Assembly (NCBI GenBank): GCA_965208105.1
Contig: OZ242318.1
Span: 3,264,001 to 3,328,000, forward strand
Direction: 5' to 3'
Source: Candidatus Latescibacterota bacterium
Lineage (GTDB): Bacteria > Latescibacterota > UBA2968 > UBA8231
DNA length: 64,000 bases
Shown: positions 1-64,000 of the stretch, in pieces
Layout: the number at the start of each line of letters is the position of its first letter
Numbering within the stretch: the first letter of the stretch is position 1
Translations under genes and position numbers: made by a program
Notes under the pieces: model-generated
What the model was told of the DNA's origin: nothing
What the model saw: only the letters and a program-made list of their open reading frames with translations
Databases searched by the model: none

Positions 1-468
1 TTCGGTCCCTGTTCTGATCAGAGCGGACCCGGTCCGAATGTCTTCGCCGCGGTAGCGGACGTTGGCATTTTCCTCTTCCGACTCCAGGACGAGGACCCGG
101 GATCCATGGGGGCGGGTGTCCTCTACGCGGACTACCGTGTCGGCTCCGGGGGGCAGCGGGGCCCCGGTCATGATGCGGCTGGTCTGGCCGGGACCCAGGG
201 TCTTTTCTCCCACGCGCCCGGCCGGGATATTTTCGATCACATCCAGTTCGACGGGTTGGTGGGGCGCCGCCCCCTCTACGTCGGAATAGCGGACGGCGTA
301 GCCATCCATGGCGGAGTTGTCCAGAGGCGGATTGTCGTAGCGAGCCCGGACGTCCTCGGCGAGAACGCGGCCCATCGCTTCGAGCAGAGGGACGCGTTCC
401 ACTCCCAATGGCCGGATTCTGTCGAGGATTGTTCGCTGAGCTTCTTCGGGTGTGAGCATTTCGCTCAT
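1..468 (-). CDS. moeA: Molybdopterin molybdotransferase MoeA, N-terminal part (runs off window edge)
   Basis: Not in the ORF track. Hand translation from the ATG at 468 gives MSEMLTPEEAQRTIL...GRVLAEDV...PPLDNSAMDGYAVR...RIMTGAPLP.GADTVVRVED, which contains the MoeA SAMDGYA and IMTGAP motifs. Confidence 0.9.
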   Translation of the reverse strand, partial: MSEMLTPEEAQRTILDRIRPLGVERVPLLEAMGRVLAEDVRARYDNPPLDNSAMDGYAVRYSDVEGAAPHQPVELDVIENIPAGRVGEKTLGPGQTSRIMTGAPLPPGADTVVRVEDTRPHGSRVLVLESEEENANVRYRGEDIRTGSALIRTGTE

Positions 469-589
469 TGGCGGCCGGTTTCTCGGGGGAAGTTCCATCT
501 GAACGTCAAATATTCTACCGTGAAGATAATCGAGATTTCCGGGGATACAAGGGTGTGCAGGGCAGTCCATTCCGGGACTCGCCGCTGGC

Positions 590-618
590 TTGATCCGCTG
601 CCCGGGTTATTATATTAT
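590..618 (+). promoter_or_regulatory. Putative sigma70 promoter for the aminotransferase
   Basis: TTGATC (590-595), 17 bp spacer, TATTAT (613-618), in an AT-rich patch of a divergent intergenic region. Confidence 0.4.
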
Positions 619-778
619 TGGCCGGTGCGGCGCTGATGGCAGGTCCTGGAACAGCGAAAATGCAGGCGGCCAGTTTGGGTTGGATGCCCACCTGGTGGCA
701 ATGGAGATGCACTCACCTGCGGACATACCCATGCAACTGCCAGTACCGACGGTCATCCGGACGGCCGGGGAATAGATC

Positions 779-1870
779 GTGACGGATTTGCAGCCCATAG
801 TCTTTACGCGGGGGACGCCGACCACCGATGTATTTTCACTGGACCTGGTGAGCGAAAGTTTCCAAAAAGCCATTGAACGATATGGACTGGAAGCTTTGCA
901 GTACGGCAGCTCCTTTGGATTCCCCCCAATGTGCCGGTGGTTGGCCGACAGATATGGTGTTGATTCGGACCAGGTGTTGACTTCCAACGGCTCCCTGCAG
1001 CTTCTGGACCTGCTTTGCCACCCTTTGACAGGTCCAGGAGATGTCGTCTTTACCGAAGAGCCGACCTATGACCGTGCCCTTGCGCTCTTGCGCCGGCACG
1101 GAACCCGGATCGTGGGAATCCCTCTTGAACCCGACGGTCCCGACCTGGACCTGCTCGAAGCGGCCCTGTCCCGGCATTCACCAAGATTCTTCTATATCAT
1201 TCCCGATTTCCAGAATCCTTCCGGAACGACCTGCTCACAGGAGAAGCGCCGGCGGATAGTCGAGCTGGCGGAGCTCCACGATTTCTGGCTGGTCGAGGAC
1301 ACTCCCTATCGCATGCTGCGCTACCGCGGCCATGATGAACCCACTTTGTTCGAGTTGGCTTCCCATCGGGTTTTGCACCTGAACTCCTTCAGCAAGGTGA
1401 TCGTTCCCGGGACTCGGGTGGGTTTTGCCGTGGGCCCGAAGGAGATGATGGCGCGGATAGCCAGGGTCGCTGAAGACACCTATATAACGCCCGGGATTCT
1501 GGGCCAGGCTCTCGTGTGTGAATTTTGCGAGAATGATTTTCTCGAACCCCAGCTGGAGAGACTGAGGACCGCGTATGTGCCGCGCCTTCAGGCAGCGCTC
1601 GATGGACTTGACAAGCATCTGCCCGAAGCGCGGACGACGCGTCCCGAGGGCGGTTTCTTTTTGTCGCTGGCGCTTCCTCAAGGCATCACCGGCAAGGAGG
1701 TGCGGGCCGCTGCCGCAGCCAAAAACCTGACCCTGGCCGATGGCGAGGCGTTTTTCCCTGGTGGGGGAGGTGAGCATTTTCTACGCCTGCCCTTTTGCGC
1801 GATGACTCCAGAGCAGATCGAGGCGGGGATTTTCCGTCTGGGTGAAGTGGTGGCGGATCTGCAAGGATAA
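779..1870 (+). CDS. PLP-dependent aminotransferase, class I/II (LysN/ARO8-like)
   Basis: Motifs YIIPDFQNPSG, VEDTPY, SFSKVIVPGTRVG (PLP lysine), FLRLPF; GTG start. Confidence 0.88.
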   Translation: MTDLQPIVFTRGTPTTDVFSLDLVSESFQKAIERYGLEALQYGSSFGFPPMCRWLADRYGVDSDQVLTSNGSLQLLDLLCHPLTGPGDVVFTEEPTYDRALALLRRHGTRIVGIPLEPDGPDLDLLEAALSRHSPRFFYIIPDFQNPSGTTCSQEKRRRIVELAELHDFWLVEDTPYRMLRYRGHDEPTLFELASHRVLHLNSFSKVIVPGTRVGFAVGPKEMMARIARVAEDTYITPGILGQALVCEFCENDFLEPQLERLRTAYVPRLQAALDGLDKHLPEARTTRPEGGFFLSLALPQGITGKEVRAAAAAKNLTLADGEAFFPGGGGEHFLRLPFCAMTPEQIEAGIFRLGEVVADLQG

Positions 1871-1922
1871 TTTCCGGTCTGCGGTCAGTCCAATTCATCT
1901 ATTTCTCAACAGGAGGAAGATC

Positions 1923-2924
1923 ATGATCCGGTATTCTGGAAAGCTCATATCCGCGCTGATTGCCATGGCCCTGCTCCTTGTGGCAGCACAAGGATTCGCC
2001 CAGACCAGAGAAGCCGGACCCTGGTGGCCGCACCCGGTCTGGGGCGGGGAGGACCAGGCAGGCGGCTCCAACTGGATAACTCCGGCCAAGGTTGTGGAAG
2101 CCGTCAAGCTCGTCGAAAGTGGAAAAATCTACGATATCGGCCAGGTCTACGAGCGTGGGATGCCGCTCTTTGGCGAGCGGACCTATTCCATGTTCATCCC
2201 GGGGGCGCCCACAGGCGGTCCTTTTGGAGAGAACAACATGCTGATGTACAACGACGAGTTTCTCTGCGCCGAGATCGGCCAGGTAGGCACCCAGTTCGAT
2301 GGCCTGGGTCACATTGGAACGCGGATGACGATGGCCGATGGCACGAAGCAGGATGTGTTCTACAATGGCTATACGACGGATGAGATGAAAGGGGCCTATG
2401 GTCTGCAGAAACTGGGGATAGAGCACGTTCGGACTTTCTTCACTCGAGGCATTCTGATCGATATTGCAGGGTACAAGGAGGTGGAGACCCTGGAGCACAG
2501 CTACGAGGTGACTGTGGCCGACGTGGAAGGCGCCCTGGAGAAGCAGGGCATGGCGCAATCCGGTATCAGGGATGGGGACGCTCTTTTCTTCAACTACGGC
2601 TGGTCAAAGTGGTGGACCAATCCTGACAAGTACAACACCAACCCGCCGGGAATCGGCCTGGAGGTGGCAGCCTGGATCGCCGGTAAGAATGCTTCCATGA
2701 TCGGCTCTGATCAGTGGACCACCGAAGTGGTGCCCAACCCCGATCCGAAGAAGGAATTCCCTGTGCACCAGGAATTGATCGTGAAGAACGGCATATTCAA
2801 TCTGGAGAACATGGTTTTCGAAGAACTGGTCGAGGACGGCGTCTACGAGTTTCTGTTCGTGCTCACCCCCATTCGCTTCAAAGGGGCGACAGGTTCTCCG
2901 GGGAGGCCCATAGCGATCCGTTAG
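1923..2924 (+). CDS. Secreted cyclase-family (kynurenine formamidase-like) metal-dependent hydrolase
   Basis: Signal peptide (..AQGFA-Q), motifs QVGTQFDGLGH, HQELIVKNGIFNLEN, GATGSPGRPIAI; AGGAGG RBS upstream. Confidence 0.85.
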   Translation: MIRYSGKLISALIAMALLLVAAQGFAQTREAGPWWPHPVWGGEDQAGGSNWITPAKVVEAVKLVESGKIYDIGQVYERGMPLFGERTYSMFIPGAPTGGPFGENNMLMYNDEFLCAEIGQVGTQFDGLGHIGTRMTMADGTKQDVFYNGYTTDEMKGAYGLQKLGIEHVRTFFTRGILIDIAGYKEVETLEHSYEVTVADVEGALEKQGMAQSGIRDGDALFFNYGWSKWWTNPDKYNTNPPGIGLEVAAWIAGKNASMIGSDQWTTEVVPNPDPKKEFPVHQELIVKNGIFNLENMVFEELVEDGVYEFLFVLTPIRFKGATGSPGRPIAIR

Positions 2925-3088
2925 TGTCCCCTCGCAGAGACAGGTTGACGAAATTGTGCCGCCTAGACGCCAGGCTCAAAAGGCGCCTGAGCGAGTCGTA
3001 GCAGTGGTGTACGGCGAGTGAAGGCAACGCCGTGAGCCGGAATGGATCGGTGGAAAAATGTTGACATATTTCTGCGATGGGACCCTGG
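2921..3088 (+). mobile_element. MITE-like element type A, degenerate copy (168 bp)
   Basis: Ungapped ~87% identity (hand count) to 34829-34996; ends TTAGTGTCCCCTCGCAGAGA...TTTCTGCGATGGGACCCTGG; its TAG is the stop codon of the cyclase gene. Confidence 0.85.
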
Positions 3089-3185
3089 TGCGGGGGTTGG
3101 CAGGCAGTTTCTGCAGGACCTTCCTTCCGCGGGAATCGGGACGGCAATCCCGGGTCCGTTTTTCCGTTGCACCAGGGGTCTGGGT

Positions 3186-4067
3186 TCAAAGGGCAAGGGT
3201 AGAAGGGGCGAGGATGATTTCGACCACACCAGTTTGGTGGCCTGGCGAAACGGAAGCCTCCGGTGTGACCTCGAAGTCGTGGCGCACGGCGAGCTGGTTG
3301 GCCAGCGCAAGAAGAAAGCCCGCGATAACCAGCCATTTCAGGCGGCTTCCGTGGCGTCCGCTGACCCCGCGCAGATAGAGATAGCTCGCATAGCTCAACC
3401 AGGTGGGCAAGGCCATCCAGATCTTGGTGTCGCGCGCTCCCAGGTACTCCCCCGGAGCTCCGAATAGCCAGACGACCCCCATTCCCAGTCCCAGAGTAAA
3501 GAGAAAGAAGCCGGCCCCGACGAAGTGATCCGTGGCGCTCGTCGCGGTGTCCAGGGCAGGCAGGTAGCGGTTCAGTCGGCCCTGCTTAAGGGAGCGCGCC
3601 TGAATCAGGTAGCTGACCGCGGCGCAGGAGGCCAGGGCAAATCCCACGTTTCCCAGCAGGGTGACTATCACGTGGATGCCCAGCCAGGGATAGTGGAGGA
3701 GGACGGATTCCGCCTCTGCAAAACGCAGCGGCATCAGCACGGGGTAGAGTAGCCCGAAAAAGGCAAGAGGCGCCGCCAGAAGGCTCAGGTGGCGGAAGGA
3801 TGTATAGTTCTCGACCAGTTGATTTACCACGAGCAGGGCGAGAATCGGCAGCGAAATGACGAAGAGCATATTTGAAAAAGGGGAGCTCGATGACACCAGG
3901 AAGTGGAGCAGCAAGGCAAGGACGTGAATGCCCATGCCGAGTTGCAATGTCTTCCGGCCCCAGAAGTTCCAGCCGTTCTTGCCCAACAGGAAGTGTCCCT
4001 GGAATAACAGGGAAGCGGCCAGGTAGAGAAAAAGAGGCAGGAACAAGATGGCTGTTTGCAATGTCAT
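3186..4067 (-). CDS. ccsA: Cytochrome c assembly protein (CcsA/HemX-like)
   Basis: About 8 TM segments, WLGIHVIVTLLG His motif, DTKIW..TWL.Y; directly downstream of hemA. Confidence 0.75.
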   Translation of the reverse strand: MTLQTAILFLPLFLYLAASLLFQGHFLLGKNGWNFWGRKTLQLGMGIHVLALLLHFLVSSSSPFSNMLFVISLPILALLVVNQLVENYTSFRHLSLLAAPLAFFGLLYPVLMPLRFAEAESVLLHYPWLGIHVIVTLLGNVGFALASCAAVSYLIQARSLKQGRLNRYLPALDTATSATDHFVGAGFFLFTLGLGMGVVWLFGAPGEYLGARDTKIWMALPTWLSYASYLYLRGVSGRHGSRLKWLVIAGFLLALANQLAVRHDFEVTPEASVSPGHQTGVVEIILAPSTLAL

Positions 4068-4078
4068 CGCGGAGTCAC

Positions 4079-5365
4079 CTACTTTTCTTCGTTCCCCTCT
4101 TCCGAAGTATCCAGGTTGAAAAGGCGCTGCACCGTGTCCAGTCGGATGTAGCCATCCTCGTCGTTGGCGAATTCACGGATCCTCACCAGGGGATCGTGCA
4201 GCAGCTTGTTGCCGTATCCTCGCAGGATCCCTTCAACTGACCTGAGGTCCTGCTCGGACAGATGGGATAATTTGGCCATCCATCGGTCCAGCTCCACCTG
4301 CCGGAGGACTTCGGCGCGCCGGCGCAACGCCTTTACCAGGGGTCCGGTTCCCAAGGCGTTGAACCACAGGAGGAAGTCGTGAATTTCTTCCCTGATCAGT
4401 TGTTGCACCTTGAGTACTTCCACCTCGCGCTCGCCGCGGTTGGACTCCACTACTTGTTTCAGGTCATCGATGTCGAAGAGAAAGACATTGTCGAGGTCCC
4501 TGACCTGGGGATCGATATCACGCGGAACTGCGATGTCGATGAGGAATAGAGGGCGGCTCCGTCGCAGGCGCATGGTTTGCCGCAGCTGGCTGGCAGGAAT
4601 AACGAAACCTGGAGCAGCGGTCGAGGAGATGACCACATCGACCTCCTGCAGCTTGACTGCCAGGTCGGCAAAGTCCACGGCTTCGCCGTCGATGCACCTG
4701 GCCAGCGATCTTGCCCGCTCAGGGGTGCGATTGGTCACGTAGAGGCGACCGATTCCACTATCGACCAGGTACTGGGCGGTGAGTTCGCCCATCTTGCCCG
4801 CGCCGATGAGCAGAGCACTGCGGCTGTCCAGGGAATCAAAGATCTGGCAGGCAAGTTCCACCGCCGCCGTGCCGACCGACAGGCGGCCGCGGCCGATATC
4901 GGTTTCGGTGCGGGCGCGCTTGCCCACGCGGAGAGAGCGCTGAAAGATTTCGTTCAAGAGGAGACGGGCAGACCCGTTTTTCTGGGCCATTTCCAGAGCG
5001 TCGCGCACTTGCTTGAGGATCTGGGATTCGCCGATGACAAGTGAATCGATGCCGCAAGCTACGCCGAAGAGGTGCTTGACTGCATCTCCGTCGCTGAATT
5101 CGTAGAGGTGGGGTTTGAGTCGGACAGGGTCGACGCCATGAACTTCGGCGAGGAATGCAAAAGCTCCCTCCAGGCTCTTGCCGGTGTCGCACGCTGCATA
5201 TATTTCCCATCGATTGCAGGTGGAGAGGAGAGCGGCTTCGGGCAGACCGCAGCGCTCGGTCAACTGTGACAGAACCTTGCGCTGGAAGGCCGGCGCTGCG
5301 GCGAACCATTCGCGGATTTCTATTGGTGCAGTCCGGTGATTGAGCCCGAGGGTGAGTATGTGCAC
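4079..5365 (-). CDS. hemA: Glutamyl-tRNA reductase
   Basis: Motifs GLNHRTAP, LSTCNRWEIY, GIDSLVIGESQI, GAGKMG, DIAVPRDID. Confidence 0.97.
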   Translation of the reverse strand: MHILTLGLNHRTAPIEIREWFAAAPAFQRKVLSQLTERCGLPEAALLSTCNRWEIYAACDTGKSLEGAFAFLAEVHGVDPVRLKPHLYEFSDGDAVKHLFGVACGIDSLVIGESQILKQVRDALEMAQKNGSARLLLNEIFQRSLRVGKRARTETDIGRGRLSVGTAAVELACQIFDSLDSRSALLIGAGKMGELTAQYLVDSGIGRLYVTNRTPERARSLARCIDGEAVDFADLAVKLQEVDVVISSTAAPGFVIPASQLRQTMRLRRSRPLFLIDIAVPRDIDPQVRDLDNVFLFDIDDLKQVVESNRGEREVEVLKVQQLIREEIHDFLLWFNALGTGPLVKALRRRAEVLRQVELDRWMAKLSHLSEQDLRSVEGILRGYGNKLLHDPLVRIREFANDEDGYIRLDTVQRLFNLDTSEEGNEEK

Positions 5366-5440
5366 GGCAAGGTCGACGTCGGGGATTGAGTCATGCGAAA
5401 TGTGGATTCTAAAGGTAGTAAAATGTGGTGGGAATACCAG

Positions 5441-6883
5441 TTAGGAAGGATTGCCGGAATGAGAACCGGTTGCCTGGCAGGGAGGTTTGCCCAAATCTCC
5501 GGCTATGCGGTCGCCAAGTGCCCGGGAGTGCTCGATGCAGTTGGGGACCGAGATGCCGCCGCGGAAGTTCCCCCCAAAGTATAGTCGGGGGTGCCTGGCT
5601 TCGAAGGCATCGAGGGAAGTCGTGAATTGCTGGTATCCTGGTCGGTACTGGGGGATGGCTCTGGACCAGCGAACTACCTGGACTTCGTCCGGCGAGGCCT
5701 GGATGCCCAACAGAAATTCCAGTTCCTTCCGCACCATGTCTATGAGAGGGCCATCCGGCAGCGTTGCGTTTTCGGGTTGTCGAACACCTCCCACGAAGGT
5801 CGTAAGGGCGGCGCCTCCCTCCGGCGCACGTCCGGGGAACAGCGTGGAGTTCCAGATGGTGCCCAGAATCTGGCGTTGCTCGCACTGTGGAACGAGGAAG
5901 CCGAAACCGTCCAGGGGCCGGCCACCCGGATGGTCCTTATAGCCGCAGAAAACTACGGCAACCGGCGGGTAGTGGACCTGTTCGAGGGCGCTTCCGATGG
6001 GAAAGTCGAAAGGGAACTCCAGGTGTGCGTAGGCATGTGCGGGGATGGTGAAGGCAAGGGAACGGGTATGGAGCTGCATTGCTGCATTCCCCGAGTGCAG
6101 ATCGAGCAGGTATCCCCCGTCCATTGGTTGCACGGACTTCAAATTCGCTCCGGTATGAATGGCATCGCCGAGCCTTTCTTCCAGGGCGTCGATTAATGTC
6201 TGCAGGCCTTCTCGAAAGGAGAAGAGGCGTGCTCTTCGCATGGAAGCCGCGCCCCGCCGGTGGCGTTTGAAGGCGGCGAGTATTGCTCCCTTGAGGATGC
6301 TTCCGTGTTTCTGTTCCAGGAAATACAGCCAGGGGAAGGCGCTTCTGGCACTTAATTCCTCCGGGACTCCGGCGTAAACCCCTGCCACGAAGGGATTGAC
6401 TCCGTAGTCGAGGAACTCGCGTCCAAGGCGCCGCTCGACAAACGCTGCCAGGGTCTCCTCGGCATCTTTGGGGGCCGGTCTTGCGAAAGGTTCCCTCAGC
6501 AGGCGGGCTTTGGCGCGCGCCGAGAAGAGCTTGCTGGAGACCAGCCCGGGGAGGCTCGTGGGCAGGGGGTGCAGGGCACCACCGCGGACTATATAGCGGA
6601 ACCTGGCTTCTGAACTGGCGAATAGCCTGGACGACTCGATTCGGAGGTCGGTGAAAAGTCGGTGCAGCAGCGGGGAGGATTCGAGCAGGGCGCTGGGACC
6701 GTGTTCTATCAGGAAGCCATTGGCCCGGGTGGTGCGGATGGCGCCGCCAACCCTTTCGCCGCGTTCGATTACGCGAACATTCAGACCCTTGCCGGCCAGG
6801 TAGTAGGCGAGTGCCAGTCCGGAAATGCCCGCGCCGATTACGGCCACATCCGTCCTCCGACACCCGAGCCCGGGGTCACCCAT
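5441..6883 (-). CDS. hemY: Protoporphyrinogen/coproporphyrinogen oxidase (HemY type)
   Basis: GAGISGL FAD motif, RVGGAIRT, EHGPSA, GFGFLVP, AIPQY. Confidence 0.92.
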   Translation of the reverse strand: MGDPGLGCRRTDVAVIGAGISGLALAYYLAGKGLNVRVIERGERVGGAIRTTRANGFLIEHGPSALLESSPLLHRLFTDLRIESSRLFASSEARFRYIVRGGALHPLPTSLPGLVSSKLFSARAKARLLREPFARPAPKDAEETLAAFVERRLGREFLDYGVNPFVAGVYAGVPEELSARSAFPWLYFLEQKHGSILKGAILAAFKRHRRGAASMRRARLFSFREGLQTLIDALEERLGDAIHTGANLKSVQPMDGGYLLDLHSGNAAMQLHTRSLAFTIPAHAYAHLEFPFDFPIGSALEQVHYPPVAVVFCGYKDHPGGRPLDGFGFLVPQCEQRQILGTIWNSTLFPGRAPEGGAALTTFVGGVRQPENATLPDGPLIDMVRKELEFLLGIQASPDEVQVVRWSRAIPQYRPGYQQFTTSLDAFEARHPRLYFGGNFRGGISVPNCIEHSRALGDRIAGDLGKPPCQATGSHSGNPS

Positions 6884-8000
6884 CTTTCCTTTTTCCAGCC
6901 GGCGGCAGGAGGGTGAGGCATTCCCGTCGCAGAGAGAGGAGGATCTTTTCTCCTGGATCGAGGGATAGGGGTATGTAGGCGTGGCGCGAAAACCGCACTT
7001 CCACTTCGTGACCGTTTTTCAGGCGCACCTGGAGGCTCTCAAAGTTGGCGTTGCGGGACCGGGAGGTGATGTTTCCCTCGACCTGATTGTGGCTGACCGC
7101 GTCCATCAGCGGCCGGTCCGGGTATATGATCTTGATATCTTCCGGTTGAATGTAGACCGTCACCTCCACATTCCCCGGGAGAGGTTGGACCGGGGCGTGC
7201 AGTCCGAGTCCGTCCCAATCCAGTACCAGGCCTGCTTCTCTTGCCGCGACGACCCGGGCGCGAAAGAGGTTCCTGATGCCCATGACCTCGGCCACTTGAT
7301 GGTCGGCGGGGTAGCGGAAGACCTCGTCCACCGGGCCGATCTGGCGGATGCGGCCTTCCTGCAACACGGCGAGGCGGTTCCCCATGGCGAATGCGTCGTC
7401 CAGGTTGTGGGTTACGTAGATTACAACCAGGCGCAGTTCCCGCTGCAGTTGACCCAGCTCCTGCTGGAAGCGCTGCCGCAGGGCGAGGTCCAGGGCGGAA
7501 AATGGTTCATCGAGCAGGAGTATCCGGGGTTCGATGGCCAGGGCCCGGGCAATGGCCACGCGCTGCCGCTGGCCGCCGGACAGTTCGTGGGGGCGGTGTC
7601 CTGCCAGGTGAGCCAGGCCCATCCTGTCCAGAAGCTCACGGGCGCGCTGATGGCGGTTTTTCCCCCCCGTTCGGGGATAGGCTACGTTCTCCAGGGCCGT
7701 CATGTGGGGAAAGAGGGAGTAGTGTTGGAATACGTAGCCTATGCGGCGGCGGCGCGGTGGCAAATTGCAGCTAGGACCGTCGCGATGGCGGCGAAAGAAG
7801 AGTTCGCGGTCGAGGCTGATTTCGCCGGCGTCCGGATGGTTGAGGCCGGCGATTGCGTTGAGGGTGGTGCTCTTGCCAGCCCCCGATGGGCCATAGAGAA
7901 CGAGGACCTCAGTGGCCGCCTCGAACCGGACATTCAGGGAAAATCCACCCAGGCGTTTTTCGATATCGATATTGAGGCGGTTGCGATCTTTGTCATGCAT
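6876..8000 (-). CDS. modC: Molybdate ABC transporter ATP-binding protein
   Basis: Walker A GPSGAGKST, LSGGQRQR, LLLDEPFSALD, TOBE-like C-terminus; follows modB. Confidence 0.88.
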   Translation of the reverse strand: MHDKDRNRLNIDIEKRLGGFSLNVRFEAATEVLVLYGPSGAGKSTTLNAIAGLNHPDAGEISLDRELFFRRHRDGPSCNLPPRRRRIGYVFQHYSLFPHMTALENVAYPRTGGKNRHQRARELLDRMGLAHLAGHRPHELSGGQRQRVAIARALAIEPRILLLDEPFSALDLALRQRFQQELGQLQRELRLVVIYVTHNLDDAFAMGNRLAVLQEGRIRQIGPVDEVFRYPADHQVAEVMGIRNLFRARVVAAREAGLVLDWDGLGLHAPVQPLPGNVEVTVYIQPEDIKIIYPDRPLMDAVSHNQVEGNITSRSRNANFESLQVRLKNGHEVEVRFSRHAYIPLSLDPGEKILLSLRRECLTLLPPAGKRKDG

Positions 8001-8679
8001 GGGTCCGCTCTTCGGCCGCTGGAACGGCCGCTTCAGCACGCCGGAAGGGTTCCAGACGGCGAACGCACCACAAACTCATAAAACCCAGGACTGTCATCAA
8101 TAGGACCATCTGGTGAGCCAGACCGTATTGGCTGTCCTGTACGGCATCGTAGATTGCAAGGGGCAAAGTCTGGGTCTTGCCTGGAATGTTTGCGGCGACC
8201 ATCAGTGTGGCGCCGAACTCTCCGAGGGCGCGGGTGGAGCCCAGGACCAGGCCCGCCAGGATTCCTCTCCGGCTCAGGGGAAGGGTGATGCGCCACATCA
8301 CCTCGAGCTCGGTGGAACCCAGGGTGCGCGCTGCATGCTCGAGGTCGGGATCGACGTTGGCGATGGCCGACCGCGCGGCCTGGAACATCAATGGAAGGCC
8401 AACCACGGTGGAGGCGATCACCGCCGCCGGCCAGGTAAAGAGCAGGTTCCAGCCGAACAAATGGGCGAAGGGACCGTCCCTCCCCAGAAGTATGAGGAGG
8501 TAGAAGCCCACCACGCTGGGCGGCAGAACCAGGGGCAGATGGATTGCCGTCTCCAATATTGTCTGACCGCGGAATTGATGGCGGGCGAAGAATATGGCCA
8601 GGACCAGGCCGATGGCGAAGATCAGCAGCGTGGCTGCCGAGGTTACCTTCAACGAAAGGAGGAGAGGGTGCCAGCTCAT
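7993..8679 (-). CDS. modB: Molybdate ABC transporter permease
   Basis: LPLVLPPSVVGFYLL, RALGEFGATLMVAANIPGKTQTLPLAIY; start ATG overlaps the modA stop (ATGA). Confidence 0.93.
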   Translation of the reverse strand: MSWHPLLLSLKVTSAATLLIFAIGLVLAIFFARHQFRGQTILETAIHLPLVLPPSVVGFYLLILLGRDGPFAHLFGWNLLFTWPAAVIASTVVGLPLMFQAARSAIANVDPDLEHAARTLGSTELEVMWRITLPLSRRGILAGLVLGSTRALGEFGATLMVAANIPGKTQTLPLAIYDAVQDSQYGLAHQMVLLMTVLGFMSLWCVRRLEPFRRAEAAVPAAEERTHA

Positions 8680-9485
8680 GGGTTCAGTGAATCCCGAAGT
8701 GGTAGAAGACCGTATTTTTCCATGATGGATCGAGCCTGGGGGGTATTGACATAGGCGGCGAAACTGCGTGCCTCCGTCGGATGCGCCGAGGATCTTATCA
8801 CCGCCAGGGACTGGTAGGGAGGGCTGTAGAGATCCCCGGGAACCGCTACCCAGCGGCCCTTGCCCGGTCTGCACAGGGAGCGGGCGGCGAGGGCGGCGTC
8901 GACGTTGCCGCTTTCTGCATAGTGCATGGCCTGGCGCACGTTCCGGCCCATGACGAGTTTGTGCTGGAGCCGGTCCCAGAGACCGGCGCGCTGTAGTGCC
9001 TCGCGGGCAGCTATGCCATAGGGGGCGTGCACGGGGTTGGCCATGGCAAAGCGCTTGAGCTCCGGTCGCAGCAGGTCACCGAGGCTCTTCAATGGGAGCG
9101 GACTGTCCGGCCGAGACCAGATGACGAGCTGGCCGCGGCCAAAGCGAGTGACGGTGTCGGGTGCTATGAGGTCTTTGGCGGCAAGGGTGTCGATGTAGGC
9201 GGAACTGGCCGATGCAAAGAGGTCAACCGGGGCGCCTTGTTGGATCTGGTGGGTCAGCTTGCCGCTCGAGCCAAAGTTGCATATGACTCTGATTCCGCTT
9301 TGTTGCTCGAAAAGGGCGGAGAGTTCCTGAAATGCAATGGTGAGGCTGGTCGCAGCGGAGACGGTCAGGGTGGGGCTTGGGGCCGTGTGGTTGCGCGAAC
9401 AGCTGCAGGTGAGAAGAAATGGAAATAGGAGGATCAGGTACAGGTAGATTGTTCGGATGCTATGTAGATTCTCAGGCGGACACAT
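8676..9485 (-). CDS. modA: Molybdate ABC transporter substrate-binding protein
   Basis: SAATSL, FGSSGKL, GAPVDLFASA, ANPVHAPYG; lipoprotein-like N-terminus. Confidence 0.93.
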   Translation of the reverse strand: MCPPENLHSIRTIYLYLILLFPFLLTCSCSRNHTAPSPTLTVSAATSLTIAFQELSALFEQQSGIRVICNFGSSGKLTHQIQQGAPVDLFASASSAYIDTLAAKDLIAPDTVTRFGRGQLVIWSRPDSPLPLKSLGDLLRPELKRFAMANPVHAPYGIAAREALQRAGLWDRLQHKLVMGRNVRQAMHYAESGNVDAALAARSLCRPGKGRWVAVPGDLYSPPYQSLAVIRSSAHPTEARSFAAYVNTPQARSIMEKYGLLPLRDSLNP

Positions 9486-9885
9486 GGGAGTTGGAAACGC
9501 AATTGGAATTGGACTCTACGGCCTGCTCCGAAAGCCGATCCGGGGTTGACTGCAACGGAGGTGCTCCGCGGTTTGACTTGCAGTGAATTCCTCAATTGAA
9601 TCTACGTAAAATTTTCGCCTGCAGAAACCACGGGGAAGGCGGCAAAACCGGCGGCTCGGAAATCTCCGGGCGCCGTGATTCAGTCCATGTTCGAGGAGGG
9701 GAAACTGGGTCTGGTCTCAGGGAAAGTCAACGGCATACTCTCGGCGGCGCAAATGGGCTTTTCTCGAGTGGCTGGGAAAAGCTCGCCCTGATGTGCTCTG
9801 CATTCAGGGGTCACGAGGAGTGTTGACGGTGCGCAACGAGAGATTTACTTTGCTCGACGCGTATTTCCAAATGGCCGGAGGGACA

Positions 9886-10052
9886 CTAGTGCCTGCTTGC
9901 GTAAGTAAGCGTACGAACGAGGGCGCAGAAGCGCCCGGCTCGCAAGGCGCCTGAGCGAGTCGTACCTGGAGTGTACGGCGAGGGAGGGCAACGCCGCGAG
10001 CCGGGATGCAGCGGAGGCCGAATTCACGCGGAATTGCGCAAGCAGGCACTAG
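9886..10052 (+). mobile_element. MITE-like element type B (167 bp)
   Basis: Perfect 16-bp terminal inverted repeats CTAGTGCCTGCTTGCG...CGCAAGCAGGCACTAG; 165/167 identical to the reverse complement of 61831-61997. Confidence 0.92.
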
Positions 10053-10153
10053 ATGGAATCTTGCCGAGGTTTCTTGGATTGAACCGGCGGTGAGACTCGA
10101 GATGGGGTGCTGAAGGTGTGCTGCCGATCCCCCGTGAAGAACAGAGGCAATTG

Positions 10154-10552
10154 ATGATGAAACAGGTGATTGTCTACGACGGCGAGTGCCGTTTCTGTCT
10201 GTGGAGTGTGAGTCGGATCGAAAGACTCGACCGCCGGAGGCAATTCGAGTACCTGCCGCGCCAATGTCCGGAGGTGGAGCAGCGCTTCCCGTTTTTGGCC
10301 GATGCCGATTTCAACACCGGCCTGCGGCTGGTGGTTGACGGTGAGAATGTCTACGTCGGGGCCGATTCGGTGTACCAGATATATCGCCGCATACCGCCCT
10401 TCCATCTGGTCGCCTGGCTCTACCGATTGCCAATCCTGGACAGAATGGTGAAATGGTGCTACGCATTCATTGCCCGCAACCGCCATCGCTTCGGCAAGGT
10501 TGAATGTGACACTGGCACTTGCTCTCCAGTCAAATCTGCTTCCAGGACCTGA
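10154..10552 (+). CDS. DCC1-like thiol-disulfide oxidoreductase (DUF393)
   Basis: N-terminal IVYDGECRFC and C-terminal YAFIARNRHR motifs. Confidence 0.88.
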   Translation: MMKQVIVYDGECRFCLWSVSRIERLDRRRQFEYLPRQCPEVEQRFPFLADADFNTGLRLVVDGENVYVGADSVYQIYRRIPPFHLVAWLYRLPILDRMVKWCYAFIARNRHRFGKVECDTGTCSPVKSASRT

Positions 10553-10652
10553 GGTCCCCCGAGGGAACCCCCGTTGGTTTGCCGCCATCCGAAAATTTGA
10601 TCACGCCCTTCGATCCGGCGCGAAAGTTCCGGAACTCTCCTGCTGACAAGCC

Positions 10653-12290
10653 TCACCATCCGAGGGCATAGCCGTCCCGCCTGGGGTCCGCACCACCCAT
10701 GAAGGATCCTGTGTCTGCGTCGACGGCGATGCCTTGACCGCCTCCCAACATGGCGGACCAATCTCCCACCAGGTTGAATTGGTGGCCCATGCTTTGCATC
10801 TCTTCAATAACCCCGGGGGAGATACGTGTCTCTGCGTCGATCGTGTAACCGGGAGAGGTGATTTTTGCTCGCGCGGCCTCAATGGCCGCCTGGATGTTCA
10901 TGGAGTGGTCGAGGAAATTCATAATCATCTGCGGTGTTGTCTGCAGGATGCCGTAGCTGCCCGGAGTTCCTATGAGAAGGCGCAGGCCGTAGTCGTCCCA
11001 GATTTGGACGGGGGACATGCACATTTCGTTCTTCTTGGATGGTCCTATGGCATTGGGGCTGCGGGGTTCCAAATCGAACCAGTTCATGAAGTTGTTCAAG
11101 GCGATACCGGTGCCGGGCACGACCATGCCGGAGCCGAAGGCCGAGCCCAGGCTTTGGGTCACCGCGACGGCATTCCCGGCGGAATCGATCGCATCGAAGT
11201 GGGTCGTGCACTCGGTGGTCATCCATGCATAGGGGTCGCCGGCAAGCACCTCTCCCGGCATTTTGACAGCCGTGTAGCGCTCGCCGCCGCCGGGCTGGGC
11301 GCGGCTGCCGATCAGTTGGCGCCGGGCGTTGGCGAATTTCTTGGAGAGGAGGCCTGCCGCAGGTGGGTCCGGTATGGCCGCGAACTCGGCCCGGTCGGCT
11401 GTGGCCAGCTTGGCCGCTTCGATGAAGCGGTGAAGAGTCGCGCTGGAGTTGTGGCCCATTTCGCCCACATCGAACCCCTCCATGATGTTGAGGATTTCCA
11501 GATACTGGACGGCCTGGCAAGGGGGTGGAGGGGCATAGATCCGGTAGCCGCGGTAGTCGGTGCAGACAGGTTCGAGCCAGGCTGGCTGGAATGATGAGAG
11601 GTCTTCGCTGCCGAGGAGGCCGCCGGCCTCGGCCATATGGCGGCAGATGCGGGCGGAGATCTCTCCCTGGTAGAAGATTTCGGGGCCCTCCGCCGCAACG
11701 AGGCGCAGGGTACGCGCAAGGTCCTGTTGCCGCAGCACTTCGCCGGGCCTCGGCGGCTTGCCGTCGAAGAGATAGTTGGAAGCTGAGGAAGAGTGAGCCA
11801 GGAGGAGGTGCAGCTGCTGCTCGAAGAATTCGCTGTTCTTAACCGTCAGGGCAAAGCCCTGTTCGGCATACTCGATGGCCGGTGCAAAGACGGTGGCGGC
11901 GTCCATGCTGCCGTAGCATTCAAGGGCCTCGAGCCAGCCGCCACAGGCGCCGGGCACTATGGGCGAAAGTGGACCGCGCAGCTCGTTTTCCGTCGGCTCG
12001 TAGAGTTTCAGGTCCGCAGACCCGGGTGTCAGTCCAATGTAGTCGAGCACTTTGTGCTCGTTGCGGGCGGCACTGTAGATGTGCATGTAGCCAATTCCGC
12101 CGATGCCGGACATGTAGGGCTCGACCACGTTGAGGGCGGCGGCGGTGCCCACGGCTGCGTCTATGGCGTTTCCGCCCTGTACGAGGATGCGCAGACCGGC
12201 TGCGGAGGCGAGAGGATGAGCGGAGGCGACCATTCCGCGCCGTCCGGTCACTGTCGATCGATGCGCCGTCCCCTGCACGGAGAAGGCCAT
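10653..12290 (-). CDS. ggt: Gamma-glutamyltransferase family protein
   Basis: GGNAIDAA, VVEPYMSGIGG, CTTHFDAID (autocleavage Thr), GTPGSY, GADPRRDG. Confidence 0.93.
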   Translation of the reverse strand: MAFSVQGTAHRSTVTGRRGMVASAHPLASAAGLRILVQGGNAIDAAVGTAAALNVVEPYMSGIGGIGYMHIYSAARNEHKVLDYIGLTPGSADLKLYEPTENELRGPLSPIVPGACGGWLEALECYGSMDAATVFAPAIEYAEQGFALTVKNSEFFEQQLHLLLAHSSSASNYLFDGKPPRPGEVLRQQDLARTLRLVAAEGPEIFYQGEISARICRHMAEAGGLLGSEDLSSFQPAWLEPVCTDYRGYRIYAPPPPCQAVQYLEILNIMEGFDVGEMGHNSSATLHRFIEAAKLATADRAEFAAIPDPPAAGLLSKKFANARRQLIGSRAQPGGGERYTAVKMPGEVLAGDPYAWMTTECTTHFDAIDSAGNAVAVTQSLGSAFGSGMVVPGTGIALNNFMNWFDLEPRSPNAIGPSKKNEMCMSPVQIWDDYGLRLLIGTPGSYGILQTTPQMIMNFLDHSMNIQAAIEAARAKITSPGYTIDAETRISPGVIEEMQSMGHQFNLVGDWSAMLGGGQGIAVDADTGSFMGGADPRRDGYALGW

Positions 12291-12386
12291 TGGACAGATC
12301 TCCTTTCGGGATATAGGTTTTCGCAAAGCATAAGTGAGTAAATCGCAAAGGTCAAGTACTCCTGACCAGAGGCGGGAGGGAAATTC

Positions 12387-13430
12387 ATGTCAGGAAAAAT
12401 CGTGGATCTGAGAAGCGATACCATCACCTTGCCGACGCGGGAAATGATGGAGGCCATGGCTCGGGCTCCGCTGGGTGATGATGTTTACAACGAAGATCCC
12501 ACCGTCAACCGGTTGCAGGAATTGGCGGCCGCAAAGATGGGGATGGAAGCCGCTCTCTACGTCCCCAGCGGGACCATGGGGAATACCTGCGCCCTGCTGG
12601 CCCACACCTTTCCGGGACAGGAGGTCGTCTTTGAAGAGTTTTCCCATATGTACAGGTTTGAATCCGGGGCATATGCCAACATTGCCGGATTGTCCGCCCG
12701 CCTCGTCAAGGGCCGTCACGGCATTATCCGCCCCGAACAGCTGCAGGAATGCATCGAGGGATGCGGCGCGCGTTTTTCTGAACTGAGGTTGGTGTGCATT
12801 GAAAACACCTATAACTTCAGCGGGGGCTCGGCCTGGACGCCCGGAGAGGTGGAAGCCGTTTCCGAGGTGGCAAGGAGAAACAACCTGAAGCTGCACGCGG
12901 ACGGGGCGCGCATTTTCAATGCTGCCGTGGCTCTCGGCGTGGATGTGAAGGCTTATTCGCGGCATCTGGATTCGATAATGTTTTGTCTTTCGAAGTCCCT
13001 GAGCGCCCCGGTGGGGTCGTTGTTGTGCGGTAGCCGCGCGTTTATCGATAGAGCTTGCCAAATGCGCAGGCGCCTGGGCGGTGCCATGCGCCAGGCTGGT
13101 GTGTTGGCCGCGGCCGGAATCGTGGCTCTCGAAAAAATGGTAGACCGTCTGGCTGAAGATCACGAGAAGGCGAGGTTGCTTCGCGAAGGGTTGCAAGCCA
13201 TTGATGGGCTCGAGTTGTCCATTCCTCCCGTATCGACCAATATGGTCATAGTGGACGTGAAGAAGCTGGGCTGGAGTTCCGAGGACCTGTGTGCAAAGTG
13301 GAAGGCCTGCGGCATTCTGGGCGTTATGCGGCCCCCTACCCGGTGCCGCCTGGTTGCCCACAGGCATACTACCATGGAAGAGGTTGACTACGTGGTAGAA
13401 AGTACGAGCAGGCTGGTCAGTGCAGGGTGA
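12387..13430 (+). CDS. ltaE: Low-specificity L-threonine aldolase
   Basis: DLRSDTIT, GDDVYNEDPTV, PSGTMGN, HADGARIFNA, CLSKSLSAPVGS, GGAMRQAG. Confidence 0.92.
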   Translation: MSGKIVDLRSDTITLPTREMMEAMARAPLGDDVYNEDPTVNRLQELAAAKMGMEAALYVPSGTMGNTCALLAHTFPGQEVVFEEFSHMYRFESGAYANIAGLSARLVKGRHGIIRPEQLQECIEGCGARFSELRLVCIENTYNFSGGSAWTPGEVEAVSEVARRNNLKLHADGARIFNAAVALGVDVKAYSRHLDSIMFCLSKSLSAPVGSLLCGSRAFIDRACQMRRRLGGAMRQAGVLAAAGIVALEKMVDRLAEDHEKARLLREGLQAIDGLELSIPPVSTNMVIVDVKKLGWSSEDLCAKWKACGILGVMRPPTRCRLVAHRHTTMEEVDYVVESTSRLVSAG

Positions 13431-13535
13431 TCCTTGATGTGAGTCCCGGACGAAATGTCCTGTAGAGGCGGGGTGCCTCGCCGTCGGGGGCCATTCAATC
13501 AACCGGGTAGAGATCTTATCGGGTCAGTTTTCGAG

Positions 13536-16004
13536 ATGAAGGGATATGGACCAGGCCGGCTTCGAATGGGAAGTCTGGCTGTTTTTTTAGGTTTGGCCGT
13601 CGGTGTATGGACCTTGATGGAAGGAGCCGGCCGGTGGGAGGTGCGGGCCGCTGCGGGGGCAGCAGGAGGTAATTTGAAGAATGCGGATGGGTCGTGGAAG
13701 TACACCAACAACCTCGCCGGCGAGACCAGTCCATATTTGCTGCTCCACGCGCACAATCCGGTGAAGTGGTATCCCTGGGGAGCGGAGGCCCTAAACCGGG
13801 CCCGCAGGGAGAACATGCCCATCTTTCTCTCCGTTGGGTATTCCACCTGTTACTGGTGCCACGTAATGGAGCGGCTGGTCTTCTCTGACGAGGAAATCGC
13901 CGCCTTGATGAACGAGTGGTTCGTCAACATAAAGGTGGACCGGGAGGAGCGGCCGGATATAGATCAGATCTATATGAACGCCACCTATCTCATCAGCGGC
14001 CACGGAGGCTGGCCGAACTCGGTCTTTCTGACCCCGAACCTCGAGCCGTTTTTTGCCGGGACCTATTTCCCGCCGGAGGATTCGCAGCGTCTGCCGGGTT
14101 TTCCGCGCGTCCTGAAGGCTGTGCACAGTGCCTGGAATGATCGCCGCAAGGAGGTCCTGGAGATGGCCGCGCAGATGGTGTCGGAGATACGCCGCCTGGA
14201 GGAAGGAGAGCAGGGCCTGGCCGTGGAATTCGATCCGGAGGTGGCGAACCAGGCCCTCGGCAGGATAATGGAACTCTACGATGGGCGCAGTGGTGGCTTT
14301 GGAGGCGCGCCCAAATTCCCTCCCAGCATAAGGCTGGAGTTTTTGCTCTCCGCCTGGGAGGAAAGAGGAGACGAGCGCGTCCGCGAGATCGTTTCCCACA
14401 CCCTCGATGCCATGGCCCAAGGCGGCATTTACGATCAGGTGGGGGGTGGATTCCACAGGTATTCGACCGATGCTCGATGGCAGATTCCGCACTTTGAGAA
14501 AATGCTTTACAACCAGGCCCAGCTTGCCCGGACCTACCTGCGCGGATATCGAATTACCGGGGCGGAGCCATGGCGGCGCGTGGCCGAGGAAATTTTCGAG
14601 TTCGTGCGCCGCGAGATGACCTCGGAAGCCGGGTCCTTTCATTCCGCCCTGGATGCAGAAACGGAGGCGGTGGAAGGGAAATACTACCTGTGGACGGCGA
14701 AGGAGATCGAAGAGGCGCTGGCAGAGGAGGCCAGGCTGTTCTTCGAAGTCTACGAGTTGGCTCCAATGCCCGAGGAGGAGGGTGGAGTAATCTGCATGAA
14801 AAGGTCCCTGGAGGAGGCAGCCAAGGGCCTGGGGATGGATTCGGCCGCCCTCCGAAGCGAGGTAGAGATTTTGATGGGCCGTCTGCTGAATGTCCGCTCA
14901 AGGCGAACCTATCCGCTGCTGGACGACAAGGTGTTGACTGCGTGGAACGGCATGATGATAGATGCCTACTCCATGGGGTACGGAATCCTGCGGGAGCCAG
15001 CCTACCTTGGCGCGGCCGTTGCGGCGGCCGAGTTCGTCCTGGAGAATCTGCGGATGCCTGACGGCAGTTTGAAGCGGGTGTACCGCCTGGGACAGGCAAG
15101 GTACGATGCTTATCTGGAGGATTATGCCTACTTCTCTCAAGGACTTTTCAGTCTCTACCGGACCACCGGAGAGGAGCGCTGGCTGAAGGCCGGACGCGGG
15201 CTCGTCGACCAGATGATAAGGAGGTTCTGGGACGAGGAAGAAGGAGGGTTCTTCTTTGCGGAAGGCGGCGCGGACCTCATCGTGCGCAGCAAGAACGCCA
15301 GGGATTCGGCCCTGCCTGCGGCCAACGCCGTGGCCGTGCACTGCCTGCTGGATCTGGCGCGGTGGACGGATGAGGAAATTTATATGGAAAAGGCGCGGAA
15401 GACCCTTTTCGCCTTTGGTGGAATGATGAGAAACCGTCCGTCCAGCTTCATTCACATGATCGCCGCAGCAGATAAACTGATTGCAGGAAAAGTGGTTGAG
15501 CCAGATAATGCAGCGATGGACGGGCTGCCACCCGTGGAGGTGATTGGACTGCCACCTGCAGCTGTGATTCCCCCGCAGAATCTGGTCGATGCCCGGGTGG
15601 TTCTCTCAGAGGAGAGGCCGGCAGCGGGTCAGAATTTCAATATTGCGGTCCACCTCGATATCAGCGCAGGTTGGCACATCAACGCCCACCCCGCATCCGA
15701 TGAAATGCTCATTCCTACCTCGCTCACCCTGAACGCGGACCTTCCCATGGAAATAGTCGATGTAGTATATCCGCCATCCGAACCGCTCTACCTGGCGGCC
15801 CTGGGTGATACCCTCGAGGTGTACAAGGATCAGGTCGTCCTGCGCGCGGACCTGCGGATGAAGGAGGAAGCGGTAGGCGGACAGAAGGGTGAGTTGCGTC
15901 TGCTGGTGCAGTACCAGGCCTGCGACGAGATGCGCTGTTTACCCCCGGCCGAGCTGGACAGGGCGATAGTCGTGGAGGTGGCGGCCGAGGGGAGTGGACC
16001 TTAA
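13536..16004 (+). CDS. YyaL/SSP411-type thioredoxin-domain protein (DUF255) with C-terminal DsbD-N-like domain
   Basis: [54 protein letters not shown]; C-terminal GWHINA...[12 protein letters not shown]; start codon uncertain. Confidence 0.85.
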
Positions 16005-16005
16005 A

Positions 16006-16061
16006 AGCCCGTTGAAAAAGTCCATCCGGCCTCGCCTGCAGAGCAACTTTATCAACGGGCT
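16006..16061. repeat. Short inverted repeat, likely a collapsed MITE (type C); may act as a terminator between convergent genes
   Basis: AGCCCGTTGAAAAAGT (16006-16021) pairs with ACTTTATCAACGGGCT (16046-16061), 15/16; begins right after the TAA stop. Confidence 0.6.
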
Positions 16062-16117
16062 GTCAGGGCAGCCAGGCCGTGGAATCAGGCCCCCGGCAAA
16101 GGCGCCCCAGATTATAG

Positions 16118-17164
16118 TTACGTCAGTTGCCCTGCGCAGGAACTGCCGGATCCGGCAGTGCAGCCATAGCAGTGATCGGCAAGCGCAATGGGGCCTTGGT
16201 TGAATATATCAAGGGAATCTGTGGACCAGATAGTACGGGGCTCGTTGGCTGCGGGGATCTCCGCCATCTGGTTGAAGTCGCAGTCGTAGATCCGGCCATC
16301 CCAGCCTATGGAGATGAGGTCGCGGCACATGACGTTTTCCAGGGCCCTGGTGTTGAAGTGGCTGACCATCATGGTCATATACTCCTCGAGCCTGTTCATG
16401 TGCACGAGGTCATAGAGGAAACGCTTGATCGGCATATTGGCGATGGTGAAGAGTTTGTTGAACTCGATGCCGAAGTCCTCCAGAAGTTTTCCCTTGTAGT
16501 CCCTTTCCAGTTCCTCCTGGTCCGGGGGCAAAAAAGGCCCCACCGGATTGTAGACGAGGTTGAGGATGAGCCCCGTGTCCGGTTTGCCGTATCCCAGGCT
16601 GTTGAGGAGGTGAAGGGCCCTGATGCTCTTGGCGAACACCCCCTGGCCGCGCTGTCTCTCCACGTTGTCCCTGGAATAGCAGGGCAGGGATGCTACGATC
16701 TCGACCTGGTGGTCCCTCAACAATTGAGCGGTATCACCCTGCCCGGGCTCGAGGAGGACGGTTAGATTGCAGCGGTCGATTACCTTCAGACCCCGGCCCC
16801 TTGCTTCCCTGACCAGGTAGGGGAATACCGGATTGAGTTCGGGAGCGCCTCCCGTGAGATCCACGGTTTCCAGGTGTTCGCCGCCGGAGGCATCCAGGAG
16901 TTCCACGATGCGCCCGGCGGTTTCCGGGCTCATTTGCTCCTTGCGCAGAGGGCTGGCTTCGACATGGCAATGCCGGCAGGTCTGATTGCACCGCATGCCG
17001 ACATTGACCTGGAGGACGCGCAGAACTCGGCGTCGAAGGGACAACCGGTTCCGGGCGAGGGTATGGGAAAACGACGGCCAACTGCCGGTGAGCAGATGTC
17101 TGGATGACCCGGGCGTCTCAGTGTTGGTCCGCGGCAGTGTCTGGGACATAATGACTTTGACCAT
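16118..17164 (-). CDS. arsS: Radical SAM protein, ArsS/DUF3641 type
   Basis: QVNVGMRCNQTCRHCHV, DLTGGAPELNP, VIDRCNLT, ASLPCY, YDCDFNQM, HCYGCTAGSGSSC. Confidence 0.85.
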   Translation of the reverse strand: MVKVIMSQTLPRTNTETPGSSRHLLTGSWPSFSHTLARNRLSLRRRVLRVLQVNVGMRCNQTCRHCHVEASPLRKEQMSPETAGRIVELLDASGGEHLETVDLTGGAPELNPVFPYLVREARGRGLKVIDRCNLTVLLEPGQGDTAQLLRDHQVEIVASLPCYSRDNVERQRGQGVFAKSIRALHLLNSLGYGKPDTGLILNLVYNPVGPFLPPDQEELERDYKGKLLEDFGIEFNKLFTIANMPIKRFLYDLVHMNRLEEYMTMMVSHFNTRALENVMCRDLISIGWDGRIYDCDFNQMAEIPAANEPRTIWSTDSLDIFNQGPIALADHCYGCTAGSGSSCAGQLT

Positions 17165-17217
17165 GGAGGAAGACGCAGAAGGATACCATCATTGATGCCT
17201 CGTGGCAAGGATCTCCC

Positions 17218-18150
17218 TCACCACATTCTCCGGAGCATTCCAGTGAAGACCAGGCTCAGGGAGTAAGAGGTTCCGCTCAGGGAATTTTTCCCGGCTGCCA
17301 CGTGGAAGGCATCTCCCTGCAGCGCGAGCCCGTTCCCCAGGGAATACACCAACCCCGGATTCAATTTGAGTGCGTTCTGGTCGCCAATTACCAGGTCGGG
17401 CAGTACCCCTCCGCCTCCTGGAAGGGGAGTGACCACCGTACTGCCCGCAATGTCGGGAGGCTCGGAGGTGTTGTCGATTCCGTGGATATTGAACTTGAAG
17501 AGCGCAGGTCCTGAAGTGAATCCCACTTCGGATGTATAGACGATTTCATCGTTCAGCGTGCCCCCGCGCCGGCGGTAGCCGAGGCCGGCCGTCAGGTAGA
17601 GGGGCAGTGGATGAAGGCTTTTCCCCACCAACAGATGTGCTTCGGCATCCACTTTGGAAGTGCCGAGGGAGGGACCACCACTCGCCGGTACCATCTCATA
17701 TCCCAGTGGAAGCTTGATCCCGCTCTGAACCGAAAAAACCACGGGTTCCGTGCCCAGAATGTGGCGGAGGGAAATGGTCAAATCTCCAGGGCCGAAGGTC
17801 CTGAGTGTTTCCTTGTGTTCGAGAAGACCTCCTCCGAACAGGACAATGCGCTCCGAGGTCAGGCCTTTGTAAGGAAGTGAGGCGACCGCCGTCAAGCGCT
17901 CGGTCCAGCCGTATTCCAGATAGAGGTTCAGGTTGATATCGCGGAACGAGGCACCATGGAAGGCAGTCCTCTCCTCCAGGATATTCCGGCGCCTGCCGAG
18001 GTGATCGAACTCCTCGGTGGTAGAAAAAAAGGAGGAGGTCAACTTCAAATAAAAAGCGTTCTTGTTTTGGACCCAGGCTCCAGCATGAGCGTGGCCAACC
18101 AGGAGGAGAAAGACTGGGATCAGCACGCTCGAATTCGGCACCATGCACAC
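17218..18150 (-). CDS. Exported protein, probable outer-membrane beta-barrel
   Basis: Signal peptide (AHA-GAW), amphipathic beta-strand pattern (LYLEYGWTERLT, GLGYRRRG, YTSEVGF). Confidence 0.6.
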   Translation of the reverse strand: MCMVPNSSVLIPVFLLLVGHAHAGAWVQNKNAFYLKLTSSFFSTTEEFDHLGRRRNILEERTAFHGASFRDINLNLYLEYGWTERLTAVASLPYKGLTSERIVLFGGGLLEHKETLRTFGPGDLTISLRHILGTEPVVFSVQSGIKLPLGYEMVPASGGPSLGTSKVDAEAHLLVGKSLHPLPLYLTAGLGYRRRGGTLNDEIVYTSEVGFTSGPALFKFNIHGIDNTSEPPDIAGSTVVTPLPGGGGVLPDLVIGDQNALKLNPGLVYSLGNGLALQGDAFHVAAGKNSLSGTSYSLSLVFTGMLRRMW

Positions 18151-18159
18151 GCCCTGACT

Positions 18160-18852
18160 TCAATATTTGAGAATTCCAGTGTCGGGATGCATCTTCACCC
18201 AACTGTTCCAGCGGGTATAGGTGGACTCGAATTCGGGCAGCCTGCGGTCGGCGAATTGGCCCCCAATGCAGGTCAGGCCCTCCTCCCCTTCCAGGTGGTA
18301 CCACAAACTTTCGGTTTCGTAATCAAAGAGAATGAAGGTGTTCCTATAAGTCCATCCGCTGGCACTCAGGGTCAGTACTTGATCGTCGACTTCGCGGCTG
18401 TACACGGCAGCCAGGTTCACCAGGGGTCAGTAGGCCACGGCTGCGTGGATGTCTCCGAACTGCTCGTTGGCCACCTCATGGCGGCTCAGCACTGCAATGG
18501 GATAGGCCCTGGCAAAGCCGTTCAGGGAAGTCCCGAGAATCAGGAAATACTCGCTGCTTTCGGGGTAACCCCTGTCATTGGGGAACAACATCTGCGGGTT
18601 CATAATCGGACGGATGGCGTAGGGGCCCAGGCCGTACTGGTAGCCCGAGGGTACCAGTCCGTACTTGTCCCGGGCGTGAGTCACGTCCCACCTTTTCCCG
18701 GTGCGGTCCGTGATGAAGACCGTTTCCCTCTGTTCGACGGCCACTGTCTGCCTGGTTTGCGGCGTGGAGTGGGTTGCGGTATCGCCGCCACAACCCCCGA
18801 TGCAGCAGGCGGCAAGAAGTGTGATGAGCTCCATGCTGGTCCGCGATTTCAT
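18160..18852 (-). CDS. DUF3179-domain lipoprotein, probable selenoprotein (in-frame TGA at 18427-18429)
   Basis: Track ORFs 18427..19068 and 18160..18420 are in the same frame. Joined, they read ARAYPIAVLSRHEVANE..VAY-TGA-PLVNLAAVYSR..SGWTY..LFDYETESLW..WNSWVKMHPDT, matching the DUF3179 pattern with TGA at the Cys of the YCPL motif. Confidence 0.8.
18395..18413 (-). promoter_or_regulatory. Candidate bacterial SECIS hairpin
   Basis: mRNA UGA-CCCCUGGUGAACC-UGGCUG-CCGUGUA-CAGCCG: stem about 14 nt after the UGA, with a GU-containing loop. Confidence 0.5.
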
Positions 18853-19079
18853 TTCTTCGTTCCTGTGGACAAGGGTGGTTTGCCTTCGGATGCATCGTCG
18901 ATGATCGAATTTCAAGAGCCGATTATAGTGTAATAGTTGCGAAAGGAAGTTGCGAATATTTTCTACGAAGCTGCAGACTGCTTGTGGGGGATGTATACGG
19001 TTGGCGCCCAGCTTTCTATCAGGGAGGTCCTGCCGTATATTTAGCGGTTGCATCACATCGGGGATCACAGGAGGAGATC

Positions 19080-21446
19080 TTGATAAAGTGGCTGACCGAC
19101 TACGCGAAGTGGCTCCACACCCGGTGGCCGGCAGGAGCGGTGGAGAAACTCCCTCAGGTGGACGAAAACGGAGTGAGCAATATTTCCGGACTCTATATCG
19201 TCGGAGACCTTACCGGGATTCCCCTGCTGAAATTCTCCTCCGATACAGGGGCCCGGTCGGTGCATCACATCGTGGCCGACGGCGATTTCCAAAAGGAGAG
19301 ACGGGAGCAGCCGCACGATGATGTCCTCGACCTGGCCATCGTCGGTGCCGGGGTCTCCGGAATGGCCGCTGCGTTGGCGGCGCGCCAGGCCGAGCTGCGA
19401 TTTGAAATTCTCGAGGCCGCCGAGCCATTCTCCACGGTGGCGAATTTTCCCAAGGGCAAGCCGATCTATACCTATCCCACCGACATGACACCTGCGGGTT
19501 CTCTGCAGCTCAGCGCAACGGTCAAGGAACCACTCGTCGAGGAGCTCAAGAGCCAGACCTTGGGCCAGGGGATCGAACCCCGGCTGGAGCGGGTCGAAAA
19601 GGTGCAAAAGCAGGGCGGCCTCTTCGAGTTGACCATACCGGGCGGCGATCCCCTGCGGGCGCGGCGGGTGATCGTCGCCATTGGACGCTCGGGCAACTTC
19701 CGCAAACTGGGTGTTCCAGGGGAGAATCTGGACAAGGTTTCCAACCGCCTGCACGATCCCAAGGACTTCAGTGACAAGAATGTCCTGGTCGTTGGCGGCG
19801 GCGACAGTGCCCTGGAGACCTCCATTGCCGTCGCTCTGGCCGGCGGCCAGGTCACCCTGTCCTACCGCAAGCCCGAGTTTGCCCGTCCCAAGCCGGAGAA
19901 CATAGAGAAACTGCACGTGCTTTCCGCGGATCCCATGGCAGACGTGGCCGTCGATACCCCTTCCTCCGAGAGGGTGACGACTTCCAGCGGCCGATTCCTC
20001 GAGGAGGGACGGCGGCCAGGCGGCATCAGGTTGATGATGGGGAGCTCGGTGCAGGAAATCGAAGAATCGGAGGTGGTGCTCAGGGATGCCGACGGCCAGG
20101 ATGTGCGCATTGACAACGACGCTGTGTTCAGCATGATCGGACGCGAGGCGCCGCTCGAGTTCTTCCGGCGCAGCGGGGTGAACATCAAGGGCGAGATGCG
20201 GGCGCGGCAGTGGGCGGGGCTGGGTCTGTTCATGGTCTTCTGCACCTTCGTCTACAACTGGAAGGCCGGCGGCCAGTTGACCCAGGTATTCCAGGCAAAC
20301 AACTGGTTCCCATACAACTTACCCGACCTTTGGAGGGCGGGCGCCGCCCTTGCGGACGATCCATCCAGCCTGATCGGGGTCCTGGCCTATAACCTCGGTC
20401 AGCCTGGATTTTACTACAGCCTGGCCTACTCCCTCCTGGTGGGGATCTTCGGATACCGCCGCATCAAGCGGCGGCGCACGTCCTACATCAAGGTGCAGAC
20501 CTTGAGTCTGACAGCGATCCAGGTCGTACCCCTTTTCCTCCTTCCCTATATCCTCCTTCCATATTTGGGTTACAACGGAGTTTTCGACGGAGGTTTTGGA
20601 AGAAGTATCGCCGATGCTCTGTTCCCCGAGGTCGACTACGGACACGGCCGCGAGTATTGGCGGGCCTTCGGCCTCATCCTTGCCTGGCCGCTTTTCATCT
20701 GGAATGTCTTCACCTCGCAGCCCCTGTGGTGGTGGCTGGGCATCAGTATCGCGCAGACCTTCGTCCTGATACCTCTTGCCATCTACTTCTGGGGCAAGGG
20801 GGCGTATTGCGGATGGATCTGTTCCTGTGGAGCCCTGGCCGAAACCCTGGGCGATCAGCAGCGCCACAAGATGTGGCACGGTGCGGTCTGGAACAAGGTC
20901 AATATGGTGGGGCAGGCCATCCTGGTTCTGTGCGTGTTGCTGCTGCTGTCGCGCATCGTCAGCTGGGTCTGGCCGTACACCGGTGCCGGAGCCGCGTTTC
21001 GCCAGTTTTACGAAGGCCTGCTGTACGGCTGGAATCCATGGGGAATTCAACTCAACTACAAGTGGGTGGTGGATATTCTACTGGCGGGCATTATCGGCTA
21101 TGGGGCTTATTTCTGGTTCAGCGGCCGGGTTTGGTGCCGCTTTGCCTGTCCGCTGGCTGCCCTCATGCACCTCTATGCCCGCTTCAGCCGGTTTCGCATT
21201 CTGGCCGACAAGAAGAAGTGCATTTCGTGCAACGTGTGCACCTCGGTGTGCCATCAGGGGATCGATATAATGAACTTCGCCAACAAGGGGCTGCCCATGA
21301 CAGATCCGGAATGTGTGCGCTGCAGCGCCTGCGTGGAATCGTGTCCGACCGGAGTCCTAGAGTTCGGGCAGGTGGACCGCTCCACCGGGGAGGTAATCAG
21401 GAGGGATCGGCTGGAAGCTTCTCTGGTCCGCCGGCGCGAGGAGTAG
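19080..21446 (+). CDS. FAD/NAD(P)-dependent oxidoreductase fused to a polytopic membrane 4Fe-4S (NapH/RdxA-like) domain
   Basis: GAGVSG and GGGDSA Rossmann motifs; multiple TMs; CGWICSCG, WCRFACP, CISCNVCTSVC, CVRCSACVESCP; TTG start after AGGAGGAG. Confidence 0.82.
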   Translation: MIKWLTDYAKWLHTRWPAGAVEKLPQVDENGVSNISGLYIVGDLTGIPLLKFSSDTGARSVHHIVADGDFQKERREQPHDDVLDLAIVGAGVSGMAAALAARQAELRFEILEAAEPFSTVANFPKGKPIYTYPTDMTPAGSLQLSATVKEPLVEELKSQTLGQGIEPRLERVEKVQKQGGLFELTIPGGDPLRARRVIVAIGRSGNFRKLGVPGENLDKVSNRLHDPKDFSDKNVLVVGGGDSALETSIAVALAGGQVTLSYRKPEFARPKPENIEKLHVLSADPMADVAVDTPSSERVTTSSGRFLEEGRRPGGIRLMMGSSVQEIEESEVVLRDADGQDVRIDNDAVFSMIGREAPLEFFRRSGVNIKGEMRARQWAGLGLFMVFCTFVYNWKAGGQLTQVFQANNWFPYNLPDLWRAGAALADDPSSLIGVLAYNLGQPGFYYSLAYSLLVGIFGYRRIKRRRTSYIKVQTLSLTAIQVVPLFLLPYILLPYLGYNGVFDGGFGRSIADALFPEVDYGHGREYWRAFGLILAWPLFIWNVFTSQPLWWWLGISIAQTFVLIPLAIYFWGKGAYCGWICSCGALAETLGDQQRHKMWHGAVWNKVNMVGQAILVLCVLLLLSRIVSWVWPYTGAGAAFRQFYEGLLYGWNPWGIQLNYKWVVDILLAGIIGYGAYFWFSGRVWCRFACPLAALMHLYARFSRFRILADKKKCISCNVCTSVCHQGIDIMNFANKGLPMTDPECVRCSACVESCPTGVLEFGQVDRSTGEVIRRDRLEASLVRRREE

Positions 21447-21603
21447 CGTGGCTGCCTCCTGTTTTTGGGGGGGTTGAAGGGCATATTCACCGGGAGAATG
21501 AATTTATTCGGATTCCGGTGCGGAATCGCGGCAAGGTTCTGACGGTCTAATTATTGCGCGGTGCAATCATTGGATCGGCTGGAGACTACACGAGAGGACA
21601 GAG

Positions 21604-22947
21604 ATGAGGCAATCGACGGGAAAGATGCTGCTGGCAGTCGGGACCCTGGTTTCGAGTATTGCGCTCGGGGCCTGTGGAGGCGGGTCCGACACGACCGCAA
21701 AAGAGGGTGAAAGGGGGAAGGAGGCCGCAAGGGGAAGGCAGTGGGGAGGCGGTGGCGCGGCCGGGGCGACCGCGGCGATTCCCGTCAAGGCGGAAGCGGT
21801 GCAGCGCGGGGACGTGGCGCTCTATGTCCAGACCCACGCCCGGCTGGAAGCCGAGCGCTGGGTGAGTGTGGTGGCGCGCGTCCAGGGGATGGTGACGGAA
21901 CTCGCCGTCGAAGAAGGGGACCAGGTGGCGGAAGGAGACGTCCTGGCGCGGCTGAACAAGGAAGAGTTGGCCCTGAGGGTTGAGCAGGCAGAGGTAGCGC
22001 TGGAGCAGGCTGCCAGCACCTACGACCGCACCAAGGCCCTTTACGATCGCCAGCTGGTCAGCGAAGAGGAGTACGACGCTGCCTGGCACCAGATGAGAAA
22101 TATCGAGGTCAACCTGGAAGAAGCCCGGATCAATTTGGATCATGCCGATGTAATTGCGCCCATTTCCGGAACCGTGATGCAGCGTCTGGTAGAGGTGGGA
22201 GACGTGGTCCGGGCCAACGACCAGGTGTTCGCGGTGGCGGACCTGGACCCGCTGCTGGCGCGCATCCACGTCCCCGAGAAGCGGATGCGCGAGATCAGCA
22301 AAGGGCAGGATGCCCGCATCGCGGTCGACTCCGTGCCCGACAGGACTTTCGTCGGCCGCATTCGGATGATCAGCCCGGGGGTCGATCCCCAAAGCGGCAC
22401 CGTAAAGGTGACCCTCGAGATTCCCGACGCGACAGGGTTGTTGAAGCCGGGGATGTTCGCAACCGTCCGCATTGTCACCGAGCGTCGCCAGGGGACCTTG
22501 GTCGTTCCCAAGAAGGCTCTCGTTCTGGAGACGGACGAAGACGATGTCTTCGTATTTTCGCAAGGAACGGCGCGCCGGGTCCGCATTCAGCCGGGATTCG
22601 TGGACGGAGACATGGTGGAGGTGGTGTCCGGGCTCGCGGAAGGAGATCTGGTGATAACCCTGGGCCAGGAAGGCCTGAGGGAGGGCACCCGAATAAGGCT
22701 TGCGGGCCAGGCCGCAGAGGGCGGGGAAGAAGACCCGCCGGTGGAAAAGGGCAGACCGGGCTTCTCCGGGGAGCGGGGAGCGGGTGAGCCAGGTCCCGCC
22801 TCCTCCTTCCGGGGCGGGAGAGCCTTCCCCGATTCTGCCGCCTTCGTGAAACGGGCACAGGAACAACGGGGTTTGAGCGAGTCGGAGGCAGTGGAACGCT
22901 GGCGCAGAGTGAAGGAGCGTTTTGGAACCCGGAGCGAAAGCGACTGA
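21604..22947 (+). CDS. RND efflux periplasmic adaptor (lipoprotein)
   Basis: LGAC lipobox, VEEGDQVAEGDVLA, IAPISG, LKPGMFA. Confidence 0.93.
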   Translation: MRQSTGKMLLAVGTLVSSIALGACGGGSDTTAKEGERGKEAARGRQWGGGGAAGATAAIPVKAEAVQRGDVALYVQTHARLEAERWVSVVARVQGMVTELAVEEGDQVAEGDVLARLNKEELALRVEQAEVALEQAASTYDRTKALYDRQLVSEEEYDAAWHQMRNIEVNLEEARINLDHADVIAPISGTVMQRLVEVGDVVRANDQVFAVADLDPLLARIHVPEKRMREISKGQDARIAVDSVPDRTFVGRIRMISPGVDPQSGTVKVTLEIPDATGLLKPGMFATVRIVTERRQGTLVVPKKALVLETDEDDVFVFSQGTARRVRIQPGFVDGDMVEVVSGLAEGDLVITLGQEGLREGTRIRLAGQAAEGGEEDPPVEKGRPGFSGERGAGEPGPASSFRGGRAFPDSAAFVKRAQEQRGLSESEAVERWRRVKERFGTRSESD

Positions 22948-22950
22948 CCT

Positions 22951-25900
22951 ATGCGGCTGATCGACTTCTCCACCAGACGCCGGGTTACGGTGGCCATGCT
23001 CATGGTCGCCATCGTTGCGTTCGGGCTGGTCGGATTTTCCCGTCTTGCCCTCAACCTGCTTCCCGATATCACCTATCCAACGATTGCGGTTCGGACCGAG
23101 TACACCGGGGTGTCCCCGGTTGAGATAGAGCGCCTGATCTCGGAACCGATCGAGGGCCTGGTGGGTGTGGTGAGCAATGTGGTGCGGGTGAGTTCGATTT
23201 CGCGGGCAGGACTCTCGGACGTTGTGGTGGAGTTCGCCTGGGGAACAAATATGGACTTCGCGGCCCTGGACATCCGCGAGAAGCTCGACCTGGCGCAGTT
23301 GCCGCAGGAAGCGGATGAGCCGATTCTCCTGCGATTTGATCCCTCCCTGGATCCAATCATGAGGGTGGCGCTTCATGGCGAGTCCGGCCTGATGGAGTTG
23401 CGGCGGGTGGCCGAGGAGCGCCTGCGCCTGGTGTTGGAGAGCCTGGAGGGAGTGGCCGCGGTGCGGGTCGAAGGGGGGATGGAGGAAGAGATCCGCGTGG
23501 AGATCGAGACCGCGCGGCTTGCCCATCTTGGCGTTTCGATCGATCAGGTGACCAGCCGTCTCGAGGCCGAAAACGTGAACCTTACCGGTGGATTGCTCAA
23601 GGACGGCGAAGCCGAATTCCTGGTGCGGACTTTAAACGAGTTCGAAGACATGGATGAAATCGGCGAGATCGTCATCGCCCGGATCGGCCCTGCCGCGGTG
23701 AAGCTCGAGGATGTGGGAAGGGTGATTCGCGGCCACAGAGAGCGCGACCTGATCACCCGGATCAATGGCCGCGAAGGGGTTGAGATCGCCATCTTCAAGG
23801 AGGGGGACGCCAATACCGTCCAGGTGAGCAAGGCGCTGCGGGAAAGGCTGGATGAATTTCAGGTTGACTACGAAGACCTGCTCGGCGCCAGCACGGTGGA
23901 GGTTGTCTTCGACCAGGCTGAATTTATCCAGCAGGCTGTGGACGAGGTTCTCAACACCGCCATCCTGGGCGCCATCCTGGCCATCGTGGTCCTCTACCTC
24001 TTCCTGCGCGACCTCAGGGCCACCGCGATTATCGGCCTCTCCATCCCCATTTCGGTATTGGCAACCTTTTTCTTCATGTTCGGTTCCGAGGTCAGCCTCA
24101 ATATCATGTCTCTTGGTGGCCTGGCCCTGGGGGTGGGCATGCTGGTTGACAACTCCATCGTAGTCCTGGAGAGTGTACGGCGCTACCGCGACCAGGGCCT
24201 CTCCAGCCTGGAGGCCGCCAGGCAGGGCAGCAGCGTGGTCGGCAAGGCGGTAATCGCCGCCACCCTGACCACGATCTGTGTCTTTGTGCCCATCGTATTT
24301 GTGGAGGGAGTCGCCGGCCAGCTTTTCCGCGACCAGGCCCTGACCGTGACCTACTCCCTTGTGGCCTCACTGATCGTAGCCCTGATGCTGATACCCATGC
24401 TCTCCTCTCTGGCGATGAGCCGCCTGGCGCAGGAGGAACAGGCCCCCGGGGGGATGCTCGTCCGCGCTCCGGCACAGGTAGTTCGCGCGGTGAAAATGGT
24501 CCTGGGCAGGCTGGGGCGTCTTCTCGGCTTGCTGTTGCGGCCGCTCTACTGGGGATTCGACACTGCCTACGGCTTTCTTGCCGCGGTTTACCCAAAGGCA
24601 TTGGACTGGTCCCTGCGTCATCGCGCCTGGGTCTTGATAGTATTTTTCATCTTCTCCGGCCTGGTGCTGCAGCGCGGCCTGTCCCTTGGGGTAGAACTGA
24701 TCCCGGAGATGAGCCAGGGAGAATTCCTCGTCGATCTGGAGTGGCCTGCGGGCACGCCCCTGGAGAACAACGCCCAACGGACCGCCGAAATAGACGGCCC
24801 CATCCAGTCCCGGGACCCGGTGATTGCCGTGTTTTCCCTGATTGGTTCGCTGGGGCAGAGCGGAGGCTATGCCGGCGAGCGAAAGGAGAATATTGCCCAG
24901 GTCTACGTACGCCTCGAGGATGGAAGTACCCGGCAGGACGAGGAGGAGGCCATGGAGCGGGTCCGCCGGGATTTGAGCAATGTCCCCGATCTGCAATACA
25001 AGTTTTCGCGGCCTTCATACTTTTCCTTCCGCACCCCTGTCGAGGTGGAAATCTCCGGATACAATCTTCAGACCCTTCGCCTCCTGGCGGAAGAGGTCAA
25101 GGAGAAGATGGGTGAAGTCCCGGGTCTCGTGGACGTCAAGGCGAGCACGGAGGAAGGACAGCCCGAGATCCAGGTGGTCTTCGACCGCCAGCGGGTGGCA
25201 GAGTTGGGAACGACGATTCAATCAATCGGCGAGATACTGCGCAACAAGCTGCAGGGAGTGGTGGCCACCGAATTGACCCGCGGCGACCGCAGGATCGATA
25301 TCAGGGTGCGGGCGGAAGAGTCCGAGCGCCACAGCTTGGAAGACTTGCAGCGGCTTATAGTCAGCCCGCCGGCACATCCGGTCCCCGTTGCCCTCGACGC
25401 GGTGGCGGCGGTGGAGGTCGTCGAGGGGCCGGCGGAGATCCGGCGCGTAGACCAGGAGCGGGTGGCGGTCATCTCCGCAAACCTCAGCGGCAGAGACCTG
25501 GGAAGCGTGGTCCAGGAGATCGAATCGTCCATGGCCGGGATTCCCGTGCCCGAAGGCTTTGCCATGGCTGTAGGAGGCCAGAACGAAGAGATGGTGCGTT
25601 CGTTCGACAGCATGAAGTTTGCCCTGGGGTTGGCCGTGTTCCTGGTCTACCTGGTGATGGCGTCCCAGTTCGAATCGCTGCTGCACCCCCTGGTGATAAT
25701 GTTCACCATTCCCCTGGGGCTGGTGGGCAGCGCCCTGGGTCTGGTGCTGACGGGACAGAGCATAAGCGTGGTAGTGCTGATCGGACTGATCATGCTGGCC
25801 GGAATCGTGGTGAACAACGCGATTGTCCTGGTGGACTACATCAACCACCTGCGCAGAGATGAAGGAATGGCCAAGGTAGAGGCCGTGTTGCGCGCCGGCA

Positions 25901-26097
25901 CGGTGCGGCTGCGGCCCATCCTGATGACCACCTCTACAACCGTCCTGGGTTTGTTGCCCATGGCTTTGGGGCTTGGGGAAGGCGCCGAGATTCGCGCCCC
26001 GATGGCCATAACCGTAATTGGCGGACTGCTGGTTTCCACCATTCTGACCCTGGTGGTCATCCCCGTAGTCTACGCGACCCTGGACCGCAGCGCCTAG
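22951..26097 (+). CDS. RND efflux permease subunit 1
   Basis: GMLVDNSIVVLE, VMASQFES, GIVVNNAIVLVD, RLRPILMT; 1048 aa. Confidence 0.95.
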   Translation: MRLIDFSTRRRVTVAMLMVAIVAFGLVGFSRLALNLLPDITYPTIAVRTEYTGVSPVEIERLISEPIEGLVGVVSNVVRVSSISRAGLSDVVVEFAWGTNMDFAALDIREKLDLAQLPQEADEPILLRFDPSLDPIMRVALHGESGLMELRRVAEERLRLVLESLEGVAAVRVEGGMEEEIRVEIETARLAHLGVSIDQVTSRLEAENVNLTGGLLKDGEAEFLVRTLNEFEDMDEIGEIVIARIGPAAVKLEDVGRVIRGHRERDLITRINGREGVEIAIFKEGDANTVQVSKALRERLDEFQVDYEDLLGASTVEVVFDQAEFIQQAVDEVLNTAILGAILAIVVLYLFLRDLRATAIIGLSIPISVLATFFFMFGSEVSLNIMSLGGLALGVGMLVDNSIVVLESVRRYRDQGLSSLEAARQGSSVVGKAVIAATLTTICVFVPIVFVEGVAGQLFRDQALTVTYSLVASLIVALMLIPMLSSLAMSRLAQEEQAPGGMLVRAPAQVVRAVKMVLGRLGRLLGLLLRPLYWGFDTAYGFLAAVYPKALDWSLRHRAWVLIVFFIFSGLVLQRGLSLGVELIPEMSQGEFLVDLEWPAGTPLENNAQRTAEIDGPIQSRDPVIAVFSLIGSLGQSGGYAGERKENIAQVYVRLEDGSTRQDEEEAMERVRRDLSNVPDLQYKFSRPSYFSFRTPVEVEISGYNLQTLRLLAEEVKEKMGEVPGLVDVKASTEEGQPEIQVVFDRQRVAELGTTIQSIGEILRNKLQGVVATELTRGDRRIDIRVRAEESERHSLEDLQRLIVSPPAHPVPVALDAVAAVEVVEGPAEIRRVDQERVAVISANLSGRDLGSVVQEIESSMAGIPVPEGFAMAVGGQNEEMVRSFDSMKFALGLAVFLVYLVMASQFESLLHPLVIMFTIPLGLVGSALGLVLTGQSISVVVLIGLIMLAGIVVNNAIVLVDYINHLRRDEGMAKVEAVLRAGTVRLRPILMTTSTTVLGLLPMALGLGEGAEIRAPMAITVIGGLLVSTILTLVVIPVVYATLDRSA

Positions 26098-26109
26098 AAG
26101 GGCCGGTAA

Positions 26110-29100
26110 ATGAAGATTTCCGAGTTCGCCGTCCGCAGAGGGGTTACCACCACCATGATCACCTTGAGCGTCCTGGTGCTGGGAGTGGTTTCCCTGAGCC
26201 GCCTGCCTCTGGAGCAGTTGCCGGCGATTTCCTCTTCGGGGATCACGGTTACGGGCTTCTATCCGTCTTCCTCGCCCGAAGAGGTGGAGCGCCATATTAC
26301 CCTGCCCCTGGAGGAGACCCTCGGGACCTTGGGCAACACGGAGAGGATCAGTTCCACCTCCTCGTCTGACCGGGCATCGGTGCGAGTCGACTTCAAGGCG
26401 GGCACGGACATGGATTTGGCCAACATGGAGGTGCGGGAGCGGGTAGACATGGCGCGGAGATTGTTGCCGCCCGACCTGGAGCGCATCCAGATTCGCCGCT
26501 GGCAGAGCGACCAGAGGCCCATTCTCTATGCCAGCATGGCCTGGCGCGGCGAGGGGGACAGGCTCCACGACATTGCCCTCAAGGTGGTCGAGCCAGGCCT
26601 GCTTCGTCTGGATGGGGTGGTCAACGTTTCGGTGGGAGGCATGGAGGAGAAGCAGTTGATCGTGGAGCTGGATCAGGAGCGACTCCAGGCCCACAACGTG
26701 GACCTGCCTGCCCTGGCCTGGCAGGTGCGCAACAACAACGTCAATTTGTCCCTGGGTCGGGTTCTGGATGCGGATCAGCGTTACCTGGTGCGGGCCCTGG
26801 GAGAGTTCGGCGAAGTGGACGAGATCGGCCGGTTGCCCCTGATCGGCCGGAACCTGCGCCTGGAAGACCTTGGAGAGGTGAATTACGACTACCCTGAAAA
26901 AAAGCGCTTCGAGCGCCTCAATGGCGCAGAGGCGGTTACCTTGAACGTATACAAGGCGGCCACCGCCGGGGTCGTGGAGGTGGCCGCTGCAGCGCGCGGG
27001 ACATTGGAGGAGATCGAGGCGGAATACGGTGGAAGACTTGATATCGAAATCGTTCGCGACCGCGCCGAGAGTGTATTGCGGGAAGTGAACAACCTCACCG
27101 ACGCGGCGTTTCTAGGTGCATTCCTGGCCATAGGCATTATCTATCTCTTTCTGCGCAACATCCGCAGCACCCTGGTCATAGCTGTGGCGATCCCTATTTC
27201 AGTTCTGTGCGTTTTCGTGGGCATGTACCTGGCGCGCGAGTTCCTCGGCTCCACGATTACCCTCAACATGGTTTCGATGATGGGGTTGATGCTGGCGGTG
27301 GGAATGTTGGTGGATCCAGCCGTGGTTACCCTGGAGAGCATCTTCCGCAAACGCGAGGAAGAAGGTCTGCCGCCTGGAGAGGCCGCCCTGGAAGGCAGCA
27401 GGGAAATCGGAATGGCGGTCCTGGCTTCCGGTCTGACCACCATGTGCGTGTTCATTCCCTTCTTCTTTCTGGCCAGCGGCCGCATGACCACCTGGCTGCG
27501 CGATGCGGGAATGACCATCTGCCTGGCAATTGCCGTTTCGATGTTGGTGGCACTCTCGGTCATTCCACTGGTGTCGTCACGGCTCTTCCAGAGGAAGTAC
27601 CGGCGCCTGGATCCATGGCTGAGAATGGGATTCCTGCTGGCATTTCTGGCCTTTGCGATGTGGAAGCTGTACAGTGCGGGCTGGGAGGGGGCCGGGTCGT
27701 GGGCGATGGCATGGCTGGAGCGTCTCGGTGCCTCCCTGGCGGGAATGGAGTGGACCACGGGTCTCACCCTGGGGACCTGTCTGTTGTTGACGGTCATTGC
27801 TGCAAGGTTCCTGCGCCGCCGGGGAATGCGGGACTCGTACGCGAGCCTTTTGAACTGGACCTTGGATCACCGCTGGGTGCCGCTGCTGGCAACAGTGACC
27901 TTGCTGGTCACCGGAATATTCCTTTTTCGCCAGATCGAGCAGCGCGGTACTCCCTGGACCCCGGAGCGCCGGGTGGACATTACCGTGGAGGCTGACCGCA
28001 GCTACAGCCTGAAGGAGGTGAGAGGGATATTCGAGGAGATGGAGAACGCGGTTCTGGAGAAAAAGAAGGACCTCGACGTAGAGACCCTGTCGACCAGCTT
28101 CGGCCAGCGGGGGGGAAGCCTGGCCGTCCGACTGGTGGATGCGGACGACGGCAGCCTGTCTACCATGGAGGCGGCCAGGGCGATCAGAAACCTGCTGCCG
28201 GAAAAGGTGGGGATCAGCTACAAGATGGGACGCCAGCGTAGCTGGTCCGGGCCCTTGCTGGGGGTGGAGGTCGAACTCAAAGGGCCGGATCCGGAGGTTC
28301 TCGCCCTGCTGGCAGAGGAGGTGAAAGTGAAGTTGAGGAGTCTGCCCGGCGTCCTTGAAGTAGACAGCAGCCTGGAGGACAGCGAGGAGGAAATCCTCGT
28401 GGAGGTCGACCGGGAACAGGCCCTGGGCTACGGGCTTTCTCCGCGCGAAGTGGCGACTTCCCTGGCAACGGCCCTGGGTACCCGCCGCACCAGCAGCTTC
28501 AAGGCCGAGGAGCGGGAGATCCCCATCGTGCTCCAGTGGGAAGAAGAGGATCGAAGCAATCTGGAGCAACTCAAGAACAGCCGCCTTACAGGACGAAATG
28601 ACGCGACTTTTCAGCTGGCCGGTCTGGCCGATTTCCAACTGCGGGAAGGACCGAAGGATCTCAAGCGCGAAGACCGCCAGCACAACGTGGTGGTGTTCGC
28701 CAACACCGAGAGCCGCGGCCAGGCTTTCCGCCTGATGGGGCCCGTTAGAGAAAAGATGAAGGAAGTGTCCCTGCCACCGGGGTATTCCTGGGATCTGGGA
28801 CGCGCTGCCCGCTGGGCCCAGCAGGATACCCAGGAAAACACCTTCACCCTGCTCTTCGCCCTGCTCCTGATATACCTGATCATGGCTTCGCTTTTCGAGT
28901 CCTTGATCCATCCATTCACCATCATGCTGGCCATTCCCTTCTCTTTGATCGGAGTGTTCGTGGGACTGTATGCCCTGGAAATACCGTTGGATTTCAACGG
29001 CATTCTGGGTCTGTTGATCCTGTTCGGAATTGTGGTGAACAACGGGATTGTGATGATAGACCACATCAACCACTTCCGCCGCGAGGGGATGGAGCGGCGC

Positions 29101-29373
29101 CAGGCCATCCTGCGAGGCGGACAAAACCGGCTGCGGCCCATTTTAATGACTGCGTTTACCACCATATTGAACCTGATGCCCCTTGTTTTGCCGATGATTT
29201 ACGGAACTTCGGAGGGCTTTGCCAGGCGCTGGGGACCGGTGGGCCTGGTGGTCGTCTGTGGCCTGGCCAGTTCCACGGTTTTGACTTTGGTGCTTGCGCC
29301 TACTCTCTACTCGCTTCTGGATGACCTGGCACTGTGGATGCGCCGGGTGGCGCGGGCTGCAACCGTTCATTGA
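26110..29373 (+). CDS. RND efflux permease subunit 2
   Basis: GMLVDPAVVTLE, IMASLFES, GIVVNNGIVMID, RLRPILMT; 1087 aa. Confidence 0.93.
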   Translation: MKISEFAVRRGVTTTMITLSVLVLGVVSLSRLPLEQLPAISSSGITVTGFYPSSSPEEVERHITLPLEETLGTLGNTERISSTSSSDRASVRVDFKAGTDMDLANMEVRERVDMARRLLPPDLERIQIRRWQSDQRPILYASMAWRGEGDRLHDIALKVVEPGLLRLDGVVNVSVGGMEEKQLIVELDQERLQAHNVDLPALAWQVRNNNVNLSLGRVLDADQRYLVRALGEFGEVDEIGRLPLIGRNLRLEDLGEVNYDYPEKKRFERLNGAEAVTLNVYKAATAGVVEVAAAARGTLEEIEAEYGGRLDIEIVRDRAESVLREVNNLTDAAFLGAFLAIGIIYLFLRNIRSTLVIAVAIPISVLCVFVGMYLAREFLGSTITLNMVSMMGLMLAVGMLVDPAVVTLESIFRKREEEGLPPGEAALEGSREIGMAVLASGLTTMCVFIPFFFLASGRMTTWLRDAGMTICLAIAVSMLVALSVIPLVSSRLFQRKYRRLDPWLRMGFLLAFLAFAMWKLYSAGWEGAGSWAMAWLERLGASLAGMEWTTGLTLGTCLLLTVIAARFLRRRGMRDSYASLLNWTLDHRWVPLLATVTLLVTGIFLFRQIEQRGTPWTPERRVDITVEADRSYSLKEVRGIFEEMENAVLEKKKDLDVETLSTSFGQRGGSLAVRLVDADDGSLSTMEAARAIRNLLPEKVGISYKMGRQRSWSGPLLGVEVELKGPDPEVLALLAEEVKVKLRSLPGVLEVDSSLEDSEEEILVEVDREQALGYGLSPREVATSLATALGTRRTSSFKAEEREIPIVLQWEEEDRSNLEQLKNSRLTGRNDATFQLAGLADFQLREGPKDLKREDRQHNVVVFANTESRGQAFRLMGPVREKMKEVSLPPGYSWDLGRAARWAQQDTQENTFTLLFALLLIYLIMASLFESLIHPFTIMLAIPFSLIGVFVGLYALEIPLDFNGILGLLILFGIVVNNGIVMIDHINHFRREGMERRQAILRGGQNRLRPILMTAFTTILNLMPLVLPMIYGTSEGFARRWGPVGLVVVCGLASSTVLTLVLAPTLYSLLDDLALWMRRVARAATVH

Positions 29374-29426
29374 AGCCGGACAACCATTGTATAGATCCGC
29401 CCGGCGGGTTTGTGAGGATTAAGATC

Positions 29427-30791
29427 ATGATGATTCCTGCAGGTATTTTTCTGATGATGGTTCTCTACCCCCTGTCCCTCCCGGGAAAGCCCTTGACCCT
29501 GGAGGATTGCATTTCGCGCGCACTGAGGCAGAATGCGGATGTGCTCATTGCCGAGCAGGGGATGCGGCGCGCCGCGGCGGATGTAAAGGTTGCGCGTGCG
29601 GACCTGTTGCCGTCGATCAACACTACGCTGTTCGGCTACACGAGGGCAAGGACCGGTCCGTCCATTCGAATTCAGGAAAATCCCACCGGAGAGGTCGATC
29701 CGCAGAGTGGACGCCGGATCTTCAAGGAAGAGGAGACGAGGATTCCGGCGATAGACCGCAATTCCTTTTCCTTCAGTGCATCGATGTGGCAGAACGTCTA
29801 CGACGGGGGTTTGCGGCGTAATGCCTACAAGGCGGCTCGGCGGGATGAACGAAGATCGGAGTGGAACCACGAGGCGCGTCGGGCGGCGGTGAAGGCGGCG
29901 GTTAAACAGCACTATTTCAACGTGCTCAAGGCCATGGAGCTGGTGCAAGTCCAGGAAGAAAGTTTGAAGTTGAGCGAGAGGCGGCTCGAGGAGGCCAGGA
30001 CGCGGAAGGAAGTGGGTGCGGGGACACAGATGGATGTGCTCCGGTTGCAGGTCGCATTGGAGAATGCCCAGGCCCAGCTGATCAACGGGAAGCAAGGTCT
30101 CATCCTTGCCCGGGCGAACCTCAACCACATAATGGGAGAAAAGGTCACCGCTGAGCTGGAGATCGCGCCTCTGCAGGAAGAAAAATGGCGGAAACCGGAA
30201 ACGAGAGACGGCCTGGCCGCTTCTCTGGCAGAAGCCAGGGCGCATAATTCCTCCCTGCAGAGTCTGCGCGAATCCAGGGCTGCAGCCGAGTACAACCTGG
30301 CGACCGCCCGCGGCTCCCGCCATCCTCAACTGGCGGGAAGCGTCAGTTACAGTCGCAACAACGAGGTCTTTGACAGGGTCTACCAGGGCCTCGACCAGAA
30401 CTACCGCCTCAATTTCGGATTGTCCTTGACCTACGGACTGTTCGACTGGGGGATCAAGCTGGCCAACATAGATCGGGCGAGGGCTGCCCTCGAGACCGTC
30501 AGGATGGAAGTGGAGCAGCATGAGCGCGAGATCGAGCTCGCGGTCGAAACCGCCCACCTGGAGTTGGTGCGGCTGGACAAAATTCTGGAAATCGCCTCCC
30601 GTACGGTCGAACTGGCCCAGGAAGATCTGCGCCTGGCTGAAGAGCGCTACCAGGTGGGCAAGGCCCGTCTCCTGGAGGTGCTCGATGCCCAGGTGGGTTT
30701 CATCGAAGCGCGCAGCAATCTGGTGAGCAGCCGCTACGACCTGAAGAGCGTCGAGGCGGACCTGGAGCGTCTGTTGGGGGGCAGCCAGTAG
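29427..30791 (+). CDS. TolC-family outer membrane efflux protein
   Basis: LTLEDCISRAL, duplicated repeat ending ERYQVG..LEVLDAQ; last gene of the RND operon. Confidence 0.9.
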   Translation: MMIPAGIFLMMVLYPLSLPGKPLTLEDCISRALRQNADVLIAEQGMRRAAADVKVARADLLPSINTTLFGYTRARTGPSIRIQENPTGEVDPQSGRRIFKEEETRIPAIDRNSFSFSASMWQNVYDGGLRRNAYKAARRDERRSEWNHEARRAAVKAAVKQHYFNVLKAMELVQVQEESLKLSERRLEEARTRKEVGAGTQMDVLRLQVALENAQAQLINGKQGLILARANLNHIMGEKVTAELEIAPLQEEKWRKPETRDGLAASLAEARAHNSSLQSLRESRAAAEYNLATARGSRHPQLAGSVSYSRNNEVFDRVYQGLDQNYRLNFGLSLTYGLFDWGIKLANIDRARAALETVRMEVEQHEREIELAVETAHLELVRLDKILEIASRTVELAQEDLRLAEERYQVGKARLLEVLDAQVGFIEARSNLVSSRYDLKSVEADLERLLGGSQ

Positions 30792-30860
30792 AAGCGCAAT
30801 GGACATGCTGACGACTTGTCTCTCCCTCGCTTGACGAATGTGATCAACGGAGAATAGGAA

Positions 30861-32114
30861 ATGGAAATCTTGGGCGGCCCATTATTTGGAGTGGCCGGCG
30901 CCGGGGAATCTCATGGGCCTGCAATTACAACCATCGTTTTTGGTTGTCCGCCCGGCCTCAAGGTGGCGCGGTCCATGGTTCAGCGCTATCTGGATAGACG
31001 CAGGCCTGGCGGCAACAGGCTCGGAACCCCCCGCCGCGAGGATGATACGGTTGTCCTGTTGTCGGGCTTGTACTCGGAGGATCACGGCGCCCTGATTGCC
31101 GGTCCCCGGATTCAGATCGGCATGGAGAACAGGCCGCAGGGTGCAACCTCCTACGAGGAGGGGTATACGACGGGAGAGCCCATTGCTGCAGTGGTGCTCA
31201 CCGCAGCCAAGCGCTCCGGCGATTATCTCCAATTTGCCGGTGCCCGGGGCGAGGTTCGCCCCGGGCATACGGATTTGGTGAAGCACTACAAGTCGGGGGG
31301 ATTCACCGATGATCGCGGCGGGGGACGCTCCAGCTACCGATCGACCATTTCCGATGTGGTCGGCGGCTCGATTGCCCGTACTTTTTTGCAGGAGAACTTC
31401 GGCACGGCCATACTTTCTTCCATTTGCCAGGTGGGCCCCTTGCAGGCTGACCGCTCTCTGGCCGACCACGTGGAGCGACTCTCAATGGAATCGGAGAGCC
31501 GCGGGCTGTCCACGGACCAGATAGAACAGATCGAGGCCCGGTTGGAAAGCGCCGAAATCCATGCGCTGGACCCGGATTTTTCTCGTGAGGCCAGCTCCTT
31601 GATCCAGGCAACCCGCAAGGATGGCGACTCCCTGGGCGCTGCCATAGAAGTGGTTGCGGTGCAGGTCCCTCCCCTGGTTGGGGAGCCCCTCTATCAGGGA
31701 TTGAAGCTGCGGCTCATGGGAGCCTTGGGAGGGCTGCACGCGGTGCAGTCGTGCGAGGTCGGGGCGGGTGGGGAGGTCGCTGGCCGCAAAGGCAGTCAGA
31801 ACAACGATCCGATTCGCCGTAGCGGATACAGAAGCAACCATCACGGCGGCTTGTTGGGAGGCATCACCACGGGGATGCCGTTGGTCTGCCGGGTGAGATT
31901 CAAGCCTACTTCAACAATTGCCCTGCCCCAGGATTCCGTGCGCAAGGATTTCGAAGAGATCGAGTTCACCTTGAAGAAGGGAAGGCACGATCCGTGCGTG
32001 GGGGTGCGCGCCGGGGTCACCCTGGAGTCGCGCCTTGCGATCGAGCTGATGAATGCGGTTCTGATGCACCAGGGGCAACGAGTCGACCCGAAGAATTTCA
32101 AGCTGTTTCCCTGA
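30861..32114 (+). CDS. aroC: Chorismate synthase
   Basis: GESHG, RRRPG, RPGHTD, GGGRSSYR, GGITTG, FKPTSTI, GRHDPC. Confidence 0.93.
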   Translation: MEILGGPLFGVAGAGESHGPAITTIVFGCPPGLKVARSMVQRYLDRRRPGGNRLGTPRREDDTVVLLSGLYSEDHGALIAGPRIQIGMENRPQGATSYEEGYTTGEPIAAVVLTAAKRSGDYLQFAGARGEVRPGHTDLVKHYKSGGFTDDRGGGRSSYRSTISDVVGGSIARTFLQENFGTAILSSICQVGPLQADRSLADHVERLSMESESRGLSTDQIEQIEARLESAEIHALDPDFSREASSLIQATRKDGDSLGAAIEVVAVQVPPLVGEPLYQGLKLRLMGALGGLHAVQSCEVGAGGEVAGRKGSQNNDPIRRSGYRSNHHGGLLGGITTGMPLVCRVRFKPTSTIALPQDSVRKDFEEIEFTLKKGRHDPCVGVRAGVTLESRLAIELMNAVLMHQGQRVDPKNFKLFP

Positions 32115-32129
32115 AGGAATGCCAGGAAG

Positions 32130-34832
32130 ATGATACAGACTTACGAGTTCGAGGAAGCGGGCAGGCTGCCCATGCCTGGAGACAATGTAGCCATTGCTGC
32201 GCGCAGACTGGAGAGGGGTGCAACGGTTCGCTACAGGGGCAGATTGCTGCGGATGGATTGCACTGTAATGGAAGGCCATCGCTTTGCGGTTCGACCGATC
32301 GCCGCCGGCGAATTCCTGCTGTCGTGGGAGCTTCCCTTCGGCCGGGCCGTATGCGATATAGAGCCGGGGACCTATGTCCGCAACGGGGAGATCCTGGAGG
32401 CTATGAGCCTGCGCAGACTCGATGTCGAGATGCCCGAAAAACCTAACTTCGAGGACTGTTTAGAGCCTTATCACCTGGACGAAGAGGGGTTTCTCCCTGG
32501 CCGACAGGTTGATCGCTACGTCGAGAAGCGGACCTTCCTCGGGTACGGGCGAGATGGTGGACGCGGCGTGGGAACGCGCAACTACATCGTGGTTTTGGGT
32601 ACCAGTTCTCGGACATCCGGTTATGCCCGGGTCCTGGCCGAGCGCTTGCGAGGTGAAGCTGATGCCCATCCCGGAATCGACGGCGTGGTGGCCGTGGCCC
32701 ATACGGAAGGCGGTGAGAACGCGGAGCCTAACAACAAGGAACTCCTCCTGCGAACACTGGCCGGCTTCGTGGTCCATCCCAATGTGGCAGCAGTACTGGC
32801 TGTGGATTACGGCGCTGAGGCAATCACCAACAAGGTCCTGCGCGACTATATGGCGAGTCAAGGCTATCCCCTGGACCACGTGCCGCATCATTTCATGACT
32901 CTGAGAGGTGGGATTCAGGCATTCCTGGAGGAGGGCGAAAGGCGTATCCGGGAATGGCTGGATCAGGCAGGCCGGATTGAACGCCGCGAGCATTCTCTGG
33001 ACCATCTCAAGATCGCCCTTCAATGCGGAGGATCGGATGCCTTCTCGGGAATCTCGGGGAATCCACTCGTCGCCAGGTTGGCGCGGGAGCTCATCCGCTA
33101 CGGTGGCGCGGCCAATCTGGCAGAGACCGATGAGTTGATCGGCGCCGAGTCCTACGTCCTGCAGAATGTCAGAAACCTGGCGACCGCCCGGAAATTTTTG
33201 AAGTTTATGGAGCATTTCAAGGATTGGTCCGCCTGGCACGGCAATTCGGCCGACGCCAATCCATCAGGGGGAAACAAGCTGAGGGGGATCTACAACATCG
33301 TGCTCAAGTCCATCGGCGCCGCCAGGAAGCGGGACCCGGATGTGCGCCTGGACTATGCCATCGACTACGGGGAGACCATGCATGAACCGGGTTACTATTT
33401 TATGAACAGCCCGGGAAATGACCTGGAAAGCATTGCCGGACAGGTGGCATCGGGGAGCAATCTGATCTTTTTCGTGACAGGAAATGGATCCATTACAAAC
33501 TTCCCCTTCGTACCGACCATCAAGGTCATAACCACTACCAGGCGCTACGAGCTCCTGTCAAAGGAAATGGACCTCAATGCCGGTCAGTACCTGGAGGGCG
33601 CCCAGATGGACGAACTCGCCCTCAGCGCATTCGAACACATGGTGGAGATTGCCTCCGGGGCGCGTTCCATGGGGGAAAAAGCCGGCCATTCTCAAGTTCA
33701 GATCTGGCGCAACTGGCGACAGCGGGACGGCAGCAAACTGGATACATTGCTGGAAGCCGGGTTGCCCCGCAACGAGCCACTGGGAATCCAAAAGGAGGAT
33801 GCTGCCGCGACCTGGACCATGAAGGCAGTCCGCAACGGCAGCGGGCAATCCGGTGACCAGCTCGGTCTCGTGGTTCCTACCAGTTTGTGCTCGGGTCAAA
33901 TTGCCCGCATCTGTGCAGACCGTCTCAATGCCAAAGGACTTGGCCGCGAGCAGGGAATCTCGCGCTTTGCCGCCCTCGTTCACACCGAGGGCTGCGGTGC
34001 GTCGGCAGGGTCCAACGAGCAAATCTATATTCGCACCCTTCTTGGCTACCTTACCCACCCCCTGGTCAGATGCGCAGTCCTATTGGAGCACGGATGTGAG
34101 AAAACCCACAACGATTATATATGGAATAAGCTCGAGGAAGAGGGAATCGATCCTCGCGGTTTTGGCTGGGCTAGCGTGCAAATGAATGGGGGGCTGGAAA
34201 ATGCGGTGGAAAAGGTCGAGGAATTTTTCACACAGGCAATTTCAACCTCCGGCCCTGCGGAATATTCAGAAACGGGGTTGGAAGGTCTGCATTTGGGGCT
34301 GCTGAACTCGGGGCCGATTTCGGCGGATGCGGCACAGAGCATGGCTCGCCTGACGAAACAGGTGGTGGGGGCTGGAGGCAGGGTAGTAGTTCCCGAGAAC
34401 GCCGGCTTGCTGGAGGCTGCGGCCTTTAAAGAGGAGGTCCTCATTGATCCTGACGGGAAAGCTTCCCTGGCCTATGGTCACCGGGCGCCGAGATCCGGAT
34501 TTTACATAATGGAAGCGCCCTCCGGCCACTGGGTGGAGACGCTTACCGGCCTGGGGGCCACAGGAGTGGGGATGATACTGGCCCACGTGGGAGAGCATCC
34601 CGTGCAGGGACATCCCCTGGTGCCGATGGTCCAGGTCGCCTCGGAAGGGAGAATTCGGGGACTTTACGGTGAGGATGTGGACCTTGAGCTGGAAGGTCCG
34701 GTGGACCAGTTGGTAGGGCAGTTATTGGAACTGCTGGCAGCGGTGGGATCGCGAAGATATGTGCCCAAGGCAGTGACCCAGGGGAATATGGACTTCCAAC
34801 TCACGAGGGGACTGCTGGGGACTTCGGCCTAG
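32130..34832 (+). CDS. UxaA/GarD-family sugar-acid dehydratase with internal duplication
   Basis: SAF domain (GDNVAIA, GHRFA), GVGTRNY, HTEGG, QCGGSDAFSGISGNP, NPSGGNK, FVTGNGS. Confidence 0.88.
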   Translation: MIQTYEFEEAGRLPMPGDNVAIAARRLERGATVRYRGRLLRMDCTVMEGHRFAVRPIAAGEFLLSWELPFGRAVCDIEPGTYVRNGEILEAMSLRRLDVEMPEKPNFEDCLEPYHLDEEGFLPGRQVDRYVEKRTFLGYGRDGGRGVGTRNYIVVLGTSSRTSGYARVLAERLRGEADAHPGIDGVVAVAHTEGGENAEPNNKELLLRTLAGFVVHPNVAAVLAVDYGAEAITNKVLRDYMASQGYPLDHVPHHFMTLRGGIQAFLEEGERRIREWLDQAGRIERREHSLDHLKIALQCGGSDAFSGISGNPLVARLARELIRYGGAANLAETDELIGAESYVLQNVRNLATARKFLKFMEHFKDWSAWHGNSADANPSGGNKLRGIYNIVLKSIGAARKRDPDVRLDYAIDYGETMHEPGYYFMNSPGNDLESIAGQVASGSNLIFFVTGNGSITNFPFVPTIKVITTTRRYELLSKEMDLNAGQYLEGAQMDELALSAFEHMVEIASGARSMGEKAGHSQVQIWRNWRQRDGSKLDTLLEAGLPRNEPLGIQKEDAAATWTMKAVRNGSGQSGDQLGLVVPTSLCSGQIARICADRLNAKGLGREQGISRFAALVHTEGCGASAGSNEQIYIRTLLGYLTHPLVRCAVLLEHGCEKTHNDYIWNKLEEEGIDPRGFGWASVQMNGGLENAVEKVEEFFTQAISTSGPAEYSETGLEGLHLGLLNSGPISADAAQSMARLTKQVVGAGGRVVVPENAGLLEAAAFKEEVLIDPDGKASLAYGHRAPRSGFYIMEAPSGHWVETLTGLGATGVGMILAHVGEHPVQGHPLVPMVQVASEGRIRGLYGEDVDLELEGPVDQLVGQLLELLAAVGSRRYVPKAVTQGNMDFQLTRGLLGTSA

Positions 34833-34996
34833 TGTCCCGTCGCAGAGATAGGTTGACGAAATTGGGCCGCCGAGGCGCCCGGCTCACCAGGCGCCTGAGC
34901 GAGTCGTACCAGTGGTGTACGGCGAGTGAAGGCAACGCCGTGAGCCGGGATGGACCGGCGGAATAATGGCGACATATCTCTGCGACGGGATACTAG
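34829..34996 (+). mobile_element. MITE-like element type A (168 bp)
   Basis: 22-bp TIRs, 21/22: CTAGTGTCCCGTCGCAGAGATA...TATCTCTGCGACGGGATACTAG; the left CTAG contains the stop of the UxaA-like gene. Confidence 0.92.
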
Positions 34997-35012
34997 TGCC
35001 TGTCACGGGCTG

Positions 35013-36095
35013 CTAGGCTGCGTGCTTCTCCATTAGTTCCGTAAAATATTGGAAGAGATGGAAGCTGTCGTGCGGGCCGGGCGAGGCCTCCGGGTGACAC
35101 TGAATGGAAAAAATGGGCAACTCCTTGTGGTGCATCCCCTCGACGCAACCATCGTTGAGGTTGACCCGGGTGATCTCCATATAATCCGGCAGGGATTTCC
35201 CCTCGATTCCCCAGCCGTGATTCTCGGAGGTGATCAAAATGCGGTCGGTGGTTTTTTCCATAATCGGCTGGTTGGCGCCCCGGTGGCCGAATTTAAGGTG
35301 GAAGATCGTCCCTCCACAGGCCAATCCAAGGATCTCATGTCCCAGGCATATGCCGAAAATGGGTTTTTTGCCCATGAGTTGCCTGCAGGTCTCGATGGCG
35401 TAGTGCAGTGGACGGGGGTCGCCTGGTCCATTGGACAGGAAGATGCCATCTGGTTCCAAAGCCAGTGCATCCGAGGCCGTTGTGGTGGCCGGTACAACAG
35501 TCACCTTACAACCGGCTTCCACGAGTTTAATGATGATGTTGCGTTTGATTCCATAATCAAAGGCAACCACGTGGAAGCGCGGATTGGCGGGACCTTGCAC
35601 ATACGGTTGGGAGCATGTCACTTCTCGCACGAGATCAATACCTTCAAGACCCTTCCAGGTCCGGGCTTTGGCGACCAGGCTATCCGGGTCCAGATCCTCG
35701 GTTGAGATTGCGGCGTTCATAACCCCGTGGATGCGCACGCGCCGGGTCAGTTGGCGAGTGTCGACACCTTCAATTCCCAGGATGCCTTGTTCTTCGAGGT
35801 AGGCCGGTAAATCCTGGGTCGAGCGCCAGTTGCTTGGCCTCCGACAGCACTCTTTAACTATGAATCCCCTGACATGTGGACGGCTCGACTCCTGATCGTC
35901 CGGATTGATCCCGTAATTGCCGATTAGAGGGTAGGTCATGGCGATGATTTGGCCGGCGTAGGAGGGATCGGTGAGGATTTCCTGATAGCCGGTCATGCTG
36001 GTATTGAAGACCATTTCCCCCAGTTCCTCACCGGAGGCGGCGAATGCGCGGCCTTCAAATACGGTGCCATCGGCGAGGGCGAGCAGGGCTTTCAT
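35013..36095 (-). CDS. carA: Carbamoyl-phosphate synthase small subunit
   Basis: FNTSMTGYQEILTDPSY, SNGPGDP, GICLGH, HPEASPGPHD. Confidence 0.97.
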   Translation of the reverse strand: MKALLALADGTVFEGRAFAASGEELGEMVFNTSMTGYQEILTDPSYAGQIIAMTYPLIGNYGINPDDQESSRPHVRGFIVKECCRRPSNWRSTQDLPAYLEEQGILGIEGVDTRQLTRRVRIHGVMNAAISTEDLDPDSLVAKARTWKGLEGIDLVREVTCSQPYVQGPANPRFHVVAFDYGIKRNIIIKLVEAGCKVTVVPATTTASDALALEPDGIFLSNGPGDPRPLHYAIETCRQLMGKKPIFGICLGHEILGLACGGTIFHLKFGHRGANQPIMEKTTDRILITSENHGWGIEGKSLPDYMEITRVNLNDGCVEGMHHKELPIFSIQCHPEASPGPHDSFHLFQYFTELMEKHAA

Positions 36096-36235
36096 CCGGC
36101 GAAGGCGCTCCTTTTAGCGGCGACGCGGAACGAACCGCACAGTGGTTTGAGGTTTGTTTTAATCAGCAGGAGTGGTCTGTTTCTGGCGCTGGAACGACCG
36201 GTTGAATATAGGAAGTACTCCGGCTTGTGGACAGG

Positions 36236-37273
36236 CTACTGGTTGGGAGGAAATATGCGACGCTGGCGCCGCCGGGCGCGCTCCTGCATGTCTACGTCGG
36301 GATCGAATTCACCCACAATTTGGGCGCCTACAATCTCCTCGAGTACGTCCTCCAGGGTGACGATGCCGGAAAAGACTCCATACTCGTCGACGACTGTGAA
36401 GAGGTGTACGCGCCGTTGGAGGAATTCTTTCAGCAACTGGTCGACGCGGACCAGCTCGGGCACTGGATGAACCGGTCGTTCCAAATCCGCGAGTCTGGCA
36501 TGGTCGCGGCCGTCTACCAATGCATTGAAAACATCCCTGCGCATGACCAGGCTGACGATCTGGTCTTTGTCCTTGTCGTACAGGGGAACGCGGCTGTGAG
36601 CCCAGCCACCTGCCTGCTGCCGCGCTTCAACCAGGTTCAGGTTGCGGTCGAGGGAAAGGACTACCGTGCGTGGGGTCATGATGTCGCGAGCGCGCAGGGA
36701 GTGGAGGTTGAGAATGTTCCTGATTACCCGCTCCTGGTCCGGGGCAATAGCCCCCGACCTTCTTCCCATGCGGGCTATGACCTCAATTTCTTCCGCGGAG
36801 ATTTTTGGGGCAGCTTCGGCGCTCCTGGTGATGATGCGAGTAAGAAATTGATTGAGCCAGATGAAGGGAGTGAAAAGCCAAACAAGCCACTGAATGGGAT
36901 AGGCGATGAGGGTTGCCAGGGAGCGGGCGTAGAGGACCCCGGCCGTTTTGGGGATGATTTCTGAAAATACGAGTACGGAAAGGGCGAGAGCGCCGGTAAA
37001 ATAAACTTCGTTGCTCCTGCCGAAGACTCCTGCAAAGGCAGCACCGGCGATGGCGGCGCCCCCGGTATTGGCGAGGGTGTTGAGCGAAAGAATGGCCGAA
37101 ATCGGGCGCTGGATATCGGCGTGGAGGGTCTTCAGGATTTTTCCAGAAGGACGGCCCTGATGGGCAAGGGTCTCGATCTGGCTGGGGGACAAGGAGTATA
37201 GCGCTGCTTCCAGGAGCGAGCAGATACAGGATACGAGAAGAACCGTAGCTATAGCCAGGATCAGTGCGGTCAT
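36236..37273 (-). CDS. CNNM/DUF21-CBS domain membrane protein (hemolysin/CorC-like)
   Basis: CSLLEAAL, ILSLNTLANT, FSEIIPKT, DIMTPR, HSRVPLY, VVDEYG, TLEDVLEEIVG. Confidence 0.9.
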   Translation of the reverse strand: MTALILAIATVLLVSCICSLLEAALYSLSPSQIETLAHQGRPSGKILKTLHADIQRPISAILSLNTLANTGGAAIAGAAFAGVFGRSNEVYFTGALALSVLVFSEIIPKTAGVLYARSLATLIAYPIQWLVWLFTPFIWLNQFLTRIITRSAEAAPKISAEEIEVIARMGRRSGAIAPDQERVIRNILNLHSLRARDIMTPRTVVLSLDRNLNLVEARQQAGGWAHSRVPLYDKDKDQIVSLVMRRDVFNALVDGRDHARLADLERPVHPVPELVRVDQLLKEFLQRRVHLFTVVDEYGVFSGIVTLEDVLEEIVGAQIVGEFDPDVDMQERARRRQRRIFPPNQ

Positions 37274-37293
37274 GGTGGAGGATGGCTGAATGT

Positions 37294-37330
37294 AAAAGAG
37301 AGAAGTCCCTCCCAGGGGACCTCTCTCTTC
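37294..37330 (-). terminator. Putative intrinsic terminator or attenuator
   Basis: Minus strand AAGAGAGAGGTCCC-CTGGGA-GGGACTTCTCTCTTTT: hairpin followed by a U-run, downstream of the SWIB gene. Confidence 0.45.
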
Positions 37331-37479
37331 CTTTAAAACGCTATGTTCAGGGAAAGTCCATCCGGGAGTTTTTCCAAGTCCACAATTCATCAAACCGGGG
37401 GAACGATGGATCCAGCTGCTTCTCGTTAACCCGGTACCCCAAAGGGACTTTCTTTTAAACTTTCAGCCGTATTGCTGCA

Positions 37480-38040
37480 TTATTGGAGATGTTTGTTGAC
37501 CAACTTGGTCATTTCGAACATGTTCACCTGCTTTTTCCCCTCGAAGACCTCCTTGAGCTTATCGTCGGCATTGATCATCCGTTTGTTCTGTGAGTCCTGC
37601 AGTTCATTCTTCTTGATATAAGCCCAGAGCCTTTTGACCACCTGAGTTCGAGGTAGACTTTTGCCGCCCACTATGGCCCCGAGGGCAGCATCGGGTTGTA
37701 GTGGCCTCATGAAGGAGGGGTTGGCCTTGCGCCTGGCCTTCTTCTTTGGGGCGGCTTTCTTCTTAGGAGCAGCTTTCTTCTTTGGGGCGGCTTTCTTCTT
37801 AGGAGCGGCCTTCTTCTTGGGCGCAGCTTTCTTCTTGGGGGCGGCCTTCTTCTTTGGCGCGGCCTTCTTCTTGGGCGCGGCTTTCTTCTTTGGGGCGGCC
37901 TTCTTCTTTGGAGCAGCCTTTTTCTTGGGCGCAGCCTTTTTCTTGGGCGTAGCCTTCTTCTTAGGCACGGCCTTCTTCTTTGCAGCAGCCTTTTTCTTGG
38001 GAGCGGCCTTCTTCTTTGGCGCGGCCTTCTTCTTAGCCAT
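37480..38040 (-). CDS. SWIB/MDM2-domain protein with histone H1-like Lys/Ala/Pro N-terminus
   Basis: 16 KKKAAP-type repeats, then PRTQVVKRLWAYIKKNELQD..NKRMINADDKL..MFEMTKLVNKHL; AGGAG RBS. Confidence 0.92.
   Translation of the reverse strand: MAKKKAAPKKKAAPKKKAAAKKKAVPKKKATPKKKAAPKKKAAPKKKAAPKKKAAPKKKAAPKKKAAPKKKAAPKKKAAPKKKAAPKKKAAPKKKAAPKKKARRKANPSFMRPLQPDAALGAIVGGKSLPRTQVVKRLWAYIKKNELQDSQNKRMINADDKLKEVFEGKKQVNMFEMTKLVNKHLQ
37747..38034 (-). repeat. 18-bp coding tandem repeat, 16 copies (KKKAAP)
   Basis: AAGAARAARGCNGCNCCN units with variable third codon positions. Confidence 0.95.
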
Positions 38041-38384
38041 GAGATTTCTCCTTGCTATGCGCGAGGAAGGAAAAGGTATTATTACTTCAAAAATAGCACG
38101 TTATGCAGGAGTTAGTCAAGCAAAATTGCAATTGTAATTACGAGGGCAAGAGAGAAGAAAAGCGCATCCTTTCCGCATCCCGATCCTTCGAGACAATGGA
38201 GAGTTCTGGCGAGCCTGATGACCCCGACAAGGAGTTGGTCTGACTGTTGGAACTTTGTCGTTTCCATGGAAAGATCATGGGCGATGATTCACTTCCACCC
38301 AGGGGCAGGAGATGATTGTATGTATCCGGAATAGGGCTGGTTTCTCCAGGGGGAATTGCGCTCGTTCCAACCTCACGAGAGAGT

Positions 38385-38413
38385 TTGACACCAGAGAATA
38401 AGTATTCTATTTT
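38385..38413 (+). promoter_or_regulatory. Putative sigma70 promoter of the proC-his operon
   Basis: TTGACA (38385-38390), 17 bp spacer, TATTTT (38408-38413). Confidence 0.55.
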
Positions 38414-38486
38414 AAGAGTACTTACAGCCAAATTTTAGCACCGGATTTTACAAGGTCAAAGGCCTTTTTCCTGCCCGAAGAAAATA

Positions 38487-39299
38487 ATGATCGAAAATTG
38501 CAAGATAGGGATCGTGGGGGTCGGAAATATGGGGGAAGCTCTGTTGGAAGGCCTCCTGGCCGCAGGGGGTGTTGCGGCGGAGCATATCACGGCCGTGGAC
38601 ATCCGCACCCGTCTCCTCCAACCCTTGCGCGAACGGGGAATCCGCACCAGCACCGAGATCGAGTCCGCGGTGTGCAATCAGGATATCGTGGTCCTGGGGG
38701 TAAAGCCACAGCAATCCGCCGCTGTATTGAATGATGTCAGGCAACATTTGAAGCGAGAACAGGTGCTCGTTTCGATGATGGCAGGAGTCAGCACGGCCTG
38801 CATTGAGGAGCAGGTCCGCACTCCTGTCGCCGTGGTTCGGGTTATGCCGCAGATTTTGGCTCGCCACCGAACAGCCGCATCCGGTATTTGCGCCGGAAGG
38901 CATGCAACAGACTCACAGTTGCAACTGGTTCAGGAACTCTTCGAGGAGGTGGGCAGCACGGTAGTGGTAGCGGAGGCGCAGATGGACGCGGTGACCGGAC
39001 TCTCCGGCAGCGGACCGGCATTTGTATGTACGGTCATCGAGGCTCTGGCCGATGGAGGCGTCCGCATGGGCTTGCAAAGGGACGTGGCACTGAAACTGAG
39101 TGCCCAGACCGTGCTCGGAGCCGCCCGCATGATTTGCGAAAGTGGAAAACATCCCGCCATTGTCAGGGACCAGGTCACTTCACCCGGAGGCACTACCATC
39201 GCCGCCCTGCACATGCTCGAGGAGAAGGGCCTGCGAGACGCCTTGATCAGCGCGGTGAAGGTGGCGGCGGACCGAGCCGCGGAGCTGAGTCAATCATGA
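38487..39299 (+). CDS. proC: Pyrroline-5-carboxylate reductase
   Basis: GVGNMG, GVKPQ, VTGLSGSGPAF, VTSPGGTT. Confidence 0.96.
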   Translation: MIENCKIGIVGVGNMGEALLEGLLAAGGVAAEHITAVDIRTRLLQPLRERGIRTSTEIESAVCNQDIVVLGVKPQQSAAVLNDVRQHLKREQVLVSMMAGVSTACIEEQVRTPVAVVRVMPQILARHRTAASGICAGRHATDSQLQLVQELFEEVGSTVVVAEAQMDAVTGLSGSGPAFVCTVIEALADGGVRMGLQRDVALKLSAQTVLGAARMICESGKHPAIVRDQVTSPGGTTIAALHMLEEKGLRDALISAVKVAADRAAELSQS

Positions 39300-39898
39300 T
39301 CGCCATCATCGATTATGGAATGGGCAATCTGCGCAGTGTGGAAAAGGCCTTCGAGTACCTGGGATTTCCTGCAGAGATTGTGCAAAACCCGGCTCAGTGT
39401 GACCACGGCAGCCACCTGGTACTTCCCGGGGATGCCGCCTTTGGCGATGCCATGCGCAATTTGCGAGAGAATGGCTGGGTCGACGCAGTCTGCCGAAACA
39501 TCGAAAGGGGCAAGCCCTTTCTAGGGATCTGCGTTGGATTGCAGTTGATGTTCGGAGAAAGCGAGGAAAGGGGCATTCACAAGGGCATTGGCCTGCTGCC
39601 GGGCAAAATCAGGCGGTTCCCTACTTCGGAGAGAGTCCCCCAAATCGGATGGAACCAGATTTCCCTCAAGAGACCGGCCGAAATCCTCGAGGGAGTTGGG
39701 GAAGGCAGCTTCTTTTACTTTGTCCATTCCTACTATGTGGATGCTGATTCTGAGAGGGATTGTGTTGCAACGACTGAATATGGCCTCAACTATACCTCCA
39801 TAGCGGCTCGGGACAACATGTTCGGGGTCCAGTTCCACCCCGAGAAAAGCCAGCATGCGGGGCTCCGGATACTCCAGAATTTTGCCGGTTTGAATTGA
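39296..39898 (+). CDS. hisH: Imidazole glycerol phosphate synthase, glutaminase subunit
   Basis: IIDYGMGNLRSV, LGICVGLQ, FYFVHSY, GVQFHPEKS; ATGA overlap with proC. Confidence 0.96.
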   Translation: MIAIIDYGMGNLRSVEKAFEYLGFPAEIVQNPAQCDHGSHLVLPGDAAFGDAMRNLRENGWVDAVCRNIERGKPFLGICVGLQLMFGESEERGIHKGIGLLPGKIRRFPTSERVPQIGWNQISLKRPAEILEGVGEGSFFYFVHSYYVDADSERDCVATTEYGLNYTSIAARDNMFGVQFHPEKSQHAGLRILQNFAGLN

Positions 39899-39902
39899 GT
39901 AG

Positions 39903-40670
39903 ATGTTAGCGAAACGGATAATTCCCTGCCTCGACGTGAAAAATGGCCGAAATGTCCGCGGAGTCAAATTTTCGGCTGATCGCGATGCCGGCGATCCTGT
40001 GGAGTTGGCCACCCTCTACGACCGCCAGAGGGCGGATGAATTGGTTTTTTACGATATCACCGCGTCCGCCGACGGCCGCGCCATTGTCATGGACCTGGTC
40101 GAGCAGGTTTCCGAAAGAGTCTTCATCCCTCTCACTGTGGGTGGAGGTATTCGGACCTTCAAAGATATCCGTCAGATCCTCAAGGGAGGCGCCGACAAGG
40201 TCTCGATAAACTCTGCGGCCGTGGCCCATCCTGAAATCATCGGACAGGGAGCCGAGAGTTTTGGCAGTCAGTGTATCGTCGGAGCGATCGATGCATTGCG
40301 CCGGACCGGCACCGAAACCCCCGCCTGGGAGATATACGTAAACGGCGGCCGCGATTCCACCGGAATCGACGCCCTCGAATGGGTAGAGGAGTTGGTGGAC
40401 CGGGGTGCGGGCGAACTGGTCCTGAACAGCATCGATGCCGACGGTACGCGCGATGGCTACGACATTGAGTTGAACCGTGCAGTTGCCCAGCGGGTGGAAG
40501 TGCCGATTGTGGCATCGGGTGGGTGTGGCAGTGCCGAGCATATCTATCAGGTTCTCACCGCAGGCCAGGCCAGTGCCGCCCTGGCGGCTTCCATTTTCCA
40601 CTACGGCGATTACACGATCTCCGAGGTCAAAGGCTTTCTGAAAGAACGGGGGGTAGTGGTCCGGGAATGA
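39903..40670 (+). CDS. hisF: Imidazole glycerol phosphate synthase, cyclase subunit
   Basis: [49 protein letters not shown]. Confidence 0.97.
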
Positions 40671-40738
40671 TATGACTGATACGGCAAAATCTCCAGGATT
40701 CCAGCTCTGCCGAAGATGAAGGCAGCTTACAGGAAGGT

Positions 40739-41896
40739 ATGGAGGAATCATTGGTTTCGACCTTTTCCGAGGACCGCAGTATCCGCATGAGCCAGGTAAG
40801 GCGCCTGGTAGTCAAGATCGGCAGCAGCAGCCTCACCACCCCCTCCAACAAGCTCAACCGCCGCGCCGTCCACAAATTGGTGGGAGATGTGGTAGCTCTG
40901 CGGAGGCAGGGCATCGAGGTAGCTATAGTCACTTCGGGCGCGGTTGCTGCCGGAATGGGTCGCCTGGGGCTGGAAGCGCGGCCTCGCGCCATCTCCGACT
41001 TGCAGGCGGTAGCAGCTGTCGGGCAGAATCTTCTGATGCATACCTACGAAAGCTTGTTCAAGCGGCACGGGGTGCGCATCGGACAGGTCTTGTTGACGGC
41101 CGAGGATATTCTGTACGAACGCCGGCGTTACCTGAATCTGGAGAATACCTTTCGCAGCCTTTTCGCGCATGATGCGGTTCCCATCATCAACGAGAACGAC
41201 AGCGTGGCGGTCGCCGAGCTCAGGCGAACGATCGGGGAAAACGACATGCTTGCTGCCTATGTGTCAAACCTGATCCAGGCTCAACTGCTGGTCATTCTCT
41301 CGAATGTCGACGGCTTGTATACGAATTACAGCGGCGGAGGGTCCAAAAGGGAGTTGGTGCGTCAGGTTTCCCATGCCGATACCGGGCTTGACGAATTGAT
41401 AGGCAAACCCGGGAAACGGGCTGGAAGTGGAGGTATGGAAACCAAGCTGCAGGCGGCAAAACTTCTGATGGCCTGCGGGGAGATGGTGGTCATTGCCCAC
41501 GCGCGCAAGCACCACCTGGCCGATATCCTGGCGGGCGAGGAGTTGGGCACATTGTTCATTCCGTCGAACAAGCGCCTGAGAAGCCGCGCGCGATGGATCG
41601 CGTTTGCATCTTCCTGCAGGGGCAGTGTCGTAGTTGACAAGGGGGCGGAATGGGCAATAACCAGGAAGGAAAAGAGTCTGCTGCCTGCCGGCATCGTCTC
41701 CTGTGAAGGCGCCTTCGCAGCCGGGGACATGATCAGAGTGGAGAATGAAAAAGGAGAGGAACTTGCCCGGGGTTTGAGTCGTTATGCCTCCGATGAAGTT
41801 CGGCTGGTTTTCGGAAAGAGTTCGCCCGAGATAGAAGAAGTTCTTGGTCGACGGGCACCGGAGGTAATTCACCGCGATGACCTGGTGATCATCTGA
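40739..41896 (+). CDS. proB: Glutamate 5-kinase (with PUA domain)
   Basis: VVKIGSSSLT, TSGAVAAG, PIINENDSV, GSGGMETK, VIHRDDL; start may be 40787. Confidence 0.95.
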   Translation: MEESLVSTFSEDRSIRMSQVRRLVVKIGSSSLTTPSNKLNRRAVHKLVGDVVALRRQGIEVAIVTSGAVAAGMGRLGLEARPRAISDLQAVAAVGQNLLMHTYESLFKRHGVRIGQVLLTAEDILYERRRYLNLENTFRSLFAHDAVPIINENDSVAVAELRRTIGENDMLAAYVSNLIQAQLLVILSNVDGLYTNYSGGGSKRELVRQVSHADTGLDELIGKPGKRAGSGGMETKLQAAKLLMACGEMVVIAHARKHHLADILAGEELGTLFIPSNKRLRSRARWIAFASSCRGSVVVDKGAEWAITRKEKSLLPAGIVSCEGAFAAGDMIRVENEKGEELARGLSRYASDEVRLVFGKSSPEIEEVLGRRAPEVIHRDDLVII

Positions 41897-41950
41897 AAAT
41901 GGCAGAATCGCAAATGAGCATTGACATTCCTTGCTTTTCAGGAAAACTCC

Positions 41951-42298
41951 ATGGACCCTAAAATTTCCAATAGGCCGATCTTCTGGAAGGTTGTGACCGG
42001 TTCCCTCGTTATCGGATTTTTATTCTATGTATTTTTTGTCGGGAAGGCCGGTTTCTATCAGGTCTGGAACAAAAGGAGGGAATTGAAGGAGTGGGAAGTG
42101 CTCGTCGCCAGGTTGCAGGCGGAAAACGACAGCCTAAAGCAGGTCATATCGGGCCTCGAGAACGACCTGGAGTATGTGGAGAAAGTGGCGCGGGAGGAAT
42201 ACGGAATGATCAGGAAGGGCGAGATTCTCTACCGGCTGCGCAAGACTACGCCTGAAGAGGGAGAGAAGCAGGGCAGTGCCCCGAGCAGCGCCGAATAA
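41951..42298 (+). CDS. Septum formation initiator (FtsB/DivIC family)
   Basis: Single TM, coiled coil, YVEKVAREEYGMIRKGE. Confidence 0.85.
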   Translation: MDPKISNRPIFWKVVTGSLVIGFLFYVFFVGKAGFYQVWNKRRELKEWEVLVARLQAENDSLKQVISGLENDLEYVEKVAREEYGMIRKGEILYRLRKTTPEEGEKQGSAPSSAE

Positions 42299-42514
42299 AT
42301 CGGGGAGGATGGGCGGCGGGATTGAAGAATTCAATTTTTCCAAGGCCCCGGGCATGTTGGAATTGCTCATGTGGATTCGAGATCCGAAGTCCTCGTCGGC
42401 GTTCGCAGGGGCTGGGGAGATATTGCTGCCCTCCAGTCAAAAATCCCGGCCCGTTCGCCGGGAAGTAGCTGGTGCGCCCTTCACGGGCATCGTCGGCTGT
42501 TTCGGGTAGCTGCC

Positions 42515-43297
42515 ATGTCCCGATTCATCCTCAAGACAAGGGCAGTTGTCCTCCGCAGCCGGCGCATCGGGGAGACCAGCAAGCTGGTTACCCTTTATTC
42601 CGAGGAACTGGGCAAGCTGAAGACCAGGGCCAGGGGAGCTCGCAAGCCGGAGAGCAAATTCGGAGCTGCGCTGGAACTCCTGACCGAGGTACACGCGGTG
42701 TGCCATGTGCGCGAGGACCGCGATGTGCAGACTCTGAGCGAATGTTCCATATCGCGATCATTCCCAGGCCTCGTCGCCAGTTTGGACCGCCTGGCCTTTG
42801 GCAGCGCAGCGCTGGAGCTGATCGAATACCTGACCATCGAGAACGAGCCAAACAAACGGCTCTACCTTTGTCTGTCGGGAGTACTGGGTGCGCTGGAGGA
42901 GGTGGATTTGGACCGGGCGGAGGTGGTGTTCTGGTACTTCGAGTTACGTGTGGCCGAAGCTCTCGGATATCGGCCTGAGTTGACTTGCTGTGTCACCTGC
43001 AGCACCGAGTTGGAAGGGAGGCATCTGTGGTTCAGCGCTGCTCAGGGAGGAGGGCTATGCGCGAACTGCGGTCGGACTTCCGGGCGGCGCATAGCTGGTG
43101 AGAGCCTGAGGTTTCTGGCTCGTCTCCAATCTCTCAGGGCCTACCGGCGGGAGGTGATTCCGCCAACCCCGCCACACTCTTCCGAGATTCGTTCCATGTT
43201 GCGGAGCTTCCTCGAGTACCATTTCGGAAGGCGGGAACAGCTCAAGGCACTCGACTTTTGGGGAGCGGTCAGAGGCAGAACAATGCAAACAGGTTAG
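42515..43297 (+). CDS. recO: DNA repair protein RecO
   Basis: GETSKLVTLYSEELGK..ARGARKP, Zn-finger CVTC..CANC. Confidence 0.9.
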   Translation: MSRFILKTRAVVLRSRRIGETSKLVTLYSEELGKLKTRARGARKPESKFGAALELLTEVHAVCHVREDRDVQTLSECSISRSFPGLVASLDRLAFGSAALELIEYLTIENEPNKRLYLCLSGVLGALEEVDLDRAEVVFWYFELRVAEALGYRPELTCCVTCSTELEGRHLWFSAAQGGGLCANCGRTSGRRIAGESLRFLARLQSLRAYRREVIPPTPPHSSEIRSMLRSFLEYHFGRREQLKALDFWGAVRGRTMQTG

Positions 43298-43343
43298 AGC
43301 ATGGGAGGAGAATTCCTCATGTGCGGGTCAGCAGGAGATATAG

Positions 43344-44681
43344 ATGGTTGACATTATGGACAAGCTTGTATCTCTATGCAAGCGGAGGGGGTTTATTTTC
43401 CAGAGCTCGGAAATCTACGGCGGCCTCAACGGCTGCTGGGACTACGGACCGCTCGGCGTAGAGTTGTTGCGCAATGTCAAGGAGGTCTGGTGGAAGTCCA
43501 TGACTTACCGCGATGACATCGATGGGCTGGACGCCAGCATACTGATGCATCCACGGGTCTGGGAGGCTTCCGGCCACGTGGATGGATTCACCGACCCATT
43601 GATCGATTGCCGCAGCTGCAAGTCGCGCTTTCGAGAAGACATGCTGAGCGACGAAAGGCGACGGGAAGGTCAGTGCCCGAATTGCGGCAACAAGGACGTG
43701 CTCACCGAGCCCCGCGCCTTTAACCTGATGTTCGAGACCTTCGTGGGTCCCGTCAGGGAGGACGGCGGCAGGGTTTACCTGAGACCCGAAACCGCCCAGG
43801 GCAGCTACGTCAACTTTGTAAATGTTCAAACAGCCATGCGGCGCAAGCTGCCTTTTGGAATCGCACAGATCGGCAAGGCATTCCGCAACGAGATCAACAC
43901 CCGCAACTTCCTCTTTCGAACGCGAGAATTCGAGCAAATGGAAATGCAGTTCTTCGTCGCGCCGGGCACCGAGGACGAGTGGTTCGAATACTGGAAGGAG
44001 GAGCGCTGGAACTGGTTCCGGGCTATCGGCATCTCCAGGGGGAAACTCCGGTGGCATGAACATGTCGGGGACGAGCTGGCCCATTACGCTCGGGCCGCTT
44101 GCGATATCCAGTACGAATTCCCGTTTGGCTGGGGCGAAGTGGAGGGTATTCACAACCGGGGCGACTACGACCTCTCTCAGCACGAGGCGTTTTCGGGCAA
44201 GGCCCTCAGGTACTTTGACGACAAGAGCAGGGAAAAAATCCTGCCCGTCGTGGTGGAGACTGCGATAGGGGCCGGCCGCGTGTCCATGGCGTGCCTGGCC
44301 AACGCCTACCATGAAGAAGAGGTTGATGGTGAAAAGCGCACGGTCATGCGGTTCCACCCCCAGGTTGCACCTGTAAAGGTGGCGGTCCTGCCTCTGGTCA
44401 AGCGCGACAACATGCCGGAGGTGGCTCGCAGGATTGCCGCTGATCTGCGCCCCCATTTTCGAGTGTTCTATGACGAGAGCGGCGCCATTGGGAGGCGATA
44501 CCGCCGCATGGACGAGGTGGGAACGCCCTACTGTATCACGGTGGACTCCCGGACTTTGGAAGACGAGACCGCGACGGTGCGCGAACGAGATTCCATGGCA
44601 CAGGACAGGGTGCAGATCTCCAGGCTCAAGGATGAAGTAGACCGCCGGATGGTTGGCTGGCAGTTGCCGGATGGGAGCTGA
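43344..44681 (+). CDS. glyQS: Glycine--tRNA ligase (alpha2 type)
   Basis: KRRGFIFQSSEIYGG, YLRPETAQG, GKAFRNEI, FRTREFEQME, IGRRYRR.DE.GTP. Confidence 0.96.
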   Translation: MVDIMDKLVSLCKRRGFIFQSSEIYGGLNGCWDYGPLGVELLRNVKEVWWKSMTYRDDIDGLDASILMHPRVWEASGHVDGFTDPLIDCRSCKSRFREDMLSDERRREGQCPNCGNKDVLTEPRAFNLMFETFVGPVREDGGRVYLRPETAQGSYVNFVNVQTAMRRKLPFGIAQIGKAFRNEINTRNFLFRTREFEQMEMQFFVAPGTEDEWFEYWKEERWNWFRAIGISRGKLRWHEHVGDELAHYARAACDIQYEFPFGWGEVEGIHNRGDYDLSQHEAFSGKALRYFDDKSREKILPVVVETAIGAGRVSMACLANAYHEEEVDGEKRTVMRFHPQVAPVKVAVLPLVKRDNMPEVARRIAADLRPHFRVFYDESGAIGRRYRRMDEVGTPYCITVDSRTLEDETATVRERDSMAQDRVQISRLKDEVDRRMVGWQLPDGS

Positions 44682-44697
44682 ACGGAACCTTGAGCGC

Positions 44698-44725
44698 TTG
44701 ACCCTCGATTTTGTAACGGTATAAT
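44698..44725 (+). promoter_or_regulatory. Sigma70 promoter for tRNA-Leu/tig
   Basis: TTGACC (44698-44703), 16 bp spacer, TATAAT (44720-44725). Confidence 0.7.
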
Positions 44726-44739
44726 TTATTCCGTGTGCT

Positions 44740-44822
44740 GCGAGAGTGGCGGAACTGGTAGACGCGCCAGATTTAGGATCTGGTGCCCACAAGGCGTGGG
44801 GGTTCGAGTCCCCCCTCTCGCA
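44740..44822 (+). tRNA. tRNA-Leu (anticodon TAG)
   Basis: GCGAGAG/CTCTCGC acceptor stem, D-loop GGAACTGGTAGAC, CCAGA-TTTAGGA-TCTGG anticodon arm, long variable arm, GGTTCGAGTCC; CCA not encoded. Confidence 0.96.
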
Positions 44823-44845
44823 CGTCAGAAAAAAGGGCGGCTGCC

Positions 44846-46099
44846 GTGAAGACGAAGGTGACAGAGAAGGGCGAATGGGAGCGCGAGTTGGAGGTAGAGG
44901 TTCCTGCCGAGCGCATCGAAAAGGAGTTCGACCGCGCCTACAGGCACTACCGGAAGCGCGTGGAGGTTCCTGGTTTCCGCAAAGGCAAGGCTCCCCTGAA
45001 TATTATCAAGGTGCGTTACGGCGAGTCGATAAGGGGAAATGTCATCAACGACTTGCTCCCGAGTCTGGTCGAAGAGGCTACGCGCGAGACTGGCCTGGTC
45101 CCGGTTGGTCCACCCACAGTTGCCAGGCTCGAGTATGAGCCTGGCCGGGGACTGAGCTTCACCGCGTTGCTTGAGGTATGGCCCGAGATCGAGGTTGCAA
45201 ATTGGGAAAAGCTGAAGGTTACAGCGATCGTCCATCAGGTGACCGATGAAGAGATCGATGCCCAGATAGAAGAAATTCGCAACAGGGATGCCACCGAAAA
45301 ATCGGTGCAACGTGGGCTTGAGAAGGGCGATGTAATGATTGCCGATCTACAGAGGCTGGATGAAGGTGGACTGCCGATAATCGGAGATAAGTTCGAGGAA
45401 CGCCACTTCATCATCGGTGCTGGAAATGAAGCCAACCGGGAGTTTGAGGAGGCCCTGATCGGAGTGAGGGCCGGCGAGGAGCGCAGGATACGGCTTCCTC
45501 ATGGAGATGGAAGACCCGGCGAGGAAATGGCCGGGAGGGAGGACTACTTCAGCGTCAGGGTCCGCGAAGTTCGCGAACGCACCCTTCCCGAACTTGACGA
45601 CGACTTTGCCAGGGACCTAGGCGAACAATTCAGCAACCTGGAGGACCTTCGGGAGCATATCTCCAGGCAGCTTGCCCAGCGTTGGGAGATGATGAGCAGG
45701 CACCATATCCGCAGCAGCCTGATTGAGGAATTGATCAAAGCCAACCCGTTCGATCTGCCCGGGAGCATGGTGGAAAATTATCTGCACAACATTCACAAGG
45801 AGCGCGGCCATGACCATCGCCATGACCACGGGCATGACCATAGTGAGGAGGAAAGGACGACTGCCGTGCGGCGTCTGAAAAGCTATTTGCTGATCGATGC
45901 CGTGGGTAAAATTGCCGCTATTGAAGTAGGCGATGAAGAATTGGACCAATTCCTTGAAATGCGCGCCGGGGAAATGGGCGTAAAGATCGAGGAATTGAGG
46001 CGCTCGGAAGGGGTGGATAATCTGCGCCGCGAACTGGTGGAGAACAAGGTTTTCGACTTCCTCATTGAACGCGCTGAGGTGGAGGAAAAGTCGGTATGA
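44846..46099 (+). CDS. tig: Trigger factor
   Basis: VPGFRKGKAP signature, LPELDDDFA; upstream of clpP; GTG start. Confidence 0.93.
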   Translation: MKTKVTEKGEWERELEVEVPAERIEKEFDRAYRHYRKRVEVPGFRKGKAPLNIIKVRYGESIRGNVINDLLPSLVEEATRETGLVPVGPPTVARLEYEPGRGLSFTALLEVWPEIEVANWEKLKVTAIVHQVTDEEIDAQIEEIRNRDATEKSVQRGLEKGDVMIADLQRLDEGGLPIIGDKFEERHFIIGAGNEANREFEEALIGVRAGEERRIRLPHGDGRPGEEMAGREDYFSVRVREVRERTLPELDDDFARDLGEQFSNLEDLREHISRQLAQRWEMMSRHHIRSSLIEELIKANPFDLPGSMVENYLHNIHKERGHDHRHDHGHDHSEEERTTAVRRLKSYLLIDAVGKIAAIEVGDEELDQFLEMRAGEMGVKIEELRRSEGVDNLRRELVENKVFDFLIERAEVEEKSV

Positions 46100-46154
46100 A
46101 CAGCGAAGGCGAAGGCTTGAGCGGTGCATGTCTTCCAGAGGAAGGATCCGATAA

Positions 46155-46754
46155 ATGTCTTTGATTCCCATGGTAGTCGAGCAGACGGGACGAGGCGAGC
46201 GTTCCTACGATATCTACTCTCGCTTGCTTAAGGATCGAATTATTTTTGTTGGAACACCCATTAACGACGCGATTGCGAACCTCGTGATAGCCCAATTGTT
46301 GTTTCTGGTTTCGGAGGATCCAAAGAAGGACATCGATCTCTTTCTGAACACTCCGGGTGGCTCGGTAACCGCGGGAATAGCTGTTTACGACACCATGCAG
46401 TATATTTCTACGGATGTTGCCACCACCTGCATCGGACAGGCTTCCAGCATGGGAGCCGTGCTCCTGGCGGGCGGAGCCAAAGGCAAGCGCAGGGCTCTGC
46501 CCAACGCGCGTATCCTGCTGCATCAGCCCATGGGAGGGATCGGCGGCCAAGCCGCGGACGTAGAGATCCACGCCCGCGAAATCATAAAAATCCGCCAGCA
46601 ACTGAACGAAATTCTGGCATCCAGCACCGGTCAGCCCCTGGAGCGCATCGAAAGGGACACGGAGCGCGATTTTTTCATGAGTCCCGATGAGGCCAGTCAG
46701 TACGGTCTGATCGACGAGATCATTTTGCCGCAGGCAGGAGTCGATACCGAATAG
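46155..46754 (+). CDS. clpP: ATP-dependent Clp protease proteolytic subunit
   Basis: [35 protein letters not shown]. Confidence 0.98.
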
Positions 46755-46793
46755 GTCGAGGTTATCGGCTGAACTTTCCGAGAGGGAAGCGAT

Positions 46794-48038
46794 TTGCGAC
46801 GACGCCCCCCAAAAAGCGAGCCGCGCTGCTCCTTCTGTGGCCGTGGTGCCCATCAGGTGGAGAAGATTATCACGGGCTCCTCGGTTCATATCTGCAACGA
46901 GTGTGTCAAGCTGTGCAACGATGTGCTCGCCGAGGAGAAGAAGCAGACCCTGCCCCTGGAGACGGAGTCCACTCCCAAGCCGACAGAGATCAAGGATTTC
47001 CTCGAGGAGTATGTGATCGGACAGGAGCGCGCCAAAAAGATCCTGTGCGTGGCGGTTTACAACCACTACAAAAGAATTCGTTCCAATGTTGCGCTCGAGG
47101 GGGTGGAACTCGACAAAAGCAACATTCTCATGATCGGTCCTACGGGCACCGGCAAAACGCTGCTGGCACAGACCCTGGCCAGGGTATTGCAGGTTCCCTT
47201 CTCGATAGCCGACGCCACCATTTTGACGGAGGCAGGGTATGTAGGCGAGGACGTGGAAAACATTCTGGTTGGGCTGCTGCAGGCTGCAGACTACGATGTC
47301 GCCTGGGCTGAAAAGGGAATTCTCTACCTGGATGAGGTCGATAAGATTGCCCGCAAAAGCGCCACGCCAGCGGTAAACCGCGATGTCTCCGGAGAGGGCG
47401 TGCAGCAGGCATTGCTCAAAATCATCGAGGGAACAATTGCCAACATTCCGCCCAAGGGAGGGCGAAAGCATCCCGAACAGCCCATGATCCAGATGAATAC
47501 CCGCAACATTCTCTTCATCTGTGGAGGTGCCTTCGAGGGACTTGAGAAAAACATCAGCCAGCGCCTGGGGAAGCGCACCATAGGCTTTGGTTCTTCTACT
47601 GATGCGGAGGAGGAGGAGTTGGAGGACATCCTGGCGCAGGTGCAGCCGGAGGATCTGCTTGCATATGGCCTCATCCCGGAATTCGTCGGCCGCGTGCCCG
47701 TTCTCACGACTCTGGATTCACTGAGCAGAGAAGATCTGTTCAAGATTCTGACGGAACCCAAGAATGCAATAATCAAACAGACCCAGCGGCTCTTTGAGAT
47801 GGACGGAGTTGATCTCGAATTCAGCGATGCGGCTCTCCATAAAATCGTCGAGTTGACGATTCAAAAAGGCACGGGTGCCCGCGGTCTGCGTGCGGTGTTG
47901 GAGCATGCATTGATGGATATCATGTACGATACTCCCTCAAAGGATGGGATCCGCAAGCTTCTGGTAACGGATGATACAATTGAAAAAGGTGTGGAGGAGA
48001 GTGACGATGAGGGCGAGTTGATGCGCAAGAGGGCGTGA
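46794..48038 (+). CDS. clpX: Clp protease ATP-binding subunit ClpX
   Basis: CSFCG..ICNECV Zn finger, [27 protein letters not shown] loop, TGARGLR. Confidence 0.98.
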
Positions 48039-48414
48039 ATGCCAGGAGTTTGCACTGCCGATTCCCTGCAGGCCGTCTTCTGCTCGCGGCTGGTTTTCCG
48101 CTCCTCACAACTTTGGTGAACATTCGACCTGAACTCCGGCCAGCGGCGTCCCGCCCGCTCGCCCTCCTCGATTCTGCGCGTTTTCCCGGGACTGTACTCA
48201 AGTGGAAGGGAACCGGCGAGGCCCTTGCGGGTTCGGGTGCATTTTCCCGTGGATACCATCCCTTGGAGTGACCGGGCCCGGTTGAGACCGGGGCTGACAG
48301 GCACTGCAATCCGGGAGTGATTCAGGCAGGGGTTGGGGACTCCCAGGCGCGGGCAATTAATTGTTTTCAGGCTTCCGTCGCATGGCGAGATCAATTCAAT
48401 CATCCTGGTCTGAC

Positions 48415-49008
48415 ATGCACATTCGCTCCGCTGAATTCACAATTGGTGCGGTCCGTCAGGCGGACCTGCCCTCGGATGGAATTCCCGAGATTGCCTTTTC
48501 CGGGCGGTCCAATGTCGGGAAATCCTCACTAATCAACAGTCTTTTGCAGCGCAGGAAATTGGCTCACACCAGCTCGACTCCGGGAAAGACGCAGCAACTC
48601 AACTACTACCGGGTCAATCACAGATTCTTCTTCGTCGATCTTCCAGGCTACGGATTTGTCCAGGGGGGAGTTGCCCTGCGGGAAAAGCTGGGGAGGCTTA
48701 CCGAGACCTACCTGGAGAACCGTCGAGAGCTGCGCGCCGTGGTTCAGTTGGTGGACGCTCGTCACGGCCCCACGAAACTTGATCTGACCATGATCGACTG
48801 GCTCCGAAACTGTCGAAAACCTTTTTTGCTGGTCTTTACCAAGGCCGATAAACTTTCGCGCAGCAAACTTTGCAAACAGCTCGACCTGATTGAGTCGGAA
48901 GGGCGATTGGCAGGGATTTCATTCGTGCCGTTCTCGGCTCTGAATGGCCGGGGGAGAGCGGATGTATTGGAGTGGATTTCCACCGCCGTTCAGCCCAGGG
49001 AGGATTGA
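48415..49008 (+). CDS. engB: Ribosome biogenesis GTPase EngB/YihA
   Basis: GRSNVGKSSLIN, STPGKTQ, VDLPGYG, TKADK. Confidence 0.95.
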   Translation: MHIRSAEFTIGAVRQADLPSDGIPEIAFSGRSNVGKSSLINSLLQRRKLAHTSSTPGKTQQLNYYRVNHRFFFVDLPGYGFVQGGVALREKLGRLTETYLENRRELRAVVQLVDARHGPTKLDLTMIDWLRNCRKPFLLVFTKADKLSRSKLCKQLDLIESEGRLAGISFVPFSALNGRGRADVLEWISTAVQPRED

Positions 49009-49023
49009 GGCGAAGGAATTGTC

Positions 49024-50304
49024 ATGCCGGCAAAGATAGTTCTGGGAGCACAGTGGGGCGACGAAGGCAAGGCCAAGGTCATCGACTACCTGACTCTAGA
49101 TGCCGACCTGGTGGTGCGCTATCAGGGGGGTGCCAATGCAGGTCATACCGTCAAGGTGGGAGAAAGTACCTTTGTCTTTCACATGATTCCCTCTGGAATC
49201 ATGCATCCGGACAAAATTTGCGCTATCGGGAATGGCGTGGTCGTTGACCCCGTAGCGCTGATCTCCGAGATGGACGAATTGGCCGGGAAGGGAATTTCCA
49301 TTGATGGCCGCCTGTTTATCAGCCAGAGTGCTCATCTGGTTATGCCCTATCACATGGCTCTGGAAGAGGCCGGCGAGGAGAGTCAGGGAAGTGAACGAAT
49401 AGGTACCACAAGGCGCGGAATCGGTCCCTGCTATCAGGACAAGGTGGAGCGCACCCATGGGGTGAGGGTCATGGACCTGTTGGATGCCGACTATCTTCGC
49501 GGGAAATTGAGAACCGTCATCAGTGCCAAGAACCAGATTCTTACCCGTGTCTACGGAGGGCAAACGCTGAACGAGGACGAGATCATCGAGGCCTACATCG
49601 GCTACGGGGACCGCCTCCAGGGCTATGTCACAGATACCTCCGTTCTGGTCAACGAGGCTATTGACGCTGGCAGGACCGTGCTGTTCGAAGGAGCCCAGGG
49701 GACCTTGCTGGATATCGATCACGGAACCTACCCTTTTGTTACGTCCTCAAATACCACCGCGGGCGGAGTTTGCACCGGAAGCGGGGTTGGACCAACCCGT
49801 ATAGACGAGGTCATCGGGGTGACCAAGGCTTATACAACACGAGTGGGCAATGGACCCTTTCCCACCGAGTTGTTCGACCAAACGGGCGATCAGATCCGAG
49901 CGTTGGGCCACGAGTACGGAGCCACTACGGGCCGGTCGCGCCGCTGCGGTTGGTTTGACGCCCCGATACTGCGCCTGGCCGCCCGGATCAACGGGCTTAC
50001 GAGCCTGGCTCTCACCCGTCTGGATGTCCTCGATACCCTCGAGCGGTTGCAGTTTTGCGTCGGATACCAGTGCGGAGACACGGTCCTGGACGAGTTCCCC
50101 TCGAATCCCAGGATCCTGTCCAGGTGCACTCCAATCTACGAGGAAATGGAGGGTTGGTGCTGTTCGACGAGAGAGATTCGGCGCTTTGCAGACCTTCCTC
50201 GAAACGCCCGCAACTACGTGGAGCGCATCGCCGAGCTGGGCCGGACGCCTGTGTCCCTGGTATCCGTAGGGCCGGAACGCGAGTCCACCATCGACATCGC
50301 CTGA
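49024..50304 (+). CDS. purA: Adenylosuccinate synthetase
   Basis: QWGDEGKAK, GGANAGHT, FEGAQG, YTTRVG.GPFPTE, EYGATTGRSRRCGW. Confidence 0.98.
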   Translation: MPAKIVLGAQWGDEGKAKVIDYLTLDADLVVRYQGGANAGHTVKVGESTFVFHMIPSGIMHPDKICAIGNGVVVDPVALISEMDELAGKGISIDGRLFISQSAHLVMPYHMALEEAGEESQGSERIGTTRRGIGPCYQDKVERTHGVRVMDLLDADYLRGKLRTVISAKNQILTRVYGGQTLNEDEIIEAYIGYGDRLQGYVTDTSVLVNEAIDAGRTVLFEGAQGTLLDIDHGTYPFVTSSNTTAGGVCTGSGVGPTRIDEVIGVTKAYTTRVGNGPFPTELFDQTGDQIRALGHEYGATTGRSRRCGWFDAPILRLAARINGLTSLALTRLDVLDTLERLQFCVGYQCGDTVLDEFPSNPRILSRCTPIYEEMEGWCCSTREIRRFADLPRNARNYVERIAELGRTPVSLVSVGPERESTIDIA

Positions 50305-50316
50305 TTGCAGCACTAT

Positions 50317-51240
50317 ATGCTCCTAGCCGCAGATGAACCCTCGGTAAACAGACCGAGGGCCCTACGCCAGCTTATCGAGGGAAAAACCCTGGTCTTACCG
50401 GGCGTTTTCAATGCCCCGGTGGCCATGTTGGCCGAGCGTTTGGGATTTGAGGGCGTCTATATCTCCGGCGCCGGCCTGATAAACGGCATGGCGGGGTACC
50501 CGGACATCGGCCTCCTGGGCATGGATGAGGTAGTGCGGGGAGCGGGCTACATCACCCGCGCCACGAAGTTGCCAGCCGTCTGCGATGCGGATACCGGATT
50601 CGGGGAAGTTCTCCAGGTCATGCGCACGGTCCAGGCCTTCGAACGCGCCGGAGTGGCCGGAATTCACCTGGAAGATCAGCAGATGCCCAAGCGCTGCGGA
50701 CACCTGGAGGGCAAATCGCTCATCGGATGCGTCGAGATGGAGCGTAAACTGGCCGCTGCGGCCGAAGCCCGGCAGGACCCTGACTTCATGCTGATCGCCC
50801 GCACGGACGCGCGCAGCGTCGAGGGATTTGACCGGAGTGTCGAGCGTGGCCTGCGCTACCTGGAAGCAGGCGCAGACGCCATTTTCCCCGAGGCGCTTCT
50901 TACCCCCGAGGAGTTCGCCCTCTACGCCGAAAAGGTAAAAGCCCCGCTGATGGCCAACATGACGGAGTTTGGCAAGTCCCCTTCGATCACCGTGGAGTCG
51001 TTTGCCGCCATGGGCTACAAGATGGTGATTTTTCCGATGACGGCCTTCAGGGTAATGATGAGGGCGGTGGAGGACCTGCTTCGCGAGATCAGGGACAAGG
51101 GTACGGCCGACGCCTACCTGGAGCGTATGCAGACCCGCCGGGAATTCTACGAACTGATTCAATACGGGAAGTATTCTGAGATGGATGAGGCCATCAGGGC
51201 CCGCTTTCCGCAACGCAAAGGAAGAACCGACCATGAATGA
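50317..51240 (+). CDS. prpB: 2-methylisocitrate lyase
   Basis: DADTGFG, HLEDQ.MPKRCGHL, IARTDA, ANMTEFGK; adjacent to a citrate synthase gene. Confidence 0.9.
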   Translation: MLLAADEPSVNRPRALRQLIEGKTLVLPGVFNAPVAMLAERLGFEGVYISGAGLINGMAGYPDIGLLGMDEVVRGAGYITRATKLPAVCDADTGFGEVLQVMRTVQAFERAGVAGIHLEDQQMPKRCGHLEGKSLIGCVEMERKLAAAAEARQDPDFMLIARTDARSVEGFDRSVERGLRYLEAGADAIFPEALLTPEEFALYAEKVKAPLMANMTEFGKSPSITVESFAAMGYKMVIFPMTAFRVMMRAVEDLLREIRDKGTADAYLERMQTRREFYELIQYGKYSEMDEAIRARFPQRKGRTDHE

Positions 51241-52363
51241 CAAAGCGTATAGCCCTGGGCTGGAGGGGGTCGCCGCCGGCGAGTCGGCCATTTCGCAGAT
51301 CGACATCGAACTCAATCGCCTCGTCATCCGCGGTTGCGACCTGGTGGAGTTGACCGAGCGGGCTTCCTTCGAGGAAGTCGCCCATCTTCTGCTCTACGAG
51401 GATCTGCCCGATGAGGAGGAGCTCGGGCAGTTCAAAGAGCTGCTGTGTGCCGAACGCCATCTTCCCGGCAGGGTTCTTGATCTGCTGCGCAATGCCCCGA
51501 AATGTGCGCATCCCATGAGCCTGCTGCGGACGGCGGTATCGGCTCTCGCCATCGAGGATGCGGAGGCCGGGGACAACAGCCACGAAGCCAACGTGCGCAA
51601 GGCGATCCGCCTGATCGCCAAAATTCCCCTTCTCATTACCGCTGGACAGCGGCTGGCGGAGGGGAAGGAACCAGTTGCACCAAAGGAGAATTTGGGGCAG
51701 GCGGCCAATCTGCTATACATGCTGCGAGAGGAGGAACCGGCCGCTGACGAAGTAAGAGCCATGGATACTTCCCTGATCCTCTACGCCGAGCACGGATACA
51801 ACGCTTCCACTTTCACGGCGCGGGTGACGGCGTCCACTTTGAGCGATATCTACTCGGCGGTCACCGCGGCGATTGGAGCACTGGCCGGACCACTGCACGG
51901 TGGGGCGAACGAAAAGGCGATGGAGATGCTTCTGGAGATTGGAGAGAGGAAGAACGCCGAACGATGGGTCCTGGACGCGCTGTCCGCCAGAAAGAAGATC
52001 ATGGGCTTCGGGCACCGCGAGTACAAGACAGGAGATTCGCGCGTGCCATCGATGAAAAGGGTGGGCAGGGAGATCGCCGTTGCAAAGGGGGGGGCGAAAT
52101 GGCCTGAGTTGGCCGATATCGTCGAGGCGACCATGGAGCGGGAGAAGGGAATATATGCGAATGTGGACTTCCCCTGTGGCTATGTCTACTACATGATGGG
52201 GATTCCCATTCAGCTCTTCACGCCGATCTTTGTCTCCAGCAGGGTTGCCGGATGGGCAGCCCACGTGATCGAGCAGCACGACAATAACAGGCTGATCAGG
52301 CCGGGCCACATCTACACGGGAGTGAAAAACCGGGCGGTTCGGGGAGTTGGTGAGAGAGGGTGA
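51233..52363 (+). CDS. prpC: 2-methylcitrate/citrate synthase
   Basis: YAEHGYNASTF, GPLHGGAN, IMGFGHR, NVDF, SRVAGW.AH. Confidence 0.88.
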   Translation: MNDKAYSPGLEGVAAGESAISQIDIELNRLVIRGCDLVELTERASFEEVAHLLLYEDLPDEEELGQFKELLCAERHLPGRVLDLLRNAPKCAHPMSLLRTAVSALAIEDAEAGDNSHEANVRKAIRLIAKIPLLITAGQRLAEGKEPVAPKENLGQAANLLYMLREEEPAADEVRAMDTSLILYAEHGYNASTFTARVTASTLSDIYSAVTAAIGALAGPLHGGANEKAMEMLLEIGERKNAERWVLDALSARKKIMGFGHREYKTGDSRVPSMKRVGREIAVAKGGAKWPELADIVEATMEREKGIYANVDFPCGYVYYMMGIPIQLFTPIFVSSRVAGWAAHVIEQHDNNRLIRPGHIYTGVKNRAVRGVGERG

Positions 52364-52447
52364 GGGGAAAGAATCCTTCCTGCAGGCAGGTCCGGGCAAG
52401 CTCTAACCTGGCATCGCGCCGTGAGACCGCTGAGGTGGCGCGCTGCT

Positions 52448-53014
52448 TCATTGGCGATGGGCATCCTTCGGCGAGGGCGGCCTGCGCTGTTGCAGAAGGT
52501 AGGTGCGAACCTCCTGCAGGAAGGATTGCACCGCTTCGGTCCGGTAGTCGGGATAGGTCCAATCAAAAGGGCGGAAGCGTCCCTTCTGGAAGAGAAGCGT
52601 AGTCTCTGCGTAGAGGCCCGGGGCGATGCAGATCCGGTGGCCGCTGTACTTGGTGCTGGCCAGCACCATGCTTTCAAGGGAAACCAGGCCCGGGTCGATG
52701 TTGGTGCGCCTGCATGTCTTTCCTTCCCTTGTTTCCGCCATTTCCCGTTCCAACTCCATGGTCTTGTGCTTTATCCCGGGAAGCTCAGCCGGGTCCACGA
52801 GTGGCTCGAACCATAGTATCTGCTTGATCAGGGAAGGTCCCATTTCCCTCTCGTAGTAGGAGGTGTATTCGAAAGGATAGGCAGGTCCCTGCCGGCGGAC
52901 TGGATGTATCCGGGATTCCAGCCGGTACCTGGTTTCCTCGAGAATGGCCTGGTTTCGAGCCAGGGTCGCGCAGACCAGGGCGACGGGGCCGGCCCCCTTC
53001 AGATCGACGGGCAT
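52448..53014 (-). CDS. DUF4416-family protein
   Basis: YTSYYEREMG, NIDPG, VLASTK..HRI, F.WTYPDY. Confidence 0.8.
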   Translation of the reverse strand: MPVDLKGAGPVALVCATLARNQAILEETRYRLESRIHPVRRQGPAYPFEYTSYYEREMGPSLIKQILWFEPLVDPAELPGIKHKTMELEREMAETREGKTCRRTNIDPGLVSLESMVLASTKYSGHRICIAPGLYAETTLLFQKGRFRPFDWTYPDYRTEAVQSFLQEVRTYLLQQRRPPSPKDAHRQ

Positions 53015-53066
53015 GGCGAGTTCGGTATCTCCAGGTGAATGATAAATAGTAGGGAAAAGGATAGAA

Positions 53067-53783
53067 ATGAAACAGACCGGTATTCCTCGCAAGGTCCTCG
53101 GACAGTTGCTCCTTCCCAGCACGGCGACCATTACCTCTGTATTGAAGAAGCGGGGCCTGAGCAACACCTTCATGCACGATGTGGTCCCCCTGGCGCCCGA
53201 TATGAAGATGGCAGGGCCGGCGTTTACCCTGCGCTATATTCCCGCCCGCGAAGATCTCGACACGGGCGAGGTGGACAACCTGACGGATGTGCAGCGCATC
53301 GGCATCGAGCGCATCGGCCGGGGTGATATCCTGGTAATCGATGCGCGGGGCGACACCAGGGCAGGCACCATGGGCGATATCCTGGCGACCCGGATAATGG
53401 TGCGCGGCGGTGCCGGCATTGTTACCGACGGGGCTTTTCGCGACGCTCCCGCCATTGCGAAAAGCGGCCTGGCGGCGTATTCGGCAGCCATGAATGCCCA
53501 CACCAACAAGACCATTCACCACCCTTCAGAGATTCAGGTGCCGATCGGCTGTGGGGGTGTGGCGGTTTTTCCCGGAGATATTGTCGTGGGTGATGGGGAG
53601 GGGGTCGTGGTGGTTCCGGCGCACCTGGCGGATTGGGTTGCCCGGGAATCGGTGGAACAGGAAGAGAGGGAGGAATTTATCCGGGAGAAGATCCGCGCGG
53701 GAGCCAGTCTCGTCGGGACCTATCCGCCGGACGAAAGGACCATGGCAGAATTTGCCGAGTGGAAGAGGAAAAGCGGAGGATAG
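53067..53783 (+). CDS. RraA/HMG aldolase family protein
   Basis: AGPAFTLRY, VIDARG, GDIL, VTDGAFRD, VFPGDIVVGDGEGVVV. Confidence 0.88.
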   Translation: MKQTGIPRKVLGQLLLPSTATITSVLKKRGLSNTFMHDVVPLAPDMKMAGPAFTLRYIPAREDLDTGEVDNLTDVQRIGIERIGRGDILVIDARGDTRAGTMGDILATRIMVRGGAGIVTDGAFRDAPAIAKSGLAAYSAAMNAHTNKTIHHPSEIQVPIGCGGVAVFPGDIVVGDGEGVVVVPAHLADWVARESVEQEEREEFIREKIRAGASLVGTYPPDERTMAEFAEWKRKSGG

Positions 53784-53832
53784 GCCACGGTTCGATGGAG
53801 GGGCCAGGGAAGGACATCCTCCTTGGTTGCCC

Positions 53833-55260
53833 TCAGTCCGGTGCAGTGGACCAGGGTTCGCTCGCGGATTTGGAGGGGTGATCTTCGATTACGCGCATGT
53901 CTTTCCACTGGCCGGCGCGAAATCGCAGGTAGAAGGCAATCCCTGCCACAACGATGTATGCGCACAGGATGGACCACAGGCCATAGATTCCGACGTCGAA
54001 ATAGGATAGAGCCAGAAATCCTGGAATGACCATGAGGGCCCAGCTCAACCCGACTGACAGGCAGAGGACGTAGCGCGTATCGCCGGCCCCTTTGAGGGCG
54101 GCCGTGAAGACAATGTACATGGCGTCGAAGACACAGTAGACGGCCACGATGCGCAGCAGGACCAGGGCTGTGGACCGGGCGGCGGTGAAAGCCGCCCCCT
54201 GGGCCCGCGCGTCGAAGGGCAGCAGGAACAACTCGGGTGTGAACACGTAAGCGAGAGCCATGCCCGTCATGTAGAGGAAGGCGAAGTGGAATCCCGTCCA
54301 GGTGCAGTACTCCGCCTGGTGCGGGCGATTCTGACCCAGGCGTTGGCCTACCATGGTAGATACGGCGATGCTGCACCCGATGAGGGGCATGAATGCCAGG
54401 CTGTTGATGTTGGCGGCCAGGTTGCTGGCGGCCAGTTCGACCATGCCGAGCCGGCCCGTGAGCAGGATGAACAGGGAGAAGGCCATGATGTCGAGCATGA
54501 AGGTCAGGCCGCTTGGGCCGCCGAAGCGAAGAAGCCGGCGGAAAAGGGGGAAATTGAACCTCCACCCTTGCAGGGTTTTGAATTCCTCCCGGTAGCCTCG
54601 TTGCAGCATCAATCCCAGAAACAAAAGTGCCGAGAACAAGGTGGCGATGTTGGTTGCCCAGGCCGCTCCCCGGATGCCCCATGCGGGCAGCCCCCATCTG
54701 CCGAAGATGAGACCGTAGTCGAGGACGATATTGAAGGACGTATAGGCGATGTTGACGGCCAGAACCGTCCAGGTTTTGCCGCGGCCGCTGAAAAAACAGG
54801 AAGCTGAGGTGGAAACCACCAGCGGAAAGAAACCGTAGCAGAGGATGCGGAAGTAAACTATCTCTTTTTCCCGTATGGCCGGATCGTGTCCGATCAAGTC
54901 GAATAGCGGTCTGGCCAGCGCAACCAGAGCCAATCCGAAGAGGGCGGCCAGTAGGGCCAGGTAAGCTCCCTGCCAGACGACGGGACCCACGTTCCGGGGC
55001 CGGCGGGCGCCGACGTACTGGGCGACGAAGGTGTTGATGTAGCCGGCGATTCCCAGGAATAGACTGACAAAGGTGAAGTTGGTCATCCCCGCCGGCATGG
55101 CGGCGGCAAGATCCTGGGTGGAGTGCCAGGTGAGAAAGACGCGGTCGACAAAGTGCTGGATGCTCCAACTGGCGGTGCTGAGTACGAGGGGGATGGCAAT
55201 CCCGAAAAATTCGCGGTATCCACCCTCCGCGCCCCATCTATGCTGCAGGTAGCCGATCAC
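53833..55260 (-). CDS. MATE family efflux transporter
   Basis: 12 TM, FVDRVF, NIVLDYGLIFG..GLP.WGI.GAA.AT, LKGAGDT. Confidence 0.92.
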   Translation of the reverse strand: MIGYLQHRWGAEGGYREFFGIAIPLVLSTASWSIQHFVDRVFLTWHSTQDLAAAMPAGMTNFTFVSLFLGIAGYINTFVAQYVGARRPRNVGPVVWQGAYLALLAALFGLALVALARPLFDLIGHDPAIREKEIVYFRILCYGFFPLVVSTSASCFFSGRGKTWTVLAVNIAYTSFNIVLDYGLIFGRWGLPAWGIRGAAWATNIATLFSALLFLGLMLQRGYREEFKTLQGWRFNFPLFRRLLRFGGPSGLTFMLDIMAFSLFILLTGRLGMVELAASNLAANINSLAFMPLIGCSIAVSTMVGQRLGQNRPHQAEYCTWTGFHFAFLYMTGMALAYVFTPELFLLPFDARAQGAAFTAARSTALVLLRIVAVYCVFDAMYIVFTAALKGAGDTRYVLCLSVGLSWALMVIPGFLALSYFDVGIYGLWSILCAYIVVAGIAFYLRFRAGQWKDMRVIEDHPSKSASEPWSTAPD

Positions 55261-55665
55261 TTGACTCCATACTCTAATCGGTTCATCATTCCAGATTTAT
55301 CGTGGATGAAGGAATTCGGGCCTGGGTGGGAGAACAAGGCCGCCGTGCCGCCTCTTCCAGTGGTTCCCTCCGTCGGGAGCCATGCCCTCGCTCGCTCGCG
55401 ACCGGGAGGAGGCAGGTTTTCCTGGGGGGTCTCACCTTGTTTCGGTGAGGTTGGATCCTCCTGGAGGAATATGGCAATAAAGTAGAAGGAGGAAAAGAAA
55501 CCCGGCCCTGCCCACGTTGCCGCGGTCAACGGAAGGGTGATATGCGCCTGCTTCAGCTATGAAGAGCGAGGGATGTATCGCGAGGGAGATGGGGAGCGCC
55601 GTTTTCTCCTGTTGGAGCTTGCAGTAGAACCGGATTTGCAGTAAACGAAGCCACAGGGAGGTATC

Positions 55666-56010
55666 ATGGCCGAAGTGAAAATCTACCACAATCCGGAGTG
55701 CAGCAAAAGCCGTCAGACTCTCGACCTTGTCAGGGCGAGGGGAGTCGAGCCGGAGATCGTCGAATACCTGGAGAACCCACCGGACGAAAGGACGCTGGAA
55801 CTGCTCCTGTCGAAATTGGGCATAGAGCCTGAGGAACTGGTCCGCAAAAAGGAGGATTTGTACGAAGAGTTGAACCTTGAGCAGGCCGACCGCCGGGAGT
55901 TGATTGCGGCAATGGTGGAGAATCCCGTTCTGATCGAGCGACCAATAGTGGTGAAGGGCGAGCAGGCAACGCTCGGTCGGCCGCCCGAAAATGTCCTGAA
56001 TATTCTGTAG
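55666..56010 (+). CDS. arsC: Arsenate reductase (glutaredoxin-dependent ArsC family)
   Basis: IYHNPECSKSR, LIERPIV, GRPPE. Confidence 0.88.
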   Translation: MAEVKIYHNPECSKSRQTLDLVRARGVEPEIVEYLENPPDERTLELLLSKLGIEPEELVRKKEDLYEELNLEQADRRELIAAMVENPVLIERPIVVKGEQATLGRPPENVLNIL

Positions 56011-56017
56011 GCGCTGC

Positions 56018-56632
56018 GTGCAGTCGCTCAAGCTTGGTTTTTTGGCCTCCCACGGCGGCAGCAACATGCAGGCCATTATCGACGCCTGCAAGAAGGGACG
56101 GCTGCATGCCGACCCCAGGGTGGTGATCAGCAACAACTCGAATTCCGGCGCCCTGGAGCGCGCGCGGAGAGAAGGCATCCCGGCTTTTCACTTGAGTGGG
56201 CGTACCCATCCCGACCCGGGTGAGCTGGAGAAGGCGATCCTTGCAACTTTGAAGCGACGGGGCGCCGAGGTGGTCTGTCTGACCGGCTACATGAAGCGGC
56301 TGGGTGCGGCTGTGGTGTCGGCCTACCGCGGCCGCATCCTGAACATTCACCCCGCCTTGCTGCCCAAGTTCGGAGGCAGGGGGTTGTACGGGCGGGCAGT
56401 GCACGAGGCCGTGCTGGCGGCCGGCGAGAAAGAGAGCGGGGCGACGGTGCATCTGGTGGACGAAGAGTACGACCACGGACCTGTGCTGGCGCAAAGAAAG
56501 GTGGCCGTGATGGCCGGCGACGACCCGGATGTGCTGTCGGCGCGGGTTCTGCGGCAGGAGCACATTCTCTACGCGGAGGTCCTGCAAAAGATAGCCCGGG
56601 GCGAGATCCTGCTGGTGGATGTCGGCGCTTGA
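56018..56632 (+). CDS. purN: Phosphoribosylglycinamide formyltransferase
   Basis: ASHGGSNMQA, LNIHPALLP.FGG, GATVHLV..EYDHGP. Confidence 0.95.
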   Translation: MQSLKLGFLASHGGSNMQAIIDACKKGRLHADPRVVISNNSNSGALERARREGIPAFHLSGRTHPDPGELEKAILATLKRRGAEVVCLTGYMKRLGAAVVSAYRGRILNIHPALLPKFGGRGLYGRAVHEAVLAAGEKESGATVHLVDEEYDHGPVLAQRKVAVMAGDDPDVLSARVLRQEHILYAEVLQKIARGEILLVDVGA

Positions 56633-56644
56633 GAGGGGGATGGA

Positions 56645-56773
56645 CTAGTGTTGCGTCCCAGAAATATGTCGCCATTTTTCCGCCGATCCATCCCGGTTCA
56701 CGGCGTTGCGCTCCCTCCCCGAATCCCCTCGATTCGCCTCGGCGGCCCAATTTCGTCAACCTATCTCTGCTAG
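56645..56773 (-). mobile_element. Internally deleted/variant MITE type A (129 bp)
   Basis: CTAG at both ends; the reverse complement carries GCAGAGATAGGTTGACGAAATTGGGCCGCCGAGGCG and GCAACGCCGTGAACCGGGATGGATCGGCGGAAAAATGGCGACATAT of type A. Confidence 0.85.
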
Positions 56774-56963
56774 GGTGGCAAATCTCTGCCGACCTCTATC
56801 CTCTTCCCCGTGGTTCCCCTGGTCCCTTTTCAATCGCCCTGCAAATCAGTAAGGGCTATATTATCCATCGGCGCGGTCCCGGCGCCGGACTTCCGCCGAT
56901 CAGCGCCGCCGCCGGTGAAAAACACTTCCAACACCCACCATCTTCAAGCTCGGAGTCGCCACC

Positions 56964-58175
56964 ATGGTAAAGGAAAAAGACTACAAGGTCCGCTCAATTC
57001 CCTGCAGTCACAAGGCTTCCCCCGAGGAGATCTACCAGAGGCTCAAGGCGGTTACCGCCCCGCTCACGCGCTCCTGGGAGAAGATCGAGAGGGCCCGCAA
57101 TGTAGGGATAAAGGTCAACATGCAGATGCGCACGGAGGACATCCGCCGCATCGGTGGCCGCCGCCAGGAACTGGTGGACGATGACGTGCTCCGCGCCGCC
57201 TTGCGCTTGCTGCGAGAACGCACCGACGCACGGATTTTCGTACTCGACACAAGCATGGTACCTGCGGGGCAGCGCCCCGGGGCCGATTTCAACATGGCCC
57301 CCGTTTTCGAGGAATTCGGGATCCCCTACGTGGAAGCCGGAGACCCTCCCTTCGAACGCTACAAGGTGCCGGGGGGCGGAGCGATGTTCGCAGAGTACCA
57401 GTTGTCGGCAGCTCTCGGCGAGGCCGACGCCTTCGTATCCATAGCCAAGATGAAAAACCACGGCTTCATGGGGATCACCCTGTGCCTGAAGAACCTGTTC
57501 GGCCTGCCGCCCATACCGCCCCACGGCCGCTTGCGGACCTATTTTCACCATGTCATTAGGCTTTCGTACGTGCTGCCGGATCTCGGAATGATTACCCGGC
57601 CCTGCCTCAATATCATCGACGCACTAACGGGACAGGCGCGCCGGGAGTGGGGAGGCGAAGGACGGATCTGCGACGCGCTCATTGCGGGGGACCAGGTTGT
57701 TGCAACCGACGCCTGCGGCACCTACCTGATGGGGACGGACCCGCGCCTGGATTGGCCCAATCCACCCTACCGGCGCGACCGCAGTCCCATTGTGGTGGCC
57801 GCCGAGCACGGATTCGGCACGGTGGACCTGGATGAGATCGACTTCGACTCTGGAGGGTTGCAGCCTCCCCTTGCGGAGTTCGATTCGGCGGAGTTGGTCC
57901 CCGGTGAAAGAATCGCCAGCCTGCGCCGGACCGCATGTGAACAAGCATTGTTCTACCGCGAGCATCGCCAGCGCCTGTGCGGGCGCTACGGCGGGTCTTT
58001 CATATTTCTGCAGGATGGAGAGGTGGTCTGGAGCGGCGCCAAGCCGGAGGAGGCGGGCGCGGTACAGGATGTCAGCGGGGATCGAAAGGATCAGGCGGTG
58101 TGGCTCAAGCTTGTCGATCCAGAGGAGAAGGAGGGAGAAAATATGGCGGTATACGAAGAGATTCAGGCGGCCTGA
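56964..58175 (+). CDS. DUF362-domain protein
   Basis: GIKVN, SIAKMKNH..GITLCLKNLFG, LNIIDAL, GDQVVATDA. Confidence 0.8.
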   Translation: MVKEKDYKVRSIPCSHKASPEEIYQRLKAVTAPLTRSWEKIERARNVGIKVNMQMRTEDIRRIGGRRQELVDDDVLRAALRLLRERTDARIFVLDTSMVPAGQRPGADFNMAPVFEEFGIPYVEAGDPPFERYKVPGGGAMFAEYQLSAALGEADAFVSIAKMKNHGFMGITLCLKNLFGLPPIPPHGRLRTYFHHVIRLSYVLPDLGMITRPCLNIIDALTGQARREWGGEGRICDALIAGDQVVATDACGTYLMGTDPRLDWPNPPYRRDRSPIVVAAEHGFGTVDLDEIDFDSGGLQPPLAEFDSAELVPGERIASLRRTACEQALFYREHRQRLCGRYGGSFIFLQDGEVVWSGAKPEEAGAVQDVSGDRKDQAVWLKLVDPEEKEGENMAVYEEIQAA

Positions 58176-58227
58176 GCAAAGTGCCGGGAAGCTTCATCAA
58201 AGCTGATTTGTTCAAGGAAGGATTGGT

Positions 58228-59010
58228 ATGGGGATACTCGACAAGTTTTCATTGAAGGGCCGCATCGCCCTGGTGTCCGGGGGAGCGGGACCCCTGTTCG
58301 GAAGCAGTATTTCTTCTGCCCTGGCTGAAGCCGGCGCTACCTTGATCACGGCGTCGAGGTCATTGGAACGCAACCGGGAGTTCGCCGAGAAATTGAACAG
58401 CCAGGGTTACGATGCCCACGCCATGGAGCTGGATATCACCGACCTGGAGTCCATCGAAGCCTTGAAAGCGGAGGTCGCGGGGAGGTTCGGCCGACTCGAC
58501 GTCCTGGTCAACAGCGCCCTGGCGATCAGAGGAGGCGGATTCGACGAGCAGACACCGCAAACATGGGAGTTTGGAGCCAAGGGCAACATGGTCGGACTTT
58601 TCGCCATGTGCAAGGCGTTCATTCCCGGCATGGTCGAACGAGGCAGGGGATCCGTCATCAACATTTCCAGTATTTACGGAGTGGTGGCGAACGATCCCAC
58701 CATCTACGAGGGCACGGAAATGAAACAGCCGCCCGACTATACCTTCGTGAAGGCCGGTATGATCAATTTCACCCGCTATCTGGCCAACTATTTCGGCAAG
58801 AAAGGGGTGCGCGCCAACTGCATTTGCCCGGGAGGTTACGACAGCGGCGATCCCGCCCCCTTCAGGGCCAACTATACAAAGCGCTGTCCCCTGGGACGGC
58901 TGTTGGACGACGAGGACATCAAGGGGTCGGTGGTCTTTCTCGCCTCCGACGCCTCGGCCTACGTCACCGGGCATGCTCTCATGGTGGATGGGGGGTGGAC
59001 CACCCTCTGA
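58228..59010 (+). CDS. Short-chain dehydrogenase/reductase
   Basis: NISSIYG, YTFVKAG (YxxxK), NCICPGG, YVTGHALMVDGGWT. Confidence 0.92.
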   Translation: MGILDKFSLKGRIALVSGGAGPLFGSSISSALAEAGATLITASRSLERNREFAEKLNSQGYDAHAMELDITDLESIEALKAEVAGRFGRLDVLVNSALAIRGGGFDEQTPQTWEFGAKGNMVGLFAMCKAFIPGMVERGRGSVINISSIYGVVANDPTIYEGTEMKQPPDYTFVKAGMINFTRYLANYFGKKGVRANCICPGGYDSGDPAPFRANYTKRCPLGRLLDDEDIKGSVVFLASDASAYVTGHALMVDGGWTTL

Positions 59011-59112
59011 GCGTGCGGAGGAAGCCCGCACAGGGTAGCGGCCGGCCTTAAAGCAGAATCTCCTTGCGGCAAACCCGGGCACCCGCGGTCGTGGACCAGA
59101 TTCCCGCAGCCC

Positions 59113-60465
59113 CTATTGCGCCCGCAGATTGCCGAGCCGGAAGCGCCGCGGGTCTCCGAGGCGCAGGGCCAGATCATCAGCATCCATTCCCGTGTTCTCC
59201 ACGACCCAGTCCACCTCCGCCGCCAGTGGAGAGTCGAAGATGCCTGGATCGTCGGCGCCGATGGCCAGCTTCACGGTGGAGTCCAGGAAGCGATGCAAGG
59301 GATGACGGGAGGCCTCCGGCACACCGCCGATGCGCAGGTTGGAGGTGGGGCAGGACTCGATGACGGTGCCCAGCTCGACCAGGCGGTCGAGGACGAAGTC
59401 CTGGCGGCGGCGGATCTCTTCGAGCCGTTCCCGGGTGTAGGTGCTCCGCACCCTGGCTTCGGCGGGGCGCTGCCTCAAGGCGGACCGCTCTCGCTGCAGT
59501 GCTGGTCTGTCGACCTTCACACCGTAGCTTCGCAGCGAATCGCCGTAGCGCAGGTCATAGGCGATCTGGTCAACACGTTCGCTGGCGAGCTCCTCCTGGT
59601 GAGCATCCCGCCGCCGGGCCAGGGCTGTTTCCGGGTCGAGCCCCAGGGCAATGGCGTGGCCAAGGCGTGAAGCTCCCATCTCGGCTGCCTCGTGGCACCA
59701 GCGGATGGCGCTCTCCAGGGACTTGTCGAAATAGACTTCCCCTACGTGGTAGACCACCTGCAGGGCGCGCTCGGGGTTGAGCCTGTTGTCCCGGTTCAGG
59801 CGCTCGAAGAGGGGGCGCAAGGTCTTGGGGGGATAACCTTCCTCGAAGGAACAGAAGTCCAGGCCGACGATGGTGGGAATCAAATCCGGGCTCTCGTCGA
59901 AAAGCCGCTCTACCAGGGCGTACCCAACCAGGGGGGCCCGGCGCGGCAGGCTGATTATGTAGCGGGCTTCAAAGCCGTCGCGGCTGGCCTCCTGCATGAC
60001 GCGGGCATTGCGGCGGTGGGAGTTGATGAACCCTTCCGGATCTTCAACGGCGTAACTGTACATGGCGCGGTACTCGACGTAGTCGAGTCCCTCGGCGCGA
60101 TGGCGCTCGACGATGCGCCGCACTATCTCTTCCTCGCGGTGCAGCACCTGCCGCCAGTGGCGATAGAGACAGAAGATCAGGTTGTACTTGGCCTGGAAGC
60201 GTTCGAAACTCGCGCTGTCCGCTTCTTCGACAATGTAGTGCCGGTGGAAGCGCCTGAGCCCGCATGAGCGGCCGGCGAGCGCATCCCTGAACAGAGCAAC
60301 GGGATCGGGACGTGCGGCGAAGGCCTTCTCGTATCCCTCGATGAACAGATTCCAGTCTACCTCCTTGTAAACGTCTTCCCCCAGTTCAAGCAGGTCCTCG
60401 GCATAGATGCAGCCGCCGAGGTGGCAGTGGAGCTCGCAGCCTTTCAATATTCGCAAATCGGCCAT
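59113..60465 (-). CDS. Adenosine/AMP deaminase-like metallohydrolase
   Basis: ELHCHLGG, YHVGE, RLGH, ESCPTSN, GADDPGIF. Confidence 0.8.
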   Translation of the reverse strand: MADLRILKGCELHCHLGGCIYAEDLLELGEDVYKEVDWNLFIEGYEKAFAARPDPVALFRDALAGRSCGLRRFHRHYIVEEADSASFERFQAKYNLIFCLYRHWRQVLHREEEIVRRIVERHRAEGLDYVEYRAMYSYAVEDPEGFINSHRRNARVMQEASRDGFEARYIISLPRRAPLVGYALVERLFDESPDLIPTIVGLDFCSFEEGYPPKTLRPLFERLNRDNRLNPERALQVVYHVGEVYFDKSLESAIRWCHEAAEMGASRLGHAIALGLDPETALARRRDAHQEELASERVDQIAYDLRYGDSLRSYGVKVDRPALQRERSALRQRPAEARVRSTYTRERLEEIRRRQDFVLDRLVELGTVIESCPTSNLRIGGVPEASRHPLHRFLDSTVKLAIGADDPGIFDSPLAAEVDWVVENTGMDADDLALRLGDPRRFRLGNLRAQ

Positions 60466-60579
60466 AGGCCGGTTCCCGCTTTGAGAGTGGGGCAGGGTTG
60501 GGCTGGTCCGCGGCATTCGGAAACTGAGGCGACATGGGCGCTCGAATGCCTGGCCCGCTTTGGGGTGCAGCTCAGCGGA

Positions 60580-61834
60580 CTAGTGGTTCATCCATGTAGT
60601 AGTGCTGGATATAGGCGGTGCAGCTTGATGCGCGCATCGTCGGTGGTGAATTGCCATTTGACCCTTGCGGGGCACTTCTCGCGTTGTGCCAGCCAAGCGT
60701 GGACCTGTTTGCTCAGTTGCTGAATGCTACCGATGCGCCGGTCGAGACACTGACGGGTGAGCACCCTCAACCCGATTTCGGCCATATTGAGCCAGCTGCC
60801 TCGTTTCGGGGTGAAGTGGATGTCGATTTTATCGGCGATGTGTTTGGCTTCTTCGGGCGCAAAGACGTCATACAAGGCGGCCTTTCTGTGTGAACTCAGG
60901 TTGTCCATGACCACGGTGAGGGTATCGGCCTCCGGGTAGTAGCGATCGACCAGATCTTTGATCACCTGAGCCCACTCTTTGCTGGTGCGGCGCTGCGTGA
61001 CCTGGACGTGGCAACGACCGGTGAGCGGTTCCAGCATCATGAATACGTTGGCCACGCCGTTGCGGACATAGTGATGATCATACCGGGCCGGATGTCCGGG
61101 CATCGCCGGGAGAGGCGCCTGCACCTCTCCCACCAGTTGTTTGCTGGTCTCGTCCAGGCATACCGTGGGACGGTGGGGATCGTAGGGTCGGGTATAGACA
61201 TCCAGCACATCCTCCATGGCACAGACAAACTCGGCGCTGGGGGCGCCGGGCAGGCACCACATTTCCTGCCGCCAGGGCTTCAAGTCGTTTTTTTTAGCGT
61301 CTTGCGGACCGTTTCCGGGCTGACCCGGTTGACCACCTGCAACGAAACCAGGTGGTCGGCCAACAGTCTGAGGGTCCAGCACGTCCTCCCCTCCGGCGGC
61401 GGGCTACAGGCCAGGGCTACCAGACGAGCCTCCGCTTCCCCGTCGATGGTCTTGGCCCGGCGATTCGTTTGCTCCTTGCGTTGGAGGGCGGCCTCCAGGC
61501 CTTCTTCGACGAACCGTTTGCGCAGCCGCTCGACGGTGCTGGAATGGACCTCGAGCGCCTGACCGATCTGTTCGTCGGTCCAGCCGTCCCCGTGCGGTCC
61601 TTGATCCGTCTTGAGAAGAATCCGCGCATGGCGCTGCTTGAACGCAGCGGCTTTCCCCTTGGAGATGAGACCGTGCAAATAGCTGCGCTCCTCGGCAGTA
61701 AGTGTGACGAAGTATCTCTTCTTGGGCAACGCCGTACTCCTTTCCCGACAAAGGGGATCCGTAGAAAAAGATACGGCATGTCCACCAGGATGTACAGATC
61801 TTTATTCTGCAATACTACATTGACCGACCACTAG
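60580..61834 (-). mobile_element. IS630-family insertion sequence, apparently complete
   Basis: Imperfect TIRs CTAGTGGTTCATCCATGTAGTAGTGCTGGATA / CTAGTGGTCGGTCAATGTAGTATTGCAGAATA (25/32); CTAG at both ends, consistent with a TA duplication; encloses two transposase ORFs. Confidence 0.95.
60588..61729 (-). CDS. IS630 transposase (OrfA 61280-61729 plus OrfB, joined by -1 frameshift)
   Basis: OrfA HTH (ARILLK.D, WTD..I, CS.PP.GR..WTLRLLA); OrfB DDE (CLDETSK, VMDNL..H, SWLNMAE); A8 run at 61288-61295 at the junction. Confidence 0.92.
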
Positions 61835-61997
61835 TGCCTGCTTGCGCAATTCCGCGTGAATTCGGCCGCCGCTGCATCCCGGCTCGCGGCGTTGCCCTCC
61901 CTCGCCGTACACTCCAGGTACGACTCGCTCAGGCGCCTTGCGAGCCGGGCGCTTCTGCGCCCTCGTTCGTACGCTTAATTACGCAAGCAGGCACTAG
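61831..61997 (-). mobile_element. MITE-like element type B (167 bp), inverted relative to 9886-10052
   Basis: TIRs 20/21; shares its left CTAG with the IS630 end and its right CTAG with the sat stop codon. Confidence 0.92.
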
Positions 61998-63205
61998 GGA
62001 CTTTCCTCTTCCCGGTAGTATCGCATGAGGATTTCGGCTACTTCCGGGCGGGCGAACTGCGGCGGCAGAGGTTGCCCTGCCGCAAGTATTCGGCGTACCT
62101 GGGTGCCCGAGAGAAACAGGTGGCTGCCCTTGTCGTGGGCGCAGTCGCGCATCATGACGACGGCGCCGCATTCGTTGCACCAGACCGTGTGGTCGCCGCG
62201 GAAAATCTCGATGTCCAGGGAACCTTCGGGTATCCGGTCGAATATGGTCTGGGCGGCAAAGGGGTCATAGTAGTCGCCGATGCCGGCGTGGTCGCGGCCC
62301 ACTATCAGGTGGGTACAGCCGCTGTTCTGGCGGAAGATTGCATGCAGCACGGCTTCGCGCGGTCCGGCGTAGAGCATGTCGAAGCCGTAGCCGGCGATGT
62401 AGACCGTATTCGCAGGGAAATAGAGGTCCACCATTTTGCGGATGGCTGCATCGCGCACGCGGGCGGGTATATCGCCAGGCTTGAGCCGCCCGAGGAGCAT
62501 GTGGATGAGGATGCCGTCCGCACCAACCGATTTCCACGCCATGCGGCACAGCTCCTCGTGGGCGCGGTGCATGGGGTTGCGAGTCTGGAAGGCCACCACC
62601 GTGTTCCAGCCCCGGGCGGCGAACTCGCGGCGCAACTCAGGGGCCGTCCGGAAGGTGTCGGGAAATTCGGCGCGGAAGTAGGAGTGGCTCAGCACCTGGA
62701 TGGGGCCTGCCAGGACCGCGTCGCCCATGGCCATGAAGGCGGCCACCCCCGGGTGCCGGTGATCAGTCGTGCCGAAGGTCTGCTCGACCAGACAGGCCAC
62801 GTCGCCCTCGGAGAGCGGCTCGATGGACCGCAGTTCCTGGATGGCGATCACCGGGTTGTTCTCCAGGTTGGGGTCGAGCAAGGCGACCCGGCTGCCGGGC
62901 CCCACCGCGGGTGGGATCCTTTCCCGGGGAACGATGTTGACTACGGGGACGGGCCACAGCATGCCGTTGGCAAGCCTCATCTGCGCGGCGACTCCGAGGG
63001 CCTCTTCCAGGTCCATGTAGCCGGGGAGGGGATTGAAATAGCCCGAGCCCAGCATCACGGCGGCCGCGGCGGAGCCCGAAGAGATGGTCAGGGAAGGCAG
63101 GCATTCGGCCTCCTCGAGAAGCTGTGCGCGCTGGTCGTCGTCGCCCACGTAGAGAGGATTCAGTTCCTTTGACCCGTACGGATCGATCATGGTGTCGCCA
63201 TTCAA
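61994..63205 (-). CDS. sat: Sulfate adenylyltransferase (ATP sulfurylase)
   Basis: VVAFQTRNPMHRAHEEL, YAGPREAVLHA, IVGRDHAG, LSGT.VR, FARPEVA. Confidence 0.96.
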   Translation of the reverse strand: MNGDTMIDPYGSKELNPLYVGDDDQRAQLLEEAECLPSLTISSGSAAAAVMLGSGYFNPLPGYMDLEEALGVAAQMRLANGMLWPVPVVNIVPRERIPPAVGPGSRVALLDPNLENNPVIAIQELRSIEPLSEGDVACLVEQTFGTTDHRHPGVAAFMAMGDAVLAGPIQVLSHSYFRAEFPDTFRTAPELRREFAARGWNTVVAFQTRNPMHRAHEELCRMAWKSVGADGILIHMLLGRLKPGDIPARVRDAAIRKMVDLYFPANTVYIAGYGFDMLYAGPREAVLHAIFRQNSGCTHLIVGRDHAGIGDYYDPFAAQTIFDRIPEGSLDIEIFRGDHTVWCNECGAVVMMRDCAHDKGSHLFLSGTQVRRILAAGQPLPPQFARPEVAEILMRYYREEESP

Positions 63206-63999
63206 TGGATTTCGATCCCGCCGGCGGCCGCCAGGCGATGGACGTTGGCGCTTGCCAGAGGATACATTTCGTCCGGCAGGTGCTCCAGAAGCATATAGCC
63301 ATCGGGATGCAATCCGTGCCAGCAGCGCAGGGCGGTGGTCAGGTCCAGATCACCGTCGCCGGGAACGGTTTCCTCGATGTGCAATACCAGCCCGTCGGCC
63401 ACCCTCGCGTCCTTGCAGTGTCCGATGGTGGAGATGGGTCCCATGACCTCGAAGATTCGTTCCATTCGTTCCTTGCTGTGATAGACCTGGCCTAGGGACT
63501 GGAAGTGATTGACGTAGTCCATCACGACCCGAAGGCGTTCCGAACCCACCGCCTCCAGGACATCGCGGTTGGTTTCAGGAGAGTCCATGATGGTGAGCTG
63601 ATGGGTCTCGATCACTATGGTGACGGCTTCGGCTTCGCCCTTGGCGGCAACCTCGGCGAGGGTTCCCAGCAGGCGTTGGCGGCAGGCCGGATCGAGATTG
63701 CGGCGGGTCGGGCTGTAGCTGCCCCCGGGGCTGAGGCTTCCGGGACGGATCAGGCAGGCGTGGGCGCCCAGTTCTGCTGCGAGTTCGATGCCGCGGCCGA
63801 TTTTGCGCAGGAGGGCTGTGCGCCGGTCCGCATCCGGATCGAACAGGCATTCGCCGTAGCCGATGCTGAACTGCACCAGGTCCATCCCCGCGGCGGCGAA
63901 GATCCGCCTGGCATTGCGGCACTCCGTGGTTCGAACCTCGAAGAGGAGGTCCCCCGACACGCCGCAGCTGGCCCCGGTGAGTCCGAGGGCGCTGACGGC
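63202..63999 (-). CDS. Sugar phosphate isomerase/epimerase (xylose isomerase-like TIM barrel), 5' end beyond window
   Basis: IETH, VVMDYVN, HCKD, PGDGDLD, LLEH; frame stays open to the window edge. Confidence 0.82.
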   Translation of the reverse strand, partial: AVSALGLTGASCGVSGDLLFEVRTTECRNARRIFAAAGMDLVQFSIGYGECLFDPDADRRTALLRKIGRGIELAAELGAHACLIRPGSLSPGGSYSPTRRNLDPACRQRLLGTLAEVAAKGEAEAVTIVIETHQLTIMDSPETNRDVLEAVGSERLRVVMDYVNHFQSLGQVYHSKERMERIFEVMGPISTIGHCKDARVADGLVLHIEETVPGDGDLDLTTALRCWHGLHPDGYMLLEHLPDEMYPLASANVHRLAAAGGIEIH

Positions 64000-64000
64000 C

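Follow-up and report, generated by a model that had tools for sequence, protein, structure and literature searches.

A conserved, foldable core shared by IS630-type MITEs with different ends

MITEs are usually regarded as deletion remnants of a parent insertion sequence (IS) that are defined by their ends and have a junk interior. In some elements of a Candidatus Latescibacterota genome from a sponge-associated lineage, the conserved part is instead the middle of the MITE, which has covarying stems and invariant non-canonical positions. Why would one core be present in MITEs that have different ends? The window examined for this question is the whole stretch of 64,000 nucleotides that was analyzed (contig OZ242318.1, positions 3,264,001 to 3,328,000).

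A first-pass annotation had described four elements in the window, two of type A and two of type B, with a 78-bp core in common. All four are real and are located where they had been placed (A1 and A2 are 168 bp; B1 and B2 are 167 bp), and the gap-free agreement of 70 of 78 positions between the A2 and B1 cores was reproduced (blastn, 89.744% over 78 nt). The list of four was incomplete, because the window also has a chimera (56645-56773) and a derivative (about 16002-16065).

Copies, ends and resident insertion sequences

The features discussed below are as follows.

2921-3088, plus strand: A1, a decayed A-type MITE copy (TTAG...CTGG), core at 2967-3044
9886-10052, plus strand: B1, a B-type MITE copy, core at 9931-10008
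16002-16065, minus strand: core-less type-E derivative with two E arms directly joined, from comparison with type-E copies
34829-34996, plus strand: A2, an A-type MITE copy used as the blastn query, core at 34875-34952
56645-56773 (129 bp), minus strand: chimeric, partly deleted copy with A-type arms around P3 (see below) and the 3' half of a type-E core
60580-61834, minus strand: autonomous IS630-family element with its own TIR (GTGGTTCATCCATGTAGTA...), DDE_3 transposase at 60591-61382
61831-61997, minus strand: B2, a B-type MITE copy, core at 61875-61952

The elements are a family of IS630-type MITEs flanked by TA at CTAG sites; they are short (165-168 bp in the genome), non-coding and multi-copy. 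IS630 elements favor CTAG as a target. With a slash marking the junction, A2, B1 and B2 have C/TA...TA/G flanks, and in the genome the B copies have C/TA in 15 of 15 cases and TA/G in 14 of 15. The corresponding numbers for the A copies are 65 and 45 of 92.

The 4.85-Mb genome has 125 copies of the core that are detected by blastn, and four further copies are 100% identical to the A2 core. By their ends, the 125 copies are 92 A/A, 15 B/B, two B/A and one A/B-like, together with 15 that are truncated, divergent or other. A covariance model of the core (R1) has 138 matches in the genome, of which at least 16 have a third set of ends (type E); in the window the model scores A2, B1 and B2 at 78.5, 79.9 and 79.5 bits, respectively, and A1 at 65.4 bits (2959-3052). 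A degenerate pattern of the invariant core bases matches the window four times, compared with 0.00 expected from 100 shuffles. The blastn copies and these pattern matches together indicate that the core recurs far beyond chance.

The arms of types A and B had been called unrelated. They are indeed distant, and no chain of intermediates linking them was found; however, an ungapped count on the left-arm consensuses gives 23 matches in 44 positions, or 18 in 39 if the common TAGTG is left out, and so "unrelated" is too strong. The suggestion that the ends are IS630-like was borne out by comparison with a same-genus (sister-species) genome, G001. The A ends agree with the right end of one of its insertion sequences, ISa, at 25 of 32 nt, and the B ends agree with the left end of another, ISb, at 21 of 23 columns (aligned by eye). 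ISa is 1174 bp with about 23 copies and an intact 360-aa frame (HTH+DDE_3; L188:625-1704), and ISb is 1398 bp with seven copies and an HTH+DDE_3 protein. Neither contains the core (the best R1 match inside them is 11.6 bits, E 0.14), and the core matches nothing in Rfam or in any IS examined.

Both ISa and ISb are missing from the genome under study, G000, which has only a 64-nt match to ISa and no match to ISb. The IS630 element with nine copies in G000 has C/TA...TA/G junctions in all nine, and it was rejected as the A or B parent because its termini differ. The same applies to the IS630-family element at 60580-61834, which adjoins B2 so that the TA at 61832-61833 is common to both, and to a 1.55-kb IS110-family IS that adjoins A ends. 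In one locus of a related genome (L031 of G020), the core is joined to ends like those of the nine-copy IS630. The A and B families of G000 are probably fossils, i.e., families that have lost their partner IS and whose copies are decaying neutrally.

Several elements are mosaics. In the A/B hybrids of the genome, the switch from one type to the other lies between positions 12 and 37 of the core, and locus L027 of G001 has an A-type interior inside B arms. The chimera at 56645-56773, to which R1 has a weak match (56681-56762, 14 bits), has its joints within words common to A and E, CCGAGGCG and GCAACGCCGT (alignment by eye). The core-less derivative at 16002-16065 lies within a stretch, 15950-16700, that has 18 blastn matches in the genome, the best of which are arm matches of 42-46 nt, and the derivative has a very high depth in metagenome contigs. 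The genome hybrids, the G001 mosaic and the A/E chimera show recombination of the core between end sets, in line with the earlier proposal. Because the module is common to all families in a genome, arms and cores can be reshuffled by homologous recombination to give such hybrids. The presence of one core on different end sets may reflect this kind of movement, or it may reflect ancient common descent with ends that track the transposases.

Fold of the core

As a single strand, the core is a rod-like hairpin of about 80-95 nt that consists, in order, of P1, P2a (2-3 bp), an AA(C) bulge, P2b, a conserved loop, P3 and a variable apical loop. The conserved loop, 5'-GA-N-CG / 5'-AG-N-GA, can pair as G·A, A·G, N-N, C-G and G·A. 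All seven differences between the A and B consensuses leave the fold nearly unaffected, and an RNAalifold fold is in agreement with it.

Compensatory changes in two alignments confirm that the core is a conserved structure. In 27 sequences from relatives, 88.1% of the cells pair, compared with 31-38% after sliding, and 15 of 25 pairs are altered on both sides. In 45 cross-phylum sequences, the corresponding values are 80.4% versus 27-42%, with 226 double-sided cells compared with 86±7 in shuffles; P3 is aligned poorly across phyla (48.9% paired). In both alignments, the score was reached in 0 of 500 shuffles, although the shuffle and binomial figures overstate the significance since the sequences are related. 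The invariant loop bases of the cross-phylum set are partly required by the scan pattern, and so the free tests in that set are the stems and the N-N pair; the same loop bases are also near-invariant in the relatives' alignment, which was assembled without the scan pattern. A crude P1 filter, which lost many true elements, was used solely for choosing representatives.

Could such conservation arise without any function? The core might be homogenized by recombination or gene conversion, by horizontal transfer and by hairpin-templated correction of the quasi-palindrome. Recombination inside the core is proven by the hybrids and mosaics described above. Modules can also duplicate and flip, as in an Arhodomonas element that has two cores, the second of which is inverted in one of four copies, and type-E elements that are almost identical have been detected in MAGs labelled as Gemmatimonadota and as Latescibacterota. 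However, templated correction would remove mismatches and bulges, and the most conserved bases among relatives are the G·A positions, the AA bulge and an unpaired CA. Furthermore, the same invariant bases are present from Firmicutes to Actinomycetota in cores with completely different stem sequences, and so homogenization within a genome is inadequate as an explanation. The excess of G·U over A·C among the cross-phylum sequences (45 versus 10) also argues against it, and we consider an absence of function very unlikely.

The strand asymmetry has a further consequence. The plus strand folds better in 40 of the 45 cross-phylum sequences, which, with the G·U excess, suggests that the active form is a transcript or, failing that, one of the two DNA strands. 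We would put RNA at slightly less than even chances, and single-stranded DNA is a more doubtful candidate.

Alternatively, the duplex core might be a double-stranded DNA site that binds the transposase or a nucleoid protein, bends the element and helps the ends to meet. The strikingly constant element length (38 of 40 strictly scored elements from across phyla are 160-170 bp) looks as if geometry counted. The core could be likened to the IHF site at the center of Correia elements. One report describes central protein-binding sites in bacterial MITEs (PMC2229807), and another describes plant MITE mobility that is tuned by internal sequences (PMC9921582). However, a duplex site has no need of compensatory changes in three stems, and a G·T that is tolerated on one strand only would not be expected of it. 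We consider such a site highly improbable.

Genomic placement and spread

The core was detected by BLAST in 15 of 41 relatives and by R1 in 34 of 121 genomes of the phylum, with a patchy distribution. The invariant-base pattern found at least 117 core loci in a species collection, and these belong to at least eight phyla, including Actinomycetota, Pseudomonadota, Firmicutes, Gemmatimonadota and Planctomycetota; 'Deltaproteobacteria' MAGs also have it (L086 and L089). Some genomes have many copies, for example at least 133 in the Arhodomonas isolate, at least 61 in Nocardioides soli DSM 105498 and at least 150 in a Planctomycetota MAG. The 40 strictly scored elements have 14 distinct TA-flanked termini. 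The core accompanies at least three end sets in one genome, at least eight within the family and, when all phyla are counted, at least 14. Viral contigs gave one match of unusual length (58 nt), and blastn found no match to the A element in plasmids.

Almost all of the copies in the genome (136 of 141) are intergenic and five are inside called ORFs. The intergenic copies are over-represented between convergent genes (50 of 136, or 37%; such gaps are 19% of the intergenic total) and under-represented between divergent genes (12 copies, or 9%, compared with 19%). These patterns might be explained by a role in the host: a core transcribed 3' of genes would be kept because it helps or spares the host, by hindering mRNA decay, by providing a site for processing or by acting as a hairpin that resembles a terminator. 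The stability of the fold of the whole element, a hairpin of -107 and -96 kcal/mol (z of -12 and -8), also counts in favor of such a role. Similar functions have been ascribed to REP and ERIC repeats; ERIC is reported to create an RNase E site and to change the decay of the upstream mRNA (PMC3184786). However, purging of insertions from promoters explains the 3' location equally well. The orientation of the copies relative to co-directional neighboring genes has no significant bias (30 same, 44 opposite, p=0.13) even though the fold is strand-asymmetric, the copies drift neutrally, and the patchy distribution noted above resembles that of a mobile element. Sporadic changes within the genome are also without strand bias (28 G·U versus 27 A·C). 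Because the copies have neither an orientation bias nor a strand-biased drift, nothing links the fold to host gene expression, and we regard a host-level RNA element as distinctly unlikely.

Within families, the core has diverged less than the arms (3.5% versus 5.3-6.3%). Since single copies drift neutrally, purifying selection seems to act on propagation, i.e., on lineages of elements and not on single copies. We infer from its conservation that the core has a role in propagation, and the first-pass view of the core as a functional cargo module on different IS630-like end sets is supported to this extent.

Proposed mechanism and comparison with known repeats

On balance, the best explanation is a large non-autonomous superfamily of the IS630/Tc1-mariner type that has separable arms and a folded module that probably aids propagation in cis. 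The arms of about 30-45 nt would be copied from the ends of a given autonomous IS630-family element, or would resemble them by convergence, and would be the parts recognized by the transposase of that element. The central module of 80-95 nt belongs to none of the matching IS; it would act in cis for the non-autonomous element, either by making mobilization by an IS630 transposase more efficient or by making the insertion better tolerated. That the module recurs with different IS630-type ends in at least eight phyla suggests that it aids the spread of these parasites. If the core promotes mobilization, bacterial Tc1/mariner-type elements would have in it a first cis-acting 'enhancer' common to them, and the conserved cores in animal SINE superfamilies would have a counterpart in bacteria. 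The known mechanism does not demand such an enhancer, because the transposase alone is reported to suffice for IS630/Tc1-mariner transposition in vitro (PMC2170065).

A bolder and rather unlikely version is that the core is a portable 'mobilization aptamer', in which a folded transcript or single-stranded DNA keeps the enzyme tethered by binding either a universal host factor or a conserved surface of IS630-family transposases. If true, the cis-preference of the transposase would be overcome for elements that do not encode the enzyme. Such an aptamer would work with any IS630 transposase and so could be combined with the ends of resident IS630 elements, which would explain why it is associated with dozens of end sets across eight or more phyla; the core would then be a parasite-of-parasites module with its own history.

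Some known repeats resemble these elements in part. RUP (Streptococcus pneumoniae), Nezha (cyanobacteria) and MITEEc1 are also small, non-coding, multi-copy and mostly intergenic elements that are TA-flanked, form long hairpins and have TIRs resembling resident IS630 elements. Such known IS630-derived MITEs are defined by their ends, with no interior reported to be common to families, whereas the core described here is common to families and absent from the matching IS. Rfam identified only tRNA in the window at the gathering threshold, and E-value scans with Rfam 15, which covered A2 as well as 16 loci in relatives or in other phyla, gave nothing near a gathering score. We found no description of a core common to several MITE families in searches of the open-access literature, and two 16-nt core strings were absent from the paper texts searched.

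ERIC (or IRU) of the Enterobacteriaceae is also described as a TA-flanked MITE, and its hairpin is likewise rod-like. The outer frame of the core recurs in the six K-12 copies (a stem, AAGGCG ... GCC-AA-CGC, and GAGCGA/GAGTGA-type loop words), but the ERIC interior is longer and its loop words are reversed in order around the hairpin. R1 has no match on the K-12 chromosome at E<=10, and with filters off, five of the six ERIC loci score 5.4-10.0 bits, no better than background. Membership of ERIC in the family is therefore unsupported, since the outer frame alone is alike; ERIC is a possible distant relative of the core.

The CORE-SINEs, V-SINEs and Deu-SINEs of animals are non-autonomous superfamilies that, like the core elements, keep a central domain while the parts recognized by the mobilizing enzyme vary by family. 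However, these SINEs move as retroposons, with heads that resemble tRNA and tails that come from LINEs, whereas the core elements have IS630 ends and move as DNA by cut and paste, and we know of no covariation-supported structure in SINE cores. BOX (boxA-B-C), BIME/REP and Correia repeats are likewise mosaics of separable modules, with central functional motifs in small mobile repeats. REP/BIME differs in being a 20-40-nt palindrome with a GTAG head and a RAYT gene, compared with TA-flanked 166-bp elements that have TIRs. The BOX, BIME/REP and Correia repeats have different mobilizing enzymes or none known. To our knowledge, each is confined to one lineage, and no module is common across phyla.

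The module is a strong new annotation marker for a widespread class of repeats, and its proposed role can be tested directly in cultured carriers such as Nocardioides soli DSM 105498, the Arhodomonas isolate and Gilvimarinus algae. Core-bearing repeats also disrupt short-read assemblies and draw in other IS. Among contigs from four DNA runs that were compared with positions 1-20000 of the window, none bridges A1 or B1, as short-read contigs break at repeats; A1 is present in a related strain (runs X5/X6), and the contigs stop inside it. The orthologous site of A1 in G001 has a different, strongly diverged element. A2 is absent from the orthologous CTAG...CTAG site in G001, which has a 68-nt filler between the same two CTAGs, so that neither of these G001 sites is a clean empty one. 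As for the other IS that are drawn in, an IS110-family element homes to the A-type terminus.

The four elements and their autonomous relatives

The 78-nt core lies at the center of four MITEs in the window, all of them exactly where the first-pass annotation had placed them:

2921-3088, type-A MITE (A1)
9886-10052, type-B MITE (B1)
34829-34996, type-A MITE (A2)
61831-61997, type-B MITE (B2)

The 70/78 identity that it gave for two of the cores was reproduced, and the four elements can be aligned end to end, with a nearly invariant center and very different arms. The genome containing the window is 4.85 Mb in one contig with 61.6% G+C. In a same-genus genome (G001), A2 is absent from the orthologous site and a different 68-nt filler is present between the same two CTAGs; the A1 site is occupied by another element, comparable in length and strongly diverged. 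There is turnover at these CTAG sites, without a clean empty site. Short-read contigs of four DNA runs end at the repeats. Directly after A2 is CTAG-TGCCTGTCACGGGCTG-CTAG (34993-35016); the 16 nt between the two CTAGs open like another MITE terminus and are possibly a footprint or a solo end.

The genome has 13 DDE_3 (PF13358) matches. One IS630 element is present in nine copies of 1,162 bp (TIR GTGCTCTGTTAAGGA...), with C before and G after the flanking TAs in 9/9, and another is in the window:

60580-61834, IS630 element, TIR GTGGTTCATCCATGTAGTA..., split transposase frame

The window IS630 and B2 have the TA at 61832-61833 in common. The 9-copy IS630 and the window IS630 were rejected as the source of the MITE ends, since their termini are not of type A, B or E (type E is a third end set). 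The same-genus genome has 34 DDE_3 matches, and two families were defined there from three copies each:

ISa, 1,174 bp, ~23 copies, intact 360-aa HTH+DDE_3 frame
ISb, 1,398 bp, 7 copies, HTH and DDE_3 split over two frames

Over the first 32 nt, compared ungapped, 25 positions of the A left arm are identical to the ISa right end (19/26 past CTAGTG), and the B right arm agrees with the ISb left end in 21/23 columns with two 1-nt indels. A covariance model of the core, run with filters off, found no core in ISa or ISb; the top match inside them scored 11.6 bits (E 0.14). In the window's own genome, ISa has one 64-nt match only and no match to ISb was found. A relative's genome (G020) has a core-bearing element (L031) with arms resembling the 9-copy IS630. 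One and the same interior thus occurs with ends of three or more distinct autonomous IS630 families, and none of these families is its source. The modular reading of the first-pass annotation, with one conserved core carried by two end sets, is supported.

Copies within the genome and across phyla

A blastn search with the 78-nt core gave 125 matches in the genome, and the 60 nt on each side of each match were scored against A and B arm references. The ends are A/A in 92 copies, B/B in 15, B-left/A-right in two and A-left/B-like-right in one; the remaining 15 are truncated or have other ends, mostly B-like. The covariance model has 138 matches at E<=0.01 (only 150 candidates scored). These include the third family, type E, with at least 16 copies, ends that read TA followed by GCAGCCCGTTGATAAAG..., and a core with the same loop bases as the A and B cores and different stem sequences. 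The B copies diverge from their consensus by 0.3-1.4%, with C before the flanking TA in 15/15 and G after it in 14/15, while the A copies diverge by 5.3-6.3% in the arms and 3.5% in the core, with CTA in 65/92 and TAG in 45/92. By divergence from consensus, the B copies are young and the A copies older.

A pattern of the invariant bases, which has four matches in the window vs 0 expected, was then run on one genome per species and gave at least 117 loci in this set.

Table. Loci matching the invariant-base pattern, with phylum assigned from record titles (80 titled loci among the matches listed)
Actinomycetota (Nocardioides, Marmoricola, soil MAGs): 23
Pseudomonadota, mostly Gammaproteobacteria: 19
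Latescibacterota: 13
Firmicutes (Faecalibacterium, Gemmiger, Ruminococcus, Eubacterium): 9
Gemmatimonadota: 6
'Deltaproteobacteria' / Deferrimicrobiaceae: 3
Planctomycetota: 2
Acidobacteriota: 2
Rhodothermaceae: 1
Unclassified: 2

At least three loci (L076, L079 and L091) look like chance matches in coding sequence. Among the matches listed, nearly all of the others have a common 50-53-nt spacing and lie within inverted-repeat elements. Of the 107 fully flanked loci among the matches listed, 40 passed a strict test that required flanking TAs and a 14-nt TIR with no more than three mismatches inside 110-nt flanks; these 40 fall into 14 terminus clusters. Decayed ends and longer elements are among the loci that do not pass. 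Whatever the phylum or terminus type, 38 of the 40 strict elements measure 160-170 bp, and this near-constant length hints at a geometric constraint.

Copy numbers from the covariance model are at least 133 for an Arhodomonas isolate, at least 61 for Nocardioides soli DSM 105498, at least 150 for a Planctomycetota MAG, six for Gilvimarinus algae and four for a Faecalibacterium MAG. Within the window's own phylum, Latescibacterota, the core is present in 34/121 sampled genomes (20/40, 11/13 and 0/29 in the subsets f1, f4 and f2). The modular reading can be widened from the window's two end sets to a cross-phylum superfamily.

Type-E elements L056, L060, L080 and L123 are nearly identical to L068, L093, L122 and others, and they come from MAGs labelled Gemmatimonadota and Latescibacterota. 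This would reflect either recent transfer between phyla that share a habitat or binning errors.

Fold, covariation and probable selection

Folded in isolation, the core reaches -45.5 kcal/mol (z -5.4) for the + strand and -34.3 kcal/mol (z -2.2) for the - strand. BLAST with the A element found relatives in 15/41 genomes of the class, with many matches confined to the core; fetched with flanks, they have at least eight different arm sets. In an alignment of 27 relatives, 88.1% of cells are paired vs 31-38% in slid controls, and 15/25 pairs have double-sided changes; the observed score is reached by 0/500 shuffles. Such compensatory changes would not be needed by a duplex binding site, which is one alternative role for the core. 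A second alternative is that template-directed 'perfecting' of palindromes keeps the stems paired. However, this process would remove mismatches and bulges, and these are exactly the most conserved features: among the 27 relatives, conservation is highest at unpaired or non-canonical positions (G28 A29 n C31 G32 on the 5' side, A62 G63 n G65 A66 on the 3' side), and the GC-AA-CG bulge is also among the most conserved. The 'n' positions covary with each other (GC 21, CG 10, GU 3 and AU 2 in the 45 sequences of the cross-phylum alignment below), so that, taken with the conserved bases around them, the loop can be interpreted as G·A, A·G, N-N, C-G, G·A.

A cross-phylum alignment was made from 41 of 46 de-duplicated representatives (the five dropped are near-duplicates of Latescibacterota types), to which both window types and two relatives were added. 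Its fold (RNAalifold plus the proposed structure) has 80.4% of cells paired vs 27-42% in slid controls and 226 double-sided cells vs 86±7 in shuffles (0/500). The stem P3 aligns poorly between phyla (48.9% paired), and the invariance of the loop bases is partly by construction of the search pattern.

The + strand folds better in 40/45 lineages, and stems P1 and P2 have 45 G·U vs 10 A·C pairs over these lineages, with p-values that are overstated because the sequences are related. This asymmetry argues for a single-stranded active form. Within the window's genome, sporadic G·U and A·C pairs number 28 vs 27, with two fixed U·G pairs set aside. Seven differences separate the A and B core consensus sequences, and the fold hardly changes with any of them: three are in the loop of P3, and there is one compensatory pair, along with a U-A to U·G change and a G·U to G·G change at N-N. 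The lineage-level G·U excess, its absence within the genome and the fold-sparing A/B changes are read as purifying selection at the time a family or copy is founded rather than on copies already resident, and this points to a role for the core in the element's own propagation. On balance we favor, with some reserve, a putative cis-acting function of the core, as a folded single strand, in the propagation of the element.

A self-trained ORF caller (2,749 ORFs, 74% coding) places 136/141 copies in the genome between genes. Convergent gene pairs are enriched for these 136 copies (50) and divergent pairs are depleted (12). Relative to co-directional neighbors, 30 copies have the same orientation and 44 the opposite (p=0.13).

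Exchange, nested insertions and known systems

All B/A hybrids, together with two more copies whose left arms are of another type, change from the B-state to the A-state somewhere between core positions 12 and 37, and locus L027 of G001 has an A-type interior inside B arms. Two derivatives are in the window:

56645-56773, 129-bp A/E chimera, A arms around P3 and the 3' half of a type-E core
~16002-16065, core-less type-E derivative

The joints of the chimera are located in words common to A and E. The Arhodomonas element (L178-L181) is ~270 bp long, with the TIR TA followed by CTAATCCGATCACAGGTAATGCC and two core modules. One copy out of four has the second module inverted, as though recombination took place at the stem arms.

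IS630-type MITEs are a known kind of element. Animal SINE superfamilies have a conserved central domain, and this is the closest concept to the shared core. No Rfam family match to the element or its core was found, and two strings from the core do not occur in the literature searched. That literature, including PMC11602168 and PMC3184786, gave no description of a core common to several MITE families, and a conserved, structured and exchangeable core appears to be undescribed so far. ERIC is a TA-flanked enterobacterial MITE (PMC3184786), and the outer frame of six K-12 copies is like that of the core. The covariance model has no match in the K-12 chromosome, and with filters off the ERIC loci are at background score, so that membership of ERIC in the family is not supported.

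Other mobile elements adjoin the A copies. A 1.55-kb IS110-family element (DEDD_Tnp_IS110 + Transposase_20), present outside the window at G000:C1:181884-183440 and in 11 further copies, lies exactly at an A-type terminus (...GGGACAC^TAG) in 10/12 copies and behind similar ...ACAC words in the other two; its insertion points suggest that it homes to a MITE end in a sequence-specific way. With the window IS630 next to B2, and the 9-copy IS630 next to A copies at genome positions 392970 and 756669, it seems that the CTAG sites which MITE ends create are attractive targets for further IS630 insertion.

The sole Rfam gathering-level match within the window is a tRNA gene at 44740-44822. In metagenome contigs, the segments 7534-7590 and 13340-14670 show very high summed depth and numerous loose ends, but their in-genome repeats are only weak; they are probably conserved coding segments common to other community members.
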